Notes: a model not told the origin generated them from the sequence alone. A stretch of 64,000 nucleotides of DNA from Cyanobacteriota bacterium (GCA_046052125.1 JBJOMY010000003.1:32001-96000); one strand, 5' to 3'. Counted from the stretch's first letter, positions 1 through 64,000 are shown. Numbers and translations are program-made.

Positions 1-1695
1 CTCCACGCCGGGGTAGAGGTCGCTGCCGATGAACAGGTGCCTGGCCTCGTCCGCTTCCAGGTAGCAGTGGGCCCGGTCCATGCGGATCGTGGTTTTGCTG
101 CAGTCGTCTTCTCCGCTCATCTGGCCATGGCGGAACTTGCCGTGGTGGATCTCGAGCACACCCGGTTTGGGCTTGCTGAATTCATCCAGCTTGGGCCGAT
201 CGATCAGCCAAACGGCGGAGGCATAACGCTCCAGCTCGGATGTGCCCGCCAGGTGGGAGACATCGGGGCCGGTGGGGTTGCCGTAGGCGCCGCGGTTCAG
301 CTGCGCCACCACAAAAATGTCGAGTTCACAGCGGCCGGCCAGGGCCTTGATCGCCGTTGCCCGGGCCGCCAATTCAGCGGTGGTGTTACTGCCAAAACCT
401 GGCGTGGGACCCATGGCATGGAAGTGATCGAGCACCACCGCCGCCAGCTCGGGATGAGCGCTCTTGCAGTCCTCTACCAAAGCCGCCAGTTCCTCCACCG
501 TGGCAGCGAAGTGCGATTGGTAGAGCACCCGGCCCATCCGCTGGCCGTTGGGGGCAATGCTTTGTTCGAACTGAGCAGAGAGCTGGTTGAGGTGCTCGAA
601 ATCACGGCCCTCAATCACCTCACCGCGGCCCTCCAGTTCATTGGCTGAGTAGCGCGGCGTGAACACCCCGCTGGCACGGCGGCAGTAGTTGGCCAGTAGC
701 CGTGCACCGATGGCGCGGCGGCTGAGCTCACAGGAGAGCACCAGAACAGAAGCGCCGTTGATGGCCAGGCCCATGGCGGCGGCGATGCCCACGGTGGTTT
801 TGCCCACGCCGGACTTGGCAGCCAACACCCAGGTGCTGTCGCCAGTCCCGGGCAGGACGCCGCCACGCATGTCGATATCCAGTGAGGGAATCCCCGTGGA
901 GATCGGCTTGGGGCGTTGCTCTGCCGGGAGGGAAGCCAGCGCCAAACACTCGCGCCTGGCATCGGCCTCGCTGCAGACCTTGAAGCTCTGGCGATAACGC
1001 CCTGCGGTGATCGAGGTGGCGTCATTGAGCAGCTGACGGCAGCTCTCCAGTTCGCCATCGATGCCGCAGTCGATCTGCTCACGCGCCAGGAGCTTGCGCA
1101 GCCCTGGATAGAACAGAGCTCTGGCCTTGGCGCTCTGGAACAGCCGGCAGGCGATTTTGAAGTCGAGCTCGGGATGGATCAGTCCGTCATCACCCCAGGC
1201 GATCACCTCCGAGAGGGATTCCTCCATCTGCAGGAGAGAGCCGCGAAAACGGCCTTCCAGGGCCCGTTGCCGCACGTCTTCTCGGATGGCGTTGGCGTTC
1301 AGCACATCAATGTCACGCCGGCCGCGGAACAGCTCGTCGATCTCCAACGCGAGGGCCCGCAGCCCCGGCTGGGTCCAGATGGAGCCGGGCACCACCTCGT
1401 CAAAGCGCAGGCCAATGGCGCGGCGGAACAGGCCCCAGCGTTCGCGCTGGTCGTCGGTTCCAACCAACACCGCTGCAAGCAGATTCTTTTCGTGCTCTGC
1501 CAGCGAGTGATCCGCAGGCACCTCTGGGACCTCGGCCGCCATCAGGCCAGCGGCGGTCTCAATGAAAACCCCCTGAACGATCATCCGTTGGATCAGCGCA
1601 GGATCGAAGCCACCGGGGATGGTGCTGGTTTGCTCCGCCTGCTTGGGCTCGGTGTCAGCGACGCCGGCAGTGGGTTGGGTAATGGAGTCAGTCAT
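1..1695 (-). CDS. dnaB: DnaB-like replicative helicase (runs off left edge)
   Basis: Manual translation from ATG 1695: ISTGIPSLDIDMRGG, Walker A AAKSGVGKTT, VLSCEL, VVLDHFH, VVAQLNR. Absent from the ORF track because it is truncated. Confidence 0.85.
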   Translation of the reverse strand, partial: MTDSITQPTAGVADTEPKQAEQTSTIPGGFDPALIQRMIVQGVFIETAAGLMAAEVPEVPADHSLAEHEKNLLAAVLVGTDDQRERWGLFRRAIGLRFDEVVPGSIWTQPGLRALALEIDELFRGRRDIDVLNANAIREDVRQRALEGRFRGSLLQMEESLSEVIAWGDDGLIHPELDFKIACRLFQSAKARALFYPGLRKLLAREQIDCGIDGELESCRQLLNDATSITAGRYRQSFKVCSEADARRECLALASLPAEQRPKPISTGIPSLDIDMRGGVLPGTGDSTWVLAAKSGVGKTTVGIAAAMGLAINGASVLVLSCELSRRAIGARLLANYCRRASGVFTPRYSANELEGRGEVIEGRDFEHLNQLSAQFEQSIAPNGQRMGRVLYQSHFAATVEELAALVEDCKSAHPELAAVVLDHFHAMGPTPGFGSNTTAELAARATAIKALAGRCELDIFVVAQLNRGAYGNPTGPDVSHLAGTSELERYASAVWLIDRPKLDEFSKPKPGVLEIHHGKFRHGQMSGEDDCSKTTIRMDRAHCYLEADEARHLFIGSDLYPGVE

Positions 1696-1769
1696 GGCCT
1701 GCTTTGGGAAGAACAGGGCTGGTGGGGTTGCTGTTGCGGGGGGCCGTGCCCCTGTGGCTCTCGGGCCGA

Positions 1770-2825
1770 TCAGTGCTGTCTGGGGGGCTGGCTGAATTGC
1801 TCGGCGGCGGCGCCGGGTCTGCCTTCTCCCTGGGCCTCGAGCAGCTCTGCCAACCGCTGCTTCTCGCAGCGATCGAGCTTGGCGGCCTCGATCCCCCGGC
1901 CATGCCAGTGATCGCGGTTCCAAAAGAGCAGCCGGTTGGCTTTGTTCAGATCGCTCTCCTGCGTGCCCGGTGCAACCCCTTGGCCCACTCCTGGAGTGTT
2001 CCCACCGATGCCGCCGTTGAGCCGCCCGCTGTAAGCACCCCAGGCAAAAACGTGCCAGTGCTCCACGCCCCGGCCCTCTGAGCCGCGATCGACCTTGAGC
2101 AACACACCGGCGCAGTGAGCACCGCTCCGCCCTTGTGGGTACTCGCTGCGCCAGAACTCGGGCATTCCCCGTAGCGCCCGGATCAACACGGCCTCGAATG
2201 CCTCTGTGCCACCGGCGTGGCGGATCGCCTGGCGCAGGCGGCTGCCCAACACCGTGCCCGTGGGTGTGTACGTCGGCCAGGTCTGCGGTTTGTGCTGGTT
2301 GTAGATGGCGGCGAACTGAGCAATCAGCGGGTTCACCGCAGGGCTGCGCTCGGGTGCTGTTGAGGGTTCCGATGGCGCCTTAGTGATCACTCGGGGCTGA
2401 ACAACGGCGCTGACTCGCTCCTCGCGGGCGCTTGGAATCGCAACGGCTGACTGCAGTGGCGGCAGAGGCGCCTGCGGTTCGCAGTCCTGCTCATCGGGCT
2501 CGGCGGCATCGCCCTCCGTAGGCCCAGAAGCCAGCGTCACCGTGGTGCCGTTGGCATCACTGCGGAAGCGCAGCCAACCGAGAGCCTGCAGGTCATCGAG
2601 ATCCGCTTTCAGCAACCGCGGTTGCACAAACCAGGCGGCTCCCAGATCTCTGAGAGTCACGCGTACATCTCGGCTCCCGCGGCTGCGCCATTGCAGGTAG
2701 CCGTAGAGCTGAGCCACCCGCAACACCCGTCCGGGTCGCAACGATCCCTGCCGCTCATCGCTGAGTGTTTGCAGGGCTCGATGGGTCTGGCGGATGGCCT
2801 CGTTACGGATGCAGAAGAACTGCAC
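1770..2825 (-). CDS. putative replication initiator (N-terminal wHTH-like domain)
   Basis: 351 aa; wHTH-like VTLRDLGAAW..LKADLDDLQALGWLRF, P/A/E linker, helical C-terminus; directly upstream of dnaB and next to an iteron array. Confidence 0.5.
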   Translation of the reverse strand: MQFFCIRNEAIRQTHRALQTLSDERQGSLRPGRVLRVAQLYGYLQWRSRGSRDVRVTLRDLGAAWFVQPRLLKADLDDLQALGWLRFRSDANGTTVTLASGPTEGDAAEPDEQDCEPQAPLPPLQSAVAIPSAREERVSAVVQPRVITKAPSEPSTAPERSPAVNPLIAQFAAIYNQHKPQTWPTYTPTGTVLGSRLRQAIRHAGGTEAFEAVLIRALRGMPEFWRSEYPQGRSGAHCAGVLLKVDRGSEGRGVEHWHVFAWGAYSGRLNGGIGGNTPGVGQGVAPGTQESDLNKANRLLFWNRDHWHGRGIEAAKLDRCEKQRLAELLEAQGEGRPGAAAEQFSQPPRQH

Positions 2826-3037
2826 GGTGTGATCAGGAGGACCAGCTCCTGACGAGCTGCGGGAGGCTACTGACCGTGCTCTTGTTGTCCGGAGAAAGCA
2901 GCCCTGCAGGCCACGGCGCTGCTATCTCGCCAGGGGCTTCTGATCTGCCTGATTTTTTCCCAAAAGGCCGGCTGTTGGTTTGCGTCTTGGTCTTTGGTTT
3001 TGGATTGATTCTCTAAAACCTTTGAGAGATATAGATG

Positions 3038-3170
3038 TGCTGCACGGGGTGCATCACCACTGAGGCACCGGGTGCAGCAGTCACTGATGCACGGGATGCA
3101 GCACTCGCTCGCAGGCATCAGGCAAGAGACCGATGCATGGGGTGCTGCAGCTGATGCTCCCCGTGCATCA
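3038..3170. repeat. five 19-bp palindromic iteron-like repeats (TGMTGCA-N5-TGCAKCA), putative origin
   Basis: Copies start at 3038, 3061, 3085, 3131 and 3152 (last inverted); AT-rich tract at ~2990-3035. Confidence 0.7.
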
Positions 3171-3211
3171 CAGGCCACCGCCATAACCCAGTTCGATCCG
3201 GCGGCGCAACC

Positions 3212-4186
3212 GTGGAAACCCGGGGAATGCTCGCGGCAGTTGCGCCCTTCCCCATGCCCCCTCGTCATGCCCCTGTGGCAAGCAGCGTTCGCTCTTGGCT
3301 AAACACCTCCTCTGCTCATCGCCCCTTGTGCGAGCGCACGGTGATGGAGCTCTCCCGCCGCATTCAGCGCTGGCAAACGCATCCGGATGGCCCGGCCCAT
3401 GCCCCCAAGCCGGTGCGCCGCAGTGCCCTGCGGGCGCGTGAACAGCTGGTGCGCCACAACCTCGGCCTGGTGGCTCACACCTGGAATCGCCATCGCTGCA
3501 GCCTCCCTGCCCACGACGACACCACTGCCGATGCCCTGCAGGAAGGAGCACTAAATCTGATGCGCGCCGCTGAGAAGTTTGATGCCAGCAAGGGCTATTG
3601 CTTCTCCACCTACGCCGTCTTTTGGGTGCGGCGGGGCTTTGCGGAATTCGAGCAACGCTTTAAGCGGCCGATTCGCTTCCCGGCCGAGAAAGCGGCGGTG
3701 GTGCTCAAGGCACTGCGCCTCAGCCAGGAGTATCTAGCCAACACAGGGTCCGAGCCTGATCTGGAGTGGCTGGCAGCGCAGCTGACGTTCAGGCGCAAAC
3801 CACTCAGCCCCGAGAAGTTGGCTGAGTTCATCCGTCAGTGGGAGGCCACCCGTACCGGTTCTCTGGAGGCCGCAGACGATGACACAGAAGAGCGCGCACG
3901 CTCATCACGCCTGGATCAGGCCTCATTGCGCCAGGCCATCGAGCAACAACAGACAGACACGCCCGATCCACAACACTCCGCCCTGCCGCAGTTGATGGAC
4001 TGCCTGGAGGAGCGTGAATACCGCCTGATTCGCAATCGCTACCTACGCCGCCCGCCTCTGAGCCCTTCTCAGCTCAGGCGGTCCATGGGTGGCATGGAAC
4101 CGGAGCAACTCAAGCAGCTGGAAGTACAGGCCCTCGAGAAGATGCGCCAGGCCGCCGATCAGCTCGGCGACGAGTTCGCAGCCTGA
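3212..4186 (+). CDS. sigma-70 family sigma factor, group 1/2-like
   Basis: AREQLVRHNLGLV, DALQEGALNLMRAAEKFDASKGYCFSTYAVFWVRRG (region 2), region 4-like C-terminus; true start may be ATG 3254. Confidence 0.85.
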   Translation: METRGMLAAVAPFPMPPRHAPVASSVRSWLNTSSAHRPLCERTVMELSRRIQRWQTHPDGPAHAPKPVRRSALRAREQLVRHNLGLVAHTWNRHRCSLPAHDDTTADALQEGALNLMRAAEKFDASKGYCFSTYAVFWVRRGFAEFEQRFKRPIRFPAEKAAVVLKALRLSQEYLANTGSEPDLEWLAAQLTFRRKPLSPEKLAEFIRQWEATRTGSLEAADDDTEERARSSRLDQASLRQAIEQQQTDTPDPQHSALPQLMDCLEEREYRLIRNRYLRRPPLSPSQLRRSMGGMEPEQLKQLEVQALEKMRQAADQLGDEFAA

Positions 4187-4246
4187 ATCATCCCCAGCGC
4201 TCTAACCCCAACACAACGCCCAGGGGCAACTCACCTCTGGGCATTT

Positions 4247-5089
4247 GTGCTGCTGTGGTGCAACTCGTCTGCGCGTTGCTACAGCGAGGAAGCGCCGATT
4301 CGCGGCATGACACCCAACGAGATCCGCACCACGCTGCTCAGCCAGAAGCAGCGGGTTGCAGAAGCCGCCCAGGGCTGGACGGTGGTGAGCTGTAGCCCCG
4401 ACAACGAACTCACCGCCATGGCGGCATTGCTGGTGCCCAACTGCAGCCTGGCCTGTGGATCCATTGCTGAACTGCTCGCGGAATTACCCCTGGAGCTGGA
4501 GCAGCTCCTAGTGATCTGCGACGACGCGCTCCCTGATGGCGGCGTGGTGGAGCTGATGCGCCAGCTACGAGAAGCCCGGTCTCAAGCAACCTGTCGCTTT
4601 CTGGTGTATCTCCCCAAAAGCACGGCCCAGCCAAGGCTCGAGCAACTCCTGGCCCATGGAGCCGATGCCCTCTGTTGCCGCAGCAGCGGGGGCAGTGGCG
4701 CTGTGCTCAGCGCCTTAGTGCAAGCCCTCAATGGCATGCAGAGCGTGGATGGAGCCTTCCGGCAACGCCTGAAACGATCACGCCGCTGCACGGAACAGCC
4801 AGCGCTCAGCTCTAAGGAACTGGAGCTCATTCACCTACTGGCAAGGGGGCACAACGGCCCCCAGATCGCTGCCCTGCGGCGCAAGCGCTGCGACAGTATC
4901 CGCCATCAGCTCAGCGTGATCTACCGGAAGACTGGTGTGAAGGGACAACGCGGACTGATTGCCTGGGCCCTCGCCCATGGTGTGATCAGGCCGCTGGATC
5001 TTGAGCCATCAGCTCCTGGACAGGAGCTAGGCGAACAGACCTGCGTGGCAGGTGGCAGCAAGCACCGGAGCCAGCCAACACATCACTGA
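4247..5089 (+). CDS. LuxR/NarL-family regulator (receiver-like domain + HTH)
   Basis: ICDDALPDGG receiver-like motif; LSSKELELIHLLARGHNGPQIA..SIRHQLSVIYRKTGV LuxR HTH; likely start ATG 4307. Confidence 0.75.
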   Translation: MLLWCNSSARCYSEEAPIRGMTPNEIRTTLLSQKQRVAEAAQGWTVVSCSPDNELTAMAALLVPNCSLACGSIAELLAELPLELEQLLVICDDALPDGGVVELMRQLREARSQATCRFLVYLPKSTAQPRLEQLLAHGADALCCRSSGGSGAVLSALVQALNGMQSVDGAFRQRLKRSRRCTEQPALSSKELELIHLLARGHNGPQIAALRRKRCDSIRHQLSVIYRKTGVKGQRGLIAWALAHGVIRPLDLEPSAPGQELGEQTCVAGGSKHRSQPTHH

Positions 5090-5441
5090 GCCGTTCGGCG
5101 CCCAAGAGTGCATCGAGCTCAATGATCTGCACCGCCTCGCGCTGCCTTGGCAGCCAACCGGCGAGCAGGCGCCGATCACCCAGGGGCAGTGGCTGGGGGA
5201 GCTCAAGCCGTTGGCCGAGGAACGGCAACCAGAGCTCGATGCCATCGCTCTCGCGCCAGGGCTCAAAGCTGGCCACCTCCACCAGCTGCTTGAGCGTGGT
5301 TTCGCCGTAGCTGAGGGAGGTGAGATACATCACGTCCTTGAGTTGCTCGGCCTCAAGGGGAAGCGGCATCCAGAAGCCGCGATCGGCGGCGTTCTCGATC
5401 GCATCGCGGTGGTGGTGGGTGAGCAGAACCTTGGTGGTCAT
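4986..5441 (-). CDS. hypothetical protein
   Basis: ATG start, protein-like composition; 3' end overlaps the LuxR gene tail. Confidence 0.55.
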   Translation of the reverse strand: MTTKVLLTHHHRDAIENAADRGFWMPLPLEAEQLKDVMYLTSLSYGETTLKQLVEVASFEPWRESDGIELWLPFLGQRLELPQPLPLGDRRLLAGWLPRQREAVQIIELDALLGAERLSDVLAGSGACCHLPRRSVRLAPVQELMAQDPAA

Positions 5442-5494
5442 GGCGGTCAGGAATCACTGCACCGGTTCTGGCTTTGAGGGGCCCAGCTCCACCG

Positions 5495-5553
5495 CCCACA
5501 GCTGTGGGCTCACTTACCCCACAGGTGTGGGATTGGAAGGCCACAGGTGTGGG
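5495..5553. repeat. three 14-bp palindromes CCCACAG(C/G)TGTGGG (parS- or operator-like)
   Basis: Copies at 5495, 5518 and 5540; 22-23 bp period; intergenic. Confidence 0.65.
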
Positions 5554-5925
5554 ATGAGCGTTGGCATGCAGATGGCGACGTCCTGTCGCGATGAGGGTTT
5601 TCACGGATCCGTCTGTGGCTGAGGAGTGCCATTCCCTCAGGCTTTCTTCCAGCGCCCCGCCACCCAACGCAGCCCCAATCCCACCGCAAAGGGGGCTCTG
5701 CCCCCCTCGGAACCCTATGGGGAGTTGCCTGAGATTCATGCCTGATGTTGTTCGCGCTGGAGCCATCGGCGCTCTGATGGCGGTGGTGGTGCAGGCGTGT
5801 CAGCCGACACCGCTCGGTGCGATGGTGCGCGGGGCGTTTGTGGTGCCGGCCTATGCCACCAGATCGGCTGGAGTCACTGGGATTCAGAGCAACGCCGGTA
5901 GCCTCCCGCACCTGCAAAATCCTGC

Positions 5926-6366
5926 ATGCCAAAACGCTGCCTGCGCCGCCCGATGACCAGCGCTCAGCGGGCGTTTGCCTGCGAGCACCTGGGCCTGGCG
6001 CATCAACAGGCACACCGCTTTGCCCGCCGTTGGTCGATGGCGGTTGATGACCTGATCGGCCCTGCTTACGAGGGCCTGTGCAAAGGAGCGATTGGCTTTG
6101 ATCCAACGCTGGGTCATCGCCCGTCCAGCTACCTCGTCCCGAAGGTGAAGGGCGAATTGCTGCACCACCTGCGCGATACGGGCTTCTCGCTGCGCATCAG
6201 CCACCGGCTGCGAGAGCTGTGGATCAAAGCCCGCAGATTGGTGGCTCAAGGTCTCAGTGATCAACAGATCGCAGCGGCGTTGGACGTACCGCTGGAGCGC
6301 TGGCTGGATTGTCGCCGCGCCTGCGGACAACGGCCGCTGCCATTGCACGAAGTCGAGCGCGATTGA
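5926..6366 (+). CDS. truncated SigF/SigB-like sigma factor (sigma2+sigma3, no sigma4)
   Basis: EHLGLA..DDLIGPAYEGLCKGAIGFDPTLG..YLVPKVKGELLHHLRD; ends after the QIAAALDVP helix. Confidence 0.75.
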   Translation: MPKRCLRRPMTSAQRAFACEHLGLAHQQAHRFARRWSMAVDDLIGPAYEGLCKGAIGFDPTLGHRPSSYLVPKVKGELLHHLRDTGFSLRISHRLRELWIKARRLVAQGLSDQQIAAALDVPLERWLDCRRACGQRPLPLHEVERD

Positions 6367-6467
6367 GCGCAGACGTTGTTGTCAATGTCGGAACCCTTAG
6401 GGGTCCATTCGATCACCGCCCAGTTTTCACAGGCACCGCCAGTAGCCTCCCGCACCTGCACTGTTTT

Positions 6468-7640
6468 ATGGGTTCAGCCAAACACCGCCAACAACCAGCC
6501 CGTCATCTCCCAGGCCGGGGTCCAACACCGGCCAGCACCAATGATCAAGACCGCGAACTCCTGCAGTTCAACGTGCGTCTGGCCAAGGCCCGCCAGGCCC
6601 AGGCCGACACCAACCGGATCGAACGCAAGGCCTTCCGCGAGCACGCCCGCGTGGAGAACGCCGTTGCCGCATACACCCGTGAGCTGTGCGCTCTGCTTGA
6701 TGAGCATGGGTTCACCAAGAACATCAAGCTCGCCCCCATCCCGGAGGGTGGCGATTCGGTGTTGATCGTGCAGCTCAGTGATCTGCACTTCAACGAGCGC
6801 GTTGAACTCCCTTCCAACCGGTACAACTTCACCGTCGCCGCGCAACGGTTGCGCAAGCTCGCCCAGCGAGTGAAGCAACTGGGCGCAAGCTATGGCGCCC
6901 GCAAGGTGGTGGTGGCCTGTCTGGGGGATTTCCTCAACAGCGATCGCCGCCTCGATGAGCTGCTCAGCAACAGCACCAACCGCTCCCGCGCCACGCTCTT
7001 GGCGGTGGACATCCTGCGGGCCTTTCTGCTCGATCTACGTGAACAGTTCCAGGTCGAGGTGTACGGCATCACGGGCAATGAAAGCCGCGTGAACAAAGAG
7101 CTCGGCTGGAGTGATGAGCTGGCCACCGACAGCTACGACCTGATGATCTACGAGATCCTCAAGCGCGGCTTTGCCGGCACAGGTGGCATCGCCTTTTGCG
7201 GCTTCCGGGCCAATGAGCTGTTGTTTGAGGTGATGGGCCGAACGTTCCTGTGCCTGCACGGCCACCAGATCGGAGCGAACGTGCAGAAGTCCGTGCAGGA
7301 AATCGCCGGAAAGTACGCCGCCCAAGGCATCACGGTGGACTACACGCTGTTCGGCCACCTGCACGCCAGCGCCATCGGCGACTACCACGCCCGCAATGCC
7401 TCGCTGGTGGGCAGCAACGCGTACTCCGAGGCGGGACTGAACTTCTGCAGCAAGGCGGCCCAGAACGTTCACATCGTGACCGGTGCGAAAGGCACGGGCG
7501 CCATTGATGGCGTGAAGGTCGACCTGCAGGACGTCACTGGCATTGAGTCCTATCCCTTTGCCGCCGAATGGGAGGCCTATTGCCCCAAGAGCGAACGCAA
7601 ACTCCACACCCCTTCTGTCGTTTATCAGGTTGTCGTCTGA
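6468..7640 (+). CDS. calcineurin-like metallophosphoesterase with N-terminal coiled coil
   Basis: SDLH, LGDFLN, GNE, LHGH and FGHLH motifs. Confidence 0.8.
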   Translation: MGSAKHRQQPARHLPGRGPTPASTNDQDRELLQFNVRLAKARQAQADTNRIERKAFREHARVENAVAAYTRELCALLDEHGFTKNIKLAPIPEGGDSVLIVQLSDLHFNERVELPSNRYNFTVAAQRLRKLAQRVKQLGASYGARKVVVACLGDFLNSDRRLDELLSNSTNRSRATLLAVDILRAFLLDLREQFQVEVYGITGNESRVNKELGWSDELATDSYDLMIYEILKRGFAGTGGIAFCGFRANELLFEVMGRTFLCLHGHQIGANVQKSVQEIAGKYAAQGITVDYTLFGHLHASAIGDYHARNASLVGSNAYSEAGLNFCSKAAQNVHIVTGAKGTGAIDGVKVDLQDVTGIESYPFAAEWEAYCPKSERKLHTPSVVYQVVV

Positions 7641-8005
7641 TGTGCACCTCCACTTCCAGCTGCAGTGTCAATCAAGCCGCTGAGCTCCAAAGCGCCCTGC
7701 TCCAGGCGATCACAGGCCTCACCCAACTGGTGAGCCAACTTTCAAGCCAGTTCCCCATCAGCCAAACCGCCATTCCGGCAGCAGAGCCCTGGATGGAGGA
7801 GCAGGGCGCCGCTGGAGCGAAAACCCATTCACCGCGCTGCGTGCCCAACCTCAGCCCCCTCTGGGATGAGCTTTCAGTCGTGGAGCTCCGCTCCCTTCTA
7901 CGGAGCTACCCGATCGATCGCACCTCCCTGCCCGCTGCCATCGAACGTCTGCGCCGCTCCGAACTCATCGAAGCCCTCAACCAGATCCAGGCAATGACCC
8001 TCTGA
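7640..8005 (+). CDS. hypothetical protein
   Basis: TGATG overlap with the upstream gene; helical C-terminus. Confidence 0.55.
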   Translation: MCTSTSSCSVNQAAELQSALLQAITGLTQLVSQLSSQFPISQTAIPAAEPWMEEQGAAGAKTHSPRCVPNLSPLWDELSVVELRSLLRSYPIDRTSLPAAIERLRRSELIEALNQIQAMTL

Positions 8006-8049
8006 GGCGCCTGGCGCCCTCGTCACTCCATACCCAGTCATTCACGCCT

Positions 8050-8529
8050 ATGACCGCAACCCTCGCCACCACCACCAATCCCGCCGCCCTTGGCGAACCC
8101 ACCCCCGGATCCCCGGAAGCTCTTTTGCTCCTGGCCAACGCTGGAGTGCTCCCCGCCAGTGCCGGCACAGAAGACCCACGCTTTTCCGCTGACGCCATCA
8201 CCAGCTGCGTCTCCCGCCTGCTCGAGGTGAAGCAACAACAGGAGCTCCTCGCCAATGAGCAGAAAGAACTGAACGAACAGCTGCGCCTGGCTCATCTGCG
8301 CGGTGATCTACTCACCCTCCTGCCCGCCGGTAAAGACGGCAACGGTTACCAGATCACCCCAGATCTCGTGCTCAACCGCCGCCCTGGCCGCAAGCAGTGG
8401 AGCTACTCGATTGATTGCAAAGCGATCGAATGCCAGCTGAAGGCGCGGCAGAGCTACGAACAGCAGAGCGGCCTGGCCAGCTACAGCGTGGGGGCGGCGT
8501 TCTGGGAGGTGCGGGCTGGGAAGGGCTGA
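8050..8529 (+). CDS. hypothetical protein, paralog of 28896-29270
   Basis: Coiled coil, then PGR..IE.QLKA..QQ..G..FW..R pattern shared with 28896-29270. Confidence 0.7.
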   Translation: MTATLATTTNPAALGEPTPGSPEALLLLANAGVLPASAGTEDPRFSADAITSCVSRLLEVKQQQELLANEQKELNEQLRLAHLRGDLLTLLPAGKDGNGYQITPDLVLNRRPGRKQWSYSIDCKAIECQLKARQSYEQQSGLASYSVGAAFWEVRAGKG

Positions 8530-8555
8530 GAGGCGCTCAGCCATCCCGACACCAC

Positions 8556-8587
8556 AAGAGCCCTGGGTCACGGCCCGGGGCTTTTTG
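8556..8587 (+). terminator. intrinsic terminator
   Basis: AAGAGCCCTGGGT-CACG-GCCCGGGGCTTTTT hairpin plus T run. Confidence 0.7.
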
Positions 8588-8658
8588 CTGCAACCCAACA
8601 GCGCCGGGACAGAGGTCAACTTGCCTATGGCTAGGACACAGGCAAGTACTCCAAAGCC

Positions 8659-8820
8659 ATGGGCCTGCTCTACGAACTCATCGTCGACACCGAGGACGGC
8701 ACCACCACCGTTCAAGTGGAAGCCAACAGCAAGGAAGAAGCTCTCGAGAGTGCTCAGGAGCTTTACCCCGGTTGCCGACTGGCGCTTGTGAAGCCTGCAG
8801 CAGGGGAGCAAAAGGTCTGA
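8659..8820 (+). CDS. small hypothetical protein (53 aa, below ORF-track cutoff)
   Basis: MGLLYELIVDTEDGTTTVQVEANSKEEALESAQELYPGCRLALVKP; beta-beta-alpha-beta pattern. Confidence 0.55.
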   Translation: MGLLYELIVDTEDGTTTVQVEANSKEEALESAQELYPGCRLALVKPAAGEQKV

Positions 8821-9004
8821 GTCATGAAGGCCCGATCAATCACCGCAAAGCAGTACCCGAGGGTCATTGGTGAATCCGGTTGGAATCGAACTGGCGTGAC
8901 AGTGGTCGATTTCAAGGATGGGAGCTGTCAGCAGTTCTCCGCACTTCAAACGAAAAACAGCCACGCCATGATCAGCAGTAAGAGCAAACCCTGCTGTTGT
9001 GTTG

Positions 9005-9793
9005 ATGAGCCCCAACCCACCTGTGCTGTTTGTGGGACATGGTTCACCGATGTTTGCCCTCGAACCTGGTGCAGCTGGTGAAGCCCTCGTCGCGCTTGGC
9101 AAGGAACTGCCTATTCAACGGGCGGTGCTTGTGATCAGCCCGCACTGGGAGACGAGCATTCCCACCGTCAGCACAGCTTCGCGGCTGGAGACGATTCACG
9201 ATTTCGGCGGATTTGATTCCCGTCTGTACGAGATGAACTACGCCGCGAGCGGAAGCCCTCACGCGGCGCAGGAGGTGATCACAGCACTGCAGGCCGCTGG
9301 TTTGTCGGCTCTCGCTGATGACAGCAGGGGCTTAGATCACGGGGCATGGGTGCCTTTGCGCTACCTCTTCCCCACCCCCGAGGTGCCGATCGTGCCGTTA
9401 TCGATCCAACATCAGGCCGGCGCCCTGCATGCCTATCGGGTTGGGCAAGCACTGGCGTCCTTGAGGGACCAGGGTTGGTTGATCGTGGCCTCAGGAAACA
9501 TCACCCACAACCTCAGTGACTGGCGAGAGGCCTATCGGGGTGCAGCCCTGAACACCGACTACGCGCAGCGCTTTTCCGATTGGGTCCACCAGCAACTAAT
9601 CAACAAGCAGGTGGATGCTTTGCTCGCGTATCGCGAGAACCAGCCCGATGGCGAGCGTGCCCATCCCCGCGACGAACATCTGCTGCCCTTCTTCACAGCT
9701 CTGGGAGCTGCAGATTCTGACAGCCAAGTCACAGTGGTTCACCGCGGGATCAGAGACCACGTGATTGCAATGGACAGCTATATGTTTCATTGA
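9005..9793 (+). CDS. DODA/LigB-type extradiol dioxygenase (YgiD-like)
   Basis: LFVGHGSPM, ISPHWET, TIHDFGGF, RGLDHGAWVPL, SGNITHNL, AHPRDEHLLP. Confidence 0.9.
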   Translation: MSPNPPVLFVGHGSPMFALEPGAAGEALVALGKELPIQRAVLVISPHWETSIPTVSTASRLETIHDFGGFDSRLYEMNYAASGSPHAAQEVITALQAAGLSALADDSRGLDHGAWVPLRYLFPTPEVPIVPLSIQHQAGALHAYRVGQALASLRDQGWLIVASGNITHNLSDWREAYRGAALNTDYAQRFSDWVHQQLINKQVDALLAYRENQPDGERAHPRDEHLLPFFTALGAADSDSQVTVVHRGIRDHVIAMDSYMFH

Positions 9794-9819
9794 CTTCTTG
9801 CAGCCAACCTTGATGGCGA

Positions 9820-10527
9820 CTAAAGCAACTCAAAGAGCAATAGATCGGCACCCTCAGTCCCAGCCCTGAAAAGCTCAAGGGTGCCTGCACCGAAACCCAA
9901 ACCATCCCCTGGCCGCAGAGGATGGCCGTCGGCCTCACCACTGCCACCAATCATCTGGATCCAGCCTCGGCTGCCGCTAGCCAACGCCAGGCTGAGTGAT
10001 TGAGCGGCCGGAGGCTGAGCCCTCCAGAGCCGAGCCTGACTCTGAATGGCCATCGCACCATCTGCCTGATCCGGATCCAGCAAGAGCGTCCAACTGGCTC
10101 CAATGGAAAAGCGTTTCTGCTCATAGACCGGCTTGGAGCCCTTGCAGCTGGGTTCAATCCAGATCTGCAGGAGCCGACAAGGCTGATCGCTTTCATTGAT
10201 CTCGCTGTGCACCACACCGGTGCCTGCACTCACGCGTTGCACCTCACCAGCGGATAGCACCTCGGAGTGCCCCATCGAATCACGGTGCATGAGTTGGCCC
10301 TCGACCATCACCGTGACAATTTCCATGTCCTGATGAGGATGCATCCCGAAACCAGAGCCCGCTGCGATGGTGTCGTCATTGATCACCCGCAATGCCCCGA
10401 AGCCCATCCAGGCCGGATCGACATGGCCAGCGAAGGAAAAGCTGTGCCAGCTGTTGAGCCAGTCGAGCCTGCTGTGAAAGCGCTCGGCGGATGGACGGAA
10501 TACCAGGTCAGTGGCTGTGGCAGTCAT
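9820..10527 (-). CDS. pirin family protein (YhhW-like)
   Basis: WLNSWHSFSFA, LRVINDD, GFGMHPHQDMEIVT, HRDSMG, SAGTGVVHSE, LLQIWI. Confidence 0.92.
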   Translation of the reverse strand: MTATATDLVFRPSAERFHSRLDWLNSWHSFSFAGHVDPAWMGFGALRVINDDTIAAGSGFGMHPHQDMEIVTVMVEGQLMHRDSMGHSEVLSAGEVQRVSAGTGVVHSEINESDQPCRLLQIWIEPSCKGSKPVYEQKRFSIGASWTLLLDPDQADGAMAIQSQARLWRAQPPAAQSLSLALASGSRGWIQMIGGSGEADGHPLRPGDGLGFGAGTLELFRAGTEGADLLLFELL

Positions 10528-10585
10528 GGTTGAAGACCTTGAATGCAACGTGGCAGGTGATCAGTGCAGAGGGTTTGTTCAAGGA

Positions 10586-10855
10586 TCAAGCCCAAAATTT
10601 CCACCAGGAGCGCTTGGGAGTTGGAGCGGCATCGATCATGGTGTGGCTGCCATCGCAGAAAGGACCGTTGCCCGACGCACCGCAATTGCACAGATAGACG
10701 GTCTTAGCGGCCTCCAGCTTGAGGATGTGCGGTGTGGCGTCCGTTCCCTGGTGACTGCCGTCGCAGTAGGGACCGTTCTTGCTCAGGCCGCAGGTGCAGA
10801 GGGCATGGTTGCCAGCGGGCAGATTGTGGACGGCAGGATGGGATGGTGTGCTCAT
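10586..10855 (-). CDS. tandem CDGSH iron-sulfur domain protein
   Basis: LCTCGLSKNGPYCDGSH and LCNCGASGNGPFCDGSH. Confidence 0.92.
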   Translation of the reverse strand: MSTPSHPAVHNLPAGNHALCTCGLSKNGPYCDGSHQGTDATPHILKLEAAKTVYLCNCGASGNGPFCDGSHTMIDAAPTPKRSWWKFWA

Positions 10856-10928
10856 CGGTACGCAGGCTTGGTGGACGCGATTGGCGCCCTGCAATCGTGC
10901 GCTGGGGGCCTGCAGCTCCACAAGAGCG

Positions 10929-10962
10929 CACTTCAAAGTGGGTTGGTGACTAGGAGGTAACC
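10929..10962. promoter_or_regulatory. candidate HxlR operator inverted repeats
   Basis: CACTT-CA-AAGTG and GGTGAC-N6-GTAACC between the divergent CDGSH and hxlR starts. Confidence 0.4.
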
Positions 10963-10963
10963 C

Positions 10964-11317
10964 ATGAACCAGGGCAACGGTTTCCAGGACACGCTTGAGC
11001 ACGGCAACTGCAAGGCGGAACTGGCTCTGCGGGTGATCCAGGGGCGCTGGAAACTCCTGATCCTGCGGGAGCTCATCGAAGGAGTGCGGCGCTTCTCCGA
11101 TCTGCAGCGTGCCCTGGCAGACGTTCAGCAGGGTGTCAGTCAGAAGGTGCTCACCGCTCAGCTGCGGGAGCTGGAGGCTGATGGTGTGGTGGTACGCACG
11201 GTGTATCCCGAAGTGCCCCTACGGGTGGAGTACAGCCTCAGCGAGCTAGGACGTGAACTGGTGCCTGTTCTGGAGAGCCTCCACGCCTGGGGAGACAAGA
11301 TCCAGCCTGCGAGTTAG
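10964..11317 (+). CDS. HxlR-family winged-helix regulator
   Basis: C..ELALRVIQGRWKLLIL, RRFSDL, SQKVLTAQLRELEADG, YPEVPLRVEYSLS. Confidence 0.92.
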   Translation: MNQGNGFQDTLEHGNCKAELALRVIQGRWKLLILRELIEGVRRFSDLQRALADVQQGVSQKVLTAQLRELEADGVVVRTVYPEVPLRVEYSLSELGRELVPVLESLHAWGDKIQPAS

Positions 11318-12227
11318 ACCAAGCTGTTGAAACTTCAGAAAGACGCAATTGGCTGCCATCAACCTTCAGTGTCACAGAAAATCTGATTTTGCATAGGTTC
11401 CAGAGAATGATCTTGGTTGGAACACATCCAATGCGGTCACCATGACTCCTCCTTAGCACATGTAATCAAAGGCACCATCGTGCGTATTCAAACGCTCAGC
11501 AGAAAGAGGGGATTGCAACCGCACATGGTCGCATTGCATCAAGCGCCGATCGCGCGATTAGCCCAGACTGACTGCGGTTCATTGCCACCGAATTCATGAT
11601 CCGCCTCCATGGTGATCGCAACAGCTTGATTGCCGCACTTTTACTTCATTGGAGTGAGCATCAGATTGGCCTACCGCTGTCGCGAGAGGATGTGATGCCA
11701 AAACGAAAAGACCATCGGCTCAGTACCAGTCAGCGCCATTGACCGGGCTGCTCAAGTACATCTCTACAAAGACAGGTATCAGCCATTGGCGCCCAACCAA
11801 AAACCCCCGAGCAGCGCCCGAGGGTCATCGATCAATCACGAACATTCCAATGGCTTGTGGTCGTTGAAGCTGCTGGCGGTGGCACCTGGGGCCGAACGTT
11901 CCAGGTGTGGGGTGGTTGGTTCTCCTGGGGCACCTGAGGTGGTGCAAACGGAGTGTCGATCAGTCAGGCGCACGAGGTGAGAACCAGCCCAAAGGCTGTT
12001 CTCCTGCCCGGCTGAACGACCCGCCCACGGTTGGGTGAAGACTGTTGGAGCAGGGGCCTGCAGTCAGCGTTGCTTCTGTTGCTGCTGGGGTGGGGTATCG
12101 GCCATCGGTGGCTCCTCCCCGGGTTGATGGGTACAGCATCGCCACTCCCCAAGGGTCAGGGCAATCGGGATTTACACGCATTGCCTTGCCCGATGAACAG
12201 GAGCAACGTGGTTGATTTGGCCCTTTT

Positions 12228-12533
12228 TCAGCGCCAAAGCACCATCTGCGGCGGCTGCGGTGGTCGCCATTGCGGGGAGCAGGGTGTCCAGCCCTCAGTG
12301 CGGCGTTGGCGCCACAGCTCAACGGCCTTCTCACGGCTCAGCTGTTGGCGCCGTTTGAGCAACGGCGCGGCTTGATCCCTCAGCCACTCACCGCTGGTCA
12401 CCTCCAGCTCCTGCTGCCAGCGATGCCAGATCACCGGCTTGAAATGCAGCACCCGGCGGCCATCAGTGAGCCAGGCCTCAGCTGGGCAGGACGGGATGCG
12501 CTGCCCTTGTCCCTGCCCGTTGGGCACCCACAT
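12228..12533 (-). CDS. DUF1651-like picocyanobacterial protein
   Basis: AWLTDGRRVLHFKP..PLLKRRQQLSREKAVELW..GW..CSPQW. Confidence 0.7.
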   Translation of the reverse strand: MWVPNGQGQGQRIPSCPAEAWLTDGRRVLHFKPVIWHRWQQELEVTSGEWLRDQAAPLLKRRQQLSREKAVELWRQRRTEGWTPCSPQWRPPQPPQMVLWR

Positions 12534-12546
12534 GCTTCTGCCCGCC

Positions 12547-12858
12547 TCAGCCCACCTCCGGCGCCCAGCCCCGCTGACGAGCCATGTCATCAGTCCAGCC
12601 CTGGCAGCGGCGGATCAGATGCTCACCCTGGGCGATCAGGCCCTGGTGCAGCTGACAGGTGAGCAGAGGAATGCAATGCGGCCCGGCGTGATGGCGAAAC
12701 CAGTGGCAGGTCATGCAGACCTTGCGGCTGCGGCTGGGGCGCAGCACGTCCTGCTCGAGATAAGGCCAGGCCTCGCAGTCACCTGCAGCCTCAACCGCGG
12801 CAGCCACAGAGCGATCCGAGCTTGAACGGGAGAGCACCATCACCAAAACCCCATGCAT
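12547..12858 (-). CDS. small Cys/His-rich hypothetical protein
   Basis: CMTCHWF..C..LTCQLHQGLIAQGEHL..RCQGW; start 12858 or 12840. Confidence 0.7.
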   Translation of the reverse strand: MHGVLVMVLSRSSSDRSVAAAVEAAGDCEAWPYLEQDVLRPSRSRKVCMTCHWFRHHAGPHCIPLLTCQLHQGLIAQGEHLIRRCQGWTDDMARQRGWAPEVG

Positions 12859-12859
12859 G

Positions 12860-12874
12860 CGTACACCTGTACTA
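12860..12874 (-). promoter_or_regulatory. cyanobacterial-type LexA (SOS) box
   Basis: TAGTACAGGTGTACG matches AGTAC-N3-TGTAC, immediately upstream of the Cys-rich gene. Confidence 0.7.
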
Positions 12875-12922
12875 GCAGGGATTGGGTTGGTTGGCGCGGG
12901 TATGCGGGGCCGTGATTTCCAA

Positions 12923-12957
12923 AAAGAGCCCCGGGCCATGGGCGCCCGGGGCTCTTT
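12923..12957. terminator. hairpin, possibly a bidirectional terminator
   Basis: AAAGAGCCCCGGGC...GCCCGGGGCTCTTT. Confidence 0.5.
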
Positions 12958-13099
12958 GCATCAGCGGGACCTTGGCTGCCCGCTTCTCCACGTTCATGGC
13001 TCACACCCGCTGCCTTGTGCAAGAGCTGTTGGAACCCTTTGGGGCCTCACGCCAACTCCTTTGCTTCTCTTCTTTCAACGCATCACCACCTTCATCCGT

Positions 13100-13387
13100 T
13101 CACTGTTCAAGCGAGAGACCAATTGCTCCTCTGCACTGCGCGGCCTGCCTGACCAACAGGACCACGCCCTGGCTGCCTTTGAGCAGGGTGACTGGCTCGC
13201 TGAGCTGGAGCTCCTGCAGCTCGCCAACGCCCTGCAGCGCAGTGCCATCACCCGTGGCGGCTACGACGGCCGCGCGTTTGATCTGATGGTCGCCATCGCC
13301 GATGTGCTCGAGGCCGATCACGGCTGGAGTTTTGAGCAAGCCGATGGCTGGCTCGAGCGAATGGGGCTCTACGAACAGGAATTCTAA
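13100..13387 (+). CDS. hypothetical helical protein, 5' end uncertain (may be degenerate)
   Basis: C-terminal part of ORF 12857-13387 is protein-like (LELLQLANAL..DVLEADHGWSFEQADGWLERMG); its tail is duplicated at 15263-15360. Confidence 0.45.
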   Translation, partial: SLFKRETNCSSALRGLPDQQDHALAAFEQGDWLAELELLQLANALQRSAITRGGYDGRAFDLMVAIADVLEADHGWSFEQADGWLERMGLYEQEF

Positions 13388-14082
13388 AAAAGCAATGCAG
13401 AATGCTCCTTCCAGCTTCAAATCAACTGCGATTCAGTGTCAGTGGCATCAATGTGCACTCGAGAAGTGGGAGTAACGAGGCGATATGGGCTTATTCTGCT
13501 GCATGCCTGCATTCCTAACTGGCGATAACGTCGAACTAGTGAGAATGGGAGGAGAAAGCAACAGCATGATCACGCTGATCCAGAGAGCATTCCATGTGTT
13601 GCCATCGACTATGCTAATTCCCTATGTGATGTATGAGCATACGAGGAACATGTCTGCGCCTCATTTACCGTTAGGCCCAAGCGGAGAAAGGGGCGGCATC
13701 GCTCTCGAACGCACCACAGAAGACACGCGGATGAAGATCGCAATCAGGTTGCATGAATAGTCGACACACTGAAGTTCGGGCCCCGCAAGCCAGTCGGTGA
13801 CCTTGGGCTGCCAATCATGCATGTATGACTCGCCGCCTGTAGGACCTCAGGGGCTCTGAACGGTTTGGCAGCCCTGTAGACAGCGGCGAAAGCCGCTATC
13901 CGCACCTGCCGCATGTGTGAGCAAAGAGGACGGCCAGAACTGAATCTAGAATCAAAAGATACGATAAACCTAGTCAAGAATCGGGCTGGACCGCGCCAAT
14001 TGCTTGGGACGATCTAGCCCGATTTTATTCGAGTCAGCCTGTACAGGTAGAACTCATAACTACACTTAGGCGTCTGACTGCC

Positions 14083-14295
14083 TTACGCATTCTCGGCACG
14101 ACCTCCAGGCAAAGAGTCTTTGAGTGCATTCTCAATGAGGTATGCCGCGAGGTTGCTTAGAGAACGTCCTTCTCCGGTGCTTCGCTTCTCCAGCGAGCTA
14201 AAGACAGTAAATGGGATCGTGATCGTCAGACGCTTTGGTGCGCGCCTCTGGAAGTGGTGAGCTTGTCGAATGCTGTTGCTGTCGCCGTAGACCAC
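14083..14295 (-). CDS. ribbon-helix-helix protein
   Basis: RLTITIP..LEKRS..EGRSLSNLAAYLIE. Confidence 0.75.
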   Translation of the reverse strand: MVYGDSNSIRQAHHFQRRAPKRLTITIPFTVFSSLEKRSTGEGRSLSNLAAYLIENALKDSLPGGRAENA

Positions 14296-14526
14296 GGGTG
14301 ACTCCTGTGGCGGACCTCTTCATTATCTCTTCCACTGCGACCGTAAGACAAGAAATGCGACCAGAAGGCGAAGGAGTCACGCGAATAATGTTGTTTTATT
14401 TTCGCTTCGAAAAATCAAATTCACCGCGCATCAAGATGGGACTTTGTGCGCAATAATCTGCTAGTAAGCGACTGATGAACCACTCAGTTCTGCAGGTCAG
14501 ATAGCATCGCGAATGGCTTGACAGTG

Positions 14527-14703
14527 TTACCGATCAGCCTGAAGTTCTCGGTCGAGCATTTCAAGGATAATTTCGTCTATCGACCGACCAGTTAGCGCAG
14601 CTTTTTGTTGAAGAACAGCAAGCAGTTCTCCAGGGAGGTTGATCTGAAGCTTTTGCGGCATCCGCTCGGGATCCAAGCGCCAATCGCTATCAGGCTGCTC
14701 CAT
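14527..14703 (-). CDS. ribbon-helix-helix protein
   Basis: KLQINLPGELLAVLQQKAALTGRSIDEIILEML. Confidence 0.7.
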   Translation of the reverse strand: MEQPDSDWRLDPERMPQKLQINLPGELLAVLQQKAALTGRSIDEIILEMLDRELQADR

Positions 14704-14890
14704 TGTGATCCTTTTCGGATGTGGATGTTTCTGTGGCATCACAAATGACCAATCCGTAGGCACCGATTGAATTTAGGTAATCCTTGATTGCGTCATCAAT
14801 GACTTCATTCAGGCGCTTGTGATCGCGTATCGAGACCAGGCGCAGGGCCATGTGATCCTTCTCGTCCAGTGCAATGGTCAGGCGTGGCAT
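14690..14890 (-). CDS. ribbon-helix-helix (CopG-like) protein
   Basis: MPRLTIALDEKDHMALRLVS..RLNEVIDDAIKDYL. Confidence 0.7.
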   Translation of the reverse strand: MPRLTIALDEKDHMALRLVSIRDHKRLNEVIDDAIKDYLNSIGAYGLVICDATETSTSEKDHNGAA

Positions 14891-15262
14891 CGCACCGAGA
14901 TCTCAGACGGCAAGAGTTAATAAATGCTAGCCAGATCTTTGTGCATAGTTTCACTAATGCGGATCTGCACTCCAGTGCAGAGGCACTGCGCCGTCGTGGT
15001 GTTTGTTTTCTGGGACGAGGTGCCGCAGTGGCCCCCAAGAACACTCTGGTGAACGGAGGCCCCGGTCACGTGTGGTGAATCGACAGCAGATCTGTGGGGG
15101 CTATGAAGTCCATAGCGCACTCTCTGGCGGTTGCAGTTTTCACCCCCGTGTTGAGGTCTTCAGCCTCGATCGTGCTTCGGCCCTCCAGATGCCCACCGTT
15201 GTCGATGGTCAGCGGTCCGACGAGCCAAGGTGGTTAATCAGATTCCACCAATTGGCCGCTGT

Positions 15263-15360
15263 TCGCCATCGCCTACGTGCTCGAGGCTGATCACGGCTGG
15301 AGCGTTGAGCAATCCGATGCCTGGCTCGAGCGCATGGGGCTCTGGGAGGAGGAGTTCTGA
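15263..15360 (+). pseudogene. 98-bp diverged copy of gene tail 13290-13387
   Basis: AIAYVLEADHGWSVEQSDAWLERMGLWEEEF* versus AIADVLEADHGWSFEQADGWLERMGLYEQEF*. Confidence 0.7.
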
Positions 15361-15380
15361 GCAAGCGTTCTCCGCTGGGT

Positions 15381-15677
15381 TCAGCGAAGGCTTCTGCGCA
15401 CCGGCTGGCTCCGGTGCGTTTTTTGTGGCGTTTGTGCGCTCATATGGCTGGGCTCCAGTAGGTGCGCGGAGCGTGCCGTGGCCTCGCTCATCACCGCCTG
15501 GCACTGCTCCAGGTGGTACTGGACGGGTGAGTTGGGACTGGGGAACTTGCGGCGCCAGTGCTGACCAGGTTGAAACAGGCCGGACGCGCGCCAGCGGGCC
15601 AAGGTGCGCTCGCTGACCCCCAGCTGGTCGCGGGCCTCTCTGGCGGTGGCCCAGGCGCAATGACGGGTCGATTCCAT
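15381..15677 (-). CDS. excisionase-like (MerR/Xis HTH) protein
   Basis: WATAREARDQLGVSERTLARWRASGLFQPGQHW; adjacent to att. Confidence 0.75.
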   Translation of the reverse strand: MESTRHCAWATAREARDQLGVSERTLARWRASGLFQPGQHWRRKFPSPNSPVQYHLEQCQAVMSEATARSAHLLEPSHMSAQTPQKTHRSQPVRRSLR

Positions 15678-15872
15678 AGGCGGGATGCAGGTGTGCCCCC
15701 GAGGGGCTGGTCATGCATCCGATCGCGTGGATCCGATGCGTTGGAGGCTACCCGCGCTGCCCTGTCCAACCCTGTCCAGCCCCTTCCCGGCAGGTCCTGA
15801 TTTGGGGTCTATCGGGCCCCTTCGGGCGAGTTTTTGCGCACATCTTGCGCACAATTGCCCAAAACAGGGCAT

Positions 15873-15905
15873 GAAAAAGGGCTCTCAGAATCCCTGAGAA
15901 CCCTT
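15873..15905 (-). terminator. intrinsic terminator downstream of the tRNA fragment
   Basis: Minus strand AAGGGTTCTCAG-GGATT-CTGAGAGCCCTT-TTT. Confidence 0.7.
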
Positions 15906-15918
15906 GCGCTGGAATGGA

Positions 15919-15960
15919 TCGGGGCGACAGGATTCGAACCTGCGACCTAGTGCTCCCAAA
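15919..15960 (-). mobile_element. att core: 3' half of tRNA-Pro(UGG), not a complete tRNA
   Basis: Minus strand TTTGGGAGCACTAGGTCGCAGGTTCGAATCCTGTCGCCCCGA (anticodon loop, T arm, 3' acceptor strand); no D arm or 5' acceptor upstream; integrase 140 bp away. Confidence 0.85.
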
Positions 15961-16099
15961 TCCGAAAATTGGCGTTTTGGGAAGACGGCGGCTGTTGCTA
16001 GCCTTCTGGCTGTAAACCCTTGCTGTCACTGGCTTTTGGGCTGCCAGCGCGTGCCTGGTTCTGCCCAGATTTGACCGGTTTTGGCAGGGGTCATCTCAC

Positions 16100-17344
16100 A
16101 TGCCATCTCACATGGGGCGACCACCAACCTGGGACCAAGTGCTTCGGGCAGGGGTGATTCACAGCCTGTCCCAGCGGGGCACCCATAGCGGCTGGTCGGT
16201 GGCCAATCACCGTGGTCGTGCTCGCTTGAACCTCACTCAGGCTGCAGCAGGCGGTCGCCGCAGGCAGATCCTCCTGCCACTGGTATGGAACGCCGACCAG
16301 ATGGACGCCATTCGCGATGTGGTGCTGGCGATCCATGAAGCGCACCAAGCTGGTGCGCCCATCGACCAGGCGGTTGCCCAGGCCTGCGCACCTGCCGCTG
16401 AGGAGAGTGTGCCTGAGCTCAGCGATGTCCAGCGCCATGTGGATTGGGCTGTGTTGATCGAGCGCTTTCGGCAGCACAAGCTCTCCAGTGGAGCGATCAA
16501 ACCCAGCACCTGGGGCAACACCTATGCCGGCCGCATGGCTGCGATCCACAAAGCTGCTACGGCTGTACCCCCACCGCTCAATGCCCGTCAGCTCTTGGAC
16601 CGCTTGGTTGCGCCTGTCAAAGAACACCCTGGGACTCGGGGACGGCAGCTGTTGGTTCAACAGACAGCCGCTCTGCTGCGTTGGAGCATCGACAATGATT
16701 TGCTGCCGATGCACTGGGCTCCGCCGCTCAACCTTGCTGGTTATGTCGGCCGACGGCGCGATGCGCGACCTGTCACTACTCCCCTTGCTGTTCCCCATCT
16801 TCTTGAGGTGGTGGCCTCAATCCCCGATCCACGTTGGAGGCTTGCCTTCCAATTGATGGCCGCCTACGGATTGAGGCCTGAGGAGCTTCAACATCTGGAA
16901 CACCGCGGAGGGCGGCTGTGGTGCACCTTCGAGAAGACAACACCGAAGGGCAAAACCCGACCCCGCCCGCTGCGGCTGTTGCCGTCTGATCAGTGGGCTG
17001 TGCCTTGGCAACTGGAGTCGGTCTACGACAGGCAAGCGATGCCGCCGATGCGCCCAGGACACGGAGCTGAGGATCTACGCACGTACATGCGGCGACGCGC
17101 TGCCTGGGAAGAACTCCGGCAGCGCTACGAAGCTGAAGGGGAAAAGCTGGTCCTCTACTCCTGCCGCCATGGCTACGCCCATCGCGCCCACGTGATCTGT
17201 GAGCTCCCCCCGAAGGTGGTCGCTGCCGCAATGGGGCATTCGGTGGAGACGCACCTGGCGGCCTATAGCCGTTGGTGTGGGGATGACGTGGTGGATGACG
17301 CTTTCAGCAAAGCGGCCCAACGGCTCAGTGGCATGACGTCCTGA
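16100..17344 (+). CDS. int: tyrosine recombinase / integrase
   Basis: AYGLRPEEL, K, LYSCRHGYA, AMGHSVETHLAAY. Confidence 0.92.
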   Translation: MPSHMGRPPTWDQVLRAGVIHSLSQRGTHSGWSVANHRGRARLNLTQAAAGGRRRQILLPLVWNADQMDAIRDVVLAIHEAHQAGAPIDQAVAQACAPAAEESVPELSDVQRHVDWAVLIERFRQHKLSSGAIKPSTWGNTYAGRMAAIHKAATAVPPPLNARQLLDRLVAPVKEHPGTRGRQLLVQQTAALLRWSIDNDLLPMHWAPPLNLAGYVGRRRDARPVTTPLAVPHLLEVVASIPDPRWRLAFQLMAAYGLRPEELQHLEHRGGRLWCTFEKTTPKGKTRPRPLRLLPSDQWAVPWQLESVYDRQAMPPMRPGHGAEDLRTYMRRRAAWEELRQRYEAEGEKLVLYSCRHGYAHRAHVICELPPKVVAAAMGHSVETHLAAYSRWCGDDVVDDAFSKAAQRLSGMTS

Positions 17345-17362
17345 GCCTGCTGCTGTGCAGGC

Positions 17363-18271
17363 CTACTGCTCGCCGGTTGGCTTGATGTACCCGGTGTCGA
17401 TCAGAAAGGCCCGCAAGGCTTCCGGGAAAGAGCTGTAGACGATTTCCCGCCCCAGGCACTTGCCGTTGTCATCGAGTTCGCCCTTGCATTCCTTCAACCC
17501 CCAGTCTGAGGAGGCGTCGTAACGCTGGGTCATGCGATCCCAGCCGTCATACAGCTCGCCCACCAGCGCCTTGTTGGCGACGTAACCGGCCAGAAAGCCA
17601 TTGGGTGATTCAGGGTTCTTCTGTTGGAACCAGTCGGCCATGCGCTGCAGGTTGCGGCGATGAAGTGGTTTGAACTCAGGCCGATGGGACACATCCACAA
17701 AGGCATCGCCCTGCAGCTGCCAGATGCGGGCAGGTGCGGTGCTGCAGGCGTAGCAGGCAAAGCGATAGAGGAACCGGTTATCGACATCGACGATCAGGAA
17801 GCGGCCATTCCGCAACGGGTCCTCTGCTGGTGAATCACCCCCGTCGAACGGCCCGAGTGTCACCTCTCGCCAGGTCTGCCCGCTGCGATCGCTTGTGAGC
17901 ACCTGGATCTGATTGCAGCAGTGCGCACCTCCGGTGAAGGACGAGAGCAGAACTTCGGGGTAGGGGTTCTCCGGATCCATTTCTGCGATCTGGACCACCG
18001 CAGCCGGACTGCCGCCCCATTTCTCGGCGCCAACGAGGCGACCTACTTCGTTGCCATTCACACGAACTACAGCCACCGGCTGGAGCACGTTCGATCCGGA
18101 CTCGTTGATCCGCCGCTGCTGCTGAGCGTTCACCTCCACAGCGCCGCTGCGCAACGAACCGCTCATGCGGTTGTTTTGGTAGTCCATCTTCAGGACCTGG
18201 GCGACAGCCGGACTGCCGCAGAGGGCCCCCACTCCGAGCAGGACGGCAATGAAACGAGCTCGCAAAGACAC
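17363..18271 (-). CDS. putative secreted protein
   Basis: Signal-peptide-like RARFIAVLLGVGALCGSPAVA; FTGGAHCC and FACYACS motifs; GTG start inferred. Confidence 0.7.
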   Translation of the reverse strand: MSLRARFIAVLLGVGALCGSPAVAQVLKMDYQNNRMSGSLRSGAVEVNAQQQRRINESGSNVLQPVAVVRVNGNEVGRLVGAEKWGGSPAAVVQIAEMDPENPYPEVLLSSFTGGAHCCNQIQVLTSDRSGQTWREVTLGPFDGGDSPAEDPLRNGRFLIVDVDNRFLYRFACYACSTAPARIWQLQGDAFVDVSHRPEFKPLHRRNLQRMADWFQQKNPESPNGFLAGYVANKALVGELYDGWDRMTQRYDASSDWGLKECKGELDDNGKCLGREIVYSSFPEALRAFLIDTGYIKPTGEQ

Positions 18272-18332
18272 CAGGCAAGAGACAGGCCGCTCTCCCGAAC
18301 CGTAGGAAGAGCGGCCGCGCCTGCAACCCCGC

Positions 18333-18569
18333 TCACTGCTTGAGATGGCGGCGGCTCCAGCCTGTGATCGAGGCCTCGATGTTCTCCCCATGCCACTGCA
18401 GGGGCCCTTTGCCTTCGGTGCAGCCCCAGCGGCGGAAGTGCTTGCCGGGTTGCAGCACCCCGCGTAGCCGCAGCTGACGCAGGGTTTCGCGGCTGATGCC
18501 GAGCAGCTCACAGGCCTCAGCTGTGCTGATCCAGACCCGCTGGCGGGTGGTCGTGACCTGGGTTTCCAT
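18333..18569 (-). CDS. excisionase-like HTH protein
   Basis: WISTAEACELLGISRETLRQLRLRGVLQPGKHF. Confidence 0.75.
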   Translation of the reverse strand: METQVTTTRQRVWISTAEACELLGISRETLRQLRLRGVLQPGKHFRRWGCTEGKGPLQWHGENIEASITGWSRRHLKQ

Positions 18570-19375
18570 CAGCTCCCCGCCAGCTGCGCGCAGCAGCGCT
18601 GGAGGGTGTCGACCAACCAGCTGCGGCGGTAGCTCTTGACCTGGCGAGGTGCCCCGTCAACAAACTGTTGGCGACAAGGGGGTTCTTTACCGAACTCCTC
18701 GCGGTAAGCCCTGGCCACGAGCTTGCCCGCGGCGCAGAACTGGCTGCGCGGCAGCGCTTGTTGGAACACCTCCAGCCAGGCATCTCCCAAGGTGAGCTCC
18801 TCGTCAGTGGGCGCACCGGGCAGCAACCCAGCACTGGCGGTGAGCACGTTGCTGCGGACGATGTCCTTGAACAGAAGCTGGTCGCGTTGATCCAGGCCGC
18901 CCAGCCGCTCGAACAGATTGATGCTCCGCTCCACCAGGGCAATCACGTCGGCTTCCCGGATCCGAGCTGGAGGGGTCTCGACGGGAGTCGGTTGGGCCTG
19001 CTGGACGCTCTCCAGGAACCAGCCATCCATCCACACCGCGAACGGCGCACTGATCCAGCGGGCCAGGTCGACAGCGACCTGGGGATGAACCCAGGTGCCG
19101 CCACCACCGGCGCCGCCTGAGCGGGACTCAACAAGGGCGTGGACGGAAATTCCGGCCACGCTCTCCAGCGCATCCAGATAGTGCTGGCACCGGTCGGACT
19201 CGCGGTAGTCCTTCCAGCGTTTGCCATTGGCCTTGCACATGGCCGTGGCATTCACGTAGCCATCGCTGGTGCGCCGAGAGATCGGGGTGCCGTTCCAGGA
19301 ACGGGAGACCAGAGCCTGCTGACTCAGCAGAGCGACAGTTGCGGAGGGATGGGACGACGTTGTTGTGGTGTTCAT
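18569..19375 (-). CDS. KilA-N domain DNA-binding protein
   Basis: WNGTPISRRTSDGYVNATAMCKANGKRW, GTWVHPQVAVDLARWISAPF. Confidence 0.9.
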   Translation of the reverse strand: MNTTTTSSHPSATVALLSQQALVSRSWNGTPISRRTSDGYVNATAMCKANGKRWKDYRESDRCQHYLDALESVAGISVHALVESRSGGAGGGGTWVHPQVAVDLARWISAPFAVWMDGWFLESVQQAQPTPVETPPARIREADVIALVERSINLFERLGGLDQRDQLLFKDIVRSNVLTASAGLLPGAPTDEELTLGDAWLEVFQQALPRSQFCAAGKLVARAYREEFGKEPPCRQQFVDGAPRQVKSYRRSWLVDTLQRCCAQLAGS

Positions 19376-19662
19376 CGGTCTGAGCTCGGTGAAATGGGCT
19401 GGGCCCCACTGGCGGCGACGCCGGCTGCTGGGGGGAAAGGGCTGTTGGTGCTGACCGCTTGCAGCCGCGGTGGCACGGGGCCAGCGATCACCAGCAGCAG
19501 GGTGCTCAGCTGAAACAGCAGCCCCACCAGCACCAGCAAGCGCAGAGCGGTGAGGCTGTTGACCGTGACGGCGACGGTTGTGGGCCGGCGGGTGCGGCAG
19601 AACGCCGGAAGCTGGGGGCGGCGCCCAGCGCCGCCGTTGCTGACCAAGTGAGGAGCAGCCAT
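19372..19662 (-). CDS. small membrane protein
   Basis: Hydrophobic LLVLVGLLFQLSTLLLVIA; overlaps both neighbours in the operon. Confidence 0.5.
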   Translation of the reverse strand: MAAPHLVSNGGAGRRPQLPAFCRTRRPTTVAVTVNSLTALRLLVLVGLLFQLSTLLLVIAGPVPPRLQAVSTNSPFPPAAGVAASGAQPISPSSDR

Positions 19663-20231
19663 CAGAAGGCGGCCTCCTCGTCGTCATCCACAACCCAGCC
19701 CCCTCCAGCGCTGTAACCCTCCTGTTCCTCGAAGCCATCGGTGGGATCGACCTGCTCGTAGGGAACGAACTCGACGACCTGGACGGCACGGGGCTGGAAG
19801 GTCATGCCGCAGCCGTTTTCGCCATCCCAGTCGTAGATGTCGAAGGCCAGGACGACCTTGGAGCCGTTGCCGATGGCGGCCCCATCCCAGGGCTGCTTTT
19901 TGGCATCGACGATGCGGGGCCCCTCAGACAGGGAGCCGTCGCGCCGCTGGAACTGCGGCACCTTGAAGCGCACCGCGGTGAGCTCGCTGGGCTTTTCCTT
20001 ATCCGGCTTCCAGGGGAAGCCCTTTTCGGCGCGGCGCTTGCGACTGCCATGCAGAGCAATGAACTGGTCCTCCATCGCCAGCAGGAAGGACTGCGCCGTT
20101 TGGTCACTGTTGGGAAGCAGCAGATCGCAGGTCCAGGCCTTGGGTTTGCTCTTGTCGAGCTGATGCCTTGGGGTGATCAGGTGGGCCCAGCGCACTTCGG
20201 CGAGGGGTGTGCGGAAGATCGTCTTAGCCAT
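19662..20231 (-). CDS. T7 gp2.5-like single-stranded DNA-binding protein
   Basis: TPLAEVRWAHL..P, IGNGSKVVLAF, RAVQVVEFVPY, acidic tail ending DDDEEAAF. Confidence 0.8.
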   Translation of the reverse strand: MAKTIFRTPLAEVRWAHLITPRHQLDKSKPKAWTCDLLLPNSDQTAQSFLLAMEDQFIALHGSRKRRAEKGFPWKPDKEKPSELTAVRFKVPQFQRRDGSLSEGPRIVDAKKQPWDGAAIGNGSKVVLAFDIYDWDGENGCGMTFQPRAVQVVEFVPYEQVDPTDGFEEQEGYSAGGGWVVDDDEEAAF

Positions 20232-20460
20232 GGGTTGACTCGGGATGAACGGTGGACGAGAGGGGTTGATCGAATGGGGCCAGCGGCGGCAGGCCAAGGC
20301 GCTCGCGCAGCAGGTGATGCACGGCGCCGCTGGCCGAGAGGTTGCGGGCCTCCATCAGCTCACGGACCTGCAGGTAGACGTCGGTACGCACCTGGGTCTG
20401 GATGACATGGCGACCGGCCCGGGAGCGGGGCTGCTCGCCATAGCGACGGGGCCTGCTCAT
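20224..20460 (-). CDS. small RHH-like protein
   Basis: IQTQVRTDVYLQVRELMEARNLSASGAVHHLLRE. Confidence 0.6.
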   Translation of the reverse strand: MSRPRRYGEQPRSRAGRHVIQTQVRTDVYLQVRELMEARNLSASGAVHHLLRERLGLPPLAPFDQPLSSTVHPESTHG

Positions 20461-21176
20461 GACTGGGCGGGCGCCTGAGCGCCTTCGAACTCCTCGAGGA
20501 AGCGGTCGATGAAGGCGCTGTGCTGGTGCTGGGTGATGCGATCACCGATCGAGCGGGCATTGCGCGGCACTTGGAAGTGCTCACGAAACGCCGTGGTCAG
20601 CTCACGCCGAGCGGCCTGGGGAAGGGCCAGGATGCGCTGGTGCGTGGCCTCGATCTCCTGGGCCGTGAGTGGCTCCAGAGCGACATCTCCGCCACCGGTG
20701 CCTGCACAGATCTCGGATGCCTCAACAGAGGACGTCTTCGCCGGCAGAGCGGGACGTTGCTCACATGCAGAAGCAAGTTCAGCGCTAGAGCTTGCCTCAG
20801 GCTCTACAGGCATAGCCTGCCTGGTCAAAGGAATGCCCAGCAGCATGGCCAGCATCCAGCCGGAGGCCTGAAGCGGGTCGTCGACCTCGTCGGCCCACTC
20901 TTCACTGCTGACCTCGGCGCCACCGGCGTGCATCACCGTGACCCGCAGCTTGTGGCGGCCACGGATGTCGACCAGCTGGCTGCTGAAGGCAATGCCTTGG
21001 GCAAACGCCGGCCTGGCCGCTTCGACCACGGCGGCCAGGTCAAGGGACGGAACAGCCTGCACCTGTTCCTGGAAGGAGGCCAAGGCGGCCGTGAGGGCGC
21101 GCTCGGCGCTGCCTTTTTCGCCGAGCAACTCAAGGGCGCCGGCTGGCACGTCTGCGCGTGCGGGGATCTGCGTCAT
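20457..21176 (-). CDS. ERF-like ssDNA-annealing protein (divergent)
   Basis: ALASFQ..DLAAVVEAARPAF..GIAFS..LRVTVMHAGG.EVSSE resembles the ERF N-terminus; upstream of the SSB gene. Confidence 0.5.
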   Translation of the reverse strand: MTQIPARADVPAGALELLGEKGSAERALTAALASFQEQVQAVPSLDLAAVVEAARPAFAQGIAFSSQLVDIRGRHKLRVTVMHAGGAEVSSEEWADEVDDPLQASGWMLAMLLGIPLTRQAMPVEPEASSSAELASACEQRPALPAKTSSVEASEICAGTGGGDVALEPLTAQEIEATHQRILALPQAARRELTTAFREHFQVPRNARSIGDRITQHQHSAFIDRFLEEFEGAQAPAQS

Positions 21177-21260
21177 GGCATCAGGGTGTCGGGCTCGTGC
21201 CCGCTGGCCTGAGCTTAGCGGCTTTCTAACGCGAGCCGCAATCGGTTGGCGTCCTCGGAC

Positions 21261-22004
21261 TTATCCGGGTTCCTTCCTGCGTCGCCGGGTGGCCGGCTTG
21301 GGCGCTCCCGCCGGGTCGTCGGCTTCCCAGGCTCGGATCCACTGGTCAGGAAGGAACTGCTCGTCTTGCACCCAGAGTTGCGCCAGTTCGGAAGTGGAGT
21401 AGTCGTCGAGGGCCAGGACCTCTCGAAAACGCTTGCGGTACATCTCCGGCACCGACGCGGCGAGCTGCTCCAAGGCATCGGTGACGTCGGCGTCGCGCGT
21501 TCTGATCACACGACGTACATGGCGCCTCCAGTTCTGACAGAGATCCTCTGCTTCTTTCGACGAGAACGTGGGAGAGAGAACTGCCTGGTAAGTCTCTGGG
21601 ACGGCCAGATATCCGATGTAGCAGCTCCAGAAATCAACGGCATCCCAGGGTTTTCCATCGTTGCCCCGTAATGGCTCTGCATATTCGAGCTGTTCTCGAA
21701 TGCGCTGGGATTTGACCCCTTCCAGTCGTCGATTGCTATCCAGCAACCTTCGGTTCAGTTCTTCGAGCTGGAAAAAAGCTTTCTGGCGCAGCTCGCCAGC
21801 CTTGCCCTGCTCGATGACTGAAAGGTTGCCGTAGGAGATCACCTCAAACTTCGCTTCCGCGCCCCACTCACAGGCGGTGTACTGGGTCCAGCCGTTGCGG
21901 CGGCGCCAGTTCAACAGCATCTTCCCGAAGGCTCGGCGCGACTCCTGCTGCCAGTCGAGGACGGCCTGGTAGGAGCGCCCTGTCAGGTCCATGTCGTATG
22001 TCAT
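21261..22004 (-). CDS. XRE-family HTH regulator (candidate repressor)
   Basis: FGKMLLNWRRRNGWTQY..SYGNLSVIEQGK; upstream inverted repeat GCTTGC-CATT-GCAAGC at 22023-22038. Confidence 0.7.
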   Translation of the reverse strand: MTYDMDLTGRSYQAVLDWQQESRRAFGKMLLNWRRRNGWTQYTACEWGAEAKFEVISYGNLSVIEQGKAGELRQKAFFQLEELNRRLLDSNRRLEGVKSQRIREQLEYAEPLRGNDGKPWDAVDFWSCYIGYLAVPETYQAVLSPTFSSKEAEDLCQNWRRHVRRVIRTRDADVTDALEQLAASVPEMYRKRFREVLALDDYSTSELAQLWVQDEQFLPDQWIRAWEADDPAGAPKPATRRRRKEPG

Positions 22005-22047
22005 AGCCCGATTCTACGGCCTGCTTGCCATTGCAAGCCAGAGCCTG

Positions 22048-22227
22048 TCAAGACTTGGCGGCATGGATTGAGTGGTTCACCGGCTCGGCCAGCAGCTGTT
22101 TGACCTGCTGGCCGCTCAGGATCCGGCCCGTCTGAGCCTGGAAGCGCAGGGCCAGCGTGTACGGGTGTGCACCGGGATGACGGCGAGCGAGCGCCTGCAG
22201 CTGCCGGCTGAGCTCATGCCGGATCAT
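22048..22227 (-). CDS. small hypothetical protein
   Basis: ATGA overlap with the VRR-NUC stop. Confidence 0.5.
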   Translation of the reverse strand: MIRHELSRQLQALARRHPGAHPYTLALRFQAQTGRILSGQQVKQLLAEPVNHSIHAAKS

Positions 22228-22601
22228 GCCGTTTGCTCTCCGACGGCGCTCAACGTCAGGACTGCCTCGGCCTGTTGAACCGAGCGGCAAACGGCAGCAA
22301 GGCCGCCGAGCTCTTGCACCGCCCGCAGGAAGGCGCGCTGCTCAGGGCTGACGATCCCGCAGTTCGTCTTGATCTCCAGTGCAACGAACTGAGCGATCTG
22401 GTGGCCGACCAGTTCAGGCGTGATCTCCAGCGAGCGCAGACCGATCAGATCGCTGCTGCCCTTGCACAACCCGAAGCGCACGAAGCACCCCTGCTGGTCG
22501 ACCAAGGCGCCGGTGTTGTTGCGCCAGAGCCGCACCGGTCCGCGGCCGCAGGCCAAGCGGATGCGCTGCTGGATCTCGTGTTCGCTGGGGGAGGAGGCCA
22601 T
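22224..22601 (-). CDS. VRR-NUC domain nuclease
   Basis: EHEIQQRI, LWRNNTG, GSSDLIG, FVALEIKT..G.VSPEQ..FL..V...GG.A.V.RS. Confidence 0.9.
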   Translation of the reverse strand: MASSPSEHEIQQRIRLACGRGPVRLWRNNTGALVDQQGCFVRFGLCKGSSDLIGLRSLEITPELVGHQIAQFVALEIKTNCGIVSPEQRAFLRAVQELGGLAAVCRSVQQAEAVLTLSAVGEQTA

Positions 22602-22634
22602 GCCTCCTTTTGCCGGGCAGGGCGAAGGGGACGA

Positions 22635-23057
22635 TCAGCGCACGTCCCAGGGATTGATCACCTCCAGCCCGATCTCGGCAAAGTCGGCCACGTTTCTTGT
22701 GGCCAGGGGAGCGCCATGGGCCAGCGCCGTGGCCGCGATCACCGCATCCGCTGTCGCCATCGGTCGGGCCAGCCATTCCCGCCGCTGCAGCAGTTCGCCG
22801 TACCAGTGGGCTGCCTCACTGGTGAAGGGCCAAATTCGGCCCGCAAATAATTCGGTCGCCAGCGCATCCCAGCTCTGCTGCAGTTGCTGCTTCCGGCGGC
22901 CATCCGGCAGCCGCGAGAGACCGTGCAGGATTTCAGCTTCGTTCATGGCCGTGATCGCCACTGCCTCTGGATCAAGGCCATTGGCCCAGGCCAGCACCCG
23001 CGGTTCCGGCTGCAGCCGCATCAGCTCTGAGATCACATTGGTATCCAGCACGATCAC
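22635..23057 (-). CDS. vapC: VapC/FitB PIN-domain toxin
   Basis: MIVLDTNVISEL, ADAVIAATAL, LATRNVADF, VINPW. Confidence 0.92.
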   Translation of the reverse strand: MIVLDTNVISELMRLQPEPRVLAWANGLDPEAVAITAMNEAEILHGLSRLPDGRRKQQLQQSWDALATELFAGRIWPFTSEAAHWYGELLQRREWLARPMATADAVIAATALAHGAPLATRNVADFAEIGLEVINPWDVR

Positions 23058-23104
23058 CGCAAACTCCTTTCCTGTGGTGCCTGATCTCCCGAGGTTTCCG
23101 CTTC

Positions 23105-23362
23105 CTATTCGCCCTCAAACTGCGCGGGGATAGGCAGGGATGATCTTGCTGGCAGCTCCAGCTCCACGCCACCGAGCTGGGCGAAGTGCTCATGGATGCG
23201 AGTGCCCAGGCCCTTGCCTCCAGCGACAGGCTGCCGGGCTTCGATGGCGGTGCGAAGGATCGTGCGGGCTTCCTCCTCCATGGATCGTCCATGGCGCGCG
23301 GCCTGAATGCGCAGCTGCGCTTTGGTGCGCTCGTCGAGGTTGCGGATGGTGAGGGTGGCCAC
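23105..23362 (-). CDS. FitA-like RHH antitoxin
   Basis: MATLTIRNLDE..KAQLRIQAARHGRSMEEEARTIL. Confidence 0.9.
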   Translation of the reverse strand: MATLTIRNLDERTKAQLRIQAARHGRSMEEEARTILRTAIEARQPVAGGKGLGTRIHEHFAQLGGVELELPARSSLPIPAQFEGE

Positions 23363-23436
23363 GGACGACTCCCGCTTGCACTGACAGCATTGCAGTCAAC
23401 GCTAAGGCCTCTGGCGGCTGCTCGCTTGCCCAGTGA

Positions 23437-24870
23437 TTACGTGCTGCGCTGCCGTGCTGCCCAGACGTGGCGGGCCCAGCCGGGCTTGTAGCCGCGTTCC
23501 TGCTCCCGCTGCAGCAAGTCCTCGAAGGTGCGGCAGCCGGCGGCCGGGTGCGTCCGGCGTGGTCGGGCCTGCTGGAGCTGGGGGCGGTGCCGATCCGACC
23601 CGCTGATCTCGACTAGTTCACCCTCAAGCAGTTGGAGCCCACGGCGCTGCTCATCGCGGTCCTCGGCAAGAAATAGGTGGCCGCAGTCGGGGCAGACCTG
23701 TGCGGCACTGGGGCAGCTGCAGAAGCAGACCGGGCAGTCCTTGATCGGAATCGAGACGCCCTCCCGGCGGCGGCGGCCAGACAGGTTCCACGCGCGCTCA
23801 TCGGTGGGCAGGCCGTGGCGATGGGCGTTGCCGACGTGATCGAGGATCACCGCCTCCTGCTTGCCCGGTGCGGGACGCAGGGCCCGGCCGACCATCTGTA
23901 AATAGAGGCTCAGGGAAGCGGTGGGGCGCATCAGGATCGCGCCGCCCACTGAGGGGATGTCAGTGCCCTCGGAAATGATCATGCAGCTGGTGAGCACCTC
24001 CACCTCCCCGGTGCCGAGCCCGGCGATCAAGCGTTTGCGCTCCTCGGCTGACGTGCCGCCATTCACTGACGCGGCCCTGATCCCCGCAGCGCGGAAGGCG
24101 CCAGCCATCTGCTCGGCGTGCTGGATGGTGCAGCAAAAGCAGATGGCGGTACTGGGGTGCAGCCGGCGGCGGTAGTGCGACACCGCATCACCGATCGCGG
24201 CCCGGTCCCCGAAGGCGCGCGCCGCCTGCTCGAGGTCGTACTCGCCCATCCGCTGTTGGAGTTCGGGACCCTGCCCCTTGCTGTTCCTGGCACCTGGCCA
24301 GGAGAAGACCTTGGGCCGGGCCAGCCAGCCCTGCTCCACCAGCCAGGCCGCAGAGGGCCCCAGCACCAGGGCCTCGAAAAAGCCGCCGGCTTCCACGCCG
24401 AGCCCCTTGCCATCGAGGCGTTCGGGCGTGGCGGTCTTGCCGATCAGATGCGCCTCTGGCCAGGTGTTGATGATCCGGCCCCAGACGTTGCCGGCGACCA
24501 AGTGGTGGGCTTCGTCCTGAATGATCAGATCCGGGCCCGGCAGCTGCCTCAGCCGCCGGGCCACGGTCTGCACTGAGCCCACTGCTACCTGACGGTCCTG
24601 CAGCGTGTGACCGGGGGCGATCACATCGGGCTCAAGCCCCCAGGCCCGAACGGTGCCCGTGAGCTGCTCGATCAGCTCGGCCCGGTGGGCCAGCACCAGC
24701 ACCTTCCTGCCCTTACGGGCAGCGCCGCGGGCGATGGCGCCGATGGTCTGGCCTTTGCCCGCGCCGGTCGGCATGACGGCGCAGACCCGCTGGTGGACCT
24801 TGAGGGCCGCGCGGAGATCGGCCAGCAACTGCAGCTGGTAGTCGCGCAGAACGATTGACGGCATTGGCAC
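23437..24870 (-). CDS. DEAH-box SF2 helicase with zinc finger (RadD/YejH-like)
   Basis: LRDYQ, PTGAGK, DEAHH, TATP, QMVGRALR, CPVC..CPDC. Confidence 0.92.
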   Translation of the reverse strand: MPMPSIVLRDYQLQLLADLRAALKVHQRVCAVMPTGAGKGQTIGAIARGAARKGRKVLVLAHRAELIEQLTGTVRAWGLEPDVIAPGHTLQDRQVAVGSVQTVARRLRQLPGPDLIIQDEAHHLVAGNVWGRIINTWPEAHLIGKTATPERLDGKGLGVEAGGFFEALVLGPSAAWLVEQGWLARPKVFSWPGARNSKGQGPELQQRMGEYDLEQAARAFGDRAAIGDAVSHYRRRLHPSTAICFCCTIQHAEQMAGAFRAAGIRAASVNGGTSAEERKRLIAGLGTGEVEVLTSCMIISEGTDIPSVGGAILMRPTASLSLYLQMVGRALRPAPGKQEAVILDHVGNAHRHGLPTDERAWNLSGRRRREGVSIPIKDCPVCFCSCPSAAQVCPDCGHLFLAEDRDEQRRGLQLLEGELVEISGSDRHRPQLQQARPRRTHPAAGCRTFEDLLQREQERGYKPGWARHVWAARQRST

Positions 24871-24927
24871 CAGATCGAGCGGGACGACTGCTAGCCGCTC
24901 GCCTTCTTTGGCTCAGGCTAGCGAGGC

Positions 24928-25173
24928 ATGGCCAAAGCTATTAGGCTGCAGATCACGAGCAATGGCCTGATGCCCGACTACGCCCTGCCGGTGAGTGTCT
25001 CGATCACCCAGCAGCAACTCGCCTGGCTGGATGCCCGCAGGCGTCACGGCTCCCTCAGTCGCTCGGCGGCACTGCGGCAGGTGCTGGATGCCGCCATGGA
25101 CCGCGAACTCTTGCTGGACAGACCGGATCGGGCATCACCGAATCCCGCCGCGACCTCAACAGCGAGCAGGTGA
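24928..25173 (+). CDS. small RHH-like regulator
   Basis: VSVSITQQQLAWLD..LSRSAALRQVLD. Confidence 0.6.
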   Translation: MAKAIRLQITSNGLMPDYALPVSVSITQQQLAWLDARRRHGSLSRSAALRQVLDAAMDRELLLDRPDRASPNPAATSTASR

Positions 25174-25183
25174 GCTGGAATCC

Positions 25184-27811
25184 ATGGCCTCTGATGCCAT
25201 TGCTGCGGCCCAGGGCCGCTGGCCGGAGATCCTGGCTGCCCTGGCGGGACTGAGCGGCGAGCAGCTCAGCAATCGCCATCAACCCTGCCCGCTCTGCGGC
25301 GGGAGGGATCGCTACCGCTTTGACGACAAGGACGGCAGCGGCTCCTGGTTCTGCAACCAGTGCGGCGGCAAGGACCAGCGCGGCGGCGCTGGCTCCGGCA
25401 TCGACCTGCTGATGCGCCGGCAGGGCTGGAGCTTTGTGGAGGCCGCCCGGCAGGTGGAGGCCTTCCTTGGCCTGGTGCCTGATCACCAGGGCACCAGTGC
25501 CGGCAGGGCCACCAGCCGAAACGGCAAGCCCTGGCGGATGCCCGAGAAGCCTCCCGCCGATGCCCAGCCTCCGCCGTTGAACCGCGGGGCCACCGCCCAG
25601 TGGGCCTACCGCAATAGCTCCGGGGAAGTGCTGTTCTGGATCCAGCGGATCCGGCTGCGCAGCGGCGGCAAAGCCTTCCTGCATCGCGTCTGGCTGGACG
25701 GGGACTGGCATCGCCCCAGCCGCCGCGACGCCTTCACCTGCGACTGGCCCACCCCCAGGCCGCTTTACGGACTGCCGGATCTGCTGCAGCGCCCCAACGC
25801 TCCGGTGCTGGTGGTGGAAGGGGAGGGCACCGCCGATGCGGCCGCCTGTCTGTTTCCGCAGCACGTGATGCTCACTTGGGCCAACGGCGCCAAGGCGATC
25901 GCCAAGGCGGACTGGACGCCGCTGGCCGGCCGCTCGGTGACGCTCTGGCCCGATGCCGATGCCGCGGGCCTGGAAGCCATGCAGAGCCTGGCCGCCCTAC
26001 TGCACCCGCTCGACTGCCAACTGCAATTGGTGGCCCTGCCAGCTGACCTGCCCCAAGGCTGGGACCTGGCCGATGCCGACTGGACACCCCGGCAGGCCGC
26101 CCGACAGCTGGCGAAAGCAGCCCAGCCATGGAGCCCCGCTGACGCGGGTGCTGCTGGCGATGGCGCTGCTGCTCCGCCAGTGACAGCGCCTGCTGCACCC
26201 CCAAGCCCGGGCACGCCTTTTCAGTGCCTTGGCTACGACGCGGACGCGAACTTCTATCAACCCGGCAGCACCGGTCAGGTGATCCGCCTGCCCCGGGGTT
26301 GCCACACCGCCACCCACCTGGTGGCCCTGGCACCACTGGAGTACTGGGAGAGCCTCTACCCCAGCCGCACCGGTGTGAACTGGCCGGCAGCAGCCAGTGA
26401 TCTGCACAAGAGCTCGGCCGCGATGGGGATCTTTGCGGTGGAGCGCATCCGCGGCCGCGGGGCCTGGTGGGATGAGGGCCGCACCGTGCTGCACCTCGGT
26501 GATCGCCTGATCACCCCCGATGGGGAGCACCCGATCACCAAACCCTTCCGCTCGCGGCACATCTACCAACGCCTCAAGCGCCTGGAGGGGCCCTGCGGCG
26601 TAGAGCCTCTGACCGTGCAGGAGGCGGCCGTGATCGTGGGCATTGCCAACCGTTTCCGCTGGGAGGTGCCGGCTTCCGGCACCCTGCTCCTGGGCTGGGT
26701 GGTGCTGGCTCCGATCTGCGGAGCCCTGCGCTGGCGGCCCCACCTCTGGCTCACCGCTGGTGCCGGCTCAGGCAAGAGCCAGATCCTCGATCGCTTCGTG
26801 GCGCCGCTACTCGGCGATTTGAGCCTGGTGGTGGTGGGCGCGACCACAGAAGCCGGCCTGCGCCAGACCATCTGCTGCGATGCCGTGCCGGTGGTTTTCG
26901 ATGAGGCGGAGAGCAACGAGAAGGGCGACCAGCAAAGGATGCAGGCGATCCTCTCGCTGGCGCGGGTGGCCAGCAGCGAGAGCAGCGCCGAGATGCTTAA
27001 GGGTTCCCCCAGCGGTGATGTGAGCCGCTACCGGGTGCGCTCGATGTTCCTGATGTCATCGATTGCCACGGCCCTCAAGCAGGGGGCTGACAAGAGCCGC
27101 TTCGCGCAGCTGACCCTGCGCAGCCCCACCGAAATGGGCAAGGAGGAGCGGGAAGTGCACTGGCAGAGCCTCGATCGCGATCTCGAACGCCACATCACTC
27201 CGGAGCTGGCGCGGCGGTTGATCGCCCGCACCGTGTCCTTGATCCCGGTGATCCGCCAGTCGGTTGTGGTGTTCTCCGCTGCGGCGGCACGGCACTTCGA
27301 CTCCCAGCGCCTCGGCGATCAGTACGGGACCTTGATGGCCGGAGCCTGGTCGCTGCTCAGTGATGCGGTGCCCACCCAGGAGGAGGCGGAGCAGTGCATC
27401 GCCTGCCACGACTGGGAGAGCTACAGCCAGAGCACTGAAGTGCCGGATGAGGCCCGCTGCATCCAGACGATCCTGCAGCGGCAGGTGCGGGTGGAGACCG
27501 ACGACAAACCCGTCACCCGCACCGTCGGCGAGCTGGTGGAGCTGGCCGCCTGCCATGCCAGTTGTATTGACGTGAGCGCGGGTTTGGCCGCCCAGACTCT
27601 CGGCCGCCATGGCCTGCGGGTGGATCAGGAGCGGCTGCTGGTGAGCAACACCGCCAAGGCGATTGAGCAGTTTCTTGCTGATACCGCCTGGCAGAACAGC
27701 TGGCCGGTGGTGCTGCTGCGCCTGACTGGTGCGCAACGGGCCGGACCGGTGCGCTTCTGTGGCGCCGGCATGGTCAGCCGTGCGGTCGCCATTCCCCTGG
27801 GCGAGCTGTAA
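25184..27811 (+). CDS. P4 alpha-like primase-helicase (Zn finger, TOPRIM, P-loop)
   Basis: HQPCPLCGGRDRYRFDD..WFCNQC, VVEGE, LWPDAD, GWDLAD, GAGSGKS, VVFDEAE. Confidence 0.9.
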   Translation: MASDAIAAAQGRWPEILAALAGLSGEQLSNRHQPCPLCGGRDRYRFDDKDGSGSWFCNQCGGKDQRGGAGSGIDLLMRRQGWSFVEAARQVEAFLGLVPDHQGTSAGRATSRNGKPWRMPEKPPADAQPPPLNRGATAQWAYRNSSGEVLFWIQRIRLRSGGKAFLHRVWLDGDWHRPSRRDAFTCDWPTPRPLYGLPDLLQRPNAPVLVVEGEGTADAAACLFPQHVMLTWANGAKAIAKADWTPLAGRSVTLWPDADAAGLEAMQSLAALLHPLDCQLQLVALPADLPQGWDLADADWTPRQAARQLAKAAQPWSPADAGAAGDGAAAPPVTAPAAPPSPGTPFQCLGYDADANFYQPGSTGQVIRLPRGCHTATHLVALAPLEYWESLYPSRTGVNWPAAASDLHKSSAAMGIFAVERIRGRGAWWDEGRTVLHLGDRLITPDGEHPITKPFRSRHIYQRLKRLEGPCGVEPLTVQEAAVIVGIANRFRWEVPASGTLLLGWVVLAPICGALRWRPHLWLTAGAGSGKSQILDRFVAPLLGDLSLVVVGATTEAGLRQTICCDAVPVVFDEAESNEKGDQQRMQAILSLARVASSESSAEMLKGSPSGDVSRYRVRSMFLMSSIATALKQGADKSRFAQLTLRSPTEMGKEEREVHWQSLDRDLERHITPELARRLIARTVSLIPVIRQSVVVFSAAAARHFDSQRLGDQYGTLMAGAWSLLSDAVPTQEEAEQCIACHDWESYSQSTEVPDEARCIQTILQRQVRVETDDKPVTRTVGELVELAACHASCIDVSAGLAAQTLGRHGLRVDQERLLVSNTAKAIEQFLADTAWQNSWPVVLLRLTGAQRAGPVRFCGAGMVSRAVAIPLGEL

Positions 27812-28085
27812 CGAGCAGCCGTCACAAACGGGCCGGACATAACAGCAGCGGTAACGCCCAGATCAACTGCCCCGCAACTGATCTGGGCCTCTGTAACGCT
27901 GTAACGCTCCAGGGATCCGATAGAGCCCCCTATGAAATCAAAGGCACATGCACACCTGCTCAACCAGTCACTGCTGCTTGCTAAAGCTTCTATCTCTGAA
28001 AAAGGGTTACAGCGTTACAGCCACCCCTAGAAGCTTCTGCCTGCCGGCCCTCTCGGCTGTTACGGCGATCGTCACGCCGCGTCAC
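27807..28085. repeat. converging GTAAC/GTTAC repeats, putative primase origin
   Basis: CTGTAACGCTGTAAC (27891-27905) and its perfect inverse GTTACAGCGTTACAG (28006-28020) around an AT-richer core; extra copies on both sides. Confidence 0.65.
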
Positions 28086-28098
28086 AGCTGAAACGGTC

Positions 28099-28791
28099 AT
28101 GGTCACCACCACTTCCACCTGGCTTGATCCCATCCCCGGCCTCTGGCGGGACGAGGAAGCCCATCGCTACTGGCTGGGCGATCACCTGTTTCCGGTATCG
28201 ATCACCGGCGTGCTGGCCCATGGCCTGAGCGAGACCGCCAAACGGGCGATCGAGGCCAAGCGCCCGATCTGGGAGCCGCGCGGCACCACGGTGCATGCCG
28301 CTCTGGAGCACTACAGCCAGGCCCGCTTCCTGGTGGGCAAGAGCGCCAGCGAGGCCCTGCTGGATGCCGAAACCATGCCAGGCCACCACCAGTACCGCGA
28401 CTGGATCCTGCCGCTGCTGCAGCTGCCTCTCTGGGATGAGGTGGAGGTGATCGCCAGCGAACGGCTCACTTGCTGCCTCACCCGCAACATCGCCGGCGCC
28501 TTTGATGGGGCCTATGTCTCACCGGCACTGAGCGAACGCCACGGCCAGCCGGTGCGGGTGCTCTACGACCTCAAGACCCTCTCGGCCCATGGCCGGCCCT
28601 ATTCCACCGCCGCCCAGCTGGGCGGCTACATGGTGCTAGAGGCCGCGCAGGGGAACCACTACGAGCTGGGCCAGACGATCTGGAGCAAGCCAGGGGAGGC
28701 GTTCACCAGCAGCTTTTACAGCCGTGAGCAGTGCCTGGCGGCCTGGGCTGCGGCCTGGAGCCGTTACTGCCTGAGCCACCGACCCTTCTGA
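28099..28791 (+). CDS. PD-(D/E)XK exonuclease-like protein
   Basis: SITGVL, RGTTVH, SE..IAGAFD, LYDLKT, QLGGY. Confidence 0.75.
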   Translation: MVTTTSTWLDPIPGLWRDEEAHRYWLGDHLFPVSITGVLAHGLSETAKRAIEAKRPIWEPRGTTVHAALEHYSQARFLVGKSASEALLDAETMPGHHQYRDWILPLLQLPLWDEVEVIASERLTCCLTRNIAGAFDGAYVSPALSERHGQPVRVLYDLKTLSAHGRPYSTAAQLGGYMVLEAAQGNHYELGQTIWSKPGEAFTSSFYSREQCLAAWAAAWSRYCLSHRPF

Positions 28792-28895
28792 TCACCCAGG
28801 CATCCGCGAGGCATATCGGGACATTGGCTCGTGACGCAGAGCCGCTAGATTGAGCAGGCTCGGAAATGTCCGGGCTCTCGATCTGGTGACCTCGG

Positions 28896-29270
28896 ATGGC
28901 GAACTTCCTGCTCGCTGCTGCAACTCCTGCGCCCCCCGCAGAGGCGGCCGATCTCGAGGCCCTGCTCGATGCCGTCACCACGATCAAGGCCCAGCAGAAG
29001 GAGCTGGAGCAGCAACTGGAGCCCCTGCTGGAGGCCCTCAACGCGGCGATGGCAACCGGCCAGCTGGATCCAGCCTTCTTGCACAACAACTGGGCATTCG
29101 CCCACAGCCCCGGACGGCTGAGCTACGACTTCCCGCCGGCGGTGCAGCAGATCGAGCAGCAGCTCAAGGCCGCCAAGGACAGCGCGATCCAGCAAGGCAG
29201 CGCAACCGAAAAGCGCGGCAAACCCTTCTGGACCATCCGTGCACCCAAGACGCCGGCACTGCCGTTCTGA
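28896..29270 (+). CDS. hypothetical protein, paralog of 8050-8529
   Basis: Coiled coil plus PGRLSYDF..IEQQLKA..QQG..GKPFWTIR. Confidence 0.7.
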   Translation: MANFLLAAATPAPPAEAADLEALLDAVTTIKAQQKELEQQLEPLLEALNAAMATGQLDPAFLHNNWAFAHSPGRLSYDFPPAVQQIEQQLKAAKDSAIQQGSATEKRGKPFWTIRAPKTPALPF

Positions 29271-29274
29271 GCCC

Positions 29275-29796
29275 ATGGCGCAGCACTTCCGCCCAAGCAG
29301 CGCCGCTGATCCGGTGGAAGAGCTGCGCGCTGCCGCCAGCGCAGAAGACGACAACGGCCAGCCGCTGTATGAGCCCACCGACCCCGCCCGGCCGATCGGC
29401 CATGCCAACCCCCCGCGCCGCACGCGGGGCCTGGCCTTGCAGCCACCCCCTCGGCCCTCGCGTTTGGAGGTGGAGCGGCGTGTGGCAGAAGCGCAGCTCT
29501 GGATCGCCCAGCGCATTCCGCTGGCACTGATCGCCGAAAAAGCTCGTGAAAGCTGGGGGGTGAAGAACACCCAGACGATCAATCGCTACCTCAACCTGGC
29601 CCGCGAGCGGATGGTGGAGGAGCTGATCAGCGACCGGCGCCGCCACCAGGCCGAGCAGATCTTTGCCCTCAATGACTGCGCTCGGCGGGCGATGGATGCT
29701 GAGCAGTTCTCAGCTGCAGTCGGCGCCTTTCGCGTGATTGCGGAGATCGGCGGACTGCTGCGCGCACCACTCAAAGCGCCGGAGGCCAAGAGCTGA
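29275..29796 (+). CDS. probable terminase small subunit
   Basis: HTH-like WGVKNTQTINRYL plus helical C-terminus; TGATG-coupled to TerL. Confidence 0.55.
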   Translation: MAQHFRPSSAADPVEELRAAASAEDDNGQPLYEPTDPARPIGHANPPRRTRGLALQPPPRPSRLEVERRVAEAQLWIAQRIPLALIAEKARESWGVKNTQTINRYLNLARERMVEELISDRRRHQAEQIFALNDCARRAMDAEQFSAAVGAFRVIAEIGGLLRAPLKAPEAKS

Positions 29797-31418
29797 TGGC
29801 TGGGCTGTTGCTGGATCCAGCCGCTGACCGCTGGGCCGACTGGGGCCTGCTGGATGGTCCTGATTCAGACCGCCAGCCGAACGGCCCCCAGGCCCACCAG
29901 GCCTTCCGTGATTTCATCGTGGCCGCTTATCCCGGCTACGCCTTCCATAACTGGGCCGAGCGCCTGATCGCCCTGCTGCAGCGCGTGGCCGATGGCGAGC
30001 TCAACCGCCTGATCGTCTGCTGCCCACCCAGGCTGGGCAAATCGCTACTGGTCTCCAAGCTCTTCCCGGCCTACTGGGTGAGCCGCTACCCCACGCGCTT
30101 CTGCGCGATCGCCTCCTATTCGGCGGAGCTGGCCTATGCCCATAGCCGTGAGGCGCGGCACTACTACCGCGCCGTCGGTCACCCCCTCTCGAAGGACTCC
30201 ACCGCCGTTGGCAACTGGCTGACGCCCGAACGGGGCGGCTGCATCGCTGCTGGTGTGCGCGGGCCCTTCACCGGCAAGGGCTACGCGCTGGGGATCATCG
30301 ATGACCCCTACAAGGGTCCAGAAGACGCCAACTCCGCCGGGCAACGCCAGAAGCTGATCGAGTGGTTTCAGTCTGTCTGGCTCACCCGCGCTGAACCAGG
30401 GGTGAACGGCAGTGCTGGAGCCGCCCAGGTGGTGGTGCTGACCCGCTGGCACCAGGACGACCTGATCGGCTGGCTGCTGGAGCAGGAATGCGGTGATGCC
30501 CCGCAGCAGTGGCAGGTGCTGAATCTGCCGGCGATTGCTGAACCGCCCCAGCTACAGATCAAGTTCCCGGCCACCTGCACCATCGAGCCGGACTGGCGCC
30601 AGCCCGGTGAGCCGCTCTGCCCAGAGCGTTTCCCGCTGGCGGAGCTCGAGCAGATCCGCATTCGCGCCGGCAGTTACTGGTGGAACGCGCTGTACCAGCA
30701 GCGCCCCTCACCGGCAGAGGGCCTGCTGTTCCAACGCGCTTGGATCCGCTCCACAGCGGGCACCCCTGCTCCAGACGGCCGGGCGGCGCAACGGTCCTTT
30801 GCGGCGGTGGTGCTCAGTTGTGATCTGAGTTTCAAGGGGGGAGCGGAGAACGACTACTGCGGCTTCTGCCTGCTCGGCCTGCTGCCTGATCGGGAGGCCC
30901 GCCACCCGGTGGCGCAGGCCAGGGCAAGGGGTGAGCAGCTTCACCCCAGTGCCGCCCGGGTGCGCTCACCGGCCGAACCGCAGGCAGGCGTTGTCCACAG
31001 GATTGAGGTGATCTGGAGCCAGCACCACCGCCTCGACCTGCCGGGGGTGGTCAACTTCCTCGGCCAAACCCTGGCGTCGCTGGGTCAAGGCCAAAGCCCT
31101 GATGCCGTGCTGATCGAGGACGCCGCCAATGGTCCGGCCGTCTGCCAGTTGCTGCAACGCCAGATTCCTGGCCTGATTGCTGTGCGACCCACCGGCAGCA
31201 AGGTGAGCCGCGCCCATGCCGTGGCTCCGTTGCTTGAGGCCGGCCAGCTGGCCTTTCGCAGCGGCAACGAGGCCCTGGTCAGCGAGCTGCTGGGTTTTCC
31301 AAATGCAGCCCATGACGACCTTGTGGATGCCTTCTGCCAGGGCGTGATCTGGCTGCAGAGCCAGCACTGGCGCAGCCAGGGCAAGGCCACGCCACGGCCA
31401 TTGCTGTTTTCCCGCTGA
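29796..31418 (+). CDS. terL: terminase large subunit
   Basis: PPRLGKS, TGKG, IIDDPYK, TRWHQDDL, ALYQQRP, SCDLSFK, IEDAANG, HDDLVDA. Confidence 0.93.
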   Translation: MAGLLLDPAADRWADWGLLDGPDSDRQPNGPQAHQAFRDFIVAAYPGYAFHNWAERLIALLQRVADGELNRLIVCCPPRLGKSLLVSKLFPAYWVSRYPTRFCAIASYSAELAYAHSREARHYYRAVGHPLSKDSTAVGNWLTPERGGCIAAGVRGPFTGKGYALGIIDDPYKGPEDANSAGQRQKLIEWFQSVWLTRAEPGVNGSAGAAQVVVLTRWHQDDLIGWLLEQECGDAPQQWQVLNLPAIAEPPQLQIKFPATCTIEPDWRQPGEPLCPERFPLAELEQIRIRAGSYWWNALYQQRPSPAEGLLFQRAWIRSTAGTPAPDGRAAQRSFAAVVLSCDLSFKGGAENDYCGFCLLGLLPDREARHPVAQARARGEQLHPSAARVRSPAEPQAGVVHRIEVIWSQHHRLDLPGVVNFLGQTLASLGQGQSPDAVLIEDAANGPAVCQLLQRQIPGLIAVRPTGSKVSRAHAVAPLLEAGQLAFRSGNEALVSELLGFPNAAHDDLVDAFCQGVIWLQSQHWRSQGKATPRPLLFSR

Positions 31419-31436
31419 GGCGACTCCCCCCTGTTT

Positions 31437-31970
31437 TTGATGAGCACCCCACTACACGCCCGCCGCCCCAAGCCCCAGCAGGCCACTGCTCGCGTGACGA
31501 CAACAGGCCGAGCACGCGGGCCATTGCGTTCACCCCATGCCACTGCTGATGCCTTGGTGGTGGAGCACCTGCCCTTTGCCGCGAAGGTGGCGGCCAATTA
31601 CGCACGCCGCACTGGTCATCCCAAGGAAGATCTGGAGCAGCTGGCCGCGATCGGGCTGATCAAAGCCTCACGTCGCTACGACATTCACCGCCCGGGCCGC
31701 AGTCCAAACCACTTCATTGCCTACGCCAGGCCGTTCGTGAACGGCGAGATCACCCATTACCTGCGTGACAAGGGGTTCTTGATTTCCGTACCGGGCCGCT
31801 GGCGGGAGCTGCATGTGCGGGGACAAAAACTTCTCAGAGAAGGGGTTGAATCCCATGAAATCCCGCAACGGCTGGGGCTCTCGCCTGATCGCTGGGCTGA
31901 GATCCTTCAGGCCTGTTGTGTGCAGGTAGTGGCGATGGGGACTCGACAAGTGGAGGAGTCATTGGGGTGA
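31437..31970 (+). CDS. truncated SigF-like sigma factor (sigma2+sigma3, no sigma4)
   Basis: EHLPFA..EDLEQLAAIGLIKASRRYD..YARPFVNGEITHYLRD..VPGRWREL; ends without a region 4 HTH. Confidence 0.8.
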   Translation: MMSTPLHARRPKPQQATARVTTTGRARGPLRSPHATADALVVEHLPFAAKVAANYARRTGHPKEDLEQLAAIGLIKASRRYDIHRPGRSPNHFIAYARPFVNGEITHYLRDKGFLISVPGRWRELHVRGQKLLREGVESHEIPQRLGLSPDRWAEILQACCVQVVAMGTRQVEESLG

Positions 31971-32058
31971 TTATGATTTTCAGTAACTACCCAGAACAGA
32001 ATCGAGACGAGTTCTACGCAGAGATGCGCCCCATACGCTCATTCTCTGCTTCTAAATA

Positions 32059-33804
32059 TTAGGCATTAGCCTGTGATTGGTTGATGCCTTTCGATTTTAG
32101 CTTCTGAGTTGAGATTGCCTGCTCCAGGAGCGCCTTTAGCTCAGTGTGCATTGGTACCGATGGGCTTGAAATCCGCTTTAACCCCTTTAACTTAGCCGCA
32201 TCTGCCGTTCCTACATATCTGTTCTTAGCCGCCTCTTCAACTTTCGTCAAAAGCATTTTACCTTTAATGGTCGCGGCACAACTTCCGCCAAGATCTCTCC
32301 AGCGCTTGCTTGGGACGCCGACCGCTCCTTTGCTCAATCCACCAACAGCGGATTGGTACGCCGTATTGAAATCCTTCTCAGCTGCATCAGCATCGATGAG
32401 TGCAACTGCTTCGGCAAGCAAAGCAGAAGCATCCTCGCGATCAATATCAAATACATTTTCCAAATGCTGTATTGTGCAGAATCCCGCCTCTATGTCTGAT
32501 CCTGCCGGCATCCAAAAAGGAATGTTATGTACATCGTACTCCATTTTTTTGATTAATGCGTCTCTATCCGCATCAGACAAGAAGTCTCGGTCCCTGTGAA
32601 CCGCAATCGCGATGCCGAGCTCCGCTCTAGTCTTCGATAGGGCGAGGCCACGTGGCAAAGAGCCCGAGCCAAATGCTGGCCACAGCAGTACCTTCCGTGC
32701 TAGTTCGGGCCACTGAGCAAGGATGTTCTTCATGTATTGGAGGTTCCCATCTTCTGTGACGAGAAGTAGGTCCTTGTCAAGGGCTCCCCATCCCATTCGC
32801 TGTCTTACCTGATCCTCTCTTTCACTTCGGAGGGCGCCATCGCTTATCCACAGCACGTGAGAGGTGGCGCTAGAAGCCCGTACTAAGCTTGGAGAGTGCG
32901 TTGCAAGCATGAACTGAGTTTCCGGAAACGCGCTCGCAGCATCTTCAATAGCCGAGATCAGCCTCTCTTGAGTCCCGGGATGAAGGTGAGAGTCAGGTTC
33001 GTCAATAAGTAGGAGCCTCGGTCTGAAGTGAAGCAAGTAGGCAAAAATCTGAACTACCTGTAAAAAGCCAGTGCCGGCCATCTCCAGCGATCTCCACTGA
33101 AGGTCCAGCTTCTTACCAGATTCAATCATGTCATTAGTGAGGAACTTTGCGTCAATATCTACGTCCCTTAGGCGGTCGAACTTAACCCAAAAGCGCACGC
33201 CTGGAAACACCTTGCCAACCCATCTATTTAGATCAGATAATTCCTCATGTTTCTCGATGCTCTCATGTCCGGTCGCTGTGATTGCCAAACCAAGCAAGAT
33301 GTGACGAAGCACAGATCCGCCCTCACCTGAGGCAGCTCGCCGGTGAAGTACGGGGGTGGCTAGCAGCGACTCCGCTTCCGAGAGACCAGCTAACCCAGGG
33401 ATATACGCAGTCATCTGCGAGGTGGCAGTGACTGTGCTTGCGAGGGCTCCACTAACAATCGCCTTTATTCCTGCATCGTTGCGAGTTGAGTGCATATTTA
33501 TTTCTAACTGGTCAGCGCCAGATTCCAGTATCACGCGCACTTTTGGGGAGGCGGCAGCGCTATTGAGGCGAACCTTGTGAGCAAGATGCAAGAAGTCTCG
33601 ACTTGGCGCGTAATCCATACGCTCCAGAGTTACTCGATCCGCCCCGTCCTTCAAAGCCGCGCAACGCACAGCCCAATGAATTGCCCGAAGAATCGATGAC
33701 TTACCGGATCCGTTTTCGCCGACGAGAATAGTGACCGGCCCCAAGGGGATTCGCACCTCTCCATTAATTCGCATGAAGTTAGCGACAGTCACTGAGTCAA
33801 ACAT
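32059..33804 (-). CDS. ABC-type ATPase with C-terminal TOPRIM-like domain (OLD-like nuclease)
   Basis: GENGSGKS, AGTG, LLIDEPDSHLHP, ATHSP; C-terminal VTED..HRDRD..DIE; visibly lower GC. Confidence 0.8.
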   Translation of the reverse strand: MFDSVTVANFMRINGEVRIPLGPVTILVGENGSGKSSILRAIHWAVRCAALKDGADRVTLERMDYAPSRDFLHLAHKVRLNSAAASPKVRVILESGADQLEINMHSTRNDAGIKAIVSGALASTVTATSQMTAYIPGLAGLSEAESLLATPVLHRRAASGEGGSVLRHILLGLAITATGHESIEKHEELSDLNRWVGKVFPGVRFWVKFDRLRDVDIDAKFLTNDMIESGKKLDLQWRSLEMAGTGFLQVVQIFAYLLHFRPRLLLIDEPDSHLHPGTQERLISAIEDAASAFPETQFMLATHSPSLVRASSATSHVLWISDGALRSEREDQVRQRMGWGALDKDLLLVTEDGNLQYMKNILAQWPELARKVLLWPAFGSGSLPRGLALSKTRAELGIAIAVHRDRDFLSDADRDALIKKMEYDVHNIPFWMPAGSDIEAGFCTIQHLENVFDIDREDASALLAEAVALIDADAAEKDFNTAYQSAVGGLSKGAVGVPSKRWRDLGGSCAATIKGKMLLTKVEEAAKNRYVGTADAAKLKGLKRISSPSVPMHTELKALLEQAISTQKLKSKGINQSQANA

Positions 33805-34072
33805 GTCTTGCGAGCATCCTTGGTCTCAATTTGCACGCATGGAAACTGTTGTATTTCATCTGACAAGAAGATGGCGTACGTTCACGCTTTGGCGACCAAC
33901 CCAGTCTTAAACAACTCAGAAAGCCATGCTGGCGGCATGAGGGTCTGGACAGTGATCATTTCGCTCAGGGTTCCATGGGCATCGGATCGCGCTAGCAGTG
34001 CCTCCTCGGGAAGCTTCCACAAACCGTAGGCGTCATCGACGGATCCGAGAACACCGCCCTGCCACAGGTTGA

Positions 34073-35503
34073 TTGCCGCGCAGGCAAAAGCAGTTAGCGC
34101 AGCTGATCCCCGTGCCACCCGCATCCGTCGAAAATCCACTCCCCTGGCCACTCCACCCCACCCTGGCCGCACTGCTCCCTCGCCTGGATCTGATCCAGGA
34201 CTGCTGGGACCTCCTCGCTGGCCGCAAGGAGCTCTATCTCCCCCGGGGTGAACGGGAGCCAGAGAGCGCCTACCGCCGGCGGCTGGAGGCGGCCCTGCCC
34301 TCGGGGTTCTTCCGTGATGCCCTGCGCACCTTCGCGGGGATGCTGGCCTCCAGCCACTGGCGTGAGCTGCCGGCCTCGCTGCAGGCGGTAATCAGTGATG
34401 TGGATGGACGCGGTACCGACCTGGGCGTGTTCCTCGAGCGCGCCGACGTGCTGGTACTCCGTGATGGGGCAGCGCTGATCGGCGTGCTGCCGCCTGAGCA
34501 CCTCTGGCCCAGTGAGGGCGACCGCCAGCAGGCTCTGCGCCGTGGTGATCGCCTCTCCCTGCCGCGCCTTGCTCTGCTGGAGCGCCGCGACGTCCTGAAC
34601 TGGCACCTGCCTGGCCCCCAGTCCTTGCCTGACGCGGTCAGCTTCCGGCTGCCCAACCCCAAGGCCCAGGACGAGCCCCTGGACCCGGATCGACCTCAGC
34701 ATCCATGGCTCTACGGCTCCGTTGCCCTTGATGGCGAGGGCATGAGCATCGAGACCATCGAGCTGGTGGCGGACCCGCAGTCCCCATCAGGGTGGCGACC
34801 GCAACGCACGGGATTGCAGCACTACCGGGGCATCAGCCAGCTGCCGTTGATTTGGTACGCCAGTGATGGCGCTGCCTTTGGCGAGGGCGACCTACCGCAC
34901 CTGGGCCTGGCGCATCAGTACCTCAACCACTTCCGCTGCCAGAGCGACTACCAGGAGCTGCTGTATCGAACCGCGTTGCCGGTGGGTGTGCGTACAGGGG
35001 TCGTCGGCCCCATGGGCAGTGGCACTAGTGAGCCGGTGGTGCTTGGCCCGAACAGCGTGATCGATCTGCCCGACGGGGCCAGCTTCCAGTTCGTGGAAAT
35101 CCAGGCCCGCTCCCTGGCTGAGCACCGCGCTTGGCTGGAATCCCTCGACCAGGGCATGCGTCGTGACGCCCTGATCCCATCCGGCGCCCAAGGGGCTCCA
35201 CGCACCGCTACCGAGATCTCTCTGGCGGCATCCCAGGCCTATGCGCTGCTGCAGAGCCAGGCGATTCAGAAGGCCTCCATGTTTTCGTCGTTGCTGGCTC
35301 ATTGGTGCGCAATCACCGGTGAACCAGTTCCCGTGCAGCAGGGTCCGGCGTTGCTGGTGGAAATCAGCCCGCTGGCCCCCGCGCCCAAACCGCAACCCAC
35401 CGTGGCTGAAATGCTGCAGCTGCATGAGCGCGGCATCGTGAGTGAGCAGGCTCTGCGGCAATGGCTGGGGGATCTGGCCGGTGTGGCACCGGCCTCGGCT
35501 TAA
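34073..35503 (+). CDS. portal protein (DUF4055-like)
   Basis: YLPRGEREPESAYRRRL, DVDGRGTDL, LAHQYLNHF..SDY..LYRTALP, RTATE; start may be GTG 34112. Confidence 0.8.
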   Translation: MPRRQKQLAQLIPVPPASVENPLPWPLHPTLAALLPRLDLIQDCWDLLAGRKELYLPRGEREPESAYRRRLEAALPSGFFRDALRTFAGMLASSHWRELPASLQAVISDVDGRGTDLGVFLERADVLVLRDGAALIGVLPPEHLWPSEGDRQQALRRGDRLSLPRLALLERRDVLNWHLPGPQSLPDAVSFRLPNPKAQDEPLDPDRPQHPWLYGSVALDGEGMSIETIELVADPQSPSGWRPQRTGLQHYRGISQLPLIWYASDGAAFGEGDLPHLGLAHQYLNHFRCQSDYQELLYRTALPVGVRTGVVGPMGSGTSEPVVLGPNSVIDLPDGASFQFVEIQARSLAEHRAWLESLDQGMRRDALIPSGAQGAPRTATEISLAASQAYALLQSQAIQKASMFSSLLAHWCAITGEPVPVQQGPALLVEISPLAPAPKPQPTVAEMLQLHERGIVSEQALRQWLGDLAGVAPASA

Positions 35504-36366
35504 GCCTGCTGCGCCCGCTTCTCAGGGAAAGCTGCGGTTGGGCACCAGATCGCTGCACTGGCGTCGCCCAGCGCCCAGGTCCGGCCCTGGAGGTGCTCGA
35601 TCGCAACCCAGGCACAGACCAGGGCATCGAGACAGTCCTCCAGCGGCTTGAGCGCAGAGAGAGATTGGACCTCGGTGGACTGGGGCAAGGGCAGGTTGAT
35701 GTCCTGGATCTGCTGAGCAAGCCCATCACGAATCCGCCCGAACTCCTCCAGCAACCGGCCGATCCGCTCGTTCACAGACAGCTGCTCGTTTCGCCAGTAC
35801 TGCAGCGAGCGGCTGACCTTGTACGGCACTCGGTACTTGCTCTCTAACAAGGCCAGCAGGGCGACATGGGGGTACACCTCGATTAGCCCGCCGGGACCGG
35901 GTTCTGCAGCCACCGTCTGCAGGCCATAGCCGCAGACCTCCAAGTCTTGGCGAATGCTGTCGGCGATGGCGCCTGGCCGCTGCAGTGTTGGGCTGTGCAC
36001 AGCGCAGCCCCGGTTGCCAAAGATCCGCGAGACCGCGCGGTCTGCCTGCCGGCGATGACCGATTGGCTCTTTGGAGAGCGGCATATCGAATGCGATCAAA
36101 TCGATGCGACCATCCGACAGCCGTTCAGCTGCACGCAGCAGGGCCGACATCTGGGGCTTGCTGCCCTGAGCTCGTGCTGACCAGTCGACAGCAATGCCAT
36201 CGGCCAGTGCCATGAAGCTGGCATAGCTGGGTGCAAGAGCGACACACCTCCAGCTCTCGCCTTGGCGTCGCACCAGCGCGATGCCACTGGGTTGATGGGC
36301 CGTCCAGGCCGCATCAATCCCCAGCACCAGCTCTCCGGCAACAGGAGTTGGTCTTGGGCTCGTCAC
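35500..36366 (-). CDS. DUF429 RNase H-like nuclease
   Basis: LGIDAAW, IAFDMPL, LIEVYPH, DCLDALVCAW; GTG start inferred. Confidence 0.85.
   Translation of the reverse strand: MTSPRPTPVAGELVLGIDAAWTAHQPSGIALVRRQGESWRCVALAPSYASFMALADGIAVDWSARAQGSKPQMSALLRAAERLSDGRIDLIAFDMPLSKEPIGHRRQADRAVSRIFGNRGCAVHSPTLQRPGAIADSIRQDLEVCGYGLQTVAAEPGPGGLIEVYPHVALLALLESKYRVPYKVSRSLQYWRNEQLSVNERIGRLLEEFGRIRDGLAQQIQDINLPLPQSTEVQSLSALKPLEDCLDALVCAWVAIEHLQGRTWALGDASAAIWCPTAAFPEKRAQQA
36336..36344 (+). promoter_or_regulatory. candidate late promoter CGGCAACAG
   Basis: 26 nt before GTG 36371; overlaps the 5' end of the antisense DUF429 gene. Confidence 0.4.
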
Positions 36367-36370
36367 TGCT

Positions 36371-36883
36371 GTGCCTGCATCACCAACCCCCGCCGCAATC
36401 TGGCAACCCGGCGACCAGGAGGCCATCCGCCAGTGCCTGGCGCTGCCCGCCACCGTTCCCTGCCTGGATGCCATCGGTCGAGCAATGGCGGATCTGCTGC
36501 GCCAGCACCCGGCCGGGGTGTTGAGCGCCCGAGCGCTTCTGGATGCGGTGGCCCTGATTGATCAGCAGCTGCTGGCCGGCGGCTGCGAGCAGGAGCAGCC
36601 GATTCAGAAGCGCAGCCACTCGGGACCGATCGCCGGCTCGGTGGCCGCAGCTGGAGATGCGCCCCTGCAAAAAGCAGACGTGATCGCCTACGACACAGCG
36701 CTGCTGCGCGAAGAAAGCGAGACCACTTACGCCAGCCCCAGTTCGCCCGCGATGGCCCTGCTGCGCCAGCGGCGCCGCTACGCCGAGCAGCTGCTGTTGC
36801 TCCTGCCTGCGCTCAACAGCTGGATGCAGTTCACCGCCGAGGCCGCAGGGCTGCTGGGAACCACGCCGATGCTGCGGGGTTGA
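36371..36883 (+). CDS. hypothetical virion protein (head-closure/adaptor candidate)
   Basis: Helical protein between portal and scaffold; position-based. Confidence 0.55.
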   Translation: MPASPTPAAIWQPGDQEAIRQCLALPATVPCLDAIGRAMADLLRQHPAGVLSARALLDAVALIDQQLLAGGCEQEQPIQKRSHSGPIAGSVAAAGDAPLQKADVIAYDTALLREESETTYASPSSPAMALLRQRRRYAEQLLLLLPALNSWMQFTAEAAGLLGTTPMLRG

Positions 36884-36886
36884 GCG

Positions 36887-37453
36887 ATGACCACAAGCCC
36901 CAGACGGTTCACCAGCGGCCAACATCCGCGCGCAGCCGGGTCTTGGCCCGCCACGCCATTGCAGTCGTTTGCCAATGCACGCCTGCTTCTTGCGGAGAAC
37001 GCCATCCCAGGGGACACCACCTCAGCGGTGGTGGCGTCGCATGTGCTCGAGTGCTTCTTGAGCCGGCAGCGCTACATCTCGGCCAAGGAGAACGGACCTG
37101 GGGTCGACACCGGCGACTTCACCTACAGCGGCACTATCTGCCGGGCTACCCGCCTGCCGCCTCACCCGGGCGCCATCTGGCTGAGCAGCACCTTGAGCTG
37201 GCAGCAGAACGGCCGCCGCGTTGCCAGCGGTGCCAGCACCGTGGTGGCCCCCTGCGAGGGGCTGATCTGGCTGGGCAATCTCAGCCTGCTCAACCCTTCG
37301 GGCGCAGCTGATGTGGATCCCTACGCCCAGCACACGGCCTTCGTGGTGCTGGAGTTTGGCGCCGACTACGGCTCTGGGGGCATCGGCGCCCTGGTGCAGC
37401 CGTTGATTGGTGAGCGGGTGTTCGGGACGCTCAAGCCGAATCGACTCATCTGA
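36887..37453 (+). CDS. hypothetical virion protein (beta-rich, stopper-like candidate)
   Basis: Co-oriented 3 nt after the previous gene; position-based. Confidence 0.55.
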   Translation: MTTSPRRFTSGQHPRAAGSWPATPLQSFANARLLLAENAIPGDTTSAVVASHVLECFLSRQRYISAKENGPGVDTGDFTYSGTICRATRLPPHPGAIWLSSTLSWQQNGRRVASGASTVVAPCEGLIWLGNLSLLNPSGAADVDPYAQHTAFVVLEFGADYGSGGIGALVQPLIGERVFGTLKPNRLI

Positions 37454-37462
37454 TTTCTGCCT

Positions 37463-37471
37463 CGGCAACAG
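37463..37471 (+). promoter_or_regulatory. candidate late promoter CGGCAACAG
   Basis: Intergenic, upstream of the scaffold gene. Confidence 0.5.
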
Positions 37472-37523
37472 GGGATGGCAGCGCCGCGATGGGCTGCCGA
37501 TCCACTGACAGCCGAGACGGGTC

Positions 37524-38384
37524 ATGGCCACTGCTTCCGCAACCCCCAGCACCAGCACCACCCGCAGCGGAGGTGATGGCCACGAACTCCTGGATCTCCA
37601 GGGCTCTGAGACCAGCGAGCAGGACAGCACTCAGGGCGACCACAGCACTGGCCCGGATCCTGCACCCACCGCCAATGAACCCACCCAGGGATCTGGAGGT
37701 GATGGCCTCAGCGAGGCCCTCAAGGCCGAGCGCCGCCGCAGTAACAACCTCGAAAAAGAACTGCGCGGGCTGCGGCAACAGCTGACTCGTTTCTCGGAGA
37801 TCAACCCCGAGGAGTACGCCCGTCTGCAGGAGGCCGAACGCCAAAAGCAGCACCTCGAGCAGCAGCTGGAGCTGCGGGAACGCCAGATGGAGGAGGCCGC
37901 CGCCAAGCGGGTGGCAGCCGTCAGTGCAGAGCGCGACGCCGCCCATGAGCGGGTGCAGGAGCTACGCAAGGAGCGGCTGCTGGAGCGGGCTTTCTCAGAA
38001 GCGGAAGGGCGCACCGGCGGCGATGGGCGCGGCACCTTCTTTCAGGTGTTTCGCTCGATGCTCTGGGACTGCTTCCGGCTGGGCAGCAGCAAGGACGGCG
38101 GCGATGTGCTCGAACCCCTCGACGGCCATGGCCAGCCACTGCTCGGTGACGACGGCCGGCCGATGACCACAGCCGACTACCTCGATCAGCTGCGCATCCA
38201 CCCCGTGTATGGCTTTCTGTTCCAGCAGCGCGGCGCCATGGGTACCGGTGCCATGCCCGCGGGCACTACAGCCGGCAGCCTCGGCGCCAGCGGTTTTGGG
38301 GAGGTGATCAATCCACAGGCGATGAGCGCCAGCGAGCTCTACCGGGCTGGCTTTGTCAGCAATGGCCGCATGGCCCGGCACTGA
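37524..38384 (+). CDS. capsid scaffolding protein
   Basis: Disordered acidic N-terminus, ALKAER coiled coil, INPEEY, FLF..G.G linker, terminal MSASELYRAG helix. Confidence 0.7.
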   Translation: MATASATPSTSTTRSGGDGHELLDLQGSETSEQDSTQGDHSTGPDPAPTANEPTQGSGGDGLSEALKAERRRSNNLEKELRGLRQQLTRFSEINPEEYARLQEAERQKQHLEQQLELRERQMEEAAAKRVAAVSAERDAAHERVQELRKERLLERAFSEAEGRTGGDGRGTFFQVFRSMLWDCFRLGSSKDGGDVLEPLDGHGQPLLGDDGRPMTTADYLDQLRIHPVYGFLFQQRGAMGTGAMPAGTTAGSLGASGFGEVINPQAMSASELYRAGFVSNGRMARH

Positions 38385-38442
38385 ACGCTTCTGCCAGCCG
38401 TTCCTACGGTGACATCACCAAGGGGGATTCCCCAGACAGCAA

Positions 38443-39330
38443 GTGATGGCCAGGCAAGAACAGCGGTTGGCGGCCAACGTTCCTGGGCCCTTCTATGTCG
38501 ACGGCAGCTGCATCGACTGCGGCACCTGCTGGCAGTTCGATCCGCTGCACTACGCCCCGACCGGCAGCAGTTCGCGGGTGCAGCGCCAACCGGATGGCGC
38601 TGCCGAACTGCGGCAGGCACTGCTGGCCCTGCAGGCCTGCCCGGTGGCTGCGATCGGCACCAGCCGTGAACTGCTGGCTCAGATGCCCATGGATGGCTTT
38701 CCGGTTCTGATCACGCGCCATGCGGCTGGGGACGTCTACTACTGCGGTTGGGCATCACGGCGCAGCTTTGGTGCCAGCAGCTGGTTGGTGGTGCGCCCTG
38801 ACGGCAACGTGCTGATCGATGTGCCGCGCTGGAGTGCACCCCTCGCCCGGCGCATCAAGGATTTGGGCGGTCTGCGGCGCATCGTGCTGACGCACCGCGA
38901 TGACGTGGCCGATCAGGCGCACTGGTCCCGGGCATTCGGAGCCGAACGCTGGATCCACGCGGCCGACGCCGATGCCGCCCCCCAGGCCGAGCATCAGCTG
39001 AGCGGCAGCGATGCCCTGCACCTGGATGTGGACCTGCAGTTGATCCCCACTCCTGGTCACACAGCTGGCTCGATGGTGGCGGTGCTGGGAGGGCGCGAAC
39101 AGGTGCTGTTCAGCGGCGATCACCTTTGGTGGAACCCGGCGCATCAAGCGGTCGTGGCTTCCAAGGCCTACTGCTGGTGGAACTGGAGTGCGCAGCTGCG
39201 CTCCGTCGAGCGGCTGCTGGATCTCGATGTGGCCTGGCTGCTGCCTGGTCATGGCCATCAGCATCAGTTCACGCCCGGCCAGTGGCGAGTTGCCTTGGAG
39301 CAGACGCTGGCGTACGCCACGGCGCCGTGA
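38443..39330 (+). CDS. ferredoxin + metallo-beta-lactamase fold hydrolase
   Basis: CIDCGTC..ACPV, LTHRDDVAD, TPGHTAGS, FSGDH, LPGHG. Confidence 0.9.
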   Translation: MMARQEQRLAANVPGPFYVDGSCIDCGTCWQFDPLHYAPTGSSSRVQRQPDGAAELRQALLALQACPVAAIGTSRELLAQMPMDGFPVLITRHAAGDVYYCGWASRRSFGASSWLVVRPDGNVLIDVPRWSAPLARRIKDLGGLRRIVLTHRDDVADQAHWSRAFGAERWIHAADADAAPQAEHQLSGSDALHLDVDLQLIPTPGHTAGSMVAVLGGREQVLFSGDHLWWNPAHQAVVASKAYCWWNWSAQLRSVERLLDLDVAWLLPGHGHQHQFTPGQWRVALEQTLAYATAP

Positions 39331-39377
39331 AGAGCAAGCAAAAAGGCCCGGCAAGGCCGGGCCAGGAGGCCGCCGCC

Positions 39378-39593
39378 TCAGAGCACCGAGACGGTGCCGA
39401 GGCGCTTGGCGGCCAGCTTGCGGGCCAGCTGATGGGCCAGCTCAGCTGGAATGAAACGCGGCTTCTTCACGGGCTTGCCGCGGCGGCCATAGAAGACCGT
39501 GACGCGCTCGGCAGCGGCGACCTTGAGCCCAGCCGGATAGCTGTGCAGCACCAGCTGACGGATCGGACAGGCCAGAGGAGCAGAGGAGGCCAT
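39378..39593 (-). CDS. small basic hypothetical protein
   Basis: MASSAPLACPIRQLVLHSYP..VFYGRRGKPVKKPRFIP. Confidence 0.65.
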   Translation of the reverse strand: MASSAPLACPIRQLVLHSYPAGLKVAAAERVTVFYGRRGKPVKKPRFIPAELAHQLARKLAAKRLGTVSVL

Positions 39594-39623
39594 GGGACGG
39601 AGGCGAGGAACACCTGTCCCATC

Positions 39624-39720
39624 GCCCCGGACGACACGCCCTGGCAAGGGTCGGCGTAGCCGACTCGCGTCAGCCCTTGCCAGGGTGGGGCGAGCAGGGC
39701 GCAGCCCTGCGCTCCGGGGC
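39624..39720. other. multi-stem foldback, GCAAGG/CCTTGC core family
   Basis: CCCTGGCAAGGG (39639-50) / CCCTTGCCAGGG (39674-85); inner GTCGGC-GTA-GCCGAC; outer GCCCCGGA/TCCGGGGC. Confidence 0.6.
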
Positions 39721-39805
39721 AGTGCTGGTGATTCCTCGCCGACCCCATGGCCGGACGGCTGCCGGGGCCTGGTTGAGACAGCAGCCGCAACACCGGCTGT
39801 AGAAC

Positions 39806-40486
39806 GTGGCGATGACGGCTCCTGAGAACGCCCACAGCCAGCGCTACACCGATGCCCTGGGCTGGGCGGCTGAGCTGCACCGCGGTCAGCGTCGCAAGGG
39901 CAAGCCGGTTCCTTACATCGCCCACCTGATCGCCGTGAGTGCTCTGGTGTGGGAGGACGGCGGCAGCGAAAACCAGGCGATTGCGGCTCTGCTGCACGAC
40001 GCCATCGAGGATGCGGGTCAGAGCCAGGCCTCGATTGCCGCACGCTTTGGCGAGGAGGTGGCCGCGATCGTGGTGGACTGCACCGACACAGCTGGCCCCG
40101 TGGAGCCCGGCGCCGAAAAGGAACCCTGGCTGCTGCGCAAGACCCGCTATCTCGCCTCGCTGGAGGAGAAGCCGCAGACCTCTTTGCTGGTGACGGCAGC
40201 CGACAAGGCCCACAACGCCCGCGACCTGGTGCTCGATGCCCGCAGCCACCCTGGTGGCTGGGAGCGTTTCACGGCGGGGCTGGAGGGCAGCGCCTGGTAT
40301 CTGCTGCGCGTTCAGCAGGCCCTGAGCCATCGCTTGCCGGAGAGTCGCTCCACCGCCCTACTGGCAGAAGCTGTGCAAGAACTGCTGAGCAGCGAGCCCT
40401 ACCGGCGCCTGGTGCCCCATGGCATCGCTCCGGCGGTGTGGGCCGCCAGCTACCTGGAGCGGCCAGAGGCCCATCCCCAGCCTTGA
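39806..40486 (+). CDS. HD-domain small alarmone hydrolase (Mesh1/SpoT-hydrolase-like)
   Basis: H.GQRRK..PYIAHLIAV, AALLHDAIED, ADKAHNAR. Confidence 0.85.
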   Translation: MAMTAPENAHSQRYTDALGWAAELHRGQRRKGKPVPYIAHLIAVSALVWEDGGSENQAIAALLHDAIEDAGQSQASIAARFGEEVAAIVVDCTDTAGPVEPGAEKEPWLLRKTRYLASLEEKPQTSLLVTAADKAHNARDLVLDARSHPGGWERFTAGLEGSAWYLLRVQQALSHRLPESRSTALLAEAVQELLSSEPYRRLVPHGIAPAVWAASYLERPEAHPQP

Positions 40487-40525
40487 ACGTCCTGCGGCCG
40501 TTCTCAGCGCTGCGGCCAGACTGGT

Positions 40526-40783
40526 TCAGTTGTCTGGATCGCGGCGTCGGCCGCTGACGATGCTGCCGCCACCGAGCAAGGCCAGGCTGGTTCCAACCGC
40601 CGCCTCAAAGGTCTGCTGCAGGTTCTCGGCGTAGCTGCTGCACACCGGGCCAAGCCGCCGCTGCAGACCAAGCCAGAAGCAACCGCCCAGGCCAGCGGCA
40701 TAGAGCGCGAACTGGGCGATGAAGACCCCCGCCACCGCCCGCAACAGAAAGCGCTCGCGATCAAATCCATCGCCACCAGCCAT
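40526..40783 (-). CDS. small two-TM protein, holin candidate
   Basis: Two hydrophobic segments and a basic C-tail; directly downstream of the peptidase. Confidence 0.5.
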   Translation of the reverse strand: MAGGDGFDRERFLLRAVAGVFIAQFALYAAGLGGCFWLGLQRRLGPVCSSYAENLQQTFEAAVGTSLALLGGGSIVSGRRRDPDN

Positions 40784-40800
40784 GGCTGTGCTCCTTGGGG

Positions 40801-41547
40801 TCAGGGTTGGCAGGTGAGCAGCCAGCCGGTGCCGGGGCCATCGGCCTGCCAGCGCGGCAGCCAGTTCTTCCAGCTGTAGTGCTGCCCTGCTCCATTGGTG
40901 TTGGCGGTGTAGCCGCCGTGGACCAGGTCGGCCTCACCGTTGGGGTCGTTGTGGATGGCGACTGTCTCGGTGAAACCGATCACCACGCTCCAGTGACCGC
41001 CGCCGCTGGGTGCAGAAGCGGGGCCGTGGTGCAGCCAGCCCACTGCGACCGGTCGCCCCAGGTTGATCTGTTCCTCCAGCGTTGCGCGCTGGCCGTTGGT
41101 GGCGAAGTGGGCAGTCAGCCCCAGGGATCGCAACGCCGCCAACTGAGCTTCTGCCGAGGTGGTGTCGCCATAGCGGGCACGGATGACGTTGTAGGCGTCA
41201 TCGCCACTGACCTTGCCCCAGAAGCGGGCGAGCATGGCGCAGCTGCTGGAGAAGCACTCGCGGTAGCCAGTGCCTGAAGCGTTGTCGTTCTGGTTCTCCC
41301 AGGCCACCGGCAGCGGATTGGCATGGGCCGGGGCTGGGGGAGCTGATGAAAAGGTCTGCCGCCATGGGGCGGCCTCGGTGAGGACCTGTGGATCGGCCGC
41401 CATGACCGCCAGCCGCAATTGCTCGATGCCGGCGAGCTGCTGAGGCTGACCCTTCCAGTGGTCCCAGAACTGACGCCAGCGCTCAGCGCTGAACGGCGCC
41501 TGGTCACCAGGCGCGACGGCAGCCGGAGTGGGAGAGCTTGGAGACAT
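40801..41547 (-). CDS. C39-like cysteine peptidase (probable endolysin)
   Basis: Q.DN..RECFSSSCAM, GHWSVVIG, HNDPNG (Cys-His-Asp). Confidence 0.8.
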   Translation of the reverse strand: MSPSSPTPAAVAPGDQAPFSAERWRQFWDHWKGQPQQLAGIEQLRLAVMAADPQVLTEAAPWRQTFSSAPPAPAHANPLPVAWENQNDNASGTGYRECFSSSCAMLARFWGKVSGDDAYNVIRARYGDTTSAEAQLAALRSLGLTAHFATNGQRATLEEQINLGRPVAVGWLHHGPASAPSGGGHWSVVIGFTETVAIHNDPNGEADLVHGGYTANTNGAGQHYSWKNWLPRWQADGPGTGWLLTCQP

Positions 41548-41567
41548 GGCAGCAGGGCAGTCCTCTG

Positions 41568-41576
41568 CTGTTGCCG
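41568..41576 (-). promoter_or_regulatory. candidate late promoter CGGCAACAG
   Basis: 20 nt upstream of ATG 41547 on the minus strand. Confidence 0.5.
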
Positions 41577-41681
41577 CAGCATCCATCCACTGATCAAGGC
41601 CTGCCTGCGTGTCACCTGTCGGGCTGCTTGAGACCGCCGCGCCCGTGATACCTGCGGTTCAGATTGCTTAGCCTGGGGGCC

Positions 41682-41900
41682 ATGACCAACCCCCAGCTCA
41701 CCGAGAACCTGCTCGCCGTGATCCGCAGCCTGCCGGCTGACGATCGCCGCTGGCTGCTCAGGCAGCTGGAGCAGGACAACAGTGACCTGAGTCACGGTGC
41801 CCTGGCTGAGATGGCGATGGCCGGGGGAGCCTTTGACGACCTGGCCGCTGAACCTGAGCTCTACAGCTTCTCCGACGGAGAAGCGATCGTTGCCGGCTGA
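41682..41900 (+). CDS. antitoxin candidate
   Basis: Small, acidic C-terminus (FDDLAAEPELYS); TGATG-coupled to the toxin. Confidence 0.7.
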   Translation: MTNPQLTENLLAVIRSLPADDRRWLLRQLEQDNSDLSHGALAEMAMAGGAFDDLAAEPELYSFSDGEAIVAG

Positions 41901-42247
41901 TGCTCAGCCGCTACGACATCGTGCTTGTCGCCTTCCCTTTCACGGATGGGCCGGCGGCCAAGCCTCGCCCGGCTTTGGTGATCACCACCAGTGATCGCCA
42001 TGGGGATGTGCTGCTGGCCTTCATCAGCTCCAACATCAGCGGCCCAACGGCCAGCGATGAGCTCGACATCCCAGCCGACCATCCAGGCTTCTCAGACACC
42101 GGCCTGAAGGTGAGCTCAAGGCTGCGGCTCAGCCGCATGACAACGCTGGCCATGCCACTCGTGAAACGGCGCATCGGACGACTGCCGCTGGCCTTGCAGA
42201 CGAACTGCCAGCAGGTGCTGCAGCGGGTGATCGGCGCCCAAGGCTGA
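41900..42247 (+). CDS. PemK/MazF family toxin
   Basis: DIVLVAFPFTD..KPRPALVI, FISS, TGLKVSS.LRL. Confidence 0.88.
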   Translation: MLSRYDIVLVAFPFTDGPAAKPRPALVITTSDRHGDVLLAFISSNISGPTASDELDIPADHPGFSDTGLKVSSRLRLSRMTTLAMPLVKRRIGRLPLALQTNCQQVLQRVIGAQG

Positions 42248-42278
42248 ACGCTCTCCTGTGGGGCAGTTCGTGTCGCCT

Positions 42279-42287
42279 CGGCAATAG
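42279..42287 (+). promoter_or_regulatory. candidate late promoter CGGCAATAG
   Basis: Intergenic, upstream of the capsid gene. Confidence 0.5.
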
Positions 42288-42323
42288 CCCCTGACATCAA
42301 TGGGGCCCGGCCCCACCTGTGCC

Positions 42324-43253
42324 ATGGGCCTCACCCTGATCGAGGCAGCCAAATACGAGCACCGGCTTGAGCACCTGGCTGTGCTCAAGACCTTCTCGGA
42401 GGGCGAACTGCTCGCCCGGCTGCCGTTCATGAACATCGCCGGCAGCGGCCTCTTCTATTCCGCCGAGCAGGAGCTGCCCTCGGTGGGCTTCCGCGCCGTG
42501 AACGAGGGCTACACCCAGAGCTACGGCGTGGTGGATCAGCGCGCAGAAGCGGTGCACCTCTTTGGTGGTGATGTGGATGTGGACCGCTCGATCGTGGACC
42601 TGATGGGCCCTGAGGCCCGCGCCAGCCAGATCGAGATGAAGGTGCGCTCGATGCGCCTCACCCTGGAGGCGACCGTGATCAACGGCGACACCGCCAGCAA
42701 CCCCCGCGCCTTTGACGGCTTGAGCAAGCGCCTGCCGCCCGGCAACCCGATGGCGATCAACAACGCCTCCGGTGCCATTCCCGGTGCGCCGCTGAATTTC
42801 GATCGGCTTGATGAGCTGATCGATTCAGTGAATGCCTACGGCGGCAGCAAGGTGCTGGTGATGAGCAAGGCGATGCGCCGCCAGCTCAATGCTCTCGCCC
42901 GCGCCTCCATCGGCGGTGGTGTGTACCAGACCAGCACCAACTCCTACGGGATGACGGTGCACCGCTACCAGGACTGCGACATCCTCACCGTCGACCGCGA
43001 TGCCCAGGGCGTCGAGGTGATGGGCTACGACGAGGCGGGCGGCACCAGCTCGATCTACTGCTGCACCTTTGGCGATCAGGGCGTGACCGGCCTGCAGGGC
43101 CCGTTCCAGGGCCGCTATGGGATCTCGGTGCGGGACCTGGGCGAGGTGCCCGATGCCCCGGTGTTCCGCACCCGCGTGGATTGGTACGTGGGCTTTGCCG
43201 TGCTGCAGCCCCGCGCCGCCGGCCGTCTGTTCAACATCACCCCCGCTGCCTGA
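42324..43253 (+). CDS. major capsid protein (HK97 fold)
   Basis: LTLIEAAK, LPF, LPSVGFRAVNEG, DVDVDR, INGD..FDGL, RTRVDWYVG..AAGRL.NI. Confidence 0.85.
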   Translation: MGLTLIEAAKYEHRLEHLAVLKTFSEGELLARLPFMNIAGSGLFYSAEQELPSVGFRAVNEGYTQSYGVVDQRAEAVHLFGGDVDVDRSIVDLMGPEARASQIEMKVRSMRLTLEATVINGDTASNPRAFDGLSKRLPPGNPMAINNASGAIPGAPLNFDRLDELIDSVNAYGGSKVLVMSKAMRRQLNALARASIGGGVYQTSTNSYGMTVHRYQDCDILTVDRDAQGVEVMGYDEAGGTSSIYCCTFGDQGVTGLQGPFQGRYGISVRDLGEVPDAPVFRTRVDWYVGFAVLQPRAAGRLFNITPAA

Positions 43254-43256
43254 GCC

Positions 43257-43694
43257 ATGGCCCTCACAAACGGCAACCCCTTGATCGATGCGGAGACCAC
43301 CCTGGTGGGCTGGACCAACCGCAGCGCCATCCGCAACACAGAGCACACCTTCCTCTCCGGAGAGGAGGTGCTGCTCAACACCAAGCTCGATGCGGCCTCC
43401 CGCTTCTCGCTGGTGGCCTCCCATCCCGGCGCGCCTGCCGCGGTGGAGGTGGAACTGCTGCTGGCACCGGTACTGCGCGATGGCACCACCGGCAGCTGGA
43501 TCAGTGCCGTCCGCGTTGCCCTACCGGCAGAAGGCGGCCGGGTGGAGGCATTTCTTTCCGGCCATGACATCCAGATCACACCGGCGGATCTGCCCAACCT
43601 CGATCTGCCGGCGGTGTGTTTCGCCAAGGCGCTCGTGACCCCGACCACCCCGGCGGGCATGCACGCGGGCCTGACGGCCACGATTGCGGCCTGA
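43257..43694 (+). CDS. capsid cement/decoration protein candidate
   Basis: 145-aa beta-rich protein directly after the MCP. Confidence 0.5.
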   Translation: MALTNGNPLIDAETTLVGWTNRSAIRNTEHTFLSGEEVLLNTKLDAASRFSLVASHPGAPAAVEVELLLAPVLRDGTTGSWISAVRVALPAEGGRVEAFLSGHDIQITPADLPNLDLPAVCFAKALVTPTTPAGMHAGLTATIAA

Positions 43695-43698
43695 GCCC

Positions 43699-44121
43699 AT
43701 GGCCCGCAAACGCTCCACCAGCCCTGCAGAGGAACCGGCAGCCGAGGAGCAGCCGGCGCAGCCCACGCCGATCGAGCTTCCACCCGCCGCCGCAACCCGC
43801 CACGACCTGGGGGATCCCACCGTGCCGGCCGGCCTGGTGCGCATCAGCAACGGCAGCGGTGAGCGCTTCATCTGGCCGGTGCACCTGGGCGGCTGGCAAC
43901 AACAGGGCTGGACCCTGATCGCTGCCGCCACCGGCCTTCAGATCACGCCGGCACCAACAGCGCCTGCAGCAGTGATCGAGGTGCCGCTGGCCGCAGCAAC
44001 GCCAGAGGCGAGCACAGTCGAACCAATCCCAGACGACGCCGAGTCCGAGTTGGCAGCCACCTGGGAGCTGGAAAGCAGCGCCACAAGCGAGGCGCTGCTG
44101 CTCGACGACCCGCTGCTTTGA
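43699..44121 (+). CDS. hypothetical virion-associated protein
   Basis: Disordered flanks around LVRISNGSGERFIWPVHLGGWQQQGW. Confidence 0.6.
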   Translation: MARKRSTSPAEEPAAEEQPAQPTPIELPPAAATRHDLGDPTVPAGLVRISNGSGERFIWPVHLGGWQQQGWTLIAAATGLQITPAPTAPAAVIEVPLAAATPEASTVEPIPDDAESELAATWELESSATSEALLLDDPLL

Positions 44122-44124
44122 GGG

Positions 44125-44913
44125 GTGATCGCTTCCGTGCGCTCCTTTCTTCCCTCCCAAGCGAGCAGCACGGCAGCCAGCCCGCAGCTGATTCGCGTGC
44201 TGCCTCCTCTGGGCTGCCCGGGCGAGAGCGTGTGGGTGCCTCCCGTGGAGGTGAGCCGCTGGGAGCAGCAGGGCTACCGCCGCGCTCCCATCCCCGCCGC
44301 ACCGCTGGAGTTGGCCTGGCTGCCGGATGCGCCTGTGCCCCTGGACCCAGCTGGCAGCACCGCGGTGTTGCTGCTGCTCCAGGCCCGGCCACCGTTGCCA
44401 ACGGCGCTGTCGCTGGATTGGGGTGACGGCAGCGTTGAAACCTGGCCCTGGCCCCGCGGCGACAATGCGCCGCGGCTCCGCCATGCCTATACCTGCGCCC
44501 AGGACTGGCAGGTTTCGGCAGAACTGAGCGGCAGCGGCATCAGCGCCGAGCTGGCGGTGCATCTGCTGGGCTGCCCGATTTGGCCGCCACCGCCACCCCT
44601 GCCGCCGGGGGCGATTCAGCCGCTCATCCCCGGCAGTGGCCTGCTCGGCCAACCGTTTGATGGCCGGCGCCGCGAGCAGTGGCAGCTGCAGCGCTGGAGT
44701 GGCGGCACCAGCAGCGGCGGCGTACCAGCCAGCGATGGCTCCAGCACCCGCTTCCTGCGGGCCGATGGCCTCTGGGCCACCCCGCCGGGCAGTGGCGGTG
44801 GCACCCGCTGGTGGAGCGGCGAGGGGCCACCCGGAGTGCTCCCTGATGCCCAAGCGGGTGACTTCTATCTCGACACCCGCAGCGGTGATCTCTACCAACT
44901 GGAGCTGAGCTGA
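44125..44913 (+). CDS. PKD-like domain protein with C-terminal fibre half-motif
   Basis: LDWGDGS..HAY (PKD), TRFLRADGLWATP, WWSGEGPP..GDFYLDTRSGDLY. Confidence 0.65.
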   Translation: MIASVRSFLPSQASSTAASPQLIRVLPPLGCPGESVWVPPVEVSRWEQQGYRRAPIPAAPLELAWLPDAPVPLDPAGSTAVLLLLQARPPLPTALSLDWGDGSVETWPWPRGDNAPRLRHAYTCAQDWQVSAELSGSGISAELAVHLLGCPIWPPPPPLPPGAIQPLIPGSGLLGQPFDGRRREQWQLQRWSGGTSSGGVPASDGSSTRFLRADGLWATPPGSGGGTRWWSGEGPPGVLPDAQAGDFYLDTRSGDLYQLELS

Positions 44914-45380
44914 TGCCCTGGACCCACAGCACCAACCTCAAGGGGCCTTCGATGCTGCGGCTGGCGCGGCTACCGGCGGCGCTGAGCACCAGCTCCGGCA
45001 CCAGTTGGCTCACCTTGTTCACCACACCGCTGGCGGCGCAGCAGGTGCTCTCCTTTGCGGCGGAGCTCTACTTCTCCAGCGGCGCCAACAACACCGGCCT
45101 GGTGACCACCCTCTCTGGCCCCGCCGGGCCGCATGCGGTGATTCACAACCTGGTGACGGGTGAATCGCTCACCACCTTCCGCAACCTCACCGCCAGCAGC
45201 TACGACACGCCCCTGATCGGCACCAGCTCCGCCGGCAGTTCGGTGCTCAGGGCTCAGGTGAGCGGCACGGTGGAGAACGGCGCCAATGCCGGCAACCTCA
45301 GCCTGCGTTTTCGCTCAGAGGTGGCCGGCACCGCGGTGACAGTGCTGCGCGGCTCCTGGTGGCAAGTGCTGCAGCACTGA
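44913..45380 (+). CDS. fibre tip-like beta-sandwich protein
   Basis: N-terminal MPWTHSTNLKGP; C-terminal GNLSLRFRSEVAGTAVTVLRGS. Confidence 0.6.
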   Translation: MPWTHSTNLKGPSMLRLARLPAALSTSSGTSWLTLFTTPLAAQQVLSFAAELYFSSGANNTGLVTTLSGPAGPHAVIHNLVTGESLTTFRNLTASSYDTPLIGTSSAGSSVLRAQVSGTVENGANAGNLSLRFRSEVAGTAVTVLRGSWWQVLQH

Positions 45381-45404
45381 GCTGCGTTCACTCCAGCTCA
45401 CCAA

Positions 45405-45413
45405 CGGCAATAG
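45405..45413 (+). promoter_or_regulatory. candidate late promoter CGGCAATAG
   Basis: Intergenic, 37 nt upstream of the collagen gene ATG. Confidence 0.5.
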
Positions 45414-45450
45414 GGAGTGTTCTCTCTGGCCCTTGGGCCGCTGCTCTGTC

Positions 45451-46011
45451 ATGGCCTGGATTCCCTCCGGTTCACTCAAGGGTCCGCACGGTGATCCCGG
45501 CCCCCAGGGCCCCCAGGGGGTGCAAGGCCAACCCGGTGCCGATGGTGCCCAGGGCGTGCAAGGCCCGCAGGGACCTGCGGGGATACAGGGCGTCGCCGGC
45601 CCAGAAGGACCCCAGGGCCAGCAGGGCATCCAGGGTGCCCCGGGTCTGGGCATCACCTTCAAGGGGCACGTGCCCACGGTGGCGGATCTGCCCGCCGATG
45701 CCGCCCAGGGCGATGCCTACATCGTGCAGGCCGATGACTCCTTCCGCGTCTGGGACGCCACCAGCAGCACCTGGGTGGATGGGGGTTCGATCCAGGGACC
45801 CCAGGGCATCGCCGGCCCGCAGGGACCGCAAGGCCTGCAGGGAGAGCCCGGCCCCCAGGGCCTGCAGGGGGTGGAGGGCCCCAGTGGCCCCCAGGGCAAC
45901 CGCGGCACCGGCTGGTTCACCGGCAGTGGCGCACCCACCACCATTTCCGGCTCCATGCCGGGTGATCTGTACCTGGATCAGACCAGCGGCGATGTGTACG
46001 TGCTGAGCTGA
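45451..46011 (+). CDS. collagen-like fibre protein
   Basis: Two Gly-X-Y tracts, internal FKG.V.TVADLP..GDAYIV knob, C-terminal GDLYLDQTSGDVY. Confidence 0.85.
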   Translation: MAWIPSGSLKGPHGDPGPQGPQGVQGQPGADGAQGVQGPQGPAGIQGVAGPEGPQGQQGIQGAPGLGITFKGHVPTVADLPADAAQGDAYIVQADDSFRVWDATSSTWVDGGSIQGPQGIAGPQGPQGLQGEPGPQGLQGVEGPSGPQGNRGTGWFTGSGAPTTISGSMPGDLYLDQTSGDVYVLS

Positions 46012-46056
46012 GGCCCGGCGTGGCGTGCTGATCACGCCCGCCGAGCCGGGATGGGC

Positions 46057-46410
46057 TCAGGCCAGCATCAGCCGGCGCTGCGCCTCGAGCTGGGAGCGCC
46101 GCAGCAGCTCCTGCTCGGCCAGCAGCCGCTCATCGAGCTCATCGATGCGGGCCAGGCACTGCTGGATCGCGGGAATCACCTCTTCCTCCAGCAGGGTGAT
46201 CTCCTCTTCTCCATAGGGCTGCTCAATCCAGGTGCGCCGCAGCGCCAGCCCGCGCCGGCGCAGCAGGATCTCCTGCACGGAGCGGAGCGTGGATTCCAGC
46301 AACAGAAAGGGATCTTCCTCTGGTTTGCAGAACGCACCTTCCGGTGCGATAGGCCGGCAGAACGGTGATTCCGCGGAAGGCGGGATGCCAGCAGCAGAGC
46401 GTGTGGCCAT
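46057..46410 (-). CDS. hypothetical helical protein
   Basis: ATG start, coiled-coil C-terminus. Confidence 0.6.
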   Translation of the reverse strand: MATRSAAGIPPSAESPFCRPIAPEGAFCKPEEDPFLLLESTLRSVQEILLRRRGLALRRTWIEQPYGEEEITLLEEEVIPAIQQCLARIDELDERLLAEQELLRRSQLEAQRRLMLA

Positions 46411-46520
46411 GACGATCGGCGCCGAGAGCGGCGCAGCGACGGGACCGATCCCAGCGGAGGCCCGACCGCAGGAGGGCCTCAGACTGGAGAGGCCCCGAGC
46501 CAGCCAGCTTCAGGGTCGGC

Positions 46521-46997
46521 TCAAGGCAGTCGACGCGTCAGTTGCTGCAGGCGTTCCGCGGCCTGTGTGGCTTCCTGCAAGAGCTGATCCCAGTCGTCCG
46601 GCGGATGGCCGCTGGCCAGCATCGACTGGAACACCCGGTAGGCATCGCTCTTGCTGCCGTAGGCGCGCTTGGTGTCGGTGTCGTTGACCCAGCCCAACAC
46701 GATCAGCCGTGAGCGGGTGTGAAACCGGAAGAACAAGCGGTATTGCTGAAAGAACTTGGCGCGTCGCCAGTGGCGATGCGCAGCGCCAAGGGTTGATCCC
46801 TGCTGATACTCCTTGCGGCTGGGGTCCTGGGGGATGTCCTGGAGCATCAGGCGGGTGATGGCCGCCAGGCGCTTGCTGGCGTTTTTGCTGCCATAGCCCT
46901 GTGGATCCTTGGCGCGCAACGCCTCCACCTCAGCGATCAACGCGTCCAGCTGATCCAGAAACAAGGGATGCGCATAGATCGTCCATCCGTTGATCAC
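46521..46997 (-). CDS. yhaV: YhaV-family toxin
   Basis: INGWTIYAHPLF, YQQGSTLG..HWRRAKFFQQYRLFFRF, WVND..KRAYGSKSDAY. Confidence 0.92.
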   Translation of the reverse strand: MINGWTIYAHPLFLDQLDALIAEVEALRAKDPQGYGSKNASKRLAAITRLMLQDIPQDPSRKEYQQGSTLGAAHRHWRRAKFFQQYRLFFRFHTRSRLIVLGWVNDTDTKRAYGSKSDAYRVFQSMLASGHPPDDWDQLLQEATQAAERLQQLTRRLP

Positions 46998-47365
46998 GCG
47001 TCGTCTGGCAGCGCTTCCTCCAGATCAACCTCGATGCCGCCCACCAGATCCTGCAGCCGCTCAACCAGCTCGGCACCGATGGGCTGCAGCCGCTCGGGAT
47101 GGTTGGCGATGTCCTGCTCCAGCAGCGCCAGAAAGGGAGCCAGTGCCGGGTCGTCGTTGTCTGAATCTGCGCTGACCCGTTGCATCACCACCTCACCGTT
47201 GGCGCGGAAGGCGTAGCGGATGCGGTCGCGCTTGCGCAAACCAAGAGCCCGCCGCACCGGTTGCGGCACGGTGGTCTGATAGCGATCCGTGAGTGCCGAT
47301 TCCACCTCGTCCTGGGGGGTGCCCAGGGAGGCGCCAGCAACATCAGGAGTGGAAAGAGGAGCCAT
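46994..47365 (-). CDS. prlF: PrlF/SohA antitoxin
   Basis: SALTDRYQTTVPQPVRRALGL, DPAL..FL.LLEQDI..HPE, VDL. Confidence 0.9.
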   Translation of the reverse strand: MAPLSTPDVAGASLGTPQDEVESALTDRYQTTVPQPVRRALGLRKRDRIRYAFRANGEVVMQRVSADSDNDDPALAPFLALLEQDIANHPERLQPIGAELVERLQDLVGGIEVDLEEALPDDA

Positions 47366-47722
47366 CAGGCCGCCCGCTGAACCTGACACCAAAGTAATGC
47401 AGGTGCATTGCCTTGGCGAGGTTGGCGGCTCTGCGCACACGCCTCGGCGCCTTCCGATGGTCGCTCCTGTGCCTTTGGTTGCGCGGTGTTGTCACCCTTT
47501 TCACTAGGGCAGCGGCTCAGCCAGATCAGGCTGGTGGCCTGCATTTTCAGCTCACGCCATGCTCCGTATTCACGGCGACAGAAGCAGCCTTTTGGCAGCC
47601 CTGGCGGCCCACTGGGCCGAACAGCAACTGCAAATCCCGCCGTCGCTGCGGCCTGTGCTACGGCCGATCCACCGCCAGCCAAGGGGCGTGCGCTGAAGGA
47701 ACAGGCCGGAGCAATAAGGCCC

Positions 47723-48352
47723 TCAGCCCCCGCCCACCAACTGCAGGCGCAGGGCGGCGATGGCCTTTTTCTGGGCTCGCTGCACCGCCATGGCGCTGAT
47801 GCCCAGCTTGAGCCCAGCGGCCCGTAGCGACAGCCCCTCCAGCAGGGTGAGCCGCAACGCAGTGGCCTGTGGGGCTGGCAGCTGCTCGACCAGCTGCTCC
47901 ACGGCCAGCTCCTCAGCCCCAAGGCCTGAGGCCAGCTCGGCTGCAGGAGCTTCCAGCTGATCGAGCAGAGAGTGCTCGCCTTCCACCTGGACATCGAGGC
48001 TGACGTGGCCCAGCGGGCAGGTGCCCTTCTCGTGCTGCCGGCGGGAGATGCGCACCAGCCGCACTCGATCGCGCAGGTGGTGGTGCAGCGCCCCGGTGAT
48101 GCAGCGACGCAGATAGGGCTCCGCCGGCTCGCCGGGCTTGCAGCGCGGCACCGAGCGCAGCAGGGCCTCGCGGGCCACCTGGATCAGATCATCCCGCTCC
48201 ACCAGCGGGAACAGGCGCCGGGCCATGACGGAGGCGATGGCATCAGCCAGTGGCAGGTGCTGCAGCACCAGGGCATCGCGCGCAGCAAGGGATGCAGCCG
48301 GCAGGGCAGAGGCCTGCGGCTGGCGCCGGGACGGGGAAGCAAGGGCAGCCAT
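47723..48352 (-). CDS. SigF-like sigma factor (sigma2+sigma4, sigma3 largely deleted)
   Basis: RDALVLQHLPLA..DDLIQVAREAL..ITGALHHHLRD; VSLD; LP..EGLSLRAAGLKLGISAMAVQR. Confidence 0.85.
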   Translation of the reverse strand: MAALASPSRRQPQASALPAASLAARDALVLQHLPLADAIASVMARRLFPLVERDDLIQVAREALLRSVPRCKPGEPAEPYLRRCITGALHHHLRDRVRLVRISRRQHEKGTCPLGHVSLDVQVEGEHSLLDQLEAPAAELASGLGAEELAVEQLVEQLPAPQATALRLTLLEGLSLRAAGLKLGISAMAVQRAQKKAIAALRLQLVGGG

Positions 48353-48360
48353 CGGAGGGA

Positions 48361-48500
48361 CGGCACACAACCCCACCCCCAACGGCCGGCCGGATCGCCG
48401 CGGCAAGGACGCACCGCCGAGGCAGGGCCTCAAGGGGCGCCAGGCCTGATCCTTGCCATGGCGTGAGGACTGGCCAACGGGATGCGGTGGGTGTGCGCCG
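48361..48500. other. long foldback, GCAAGG/CCTTGC core family
   Basis: GGCAAGGA (48402-09) / TCCTTGCC (48450-57) with extended outer pairing. Confidence 0.55.
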
Positions 48501-48629
48501 GCTCACTGGCGGACCATTCCCATGACGTAGCAACAGCAGGCGAGGCCGCAGCTGCCCCAGCAGAAGCGGTCACTGCATGGAAGCCGCACCGGCCTGGCGT
48601 CAACGAAAGGGGGCCGCAGCCCCCAGCCC

Positions 48630-48857
48630 TCAGAAGGGCAACAGCGCCTCCAGCTCGCGATCAGCAGGCGGCTCAGGCTGCTCCGCCTGACGCTCAGTGA
48701 GCAGATCATCCAGCAGAGCTGCCAGCCGGATCAGCCCGCGGCACCAGCACTCTTCTGAAAGCCAGAGCAGCAAGCCATCGCTGCTGGCTGAGAAGTGCAG
48801 CCGGCGGGCGGCATGCAGGTGAACAGGGGTGTGAGCGGGAAGGCAAAGCGTGGCCAT
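48630..48857 (-). CDS. small hypothetical protein
   Basis: MATLCLPAH..ends LLPF; followed by a terminator-like hairpin near 48607-48629. Confidence 0.5.
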   Translation of the reverse strand: MATLCLPAHTPVHLHAARRLHFSASSDGLLLWLSEECWCRGLIRLAALLDDLLTERQAEQPEPPADRELEALLPF

Positions 48858-48887
48858 GGCGGACCCAGCGCAGGACCCCACCTCCAA

Positions 48888-48992
48888 GCGGGGCGGGGTC
48901 AAGGACCCGCGCCATTCGCTTGATGTGCCGCGTCATGCGGCACCAACGACAACCAACCGCGGGCATGGCTCCGATCCTTGACGCCGCCCCGC
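48888..48992. other. long foldback, GTCAAGG/CCTTGAC core
   Basis: GCGGGGCGGGGTCAAGGA / TCCTTGACGCCGCCCCGC, 17 of 18 complementary. Confidence 0.65.
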
Positions 48993-49027
48993 ACCATGAA
49001 GAGGCCTGCGCGGCAAGGTCAGGGGGA

Positions 49028-50035
49028 TCACTCCCCCCCGCTCTCGGGGCAAACCAGATCGGCCGCTTTGCGGGCATCGCTGAGCACCTGCAGCAGCACC
49101 CGCGGCGACTCTTTGAGCAGCTCCACCCAGTGGCCCAGGTAGGCGGCGTGATTGGCCATGGCACTGCCGATCTCCAAGCGATCACCGAGCAGCACCGCCC
49201 CCAGCTCGGCCACCAGCTCTTCTCGGGCATAGGCCCGGCCGCCATCGCCTGCTTTGCCCATGCCGCCGGAGAGATCACGGGCCAGCCGGGAGCTGTGGCC
49301 TGTGGAATGGATCACCTCATGGGCCCAGGTGGCATAGAGGGCCCCTGCCGAGTGGAAGGCGGTGCGATCAGGGAGCTGGATGCGATCGGGCACCGGCAGG
49401 TAGCAGGCCCGATCTCCTGCAAAGCTCACGGGCACCGGCCAGGTGCTGAGCACCGCCTCAGCATCAGCCAGCCGCTCCGGCTCGGGCCGCCGCACGGCCC
49501 CCTCGGCCTGGCGGCGCTTCTGGATCAGCGCCTCCAGAGCCTCGCCTTCCAGATCGGCGGCATTGAATAGTGCCACCGGCCGATAGCTGACCCAGCTGGG
49601 GCCAGGCTGAACCGACTGCTGGCCATCGGCGCCAGGTAATACCTGGCCACCCTGAGCAACTGAGCCCGGCTCCGCCAGACGGCTTTCGACTCCCAGATGC
49701 ACCTGGGGCCGCAGCACATGCACCGCTTTGCTGCCCTTACGGGGAAAGATCCCCAGGGCCTTGGCCTCCGAGAAGCCACACCAGTAAGGCAGGGCTGATT
49801 CCCGCAGGTGCATGCCCAGGGTGAGCAGTGCCGGGTTTGCTCCACGGTAGCGGCGGCCGGAGAGCAGATTCACGTGATGGCCCCCCGAGGCGGCATCCCA
49901 CTCCCGCCTCCAAGGGGTGGTGCCGGCCTCCAGCAGGGCGACCAGGGAGGCCACCAGCTTCTCCTCAGGGGAGACCTTGGCAGCAGCAGCTCCCTTGGCT
50001 GGCCGGGCGGAACGGGATGGTGAGGCAACAGCCAC
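49028..50035 (-). CDS. ardC: ArdC antirestriction protein (ssDNA-binding + zincin-like domain)
   Basis: LEAGTTPWRREW, N..SGRRYRGAN, ACY.P..DRIQLP, TWAHEVIHSTGH..RL.R, YAREELVAELGA, HAAYL..W; GTG start inferred. Confidence 0.92.
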   Translation of the reverse strand: MAVASPSRSARPAKGAAAAKVSPEEKLVASLVALLEAGTTPWRREWDAASGGHHVNLLSGRRYRGANPALLTLGMHLRESALPYWCGFSEAKALGIFPRKGSKAVHVLRPQVHLGVESRLAEPGSVAQGGQVLPGADGQQSVQPGPSWVSYRPVALFNAADLEGEALEALIQKRRQAEGAVRRPEPERLADAEAVLSTWPVPVSFAGDRACYLPVPDRIQLPDRTAFHSAGALYATWAHEVIHSTGHSSRLARDLSGGMGKAGDGGRAYAREELVAELGAVLLGDRLEIGSAMANHAAYLGHWVELLKESPRVLLQVLSDARKAADLVCPESGGE

Positions 50036-50040
50036 GGATG

Positions 50041-50192
50041 GACAAGCGCAGGACCGCAAGCGCCAGCGCGGCCAGCGGCAAGGGCCGGCCAGGACACTCA
50101 TGGAACAAGTGCCACCGGTGTTTCATCGTCCGTGGCGGGCCGGCTTGCGAAGCCCTTGCGCGGCCGCGCACGCTGAGGATTCCTGCGCGTCG
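50041..50192. other. long foldback upstream of ardC
   Basis: GCGCAGGA/TCCTGCGC, GCGCGGCC/GGCCGCGC and GCAAGGGC/GCCCTTGC nested pairs. Confidence 0.6.
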
Positions 50193-50225
50193 TTTTCCCC
50201 AATGACAGGGTCGGTGTTGGGTGGG

Positions 50226-50798
50226 CTATGGAACTTCGTTGCTATGGCTCCTGGAGAAGCGCATCACGATGGGCGGCTGGAAAGGGGTGAGCTGCTGAGC
50301 GATGGCCTCGAGAAAAGCCACCAGGATCGTGATCAGCAGGATGTAGTCGCGCAGAGATGGATCCTTGGGAACATGGTCAGCCAGTAACGGCTCCAAGATT
50401 CCCCACAGGGGGTTGGCACGGGCGTCCTTATAGACCTCCTGCAATCGCGCGCGATGTGCAGGATCATCGAGCGATGCCGTCTCCGTGGAGTGGGCAAAGG
50501 CATTGCGCAGTTTGCGCAGGGCGTTGAGGGCTCGTTCGATGGGTGGATCAATCAGCCCCAGACGGCTGGCCAAGGCCACTTTGGAGCCGAGGGATCCCAG
50601 GGGGCGATCCGGCAGAAATAACCCATCTTTCTTGTCGGTGGCTGGGGCCATCACCGCCTGCAGCAGGTGCTCCAGGGCCGCATCCACCCGGGCCACGCCC
50701 ACCAGCACCGCACCACGGCCCCGCTCTTCCAGCATCTGCAGGGCGATCTGCTGGGCGGCCTGGGCAACGGCAATAGTGCTGGGGTCGGTAGCCATCAC
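50226..50798 (-). CDS. MtlR-like / HEPN-like protein
   Basis: RGAVLVG..VD.ALE.LL, PLGSLGSKV..A.RLGLI, LRKLRNAFAH (R-x4-H); overlaps the hsdR stop. Confidence 0.7.
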   Translation of the reverse strand: MMATDPSTIAVAQAAQQIALQMLEERGRGAVLVGVARVDAALEHLLQAVMAPATDKKDGLFLPDRPLGSLGSKVALASRLGLIDPPIERALNALRKLRNAFAHSTETASLDDPAHRARLQEVYKDARANPLWGILEPLLADHVPKDPSLRDYILLITILVAFLEAIAQQLTPFQPPIVMRFSRSHSNEVP

Positions 50799-53700
50799 GA
50801 GGAGGACGCTCCTGCGCGTTCACGCAGCTCTTCATAGAGGCCTGTCTGGTTGAGCAGTACCTCCTTCATGCCGTTGCGGATGGACTCGGAGCCCAGGGCC
50901 TGACTGCTCATCGATTGATGGGCATCGAGGGCGCTGATGATGGCGTCCATCAGGGCCGTGCCCAGATCCGGCGACGCGCCAAATTGCTCCTTGCTGTTGG
51001 CGGAGGCCTGTTGCTGCAGGGTGGTGGATTCAAGCAACTTGCCCCGAATCACCGCCTGCACATAGGTCACCTTGTCCTCATCGGTGAGGTCGCCGGTGAA
51101 GAGGTCGTTGAGCTTGGCGATGATTTCGGAGAGCAAGGCCTTGTCTTTGTCCTGCACCGAACCGCCACCTGGGTTGAGGCCCGCCAGCTTCTCGGCATCG
51201 CCCTGGGCCAGGTCGAGCCGTCGTTGCCCCTTGTTGCGCAGGTGATGGTGCGTCAGCACCACCTTGCTCAGGTCCACCGTGGACACCTCCCGCTCGAATT
51301 CCAAGAGCGGTAGCAGCCGCTTGAACACCATCGCCCGCTTCTCGAGAGCCGTGTTGCCGTAGTCGAAGATCTGGCAGAGGAAGGTGTAGAAGCGCACGTA
51401 GGTGCCCATGTCGCTTCTGAACAGGGTCAAGGCATCCAACTCATCCTTGGCGGCCTTGATGCCGTCGGGGTCGTTGATGTCTTCCGCTTGGCGCATGGCC
51501 TGCCTGGCTTCTCTGTAGGCATTCATCAGCCGCTGGGCGATCGGCTCCAGAGCGCCGATCAGCTGGCTCTGCTTGGCGTTGGGGTCGAGTAGCACCTTCA
51601 CCACGCGGTCCACCTCGAACTCGTCGTAGTGACCCTGGCTGTCGAGCTTGGCCTTGAGGTTGAAGATCAGGTCTGGATCAGTGGCCTCGGCCAGCTCAGC
51701 GGTTTCGTAGTAGGCCTTGAAGGCGGCGAGGATGTCGTCGGGTTCGTTGGCGAAGTCCACCACGTAGGTGGTGGTTTTGCCGGGGTGGCAGCGGTTCAGG
51801 CGAGAGAGGGTCTGCACCGCCTGAATGCCGGAGAGGCGGCGATCCACATACATGCCGCAGAGCAGCGGCTGATCGAAGCCCGTCTGGAACTTGTTGGCCA
51901 CCAGCAGGATCTGGAACTCATCGCCCTTGAATGCCTCACGGATGTCGCCCTTCATGCCGGGGTTGAGGGTGCTGCTGCGCTCGGTGAAGGGTTCAGGGCC
52001 GGATTCGGCGTCGTTCACCTCACCGCTGAAGGCCACCAGGGTGCCCAGCGGGTAGCCCTTGTCTTTGATGTACTTGTCGATCGCCAGCTTCCAGCGCACG
52101 GCTTCTTTTCTGGAGCCCACCACCACCATCGCCTTGGCCTTGCCATCGAGCAGCGGAGCGACGAACTTGAGGAAGTGCTCCACGATGATCTGCACCTTCT
52201 GGGCGATGTTGTGCGGGTGAAGCTTCACCCAGCCCATCAGCTTCTTCTTGGCGGCACTCCGCTCCACCTCCTCGTCACTCACGCTTTGGCCGCCCTGAGC
52301 AAGGCGGAAGGCCAGTGAGTACGAGGTGTAGTTCTGCAGGACATCGAGGATGAAGCCCTCTTCAATCGCCTGCCGCATTGAGTAGACGTGGAACGGCTCA
52401 GGCAGGTTCCCGTCACCGGCTGGCTCGTTGGGGTTAGGCCGTCGACCGAACAGCTCCAGGGTCTTTGCTTTGGGCGTGGCGGTGAATGCCACGTAGGTGA
52501 TGCCGTTCTCCTTGACCCGGTCGGCCATTTGAGCGGCCAGGACCTCGTCCATACCAACCTCGCCACCGTCGGCAAGGTCAGCTGCTTCTGAGGCACTGAG
52601 CACCTTCTTGAGCTTCTCAGCGGCCTGTCCCGTCTGGGAGCTGTGGGCCTCGTCGGCAATCACGGCAAACCGCTTGCCTTCCGTGGCCGTGAGCTCTCGG
52701 ACGGCTTCGAGGGCAAAGGGAAAGGTCTGAATCGTGCAGACCACAACCTTCTTGTCGCCGCTCAGGGCCTGGGCCAGCTTCCCGCTCTTGCTGCCGTCTT
52801 CGCTCGTAATCGAAGCGACGACACCTTTTTTCCGCTCAAACGACTCCAGGGCCTCCTGCAGCTGGGTGTCGATCACGTTGCGGTCGCTGACCACCAACAC
52901 CGAGTCGAAGACCTTTTTGTTCTCAGCGTCGTGGAGCTCGGAGAAGAAGTGGGCTGTCCAGGCAATGGAGTTCGTTTTGCCAGAGCCGGCCGAGTGTTGA
53001 ATCAGGTACTTCTGCCCTGGCCCTTCACTCCGCACGGCGTCCTGAAGCAGGCGGGTGACAACGAGCTGGTGGTAGCGGGGGAAGAGCACCCGAGACACCT
53101 GCTTCTTCTTGTTCCGCTCGGCAATGCAGTAGCGACCAAGGATTTCCAGCCAGCTCTCCCGCTCCCACACCTCCTGCCATAGGTAGTCAGTGGGGTAGCC
53201 GGGGCCGTCGGGCACCGGGTTGCCGGCCCCACAGTTCTTGCCGCCAGGGTCGCTGCCTTTGTTGAAGGGCAAGAACACCGTTGCAGGGCCAGCGAGCTTC
53301 GTAGTCATGCGGACTTCGCGGGTGCTCACGGCAAAGTGCACCAGCGCACCGCTGGGGAAGCTCAGAAGCGGTTCAGGTGTTTTGCCGGCGAGCTGAGGCA
53401 GGCGGTCGGTCTTGTATTGCCACACCGCGTCTTCTATCGACTGGGTGTTGTCGGTCTTCAGTTCGACCGTGGCGACCGGAATGCCATTGAGGAAGAGCAC
53501 CAGGTCGATGCAGTTCTCGTTGTGCAGCGAGTACCGCACCTGGCGAACGACTCGCAGGCGGTTGGCGTTGTAGCGGGCCAGGATTTCTGGGTTGAGGCCC
53601 AGGGCGGGTTTGAACTCCGCCAGCTTGAGGGCCTTGGGCAGACCCATGACCTCGATGCCATTGCGAAGCAGGTCGAGCGTTCCTTGCTGGTCGAGCTGTT

Positions 53701-53926
53701 CGCGAACACGTTGGAGAAGAGAAGCCTCCGCCTTGCTTCCGTTCTTCTGCTTGTAGGTCTTCCAGAGATCGCTCTGGGATTCTTCCAGCCAGGCGGTCAG
53801 GTCTGGCGGGTAGAGGGCCAGCTTGCGGTCGTAGTTGTCAGCTGTCTTGTCTTCGTAGAGCCACCCGTGGCTGCCGAGGTACTCGCAGACCTCCTTCTCG
53901 AAGGCGGATTCGAGGTGGACGCTCAT
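50795..53926 (-). CDS. hsdR: type I restriction endonuclease subunit R
   Basis: IDLVLFLNGIPVATVELK, HSAGSGKT, DEAH, FTATP, TGFDQP, QTLSRLNR. Confidence 0.96.
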   Translation of the reverse strand: MSVHLESAFEKEVCEYLGSHGWLYEDKTADNYDRKLALYPPDLTAWLEESQSDLWKTYKQKNGSKAEASLLQRVREQLDQQGTLDLLRNGIEVMGLPKALKLAEFKPALGLNPEILARYNANRLRVVRQVRYSLHNENCIDLVLFLNGIPVATVELKTDNTQSIEDAVWQYKTDRLPQLAGKTPEPLLSFPSGALVHFAVSTREVRMTTKLAGPATVFLPFNKGSDPGGKNCGAGNPVPDGPGYPTDYLWQEVWERESWLEILGRYCIAERNKKKQVSRVLFPRYHQLVVTRLLQDAVRSEGPGQKYLIQHSAGSGKTNSIAWTAHFFSELHDAENKKVFDSVLVVSDRNVIDTQLQEALESFERKKGVVASITSEDGSKSGKLAQALSGDKKVVVCTIQTFPFALEAVRELTATEGKRFAVIADEAHSSQTGQAAEKLKKVLSASEAADLADGGEVGMDEVLAAQMADRVKENGITYVAFTATPKAKTLELFGRRPNPNEPAGDGNLPEPFHVYSMRQAIEEGFILDVLQNYTSYSLAFRLAQGGQSVSDEEVERSAAKKKLMGWVKLHPHNIAQKVQIIVEHFLKFVAPLLDGKAKAMVVVGSRKEAVRWKLAIDKYIKDKGYPLGTLVAFSGEVNDAESGPEPFTERSSTLNPGMKGDIREAFKGDEFQILLVANKFQTGFDQPLLCGMYVDRRLSGIQAVQTLSRLNRCHPGKTTTYVVDFANEPDDILAAFKAYYETAELAEATDPDLIFNLKAKLDSQGHYDEFEVDRVVKVLLDPNAKQSQLIGALEPIAQRLMNAYREARQAMRQAEDINDPDGIKAAKDELDALTLFRSDMGTYVRFYTFLCQIFDYGNTALEKRAMVFKRLLPLLEFEREVSTVDLSKVVLTHHHLRNKGQRRLDLAQGDAEKLAGLNPGGGSVQDKDKALLSEIIAKLNDLFTGDLTDEDKVTYVQAVIRGKLLESTTLQQQASANSKEQFGASPDLGTALMDAIISALDAHQSMSSQALGSESIRNGMKEVLLNQTGLYEELRERAGASSS

Positions 53927-54801
53927 GGATTGCTGGCCTCCGGCTCTCGAATCAGCTCATGCAGGGTTTGTCCTTGTGGGCTCTTCCATTCCTTCCACCC
54001 GTTGGCGGTGCGACCGAGCAAGGCAATGGCAGCACCGCTTGGGGACTTGAACAAGTGGTCTTTCGGGAATACCAGGTGGCCCTTGTCATCAGGTTGCATG
54101 ACACCGCTGTCCAAGAGCCGTTGTCTCCACCGCTCATTCGTCTCCCCGAGGGAGGGAGCTGTGTCTACACGGCCGACAGAACCGGCCAGCACGACGAAGC
54201 CTTCCGCTGTGTAGAGGCCCTTCGCTTCCACTCCGTTTGAGGGGCTTCGGAGGCTGAAGACTTCCGCTGGCTCTTCGCTCTGCTTGGGCTTAGCTACAGG
54301 GTCAAACAGCGGGTAGCCAAGGCTTGAGACAAGGACGCTGCCCGTCTCAAACACTTCAAAGCACTCGGCTTCCAGCGGAGCTGGGGTGTGCGGCCTAGAG
54401 CCGCTGTTGCCATTCTCATCAGCAAAGCGACCGGCAGTTCGAATCTGCTGGAGGGAATGCCACTCCAAGAACAGAGCGTGGGTCTGCGTGAGACTGTTGG
54501 TCCTCGAGACAAGGACCAAGGCCCGCTCCCAGAAGTCCTTCTTCTGGTTGTGGGCTGTCAGGCGAGCACGCAGGTCGCCGGTCTGCCCGACGTACACCAG
54601 ACGGTCGCCATCTTCTGTGTCTTCCCCAATCAGGAAGTAGACACCGACTTGAGAGCTTTGCTCCATAGATAGGAAGCTGCTCAGTAGGCTCCGTGGCACC
54701 TCAATGACTTGGACAATCCGGGTGGTTATCTCCGCGATGCGAATGCCGTGAGGCTCGCCGCTTGGCAGGAAGATTTGGATGGTCTTGGGTGTAGCGGTCA
54801 T
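53923..54801 (-). CDS. GIY-YIG nuclease with DUF4357
   Basis: GVYFL..VYVGQT..RL..H..KDFW; C-terminal F.KD.LFKSPSGAA..LGRTANGWKEWK. Confidence 0.88.
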   Translation of the reverse strand: MTATPKTIQIFLPSGEPHGIRIAEITTRIVQVIEVPRSLLSSFLSMEQSSQVGVYFLIGEDTEDGDRLVYVGQTGDLRARLTAHNQKKDFWERALVLVSRTNSLTQTHALFLEWHSLQQIRTAGRFADENGNSGSRPHTPAPLEAECFEVFETGSVLVSSLGYPLFDPVAKPKQSEEPAEVFSLRSPSNGVEAKGLYTAEGFVVLAGSVGRVDTAPSLGETNERWRQRLLDSGVMQPDDKGHLVFPKDHLFKSPSGAAIALLGRTANGWKEWKSPQGQTLHELIREPEASNP

Positions 54802-56132
54802 TGCTCGACAGGCTCCTCTTCCACTAGCCCTCGGACATCTATCTGGCCGGTTACAGCAGCGGAGATGAGAGCTGAGCGGCGCTCTTGAAGGAGGCTCAAG
54901 ACGTTTTGCAACGCTTCGATTACTTGGTCTTGAGCGGCAACTTTCTTTCGGACTTCTGCAACTATCACTGCCTGCTCCTCGAGCGGAGGCAATGCTGACC
55001 TAAAAGAGTAGATATCTGGCATGTAAATCGTGTTATGAGTAGATCCGTACTTAAGCCGCTCGAACTCGCTCTTCATCCCCCTAAAAATGAGCAATAAGAA
55101 CTCGGGAAGAAGCTTTGGTCCGCAAATCCAGTTCACAAAGTCCTGAGTGGTCGCCATTTCTTCGCCCAGTATCCCCGAATACCCAACACTTGCTGTTCTA
55201 GAGAGAATGACGGTTCCTTTGGGTAGAAGGCGTGCGGCAGAGTTGTCCAGGCCCGCCTGGCTCACCCTTTCTTTTGTCCCGTATACATAATCGGTTTTCC
55301 CGGGTCTTATTTGCCAGACATCAGAAAGAGTAAACCACGGGAAAACGCACTCTTCTTGAATCCAGTAGTTTTCTACTGCCCTGCTCGGCGTGTGTCCCGA
55401 TTCAATGCGGGCAGCAAGTCTCAGTGGTGTTACTACCCAATGCTCCGGAACCTCTCCCAGCCACTCCACTCCCGAATCCTTCATCGGTGCATTCGGGTTC
55501 AGTCCCTTGGTCACCGCATGTGAGATGACCGCCTGCCTCTTCTCTTGTAGCAGCTCAATCAGGCGTTGCTGCTCGGCGATAAGGGCATCAATCTTGGTGG
55601 TTTCGCGGTCGAGGAAGCTGGCAATCTTTGCCTGCTCTGACTCCTCGGGAATGGGGACACTTATTGCGCCTAGATCACTCTTTGTTATATGAACCATCCC
55701 GATTATGCCGTGTGCTTGGTCTTCCACGTGCGCTGTAACGGCCTTGAGTATCCAGTAGAGCTCTCGCTTCTCTATGTCCCGAGCAACAACACGAAAGATG
55801 TGCTGATTAAGAGCGCAGACTTCCTTCCTATGCCAAATGAAGGGACCAAACGATGTACCCCTATTTCCCGACCATCCAAACAGTAGGTCTTCTTCGTGGA
55901 CCAAATAGCGATCATCAACACCTCCATCGAAGTAGTTGAAGTCCTCGCTTCCGTTTAGGTTCTGAATTCGGATAATGGGCATTCCCGACTCGGACCACTC
56001 TTCTGGCTTGAACGCGGCTCCGTTGATAAATTCGGCAACATGCTTAAGGGGGATAGTTCGCCAATGCTCAGGCACCTCTCCCAGCCATTCCACGCTGCTG
56101 GGCTTGTAAGTCGGGTAACGAGGGAAGCTCAT
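54798..56132 (-). CDS. hsdS: type I RM specificity subunit S
   Basis: Two [11 protein letters not shown] segments, two TRDs, [19 protein letters not shown]. Confidence 0.95.
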
Positions 56133-57907
56133 GCAGACAGCCCCCCAATCATGTCCAGAATCCGGTCGGTCACCTGCTTCAACTCAGCATCTATCTCCTC
56201 CAGTGGCCTGGGCGGCGTGAAGACGTAGAAGTGCCTGTTAAAGGGAATCTCGTAGCCCTTCTTGGTCTTGCTGTGGTCAATCCAGGCATCAGGCACGTGC
56301 GGCAGTACCTCTCGCTCGAAGTAGGTCTCCACGTCTTCTGACAGCGGCACGTTCTCCGTGTCTCTCAAGCTGCTGTCGGCCTGGGGCTGTCCTTTCGCTT
56401 TGCCCCGCTGCCCTAGAACGACGTTCCCTGACTCGTCCCTCAATGGCCTCTCAACCGTGATGGTCTGGTAGCCGAAGTCCTCGTTCTTGAAGACCTTGCT
56501 GATGGGCTTCCCGTCCTTTTCTGCCTCCTCGAAGTCCCCGAACAGCTTCGTAATCTCCTCAATATGCTCGGCGGCCAACTCTTTCCGCTTACTGCCGAGG
56601 CTCTTCCGCATCTTCTGCCAGAAGCTGCTGGCGTCAATCAGCTGGACTTTGCCCTTCCTCTCTTCGGGCTTGCGGTTGCTCAGAATCCAGATGTAGGTGC
56701 TGATTCCCGTGTTGTAGAACATGTCCGTTGGCAGGGCGATAATCGCCTCCAACAAGTCGTTCTCAAGCACGTACCGGCGGATTTCACTCTCGCCTGAGCC
56801 GGCTCCTCCGGTAAACAGCGGAGAGCCATTGAGAACGATGCCGAAGCGGCAACCACCGTCCTGGGCGGGCCTCATCTTGCTGATGAGGTGCAGAAGAAAC
56901 AGCAGTGAGCCATCGCTCACTCTTGGCAAGCCAGGGCCAAAGCGGCCGCTGTAGCCCATCAGCTCAGCTTCCCGCTGGACCTCCTTCTGAATCTTCTTCC
57001 ACTCCACCCCAAACGGCGGGTTGGAGAGCATGTAGTCGTACTTCTCCTCTGGCAACTGGTCGTCCGAGAGCGTGTTGCCGAAGCAGATGCTGTTGATGTC
57101 CTGCCCCTTGATGAGCATGTCCGCCTTGCAAATGGCGTAGGACTCCGCGTTCAGTTCCTGCCCGCTCAACACCAGACGAGCGGAGGGGTTATGGCTGACC
57201 AGGTGCTCCTCGGCCACGCTGAGCATGCCGCCCGTACCCGCTGTCGGGTCGTAGAGGCTGCGGACGATGCCGGGTTGGGTCAGTGCTTCGTCGTCTTCGA
57301 TGAAGATGAGGTTCACCATCAACTTGATGACCTCACGTGGAGTGAAGTGTTCCCCGGCGGTTTCGTTCGACAGTTCCGCGAACTTCCGAATGAGCTCTTC
57401 GAACACCAACCCCATCTCGGCATTGCTCACCGTTTCGGGGTGCAGGTCAATTTGTCCGAACTTCTCGGTGACCAGGTAGAGCAGATTGGCCTTGTCCAGG
57501 CGGTCCACCTGCAGGTGGAACTCAAAGCTTTCGAAGATGTCCCGCACAGCCGGGCTGAATGCCTGGATGTAGCTCCGCAGGTTCTCGGCGATGTTGTCGC
57601 CGTCGCCCATGAGCCGCTTCATATCCAGCGGCGAGGTGTTGCAGAAGTTGTGGCCGGACTTCCGCAGCAGGAAGGGTTCGGGGTCTAGTCCCTGTTCCTC
57701 TCGCAGAGCCTTCTCCTCGAGCACCGCCGCTTTAGTCGGCTCCAGAACGCAGTCCAGTCGCCGCAGGACTGTGAACGGGAGGATGACCTTGCCGTAGTCG
57801 CTCTGCTTGTAGTCGCCCCGCAGGAGGTCGGCGACGCTCCAGATGAAGGCGGAGAGGTTTTGCTTGCCGCTGGGTTGCTGGGTGGGGGCAGCCGAGGTGG
57901 TCGTCAC
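56129..57907 (-). CDS. hsdM: type I RM methyltransferase subunit M
   Basis: [37 protein letters not shown]. Confidence 0.96.
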
Positions 57908-58120
57908 GGGTTCAGGGGTATGAATTGAGCCACGGGGATTGGAGCTGGGCAGGCTCCGACGCGGCAGGTTCTCGCCGAGGCACCGATCGCCTGTAGAGCA
58001 CCGATGAATACCTGCTGGGCCAGGCCTGCGTCCATGGAGCCAGCCGACAGATCACCGCTGTGTCCAGTGTGCAGCGAGTTGTAGCAGCTGCCAGCCAATC
58101 CGCAGCCTCTGAAACGCTGA

Positions 58121-59011
58121 TCAGAACTGGTTTTCATGCAGATCCTGCATTGTTTCGGAGAGACGCAGCTGCTGGCGTAGGGCCCGCACGGCTTCACGGG
58201 CGGCGGAGCCGCTCGCGGCTCCCTGGGGCAGCAGCAGCCAGAGCTGCTCCACCAGCAGCGGTTGATCAACCAGGAGCTGCAGGTCGTGGCGCTCCAGCCA
58301 GCTCTGCGTCACAAGTTCCGGGCTGATCGGCAGGGCCAGCTGCCGATCGCGGGCGCGCTTGATCCAGGCCTCGGCCTCCTGGCAGGCCGCTGGCTGCTGC
58401 TCCACCCCATAGCCCTGGGCGGCAACGGCCTGATGCAGCAGGGGGGCAACAGCTCTACGGGGCAGCAGCACCCGGCGGCTGGTGGCGGCTGTGGCCACCA
58501 ACTGCAGACGCAGTTGGCCCAGCGGCAGCACCACCAACCCCTCCCAATGCGGCAGCTGACCCGACAGCAGCCGGCGCTCCAGGCAAAAGGAGCTGAGCAG
58601 CGCTCCATCCAGCAGGCCATGTCGCACCAGCTCCGCCCAGTGCTCCGCCTGGCGGCAGCGCGCTGGCACCTGCTGAATCCCGGCCAGGCCCTGCAGCAGG
58701 CGTTGGTGCAGCACATCGGTGCCGATGCGCAGCAGCCCCTCCATCAAGCGGTGCTCGCGGTAGGCCAGCCGCAGGTGCTGCAGGCAGGTGTTGTGCCCGT
58801 GGCGGCACACCGACGATCCCTGACGCGGCACCAGCCGGAACTGCAGCTGCATCAACTGCACGCTTCGGCACACCGTGCTCTGGTGCATGGCCAGTGCAGC
58901 GCCGGCCTTGGCCTGGGAGCCGGCCAGCTCGAGAAAGTCGAGGATGTGCAGGTCTTCCAGCGCCGTGGGTGGCGCGTAACTGCTGACTGGAGGACTGCTG
59001 GAGCTGGCCAC
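58121..59011 (-). CDS. LysR-like regulator (divergent effector domain)
   Basis: LEDLHILDFLELAGSQAKAGAALAMHQSTVCRS HTH; LRIG hinge. Confidence 0.65.
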   Translation of the reverse strand: MASSSSPPVSSYAPPTALEDLHILDFLELAGSQAKAGAALAMHQSTVCRSVQLMQLQFRLVPRQGSSVCRHGHNTCLQHLRLAYREHRLMEGLLRIGTDVLHQRLLQGLAGIQQVPARCRQAEHWAELVRHGLLDGALLSSFCLERRLLSGQLPHWEGLVVLPLGQLRLQLVATAATSRRVLLPRRAVAPLLHQAVAAQGYGVEQQPAACQEAEAWIKRARDRQLALPISPELVTQSWLERHDLQLLVDQPLLVEQLWLLLPQGAASGSAAREAVRALRQQLRLSETMQDLHENQF

Positions 59012-59138
59012 GGCTGGCTGGAACGTTGCTGGCTGCAGCGTCAGCGCCGCAGCACCGATCCGAGTTGTTTTTCGTGCGAAAGAGAAGCCGCCGGGTCAGG
59101 ATGCGGCTTCTGTTGTGGGGTGGGAGTTGCCGGTGCCG

Positions 59139-61337
59139 ATGACGCCTGCGTTGCGCTGCCACCTATTGATCGGCCAGCCCGCCAGCGGCAAGACCACCCT
59201 GGCTAAAGCGCTGGCGCCCCTGCTCAGCGCCCCGGGTGAACCGCCGGCCCAGGTGCTCTCCACCGATGCGATCCGGGCAGAGGTCTCCGGGGATGCGGCG
59301 GTACAGGGCCCCTGGGTGGATATCCAACAGCGGCTGCACCAACGCATCCAGGAGTGTGTGGCCGCCGGCATCCCGGTGATCGTGGATGCCACCCATGCCC
59401 GCCGCGCTTGGCGGCTGGCGATCACCCAGGCGTTGCCGCTGCCAGCAGCGGTGGAGTGGATCGGTTGGTGGCTCTACACCGATCTGCCCACCTCGCTCGC
59501 CTGGAACGCCAAGCGCGAGCGGGCCGTGCCCGTGCCGGTGATCCAGGAGATGGCGGCCGCCCTGGCCGATCCGCACTTCGGGCCGTCACGGGCGGAGGGG
59601 TTTGCGGCGATCTGTGCCGTGGTGCCCACCCACCACAACGATCTGACGGCGGTGCTGCAGGCCGAACTGACCGGGCTCGACCAGCGGATTCGCTCGGCCA
59701 CCAACCGCGAACGCAAGCTGCAGCGCCACGGCTACTCGCGGCTGCTGGATCTGGAGCGGCTGCTCCACCTGATCCGGCTGCTGAGCACCTGGCCCGATCT
59801 GGCAGCCACCGACCCTGCCAGCGCAGAAGAGCTGGAGGCGATCCTCTCGCCGCTGCCTGCGGGCGATCTGGCGGATCGGGCGGCGGCCTTTTTGGGCAAG
59901 CTGCACGGAGCCTGTTTTGCCGATGCCAGCGCCATCCGCAACGACTTGGCCTGGCTGGAGGCCAATGGCTTCTGCAGCGCCATCCCTTGCACCACGCCCA
60001 TTCAGCTGGCGCCAGCGCCGCGGGCCGTCGGCCCCATTCATGGCGGGCTGCCGCCCATGGGCGATGGGCCGGTGTTTGTGCGGGTGATGACGCTGCTGCG
60101 CCACCTGCTGCAGGTGCCCTTTGATCGGCCAGCCGAGCGCGGCAGCACCCTGCATCAGCACCTGATCACCGCCACAGAAACCATCCCCGGCGCCTACCTG
60201 CCGGGCGAAACAGCCACCCTGCGCAAGGACCTCGAGAAGCTCCTCACCCCCTACGGCTTCCGCAACCGCAACGACAACGTGCGCCACGGCTACTGCCTGG
60301 GCACGGCCGTGCTCTCGCCGGCCCGGCTGCGGGAGGTGCACAACGTGGTGCAGCAGGCGGCTGGCCGGCTGGCCGATCCCTCGGCGCAAGACCTGTTGGC
60401 CGACCTGGATGAACGGCTGGGCTGGGCTGGCATCAGCGCCGATGGCCTGCCGCCGGTACGCAGCTACGCCCGCCATGCGGTGGTCGACACCCAACTGGTG
60501 CGCCGCGACTCGCTGGCGGCACCCCGCCGCGCCGAAGCGATCGAAGCGGCGATCGTCGAACACCGCCGCGTGCTGCTGCAGCGCTACCCCGGTGTGGGCA
60601 GCTTTGCTGACAGCCCCGCCGGTGAGCTGCGCGTCTGGCCGCTGCAGCTGATCTTCCACAACGTGGGTTGGTATCTCCTCTATGAGGAGGACCAGGTGGG
60701 GCGCGAGCAGGGGTTGATCCGCAGCGAACGGCTCGATCGCCTCGCCATGGCCCGCGGCGATGGCGACCTACGCCGCAGCCGTGAGCAGCACGCCGCAGCC
60801 ATCAACCGGCTGGAGCGCTTGCTGCACCACAGCGGCGGTGTTTACTTCGGCAGTGATCTGGAGCAGCAGCATGCGGTGGCCAGCAGCTCAGCCCAGCGCC
60901 GCAGCCAGGCGCTGGTGACCCTGCGCTTCTGCTGCAGCCCCTGGGCCTTTGCCTTCATTCGCGAGGGCCTGCAGCGCTACCCGATCGAGCACACCCGCTT
61001 CTCCAAACCCCTGCCCGGCGACACTTGGTGGCATCACCCCAAGGCTCCGCACGTGCTCGAGCCAGGGGCCTCAGATGCCAGCCACCCCTACCCTGTGGAG
61101 CTGGATCTGCCGCCCTGGACCGTGGCGGCCGACATCGACCTGCGCAGCTGGCTGTTCGCCTTTGGCGGCGGCATTCGCATCGAGCAACCGGATGCGCTCA
61201 GGCAGGAGCTGCTGCAGCGCTGCCAGGAGGCGATCGCGGCCAATGGCGGGCCAGCAAGCCCAGCGGATGCCGCGGACCAGCCCTCCCAGCGGACTCCTTT
61301 TGCGAACCGCCTGCACAAAGACACGCGGTTGTTGTAG
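59139..61337 (+). CDS. AAA_33/PNK-like kinase fused to WYL-WCX domains
   Basis: LIGQPASGKTT, STDAIR, IVDATH..R; VWPLQLIFHNVGWYL, ERLDRL, WLFAFGGGIRIEQPDALR. Confidence 0.85.
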   Translation: MTPALRCHLLIGQPASGKTTLAKALAPLLSAPGEPPAQVLSTDAIRAEVSGDAAVQGPWVDIQQRLHQRIQECVAAGIPVIVDATHARRAWRLAITQALPLPAAVEWIGWWLYTDLPTSLAWNAKRERAVPVPVIQEMAAALADPHFGPSRAEGFAAICAVVPTHHNDLTAVLQAELTGLDQRIRSATNRERKLQRHGYSRLLDLERLLHLIRLLSTWPDLAATDPASAEELEAILSPLPAGDLADRAAAFLGKLHGACFADASAIRNDLAWLEANGFCSAIPCTTPIQLAPAPRAVGPIHGGLPPMGDGPVFVRVMTLLRHLLQVPFDRPAERGSTLHQHLITATETIPGAYLPGETATLRKDLEKLLTPYGFRNRNDNVRHGYCLGTAVLSPARLREVHNVVQQAAGRLADPSAQDLLADLDERLGWAGISADGLPPVRSYARHAVVDTQLVRRDSLAAPRRAEAIEAAIVEHRRVLLQRYPGVGSFADSPAGELRVWPLQLIFHNVGWYLLYEEDQVGREQGLIRSERLDRLAMARGDGDLRRSREQHAAAINRLERLLHHSGGVYFGSDLEQQHAVASSSAQRRSQALVTLRFCCSPWAFAFIREGLQRYPIEHTRFSKPLPGDTWWHHPKAPHVLEPGASDASHPYPVELDLPPWTVAADIDLRSWLFAFGGGIRIEQPDALRQELLQRCQEAIAANGGPASPADAADQPSQRTPFANRLHKDTRLL

Positions 61338-61464
61338 TCACACCTGGCCCCAACAGAACCTCGAGATCTCTTGATTCGATGCGGATTTCGCATGGTTCCA
61401 ACCATTCATCACGACGCTCCTGAATGGCGCACATCAGCGACTAAATCAAGGCCTGAGCCCAGCT

Positions 61465-62436
61465 GTGGCCAACAGGAGCACTTGCATCGTGAAGAGAACG
61501 CATGGTCCGCTCAGCTTGTTCGCCGCAGCTGCGCTGTTGAGCAGCCAGCTTCCGGTGCTTGCGGATGATCTGCCGCTGTATTGCAAATATCCGCCGGGTC
61601 GCGGACTCACTCCTGACCAGGAAGCCCGCTGCGCTGAAGACCCGGCCAAGGCCCAAGCGGCCAAGAAAAAGGCGGATGAATTGCAGCCGCCCACCTATCC
61701 CTTCTCCCGCGCCGGTTTCCTGACCGTTGAACCAACCAGCGGGAAGCAAATTGGCTTGACGTTGCTCTCCAAAGACGGCAGTGCGATCACCTTCGACTAC
61801 GGCAAGAACAAAGAGAGCCTGGTTCTGAAGCCGGCCGAGATCATCAGCTGGAAATCGGCCAATGCAGGCTCAGGAACCGACGCCAGCAGCGCGGTCAGCG
61901 TTGCCGTCGCGGGCGCCCTGTTCTTCTGGCCGATGATGCTGGCGGCCCCGTTCATGGTGAAGAACTACACCATCACCGGCTTTCAGGTTGAGACCATTGA
62001 TCGGCTCGGCAAAGATGTCAGCCTTGATTTCGCCACCATCGAAAGCCCCAGGCCAGCGATGGAGCTGCTGCGGTTTTCCACGGGCCTGACGGCAGGCACC
62101 AGACGCGGACCTGACACCACCAAACCGCTCTATGAAGCCGGACTCAAGCAATCGCTGCTTGAGCTGGAGACCTTGAAGAAACCGCTTCTGGTGGTGAACA
62201 ACAAAAAGCCGTGGTGCTCAACCATCAAGCTCAGCGACAATCCAGACAGTGCCGCCTACAAGGGCATGGTTGAGCACATCAATGCCTTGCGCCGCAAGCT
62301 GGAGCTGCCGCCCGTGCAAGACCTGGCAACCCAATCGACCGATCAGCAGTGGGAGGCCTATCTGGATTCCAAGCCAGGCCTGAGGCAATGGGCGGCGACC
62401 TACAAGCACCAGGCAGAGACGCTGAAACAGTGCTGA
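61465..62436 (+). CDS. putative exported/membrane protein
   Basis: Signal-peptide-like LSLFAAAALLSSQLPVLA; internal hydrophobic AVAGALFFWPMMLAAPF; start may be GTG 61489. Confidence 0.7.
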   Translation: MANRSTCIVKRTHGPLSLFAAAALLSSQLPVLADDLPLYCKYPPGRGLTPDQEARCAEDPAKAQAAKKKADELQPPTYPFSRAGFLTVEPTSGKQIGLTLLSKDGSAITFDYGKNKESLVLKPAEIISWKSANAGSGTDASSAVSVAVAGALFFWPMMLAAPFMVKNYTITGFQVETIDRLGKDVSLDFATIESPRPAMELLRFSTGLTAGTRRGPDTTKPLYEAGLKQSLLELETLKKPLLVVNNKKPWCSTIKLSDNPDSAAYKGMVEHINALRRKLELPPVQDLATQSTDQQWEAYLDSKPGLRQWAATYKHQAETLKQC

Positions 62437-62991
62437 GCGATCGGCGCCGGCATCCGCGGCGCCTCTAGTCCGAGCGAGGCCCTCGCCTCAGCAGCAAGGG
62501 CGCAGGCACTGGCTCTGGGAATAATGCACAATCTGCATCTTTTTTGCCGGCACCCTTGAGCTGCCCCACGGCGCCGGAGGCTCATGGAAGCCGGAATTCC
62601 ACCGCTACTGGCGCTAGATCGAGGGACAGCACTTGCCAGGTGGCGCGAATCCCGAACCACGCCAATCGGGCAATGGCGCAGTTATCGGTGCGCAGTTGCA
62701 GACAACGATGCACGAACTGCATCGAAATTCCGCGATTGGCTGTTGGCAATGGCGCGAGCCGGGGTCGGATTGCCGCGACCCGCCAGATCCGCAATTGTCA
62801 CAGCTACTCAAAATGAGACACGTGAGGAGACCCCAAGACCCGTTGCGCTGCAATCGATCTCAAAAGTGTGGATTATTTTTCGTTATACGGGCCCGTGGTG
62901 CGCAGCCCTCAGACTCTCGCGCCAAGTAATCACCAGCGCGCGATTCTAGGCCCACCCACCAAATATTTAATCTTTGCTTCAGGGTCTGGTT

Positions 62992-63380
62992 GGGAATTGA
63001 CACCACCACTGGTGGTGGCGGGTGGTTCAGGACCCCACCAGTGCTGATAGAACTGATGGGCGCCTTGGCAAGGGGCGGCACTCCCGGTCACGGCCGGGCG
63101 AAACGGGGAGTCCCGGGCTTTTCGCAAAGAAAAGGCCCAGGGAATGTCACCTCCCTAGGCCTCCCCTTGAAGGGTGCTGCTTTCTGTCAGCAGATTCATG
63201 GTGACCCATCGACCGCCTGTTGCGCGCCATTCGCGACACATCTCAGCAATTGACCCCAGCCCCTTGACAGAGCTGTCAGGGCAGGTCAATCCATCTCTAC
63301 CCAGCCGGCACTGTTCTGGTGTGGCCTGCATCGCTTCTGATGCTGCTGCCCAGTCCTGCGCTGCACACACCGGAGGTGGC
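62992..63380 (+). ncRNA. candidate structured RNA or leader (family unrecognised)
   Basis: Many nested stems in an intergenic region of ~950 bp without a convincing ORF; strand inferred. Confidence 0.35.
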
Positions 63381-63384
63381 CTTC

Positions 63385-63846
63385 ATGGCTGAGCCTCTCC
63401 CCACCCGCTGCTTGCTGCATCAAGTGCTGTACCAACGCACCTCGCCCTACGGCGATCCTTACGCCGTGGCTCTGATGATCGATCCTGCCGGCAATACCCA
63501 TACAGCACTTGCTTGCAGCAAGTTCTTCGGCGATCTCAACAGGCTCACTGAGTTGGAGGGCCACGAGGTGAACCTGCTGCAAACCCCCAACGGCTTGAAG
63601 CTCAGGCCGTGGGCGGAACAGTCCATCGAGGCCAGCGAGAGCTGCGATGAAACCTGTTGTTCATCGCCGTCGATGGAACCTGGCGAACTGCCAGACCCCT
63701 TGTTTGCAGAAGAAGAGCCGCCCGCAAGCAGCACGGCTGCGAGCACAAGCTCGGCAGCCTCTGCCTTCACGGACCTGGCCACCACCATGGCCAAGTTGGC
63801 GCGGGATCTCAAGCTCCCGACGGCCATGTGGATTCACCTCCCGTAG
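63385..63846 (+). CDS. hypothetical protein
   Basis: GGAGG Shine-Dalgarno before ATG 63385. Confidence 0.65.
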   Translation: MAEPLPTRCLLHQVLYQRTSPYGDPYAVALMIDPAGNTHTALACSKFFGDLNRLTELEGHEVNLLQTPNGLKLRPWAEQSIEASESCDETCCSSPSMEPGELPDPLFAEEEPPASSTAASTSSAASAFTDLATTMAKLARDLKLPTAMWIHLP

Positions 63847-63859
63847 CGGCGACCCCCGT

Positions 63860-63897
63860 CAGCCCCCCTGCTCAGGCAGTCCAGAGCAGGGGGGCTG
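63860..63897. terminator. GC hairpin between convergent genes
   Basis: CAGCCCCCCTGCTC / GAGCAGGGGGGCTG. Confidence 0.6.
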
Positions 63898-63908
63898 CAC
63901 CCAGGCGA

Positions 63909-64000
63909 TCAGCGCAGGCTTTCGCAGGCCTCGCCATCACCGTTGCCATCGAGATAGCTATGCCCCTGGCGCAGCAGCTCCTGGGCACGGTCGTAGGAGC
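63909..64000 (-). CDS. C-terminus of Excalibur Ca-binding domain protein (truncated by window)
   Basis: SYDRAQELLRQGHSYLDGNGDGEACESLR*. Confidence 0.7.
   Translation of the reverse strand, partial: SYDRAQELLRQGHSYLDGNGDGEACESLR

Follow-up and report, generated by a model that had tools for sequence, protein, structure and literature searches.

A head, packaging and lysis module lacking recognisable tail genes in a 65.3-kb integrative element of a freshwater picocyanobacterium

The window analysed here, a 64,000-nucleotide stretch of DNA from a freshwater picocyanobacterium, contains at 29.2–46.0 kb the late genes of an integrative element that is 65.3 kb long and sits at a tRNA-Pro gene. This mobile island descends from a cyanosiphovirus; it has kept the genes that excision, replication, assembly and filling of a head, and cell lysis would require, while the tail genes are missing. 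The best reading, which we hold at about even confidence, is that the element is a giant capsid-forming satellite, resembling the cf-PICIs in its working without being a member of that class. Here, we establish the gene content of the element, its borders, the conservation of its family, the existence of a free circular relative and the homology of its head and connector genes to those of phages; under the satellite reading, the element would also form particles, package itself, lyse the cell and borrow tails.

The element is not confined to 29–46 kb: the distance between the att cores gives the full length of 65.3 kb, and both ends are exact 43-nt tRNA-Pro repeats. ARAGORN finds no tRNA inside the window; the intact tRNA-Pro(tgg) partner lies at window-equivalent positions 81228–81301, 17 kb beyond the window's end. 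A 24-nt arm repeat, common to both ends of the element, is a candidate integrase arm site. Past the window, the element goes on with metal-resistance cargo, AbiD, a Rad52 module and attR. Among the scanned ORFs of the window (at least 60 aa) there is no match to an AlpA-type regulator, and a KilA-N protein is found instead. An adjacent 33-kb island within the window resembles the tycheposon type. Outside the head module, the features are:

15918–15960: attL core, an exact 43-nt copy of the tRNA-Pro(tgg) 3' end (partial tRNA)
16092–16115: tandem CATCTCACATG, two copies, present again at the tRNA end, 26 nt away from the core (the candidate arm site)
16100–17344, + strand: tyrosine integrase (phrog_1, 3.4e-15)
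17363–28791: regulation and replication block, from family matches
18569–19789, - strand: KilA-N protein
19662–20297, - strand: Gp2.5-like SSB
22224–22601, - strand: VRR-NUC
22635–23362, - strand: PIN/FitA
23437–24870, - strand: helicase
24995–27811, + strand: primase (phrog_35358, 2.3e-139)
28099–28791, + strand: PD-(D/E)XK protein
46057–50798, - strand: conserved leftward block (g46057, YhaV/PrlF toxin-antitoxin, sigma factor, g48630, ArdC-like, g50226)
47723–48433, - strand: sigma factor of the leftward block
49028–50101, - strand: ArdC-like gene of the leftward block
50795–57907, - strand: cargo, type I restriction-modification HsdR, HsdS and HsdM with PDC-S14
58121–64000: remaining part of the element in the window, an AAA_33-WYL protein and ORFs without assignment
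59115–61337: AAA_33-WYL protein

The head, packaging and lysis set proposed for 29.2–46.0 kb is real; TerL, portal, scaffold, MCP, lysin and collagen-like fibre all have family matches, and these genes are the element's own and stand without a recognisable tail:

29239–29796, + strand: TerS candidate, without family match, from its position and co-conservation with TerL in relatives
29796–31418, + strand: TerL, large terminase (phrog_38, 5.7e-86; PF17289, PF03237)
31437–31970, + strand: small phage-type sigma factor sig1, kept between TerL and portal
32059–33804, - strand: cargo, OLD/AriA-like AAA_21 ATPase (51% GC insert)
34073–35503, + strand: portal (DUF4055, 1e-14; phrog_145, 6e-33)
35500–36474, - strand: cargo, DUF429 / PDC-S44
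36371–36883, + strand: head-completion candidate 1 (36371), homologue of S-CBS2 gp011 and PSS2 gp061; true start possibly residue 39
36887–37453, + strand: head-completion candidate 2 (36887), homologue of S-CBS2 gp013 and PSS2 gp062
37524–38384, + strand: head scaffolding protein (phrog_206, 9e-18; matches S-CBS2 and PSS2 scaffold)
38443–39330, + strand: cargo, Fer4 and metallo-beta-lactamase fusion
39806–40486, + strand: cargo, HD phosphohydrolase
40526–40783, - strand: 85-aa holin candidate that has two stretches of hydrophobic residues, adjoining the lysin and conserved there
40801–41586, - strand: lysin-like C39 peptidase (phrog_10051, 2e-73)
41664–42247, + strand: cargo, MazE-like protein / MazF
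42300–43253, + strand: major capsid protein, MCP (phrog_212, 1.6e-70; PF20911, PF17236)
43257–43694, + strand: conserved jelly-roll protein 43257 after the MCP, decoration or receptor-binding candidate
43684–44121, + strand: 145-aa late ORF 43684, varying among relatives
44125–44913, + strand: conserved protein 44125, FN3/PKD-like sandwich at about 58–149, C-terminus modelled poorly
44913–45380, + strand: 155-aa late ORF 44913, in the close clade only
45433–46011, + strand: collagen-like fibre, 192 aa (PF01391, 6.5e-16)

No match to a prohead serine protease or HNH was found in the late operon, and the scaffolding protein phrog_206 is present instead. The earlier call of an endolysin holds in part: the product is a C39-like peptidase homologous to S-CBS2 gp054 and PSS2 gp098, but of these phage endolysins it has only the peptidase portion at the C-terminus. 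The neighbouring 85-aa protein may act as the holin.

The nearest cultured relatives of the MCP, portal, scaffold and lysin peptidase domain, as well as of 36371 and 36887, are the cyanosiphoviruses P-SS2 (NC_013021), S-CBS2 (NC_015463) and S-CRES1-3; the MCP is 45% identical to that of PSS2 and 42% to that of S-CBS2, and the portal 30–32% identical to the S-CBS2, S-CRES and PSS2 portals. P-SS2 also resembles the element in having an integrase and a sigma factor. The match of 36887 to S-CBS2 gp013/PSS2 gp062 has an hhalign probability of 93% (E 3.4e-7), whereas that of 36371 to gp011/gp061 is weak (probability 50%, E 1.7e-4), with an identical order of genes. In S-CBS2, gp011 and gp013 (the latter annotated in its record as 'unknown structural protein') lie upstream of a tail protein and the tape measure, a position that suggests a connector role. 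The initial annotation had allowed that 36371 and 36887 might form a full podoviral tail; they are instead small and homologous to the two genes with which the head-to-tail block of the cyanosiphoviruses begins, and the remainder of that block is missing in the element. Neither matches adaptor or connector families or solved structures, and LysM and excisionase-like HTH domains occur on distant orthologues of 36887, an unusual finding if this is a neck protein. In contrast to the element, PSS2 and S-CBS2 have their own tape measure, tail protein and large tail/fibre proteins; apart from the C-terminal domain of S-CBS2 gp031/PSS2 gp087, these find no counterpart in the element or among the members of its family.

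Tail tube, sheath, tape-measure and baseplate families gave no match among 49 ORFs of the window, and tail families none in the 20–24 ORFs between the window end and the tRNA or in nine re-scanned ORFs without assignment. Thus, the claim that no recognisable tail gene lies between the att sites was borne out with the ORFs outside the window included, and tail genes beyond 64 kb, which had been left as a possibility, were not found up to the tRNA. The sole tail-category matches in the element are fibre-type PHROGs on the collagen-like protein. In the element's own genome, which is 99.96% complete, PF10145, PF04984 and PF05709 (tape measure, sheath and distal tail) have no match, and phmmer searches with the 409 ORFs of the PSS2 and S-CBS2 loci returned no tape-measure or tail-protein match in that genome or among 2,199 family ORFs. 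Since these searches give no tail gene in this genome and no helper phage is known, any helper must be external.

Relatives were found in genome contigs (158, of which 80 loci were kept) and in viral contigs (35); gene order is common to the 115 loci, all of them head-only, and the scaffold comes after 36887 with a gap of 74–2,630 nt in 49 of 51 loci. Three further full-length elements, of 45, 62 and at least 68 kb at tRNA-Arg, tRNA-Gly and tRNA-Pro, have the same head-only layout; exact att repeats flank those of 45.2 kb (tRNA-Arg) and 62.3 kb (tRNA-Gly), the right-end Rad52 module is kept in all three, and their 64 unassigned ORFs are cargo or defence genes. Of the unassigned ORFs in relatives, 63 are 450 aa or longer, and 23 representatives of these show no tail tube, sheath or tape measure. 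A 49,900-bp IMG/VR metagenome contig with a 99-bp terminal repeat is a family member in circular, attP-joined order (Rad52 module, 46-nt tRNA-Gly fragment, int ... TerS, TerL ...), again with no tail family. The MCP is present in 8, 3, 2, 1 and 1 copies in five genomes. A simple deletion, a further possibility raised at the outset, is not what the relatives contain: judged from the loci compared, the missing tail is a family trait and not a local loss.

Conservation of this kind also bears on the view that the element is a decaying prophage whose tail module has been lost and whose mobility is gone. Such islands have been termed relic or degraded prophages, as in the account of the P-SS2-like islands of Synechococcus RS9917 by Sullivan et al. 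2009 (PMC2784084), and cargo does interrupt the head operon (OLD/AriA-like ATPase, DUF429/PDC-S44, Fer4-MBL, HD protein and MazEF). We nevertheless hold decay to be very improbable: the head genes are all intact and the att repeats exact, one layout recurs in the 115 loci and at three different tRNAs, up to eight copies occur in one genome, a circular attP-joined form exists, and the cargo hot spots are themselves conserved in position across the family.

The ORFs that follow the MCP bear on a second alternative, a self-sufficient temperate phage whose minimal tail escapes recognition. Here, 36371, 36887 and small late proteins (43257, 43684, 44125, 44913 and the collagen fibre; in relatives, beta-helix, Kelch, ~140-aa and ~430-aa proteins) would together make up a short device, mounted on the portal, for adsorption and ejection, so that no helper would be needed. 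The late operon does contain fibre or receptor-binding-type proteins that diversify across the family (collagen-like with C-terminal domains, beta-helix, Kelch, FN3/PKD). In the relatives examined, the collagen-like fibre is about 405–425 aa long and has a C-terminal domain. The predicted jelly-roll of 43257 is weakly like fibre and receptor-binding domains (BFVD), and an adhesion-type FN3/PKD domain in 44125, the LysM domain on distant 36887 orthologues, and the element's own lysis genes, replication and sigma factors in a phage-sized genome would all suit a phage. Against this, the structure models of two of the four small late ORFs (43257 and 44125), which have generic fold matches, show a jelly-roll and an Ig-like sandwich, neither of them a tube, adaptor or nozzle fold. 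Late ORFs reach at most 262 aa in the window's clade and, after the MCP, 349 aa in the circular relative; podoviral nozzles and knobs usually exceed 400 aa. Moreover, the head genes derive from long-tailed siphoviruses, and the 115 loci have no Pfam or PHROG tail family besides fibre-type matches. On balance we consider a minimal tail unlikely, though it keeps an appreciable share of our belief.

In the preferred reading, that of a giant satellite, the integrase would excise the element at the 43-nt att, the primase and helicase would replicate it, and its own sigma factor would drive TerS, TerL, portal, 36371, 36887, scaffold, MCP, decoration-like and fibre proteins; the terminase would pack the whole element of 45–70 kb into an S-CBS2-sized head, and the particles would be released by the holin candidate and the peptidase. 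The heads would then dock via 36371/36887 to the tails of co-occurring cyanosiphoviruses, in cf-PICI fashion, and so become infectious. By analogy with the cf-PICIs, tails may be borrowed or tail-less particles released. Several features count against the satellite: at 45–70 kb the element has the size of an entire phage, and it brings replication genes, sigma factors and lysis genes of its own, which are missing in most known satellites; any helper would have to be external; fibre-type proteins would be superfluous if a borrowed tail gave host recognition, unless they are head fibres; the match of 36371 to gp011 is weak, and the domains on distant 36887 orthologues sit poorly with a neck protein; and 43257, 43684, 44125 and 44913 are without assigned function.

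The heads could also serve another route or purpose: heads decorated with fibres might deliver DNA independently of a tail, host DNA might be packaged as in GTAs, or the element might move by vesicles or conjugation, with the capsid genes acting against phages. Fibre genes without a tail, the ArdC-like gene beside many defence systems in the element, and the report of tycheposons in viral-fraction and vesicle samples (10.1101/2020.12.28.424599) are consistent with such routes. We judge them improbable: the scanned ORFs of the element gave no match to a relaxase or type IV secretion family, and the integrase, att sites and circular form argue for self-mobilisation, unlike GTAs. Moreover, no mechanism is known by which a tail-less HK97-type head could pass its DNA into a cell.

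Among known systems, GTAs likewise have head genes of phage origin that a cellular genome retains, but they are tailed, non-excising and do not package their own genome, whereas the element has an integrase, exact att sites, a circular attP-joined relative and no tail. A complete temperate cyanosiphovirus (a PSS2 or S-CBS2 prophage) shares MCP, portal and scaffold homologues, but its tape measure, tail tube and tail-tip genes are missing in the element, the family loci and the genome. The cf-PICIs (e.g. EcCIEDL933 and KpCIDSM30104), as described in PMC10085698 and 10.1101/2025.02.11.637232, have an integrase, primase, TerS, TerL, portal, capsid and two head-to-tail genes, and no tail; the element is alike in its integrase, primase-replicase, TerS (by position and conservation only), TerL, portal and MCP, two candidate joining genes, defence cargo and lack of tail genes. 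Adaptors and connectors are described there as among the most variable conserved late genes, and 36371 and 36887 (median family identity 44% and 48%, against 79% for the MCP and 41% for g44125) likewise appear among the most divergent. The element differs in size (45–70 kb vs a median of 14 kb in PMC10085698, where the survey with the SatelliteFinder model set elements above 30 kb aside as unusual), in a cyanosiphovirus-like head lineage with a scaffolding protein and without prohead protease/HNH, in a lysin and holin candidate, which that model treats as 'forbidden', in its own sigma factors, Rad52 recombination module and fibre genes, and in its host phylum, Cyanobacteriota; moreover, it has no known helper. 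On size, on the protease (a scaffold instead) and on its lysis genes, the element is not a cf-PICI member. The tycheposons and PICI-like tycheposons of Prochlorococcus, as described in 10.1101/2020.12.28.424599, share tRNA integration, a tyrosine recombinase with primase/helicase, tandem arrays at one tRNA and local-adaptation cargo, but are given there as ~10–20 kb with no capsid set and at most one MCP-like or terS gene, whereas the element has 65.3 kb and a full head set. The family is widespread and multi-copy, and probably spreads genes for defence and metal resistance by means of particles that are tail-less or have borrowed tails. In the description of PMC2784084, the RS9917 islands, there interpreted as degraded prophages, are tRNA-bounded, about 42–65 kb long, and have a P-SS2-like terminase, portal (ORF25), sigma factor, lysozyme and integrase, as does the element; the PSS2 record also notes MCP similarity to RS9917_04023, and by that description the islands are a lead as candidate family members.

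The source genome (2.64 Mb, GC 64-65%, 99.96% complete) carries on contig C3 a single tRNA gene, tRNA-Pro(tgg), on the minus strand at window-equivalent 81228-81301; in the window itself no tRNA was found by ARAGORN. An exact second copy of the 43 nt at the 3' end of this gene lies at window 15918-15960, and a further copy, of 57 nt of its 3' part, at C3:14535-14591; from these copies, two islands are in tandem at tRNA-Pro. The element of interest extends from window 15918 to the tRNA-Pro, over 65.3 kb. Two tandem copies of the 11-mer CATCTCACATG at 16092-16115 overlap the integrase start, and the same tandem is found at the tRNA end, 26 nt from the att core; the two tandems are probably integrase arm sites flanking one unit. 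The sequencing-run evidence consisted of Logan contigs, as short unitigs, with loose ends at 15918 and 15960; these reflect the tRNA-derived core only and give no usable evidence of excision in the source strain. ORFs were picked by third-position GC and then scanned against Pfam and PHROGs, with the result listed here (several small genes are named by their window start).

Genes of the element (window coordinates)
16100-17344, integrase
Leftward block, regulation and replication: KilA-N, Gp2.5-like SSB, VRR-NUC, PIN/FitA, helicase
24995-27811, primase; PD-(D/E)XK nuclease next
TerS candidate, then TerL (phrog_38, 5.7e-86)
Between TerL and portal, small sigma factor
Portal (DUF4055; phrog_145, 6e-33)
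Between portal and scaffold, 36371 and 36887, two small genes without assigned function
Scaffold (phrog_206)
Minus strand, between scaffold and MCP, C39-like peptidase (phrog_10051 'endolysin', 2e-73)
Minus strand, with the C39-like peptidase between scaffold and MCP, holin candidate, 85 aa, hydrophobic
MCP (phrog_212, 1.6e-70)
Cargo inside the head operon: OLD/AriA-like ATPase, DUF429/PDC-S44, Fer4-MBL fusion, HD hydrolase, MazEF
Downstream of MCP, 43257, 43684, 44125 and 44913, four small genes without assigned function, then a collagen-like fibre protein
Right of the fibre gene, conserved leftward block: g46057, YhaV/PrlF, second sigma factor, ArdC-like gene
After this block, type I restriction-modification with PDC-S14
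Beyond the window, metal resistance: MerR, P-type ATPase, Nramp, chromate transporter
Beyond the window, further right: AbiD, Rad52 module, then the tRNA

The initial annotation had described a head, packaging and lysis module with no recognisable tail, and the Pfam and PHROGs scans bear this out. The C39-like peptidase aligns only to the C-terminal part of the endolysins of the cyanosiphoviruses S-CBS2 and PSS2, so the lysis module is plausible, not complete. A 51% GC insert between the sigma gene and the portal (32001-34000) carries a lone OLD/AriA-like ATPase, beside which no partner gene was detected.

No tape measure, tube, sheath, baseplate or large ejection protein was found among the scanned ORFs between the att sites; tail genes past 64 kb, one of the objections named with the initial annotation, are likewise absent from the scanned ORFs up to the tRNA, and the module belongs to the 65.3-kb element. 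PF10145, PF04984 and PF05709 had zero matches in the whole 99.96%-complete genome. An M23 peptidase touching tape-measure PHROGs lies outside the element, past the tRNA, and its match is confined to the peptidase domain. With 409 ORFs from PSS2 and S-CBS2 loci as phmmer queries (the loci omit S-CBS2 51,846-59,999, PSS2 1-8,999 and PSS2 105,234-107,530), no homologue of the tape measures or tail proteins in the covered loci was obtained; homologues were limited to portal, scaffold, MCP, collagen protein and lysin, plus an endonuclease-VII-like gene (3 loci) and a ~140-aa ORF resembling the C-terminal domain of S-CBS2 gp031 / PSS2 gp087, which follows the collagen gene in 31 loci and is absent from the window. 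Family loci, taken with flanks of +/-10 kb that for most loci fall short of the whole element, contain ORFs of at least 450 aa to the number of 126, half of them (63) homologous to window genes; 23 representatives of the other 63 were scanned and included no tail tube, sheath or tape measure. The sole tail-category match in these representatives was weak (phrog_4577, E 3.6e-5), on a 467-aa ORF; Pfam identifies the 435-aa counterpart of this ORF in locus L014 as a beta-helix protein.

The second island at the same tRNA-Pro att (33 kb, C3:14591-47918, i.e. window 1-15918 and C3:14591-32000; locus L003) has its own integrase (33% identical) and contains a lysozyme-C39 endolysin, an MmeI-type restriction enzyme, a Na/H exchanger, a Rad52-Gp157-SLOG module, PSS2-like DnaB and primase, and two sigma-like genes. 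Being without capsid or tail genes, it was ruled out as a tail donor; it looks tycheposon- or PICI-like. Near the att, a 107-nt direct repeat (84% identity; 13287-13393 and 15260-15366) duplicates the 3' end of ORF 12857-13387. Summed contig depth is up about ten-fold at 15170-15503 in four metagenome runs, which means that this stretch either has several copies or is conserved widely.

The head genes are nearest to those of cyanosiphoviruses. For the MCP, the closest are PSS2 (45% identity), S-CRES3 (43%) and S-CBS2 (42%), all 260 matching phage records being below 60%; for the portal, PSS2, S-CRES and S-CBS2 are again best among 71 matches (30-32%), and the scaffold and lysin domain also match PSS2 / S-CBS2. 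A podovirus reading, taken from the Pfam names GP7 and SU10_MCP, was rejected, the nearest phage MCPs and portals being siphoviral. Profiles of 36371 and 36887 built from family orthologues match neighbouring genes in both phages, namely S-CBS2 gp011 (E 3e-3) and PSS2 gp061 (E 2e-2) for 36371, and S-CBS2 gp013 (E 2e-4) and PSS2 gp062 (E 2e-3) for 36887. In hhalign, the 36887 family was paired with gp013/gp062 at 93% probability (E 3.4e-7) and the 36371 family with gp011/gp061 at 50% (E 1.7e-4); the alignments show common motifs. The profile comparisons pair both genes, proposed earlier as head-completion candidates, with siphoviral genes, for 36371 weakly. S-CBS2 gp013 is an 'unknown structural protein' in its record, and gp011/gp013 begin a run of small structural genes that ends at gp019 (tail protein) and gp021 (tape measure); from this position, the homologues are probably head-side connector proteins.

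In the family the scaffold directly follows 36887; of 51 loci, 49 have 74-2,630 nt between the two genes, the larger gaps containing minus-strand cargo. In one locus the gap is 6.5 kb, with no ORF above 135 aa by our ORF caller, and in one the region is rearranged. Median identity within the family is 44% and 48% for 36371 and 36887, 79% for the MCP and 41% for 44125; by these values the connector candidates appear to be among the most divergent conserved late genes, as are the adaptors/connectors of capsid-forming PICIs (cf-PICIs). Prediction of a portal-36371 complex scored 0.00, which is neither for nor against binding, and ESM Atlas searches with 36371 and 36887 were uninformative (best scores 0.77-0.80). 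Against PDB sequences, the 36371 and 44125 profiles had no match, and the matches of the 36887 profile were confined to the LysM and excisionase-like segments that its distant orthologues carry. The 36887 profile recovered 304 proteins at E <= 0.001, of which the 120 listed look like family members and are named only excisionase, LysM, helix-turn-helix or hypothetical. Distant 36887 orthologues of 299-351 aa (e.g. L025:2470-3369) have the conserved N-terminal part and an added LysM, and forms of 299-312 aa an added excisionase/RDF-like helix-turn-helix domain; 36887 in the clade of the window (36887-37453) has neither, an odd mix for a presumed neck protein.

The main rival explanation, less likely but plausible, is that of an autonomous phage whose minimal tail, built from small late proteins and fibres, went unrecognised; it is kept plausible by four late ORFs without assigned function and by the fibre-type proteins that the family retains. 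AlphaFold2 models from family alignments gave for 43257 a jelly-roll sandwich (pLDDT 77, pTM 0.74) and for 44125 an FN3/PKD-like sandwich at residues ~58-149 (pLDDT 68), with a poorly modelled C-terminus. Fold matches were generic, for 43257 with Z <= 6.9 (CBM22, TNF-like, YomS/XepA, a phage 7-7-1 capsid chain) and, in BFVD, with fibre and receptor-binding domains at E >= 1e-3, and for 44125 with FN3 and PKD domains (Z up to 9.3). Foldseek and VIA searches with both models gave no match to a tube, adaptor or nozzle, or to any known cement family, a negative that is not proof of their absence. The 43257 profile had only chance-level matches to PDB sequences; by tblastn against 50,697 phage records, 43257 had no match and 44125 only a 36-residue match, in three Nocardia phage records.

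Relatives of the MCP number 158 among species-representative genomes, from which 80 loci were kept, and 35 among IMG/VR contigs; the family occurs in numerous Cyanobium and Synechococcus genomes of freshwater and coastal origin. A recurrent order is seen in 115 loci: TerS, TerL, sigma, portal, 36371, 36887, scaffold, [cargo], MCP, 43257, 44125, [variable], collagen fibre, g46057, the variable late genes including beta-helix, Kelch and longer collagen proteins. Three relatives were followed at full or nearly full length: the G003 element (45.2 kb; tRNA-Arg(tct), 46-nt exact repeats), the G001 element (62.3 kb; tRNA-Gly(ccc), 70-nt exact repeats) and the G005 element (at least 68 kb; tRNA-Pro(tgg), the contig stopping short of the integrase). 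All have in common the backbone with its right-end Rad52 module, so the 65 kb of the source genome are one element. No tail gene was recognised in them: the 64 ORFs of 110 aa or more that were left unassigned are defence or cargo genes by Pfam. Together with the head-only order, this speaks against a simple deletion. On contig G005:C4 (L130-L134), of the clade with 62-65% MCP identity, ~30 kb of cargo (SNF2, GmrSD, PLD and RecD-like genes, ArdC, sigma) separates scaffold from MCP, so that the head genes stand in two parts. Between the element (L001 5611-12447) and G003 (L137/L138), VKOR, Nramp, one chromate transporter, MauE and DUF305 are 92-100% identical, a range that applies to most, not all, of the metal-resistance cargo genes; the integrases are 57% identical and the tRNA targets differ. 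Near-identical metal cargo despite these differences suggests recent exchange between elements.

MCP copies in five genomes numbered 8, 3, 2, 1 and 1, and a second element lies on contig C1 of the source genome. The 8-copy genome is G002, a ~4.0-Mb Cyanobium genome whose copies are on 8 contigs; loci L041, L043, L055, L059 and L060 belong to it. An IMG/VR relative of 49,900 bp (G010; L140/L142) is classed as having direct terminal repeats, and we verified a 99-bp repeat, the end overlap expected of a circular assembly. Its order is that of a circular, excised form: the Rad52 module is followed by 46 nt that match the 3' part of tRNA-Gly(ccc) at 98% identity and, ~130 nt on, by the integrase; replication genes and TerS lie at the contig end and TerL at its start. 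No tRNA gene and no tail family were found in G010, and the late-operon ORFs beyond its MCP are at most 349 aa long. The molecule may have been an episome or packaged DNA. The assembly break falls inside the ~90-nt TerS-TerL spacer, perhaps by chance, perhaps because physical DNA ends lie near a packaging site. Beside the attP of G010, a ~135-nt non-coding stretch (36387-36520) is 94% identical to C1:626596-626730 of the source genome, has 26 nt in common with the right end of the element (C3:112829-112854 = L001 16829-16854) and 19-20 nt with two other islands; a regulatory site or a small RNA, conserved near the element ends, is possible. A decaying prophage is unlikely in view of the conservation, the copy number, the exact att sites and the circular form; this was the reading that Sullivan et al., 2009 (PMC2784084) gave to similar islands of Synechococcus RS9917, which are possible members of the family. 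The WH8016 island and the sponge-symbiont prophage, by their published descriptions, appear to be different elements.

Picocyanobacteria are major primary producers. Prophages, plasmids and conjugative elements have, to our knowledge, seldom been reported from them, so that the movement of their large genomic islands calls for an explanation. The family is a concrete, testable candidate vehicle, of 45-70 kb, tail-less, putatively self-packaging, present in up to 8 copies per genome and carrying restriction-modification, abortive-infection, toxin-antitoxin and metal-resistance genes. One reading, which we think improbable, makes the elements a vehicle of gene transfer of major and so far unrecognised importance in picocyanobacteria, as phage-sized, self-packaging 'head-only' islands that enter cells without a tail of their own. 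In such a case, 20-40 kb of defence and metal-resistance cargo would be packed in fibre-decorated capsids, and released heads would capture free tails of unrelated cyanosiphoviruses or, most radically, would enter tail-less, via head fibres and a LysM-bearing portal plug. In the literature searched, which lay outside subscription journals, no description of the family as tail-less capsid-forming elements was found.

The head-only organisation is confirmed and extends beyond the window. The data fit an active, conserved, phage-derived element that would make heads and not tails. The cf-PICIs are reported to form capsids of their own, to leave the cell as tail-less particles and to join helper tails via variable adaptor/connector proteins (PMC10085698; 10.1101/2025.02.11.637232), and by analogy we infer particle formation and tail borrowing by the element. 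If true, cf-PICI 'tail piracy' would extend to another phylum, a different capsid lineage and a genome three to five times larger, and islands once called relic prophages would be re-read as functional elements. Tycheposons are described as tRNA-integrated Prochlorococcus islands of ~10-20 kb without their own capsid set (10.1101/2020.12.28.424599). The closest lifestyle to that read from the genes of the element is that of the cf-PICIs. The initial interpretation, a much larger capsid-forming, self-lysing element that borrows tails or releases tail-less particles, is supported in part: the head genes without tail genes stand, and either use of the heads would be as in cf-PICIs. The element is not itself a cf-PICI, since it differs from them in its size, in a scaffold rather than a protease, and in lysis genes of its own.

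Follow-up and report, generated by a model that had tools for sequence, protein, structure and literature searches.

Domain 4 (region 4) of a sigma factor normally reads the −35 promoter box, and the late sigma factor of phage T4, gp55, reads a TATAAATA-type box. T4 gp55 keeps only a highly diverged sigma-2 homology domain and a helix-loop-helix, and needs both gp33 and the gp45 clamp (PMC7892883). Among cyanobacterial sigma factors, Synechocystis SigF recognizes a −12 core, GGTAA, and also needs TAGGC at −32, so that it is not −10-only (PMC2532724); Nostoc SigJ promoters are built mostly on an extended −10 element, the J-Box, and their −35 is weak (PMC6495340). In the open complex of Staphylococcus aureus SigB (8x6g), domains 2 and 3 read the −10 element together, there is no pocket for a −7 T, and residues 110–111 read position −15 (PMC11156646). 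Group 3 sigma factors are also encoded by the cultured cyanosiphoviruses P-SS2 (ORF003), S-CBS2 (gp77) and S-CRES1/3, and the 2009 P-SS2 genome paper proposes only an unspecified regulon for the phage sigma (PMC2784084).

The locus described here lies within a 64,000-nt stretch of a Cyanobacteriota genome (the window) and belongs to a P-SS2/S-CBS2-related prophage integrated at tRNA-Pro, a member of a prophage family widespread in freshwater picocyanobacteria. The element is ~65 kb long and reaches past the window end. Its kinship with P-SS2 and S-CBS2 is seen in related TerL and capsid proteins and in a sigma gene placed after terL; the order terS-terL-sigma is common to the element and to P-SS2, S-CBS2 and S-CRES1/3, and the best cultured TerL matches are S-CBS2, S-CRES and P-SS2. 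The relevant genes are the following.

15918–17344, plus strand: left prophage boundary, with a copy of the tRNA-Pro 3′ end (~15918–15951) and an integrase (16100–17344)
29796–31418, plus strand: terL, terminase large subunit (Pfam and PHROGs), with sigT directly downstream
31437–31970, plus strand: sigT, a SigF/SigB-family sigma of domains 2 and 3 only, 177 aa; exact start codon uncertain
32059–33804, minus strand: cargo that separates sigT from portal, a low-GC AAA/ABC ATPase, missing at that position in relatives
34112–35503, plus strand: portal (phrog_145, E 6e-33)
35500–36474, minus strand: DUF429 cargo between portal and the 36371 gene; the Pfam match starts at residue 52, and the true start is probably downstream of 36474
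36371–37453, plus strand: two conserved, syntenic genes without an assigned family (36371–36883 and 36887–37453), probably one late unit
37524–38384, plus strand: head scaffolding protein (phrog_206)
38443–39330, 39806–40486 and 41664–42247: further cargo, missing at those positions in relatives
40526–41547, minus strand: endolysin (40801–41547, phrog_10051) and putative holin (40526–40783, from size and position)
42324–43253, plus strand: major capsid protein (phrog_212; best cultured match P-SS2, 45%), then four conserved genes to 45380
45451–46011, plus strand: collagen-repeat fibre protein (Pfam Collagen, PHROGs tail fibre families)
47723–48433, minus strand: sigFull, an accessory second sigma with regions 2 and 4 (Pfam r2 and r4)

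For the 36371 and 36887 genes, Pfam and PHROGs gave no family and the ESM Atlas no usable lead, and the label 'head completion', attached to the 36371 gene in an earlier sequence-only reading, finds no support in these libraries. The predicted genes that were scanned, covering the window and the next 19 kb, include no tail tube or tape-measure gene, and the collagen fibre is the only product matching tail families; judging from this gene content, the particle of the element may be tail-less.

The gene after terL had been read as encoding sigma regions 2–3 without region 4, and this is confirmed here. Sigma70_r2 is the sole Pfam domain matched by sigT. Its best NCBIfam model is SigF (NF005644, positions 30–154 of 258, E 1.8e-20), TIGR02980 also matches (E 1.7e-19), and its score of 73.6 bits does not reach the curated full-length cut-off of 261. 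By sequence, the best PDB match is S. aureus SigB (8x6g, E 7e-17). The AlphaFold model (mean pLDDT 85.6) shows three long helices and a three-helix domain followed by a disordered end, and a Foldseek search returned only sigma factors, none of them at E ≤ 0.001. SigB/F-type domains 2 and 3 are thus present, and domain 4 of group 3 SigF/SigB sigmas was found by neither Pfam nor NCBIfam. Moreover, all 106 distinct sigT homologues stop before domain 4, 58–82 aa past the LRD motif. SigT also lacks the region 3.2 finger and, with domain 4, its contact to the flap, so its unaided activity may be weak. In 97 of 101 sigT loci the gene adjoins terL and is intact and syntenic. A class-wide search confined high-scoring sigT-like matches to the host family, the remaining ones scoring like ordinary SigF/J. 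Since the sigT tree, from which one sigU copy and host SigA were left out, is long-branched and unrooted, we claim no donor.

What such a truncated sigma might recognize was suggested by the 9-mer CGGCAAYAG, reported in the earlier reading before five late units, with a weaker form before the portal. All five copies are present on the coding strand, those at 36336, 37463, 41576, 42279 and 45405 lying 26, 52, 20, 36 and 37 nt, respectively, before the start codons used, and the weaker portal copy is there too. The sites are the following.

34082–34090, plus strand: degenerate word AGGCAAAAG, 21 nt before the portal GTG 34112; the orthologous position carries YGGYAANRG in 72/86 cases
35456–35464, plus strand: CGGCAATGG inside the end of portal; in close relatives that lack the DUF429 insertion, this is the site before the 36371 gene
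36336–36344, plus strand: CGGCAACAG before the 36371 gene, a lineage-specific replacement site; predicted +1 near 36350
37463–37471, plus strand: CGGCAACAG before scaffold (63/65 orthologous regions); predicted +1 near 37477
39674–39682, minus strand: TGGCAAGGG, an uncertain site within an inverted repeat, before a conserved 71-aa gene (39378–39593)
41568–41576, minus strand: CGGCAACAG before endolysin (ATG 41547) and the holin-like gene (15/15 orthologous regions); predicted +1 near 41562
42279–42287, plus strand: CGGCAATAG before the major capsid gene (57/58 orthologous regions, upstream flanks unrelated); predicted +1 near 42293
45405–45413, plus strand: CGGCAATAG before the collagen-like fibre gene (22/22 orthologous regions); predicted +1 near 45419

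The original claim of five sites needs some refinement. The 36336 site came with, or arose at, the DUF429 insertion, which is seen only here and in two other loci (L108 and L110), while one contig joins 35492 to 36400; no viral contig scanned matched the surroundings of the 36336 site. The 41576 site fits only the endolysin start ATG 41547, which relatives back, and not 41586. Four more exact matches (4680, 16984, 37773 and 50768) fall outside the late-leader set, the one at 37773 within the scaffold gene. The 39682 site is uncertain: sense matches at orthologous positions (18/59) are nearly matched by antisense ones (13/59), and we therefore left it out of the support. The enrichment test proposed earlier gave nine sites of CGGCAAYAG in the window against 1.38 expected, none of 100 shuffles reaching nine. 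The genome-wide mean, 3.2 per 64 kb, is itself higher than the shuffle expectation, and the densest 10-kb stretch of the genome (six sites) is the late region of the window.

Conservation upstream of orthologues, one of the checks named with the earlier proposal, gives a strong signal. YGGYAANRG precedes the orthologues of portal in 72/86 regions (opposite strand, 3), of the 36371 gene in 47/77 (2), scaffold in 63/65 (2), endolysin in 15/15 (2), capsid in 57/58 (3) and collagen in 22/22 (0). Control regions upstream of the primase (0/37), nuclease (0/55) and 28896 (0/58) genes lack it, as do those of the internal genes 43257 (0/51) and holin (0/12); terL has it in 1/83 and terS in 7/80. No −35 accompanies the word, as had been noted for the window: across 126 upstream flanks less than 55% alike, conservation between 45 and 4 nt upstream of the word does not exceed 0.09 bits at any of the 42 positions. 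In the same set a purine stands 6 nt after the word in 96% of cases, and a pyrimidine–purine step 5–6 nt downstream peaks there in five of six genes (portal 21/27, collagen 9/10), a pattern compatible with a transcription start site at this step. As for RNA data, 17 listed runs contain the capsid region; the four examined yielded contigs that span cargo and intergenic DNA too, and no start sites, and they do not count as support here.

Might the word be an operator, an activator site or an RNA signal heading late mRNAs rather than a promoter? Its distance to the start codon varies (20–52 nt here), and conserved leader sequences and hairpins follow some of the sites. However, the word is strictly oriented and non-palindromic and looks like SigB/F −10 boxes, the pyrimidine–purine step keeps a fixed distance from it, and no conserved sigma-70 boxes were found around it, all of which makes a non-promoter role very improbable.

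If the word is a promoter, it could in principle be read by a sigma other than sigT. The host genome has two full-length SigF-like genes, GGCAA is one base off the Synechocystis SigF −12 core (PMC2532724), the Nostoc J-Box comes with a weak −35 (PMC6495340), and GGCAAT occurs 78 nt upstream of a host pilA-like gene, so host SigF may overlap; sigT would then be a vestige, decoy or competitor. On the other hand, host upstream regions show no regulon signal or strand bias (14 sense and 14 antisense occurrences in 2362 regions), the ~100 nt before host pilB contain neither the J-Box nor the element word, and a G precedes the word core in only 2 of 254 sites although SigB/J-type boxes begin GGG. 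The intact, syntenic state of sigT also argues against a vestige. The first base of the word bears on this too. When it was left unconstrained, C was found in 80 of 82 sites of sigT clades A/A2, while the 172 sites of clades B/C had T in 135, A in 27, C in 9 and G in 1. In this genome one element of the C type and one of the T type coexist, and the first base follows each element's own sigT. Taken together, these data leave reading by a host SigF/SigJ-type sigma very unlikely.

The first-base switch from C to T runs across non-homologous promoters and goes with sigT clade and with the domain-3 residues equivalent to SigB 110–111, the −15 reader (PMC11156646): GR in 26/26 A/A2 proteins, AS in 43/43 of clade B and PT/PS in 37/37 of clade C, the SigB R100 equivalent being R in 106/106. 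Exceptions are the clade B sites of the 36371 gene (19 A, 8 C, 1 T). Since the loci are kin and the switch falls on about one branch of the sigT tree, it could also reflect shared history. Should the first base indeed be set by this residue pair, where domain 3 begins, prophages sharing a host may achieve some separation of their late programmes.

The element's second sigma, sigFull, is a further candidate reader, being element-borne, SigF-related and present in both paralogous elements of the genome. Yet of the 23 capsid loci that extend 7 kb or more downstream, only 11 showed it, and 0 of 7 did so in the 73–88% identity band, which retains the conserved word (in both counts it could lie farther away). 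It also has a domain 4, although the word has no conserved −35, and lacks most of domain 3. We regard sigFull as an extremely improbable reader.

Overall, the data are most probably explained by SigF-derived sigT, with its domains 2 and 3, reading YGGCAAYAG as a −10-only late promoter. After induction, the prophage would make sigT, whose domain content is evident from sequence and fold and which, like its family, should bind host core RNA polymerase. By analogy with SigB (PMC11156646), the word would be read as an extended −10, domains 2 and 3 contacting the upstream bases in double-stranded form and one adenine being flipped out. With domain 4 missing, no −35 box would be used, in keeping with the absent −35 conservation, and the conserved pyrimidine–purine step would place the start 6–7 nt after the word. 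Because each late unit has its own copy, it would stay expressed when cargo lands directly before it. Gaps longer than 400 nt indeed occur before portal (86/90 loci), scaffold (59/67), capsid (48/48) and collagen (24/24), and in 0/77 and 0/51 loci at two internal junctions mostly or wholly without the motif. This pattern bears out the earlier suggestion that separate promoters stand where cargo inserts, and per-unit promoters may account for the defence and metabolic cargo that these prophages bear among their head genes. Some observations count against this explanation: the portal site of the window is degenerate, the word also turns up within 330 nt upstream of the sigT match in 24 of 103 regions, and the word is short, with 132 copies in the genome. 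As high-scoring matches exist in the host too, timing, DNA state or a cofactor may add specificity.

As in T4, a gp33-like co-activator and/or a sliding clamp could replace domain 4, a variant of reading by sigT rather than an exclusive alternative. The clamp motif QLx[LI]P[LI] is found N-terminally in sigT of 16/38 clade B and 30/33 clade C members and in 99 of 107 database homologues with the extension, against a host background of 14 in 2598 proteins. It resembles QLSLPL, the tight-binding Hda clamp motif (PMC12309361), and the S-CRES1 and S-CRES3 sigmas end in QGSLF. A clade B peptide was predicted to dock on the host clamp (score 0.74, best control 0.01, residues 19–27), runs agreeing in at least 51% of contacts with a partner pLDDT of 46–48; 51 of 78 solved pairs reach the docking mark, as do 2 of 108 mismatched ones, and likeness to solved clamp–peptide complexes may account for the pass. 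However, the motif is present in 0 of 22 clade A/A2 sigTs, the window copy included, and in a pattern scan of the element's predicted proteins it matched just twice, both times internally, in terL and in a cargo gene. The co-activator might be the product of one of the small conserved genes, for example 39378–39593 or 46057–46410, but these match no known co-activator family in Pfam or PHROGs, a search that a divergent analogue could escape. We see a co-activator or clamp as possible but less likely than not. Clade A would work with no evident clamp tether or co-activator, its sister clades having added a β-clamp motif. Tentatively, clade A may use a late sigma pared down to domains 2 and 3 and sufficient by itself, working without region 4, co-activator or clamp tether. 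Across the P-SS2-like lineage, region 4 would have been lost and a host-clamp motif gained C-terminally (S-CRES) or N-terminally (B, C) or omitted (A); two domain 3 residues would set the first base, and the particle would apparently be tail-less.

The proposed logic would extend to the cultured relatives. Before structural-module genes, GGHANNCTA occurs in 25/42 versus 3/60 cases in S-CBS2, 13/34 versus 5/79 in P-SS2, 20/33 versus 9/78 in S-CRES1 and 22/36 versus 7/86 in the held-out S-CRES3; to define the word, the first three phages were inspected by eye, S-CRES3 is itself closely related, and module limits were set by hand from annotation. No −35 signal was found at 58 GGHANNCTA sites. The element's own word gave no more than background counts in these phages, whose word differs, and GGHANNCTA precedes 0/77 and 0/114 genes of the elements in this genome. 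A literature search, with the S-CBS2 and S-CRES genome papers and the P-SS2 promoter table and logo outside its scope, returned no description of either word or of the prophage family. These results propose specific target sites for a phage sigma that has lacked a defined regulon since the P-SS2 genome paper, name predicted late promoters in cultured cyanosiphoviruses, and suggest that temperate phages arrived at the late-gene logic of T4 independently, starting from a SigF ancestor. A sigma of ~140 residues with a 9-bp promoter would probe minimal sigma requirements, and sigT with its word is a candidate orthogonal expression tool for cyanobacteria.

How, then, does sigT compare with the known systems? 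Like sigT, the cyanosiphovirus sigmas lack Pfam region 4 (in the two tested) and go with a one-box word before structural genes, but theirs is GGHANNCTA with a −7 T, they keep a C-terminal extension of 60–100 residues (ending in QGSLF in S-CRES1/3), and their phages have tails, whereas no tail tube or tape-measure was found in the element. Cyanobacterial SigF and SigJ, the closest named family by HMM, share a GG-led extended −10 element; the host proteins have domain 4, and the word of the element differs by its C at position −12, its pyrimidine instead of G at −15 and its lack of a −7 T. The earlier reading cited a GGGTAA-type extended −10 for cyanobacterial SigF, but in Synechocystis SigF is not −10-only, given its −32 TAGGC. 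SigB is the best sequence match of known structure, and sigT keeps the two domains that co-read its −10. The equivalents of SigB R74 and R100 are retained and F86 is Y, while R97 is replaced by H, R110 by G/A/P, and the F79 position is non-aromatic; unlike sigT, SigB needs domain 4 and a −35. In phage Mu, MuC ties temperate late transcription to the host β clamp by short motifs (PMC12867686), as suggested for sigT of clades B and C, but MuC is an activator working with sigma-70 rather than a sigma, and the window sigT has no such motif. With the T4 late system (PMC7892883) the element shares a phage sigma lacking the −35-reading domain, one −10-like box before virion genes and no −35 conservation. 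The gp55-like late programme proposed earlier therefore stands as a SigF-derived, region-4-less, −10-only logic, and the analogy stops at domain 3, which sigT keeps, at gp33, for which family matching of the small conserved genes identified no counterpart, and at the clamp motif, which clade A/A2 lacks and which in sister clades would bind the host β clamp instead of gp45. No gp55 entry is among the 58 PDB sequences matched by sigT, the best matches being SigF/SigB models and structures. By these matches, sigT, a recognizable SigF/SigB derivative in a temperate element of ~65 kb, is not a member of the gp55 family and would work like gp55 in logic only.

The sequence-only reading had placed a sigma factor lacking region 4 straight after terL, and its product indeed has the expected form. 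The gene and the left end of its prophage are as follows:

31437-31970 (+): sigT open reading frame, directly after terL; Sigma70_r2 is its only Pfam match
near 15918: left end of the prophage, a copy of the tRNA-Pro 3′ end adjoining the integrase gene

In a profile search against the cyanobacterial SigF model, which is 258 positions long, SigT matches positions 30-154, and alignment to full-length SigF proteins shows it ending where region 3.2 begins; the predicted fold comprises domain 2 and a three-helix domain 3 (mean pLDDT 85.6). All 106 distinct homologues end 58-82 residues past the LRD motif, terL lies immediately 5′ of sigT in 97 of 101 loci, and PF04542 is the sole domain in the best 120 database homologues listed. 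On these comparative grounds, the truncation is ancestral.

The prophage is ~65 kb long, its far end being a tRNA-Pro gene outside the window, and profile matches identify primase, terminase, portal, scaffold, capsid, endolysin and collagen-fibre genes. The element genes scanned include no tail tube or tape-measure gene; the stretch 34112-46011 holds head, lysis and collagen-fibre genes with neither recognisable, while the nearest cultured relatives are siphoviruses (P-SS2, S-CBS2 and S-CRES by TerL and capsid proteins). Its particles may be tail-less or may use borrowed tails. On contig C1 of this genome there is a paralogous element with matching gene order, the capsid gene was matched in 21 of 151 related genomes, and sigT loci come chiefly from records titled Cyanobium or Synechococcus. 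The tRNA-Pro 3′ end occurs three times (window 15918-15951; contig C3 of this genome, 14581 and 113260), marking off two integrated elements in tandem, one of ~33 kb and one of ~65 kb. The accessory genes at 49028-61337 include an ArdC anti-restriction gene beside a complete type I restriction-modification system, a HEPN-like gene and an AAA-WCX gene, and toxin-antitoxin pairs lie at 41664-42247 and 46521-47440. A GC-rich hairpin leader before a 71-aa gene (39594-39700, minus strand) is conserved in all sigT clades with apparent compensatory changes and is a possible structured RNA.

The five CGGCAAYAG sites proposed before late (virion-gene) units were found 20-52 nt 5′ of start codons, and the weak site before the portal gene is present as described. 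The window holds nine copies of CGGCAAYAG vs 1.38 in shuffles, although the real genome background, 3.2 per 64 kb, is higher than the shuffle figure; no other 10 kb of the genome holds this word as densely as the late region. The relaxed form, YGGYAANRG, recurs in distinct orthologous regions before the portal (72/86), scaffold (63/65), endolysin (15/15), capsid (57/58) and collagen (22/22) genes, and before the gene at 36371 in 47 of 77. In this last gene (36371-36400) the ATG of relatives is ATC, so that its start must be a GTG slightly 5′ or a later ATG. Opposite-strand controls gave 0-3 per gene. The relaxed word was not found before primase (0/37), nuclease (0/55) or the internal genes 43257 (0/51) and holin (0/12); it is rare before terL (1/83) and terS (7/80), and precedes sigT itself in 24 of 103 regions. 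Because the loci are kin, these counts overstate independence, and comparison between non-homologous genes carries more weight.

Cargo (inserted accessory genes) has replaced the upstream DNA as far as the word's 5′ edge, which amounts to natural mutagenesis. In the 126 upstream flanks compared, less than 55% alike, information content is at most 0.09 bits at every position from 45 to 4 nt upstream; there is therefore no conserved -35, as had been suspected. Downstream, a purine lies 6 nt 3′ of the word in 96% of sites, mostly preceded by a pyrimidine, and this step holds gene by gene in five of six genes; RNA contigs were unable to reveal start sites. Large gaps coincide with promoter positions and are absent at the two internal junctions tested, in line with separate promoters where cargo sits. 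Taken together, the word behaves like a putative one-box promoter.

Could host SigF read it instead of SigT? GGCAAT does occur upstream of host pilA, but upstream regions of host genes carry the word equally often on both strands (14 vs 14 of 2362); Synechocystis SigF needs both -32 TAGGC and -12 GGTAA (PMC2532724). The element's second sigma factor, as an alternative reader, is accessory, being found in 11 of 23 loci. This protein (47723-48433, minus strand) has regions 2 and 4 without most of region 3, a mirror image of SigT. We consider the proposed mechanism, with SigT acting at a one-box promoter, quite probable.

When the first base of the word is left unconstrained, 80 of the 82 sites in sigT clades A/A2, which include the window's gene, begin with C; the 172 sites in clades B/C comprise 135 with T, 27 with A, 9 with C and 1 with G, and the clade B copies preceding the 36371 gene are the main exception to the rule. 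Both types, one element each, reside in this genome. By this comparison, the word tracks sigT. S. aureus SigB, in its open complex, uses domains 2 and 3 to recognise the upstream -10 bases in duplex form; R110 contacts -15G and R100 contacts -14G for this reading, and there is no -7T pocket (PMC11156646). Aligned to SigB, the R100 equivalent is kept in 106/106 SigT proteins; the 110-111 equivalents are GR in 26/26 from A/A2 and AS, PT or PS in 80/80 from B/C. This pattern would fit both a missing third G and the C/T switch, a link that we offer as hypothetical because the switch represents about one event on the sigT tree.

A second family of region-4-less SigF-like factors, sigU (window 5926-6366, plus strand; contig C1, 172219 and 730282), is carried by three copies of another integrated element with replication, Rad52, Gp157 and integrase genes. 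No head or tail genes were found in these elements, and both late words, that of sigT and that of the cultured phages described below, are absent before their genes. In the tree, sigU groups with the P-SS2 and S-CBS2 sigmas (99/98). A leader like that of the 71-aa gene also occurs in the sigU element. Of 116 sigU-element genes, 8 have GTAGCCT(CCCGCA) upstream in sense orientation and 0 in antisense (window 1770-7640; C1 and C3 copies), as do 10 of 2362 host genes in sense; it may serve as the -10 box for the group-2-like sigma that the element encodes (3212-4186) or for host SigA.

In P-SS2, S-CBS2 and S-CRES1/3, a SigF-like gene straight follows terS-terL, and Pfam region 4 was not found in the sigmas of the two cultured phages tested. 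These phages have a different word, GG[ACT]ANN[CA]TA, mostly ~30 nt 5′ of structural-module genes (25/42 vs 3/60 in S-CBS2, 13/34 vs 5/79 in P-SS2 and 20/33 vs 9/78 in S-CRES1), and 58 sites gave no sign of a -35. S-CRES3, held out when the word was defined yet a close relative, gave 22/36 vs 7/86. GGTAGACTGG, 31-33 nt 5′ of the late sigma gene in P-SS2 (2058) and S-CBS2 (16801), is possibly a middle promoter. The S-CRES1/3 sigmas end in QGSLF; S-CBS2 gp77 (16832-17452), an annotated sigma, is apparently frameshifted near its end by what appears to be a sequencing error or mutation, the other frame reaching this same end. For the P-SS2 group 3 sigma, Sullivan et al. (PMC2784084) say only that it probably reads a particular regulon. 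A literature search, with the S-CBS2 and S-CRES genome papers and supplements outside its coverage, found no paper on either word, and passages dealing with S-LBS1, Ma-LMM01, SynAce01 and a sponge-symbiont prophage contain no such description. The phage word resembles the Nostoc SigJ J-Box, GGGaAtacT (PMC6495340).

T4 gp55 has a sigma-2 homology domain, with gp33 and the gp45 clamp as its activators (PMC7892883), and in phage Mu an activator couples late transcription to the clamp (PMC12867686). QLx[LI]P[LI], to be compared with the Hda clamp motif QLSLPL (PMC12309361), occurs in the N-terminal extension of 16/38 clade B and 30/33 clade C SigT proteins, 0/22 in A/A2, and in 14 of 2598 host proteins. 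In prediction, a peptide from clade B sits on the host clamp via residues 19-27; it scored 0.74 against 0.01 for the best control, with contacts agreeing to at least 51% and a partner pLDDT of 46-48. The mark is reached by 51/78 solved and 2/108 mismatched pairs, and this pass may reflect likeness to solved complexes. Clamp coupling is plausible in the family and not evident in the window's copy, because of the motifs in clades B/C and S-CRES1/3 and their absence from A/A2. The gp55 likeness put forward earlier extends to the logic alone. The observation is real and has good comparative support, as a variant of the T4-type late switch built from SigF.
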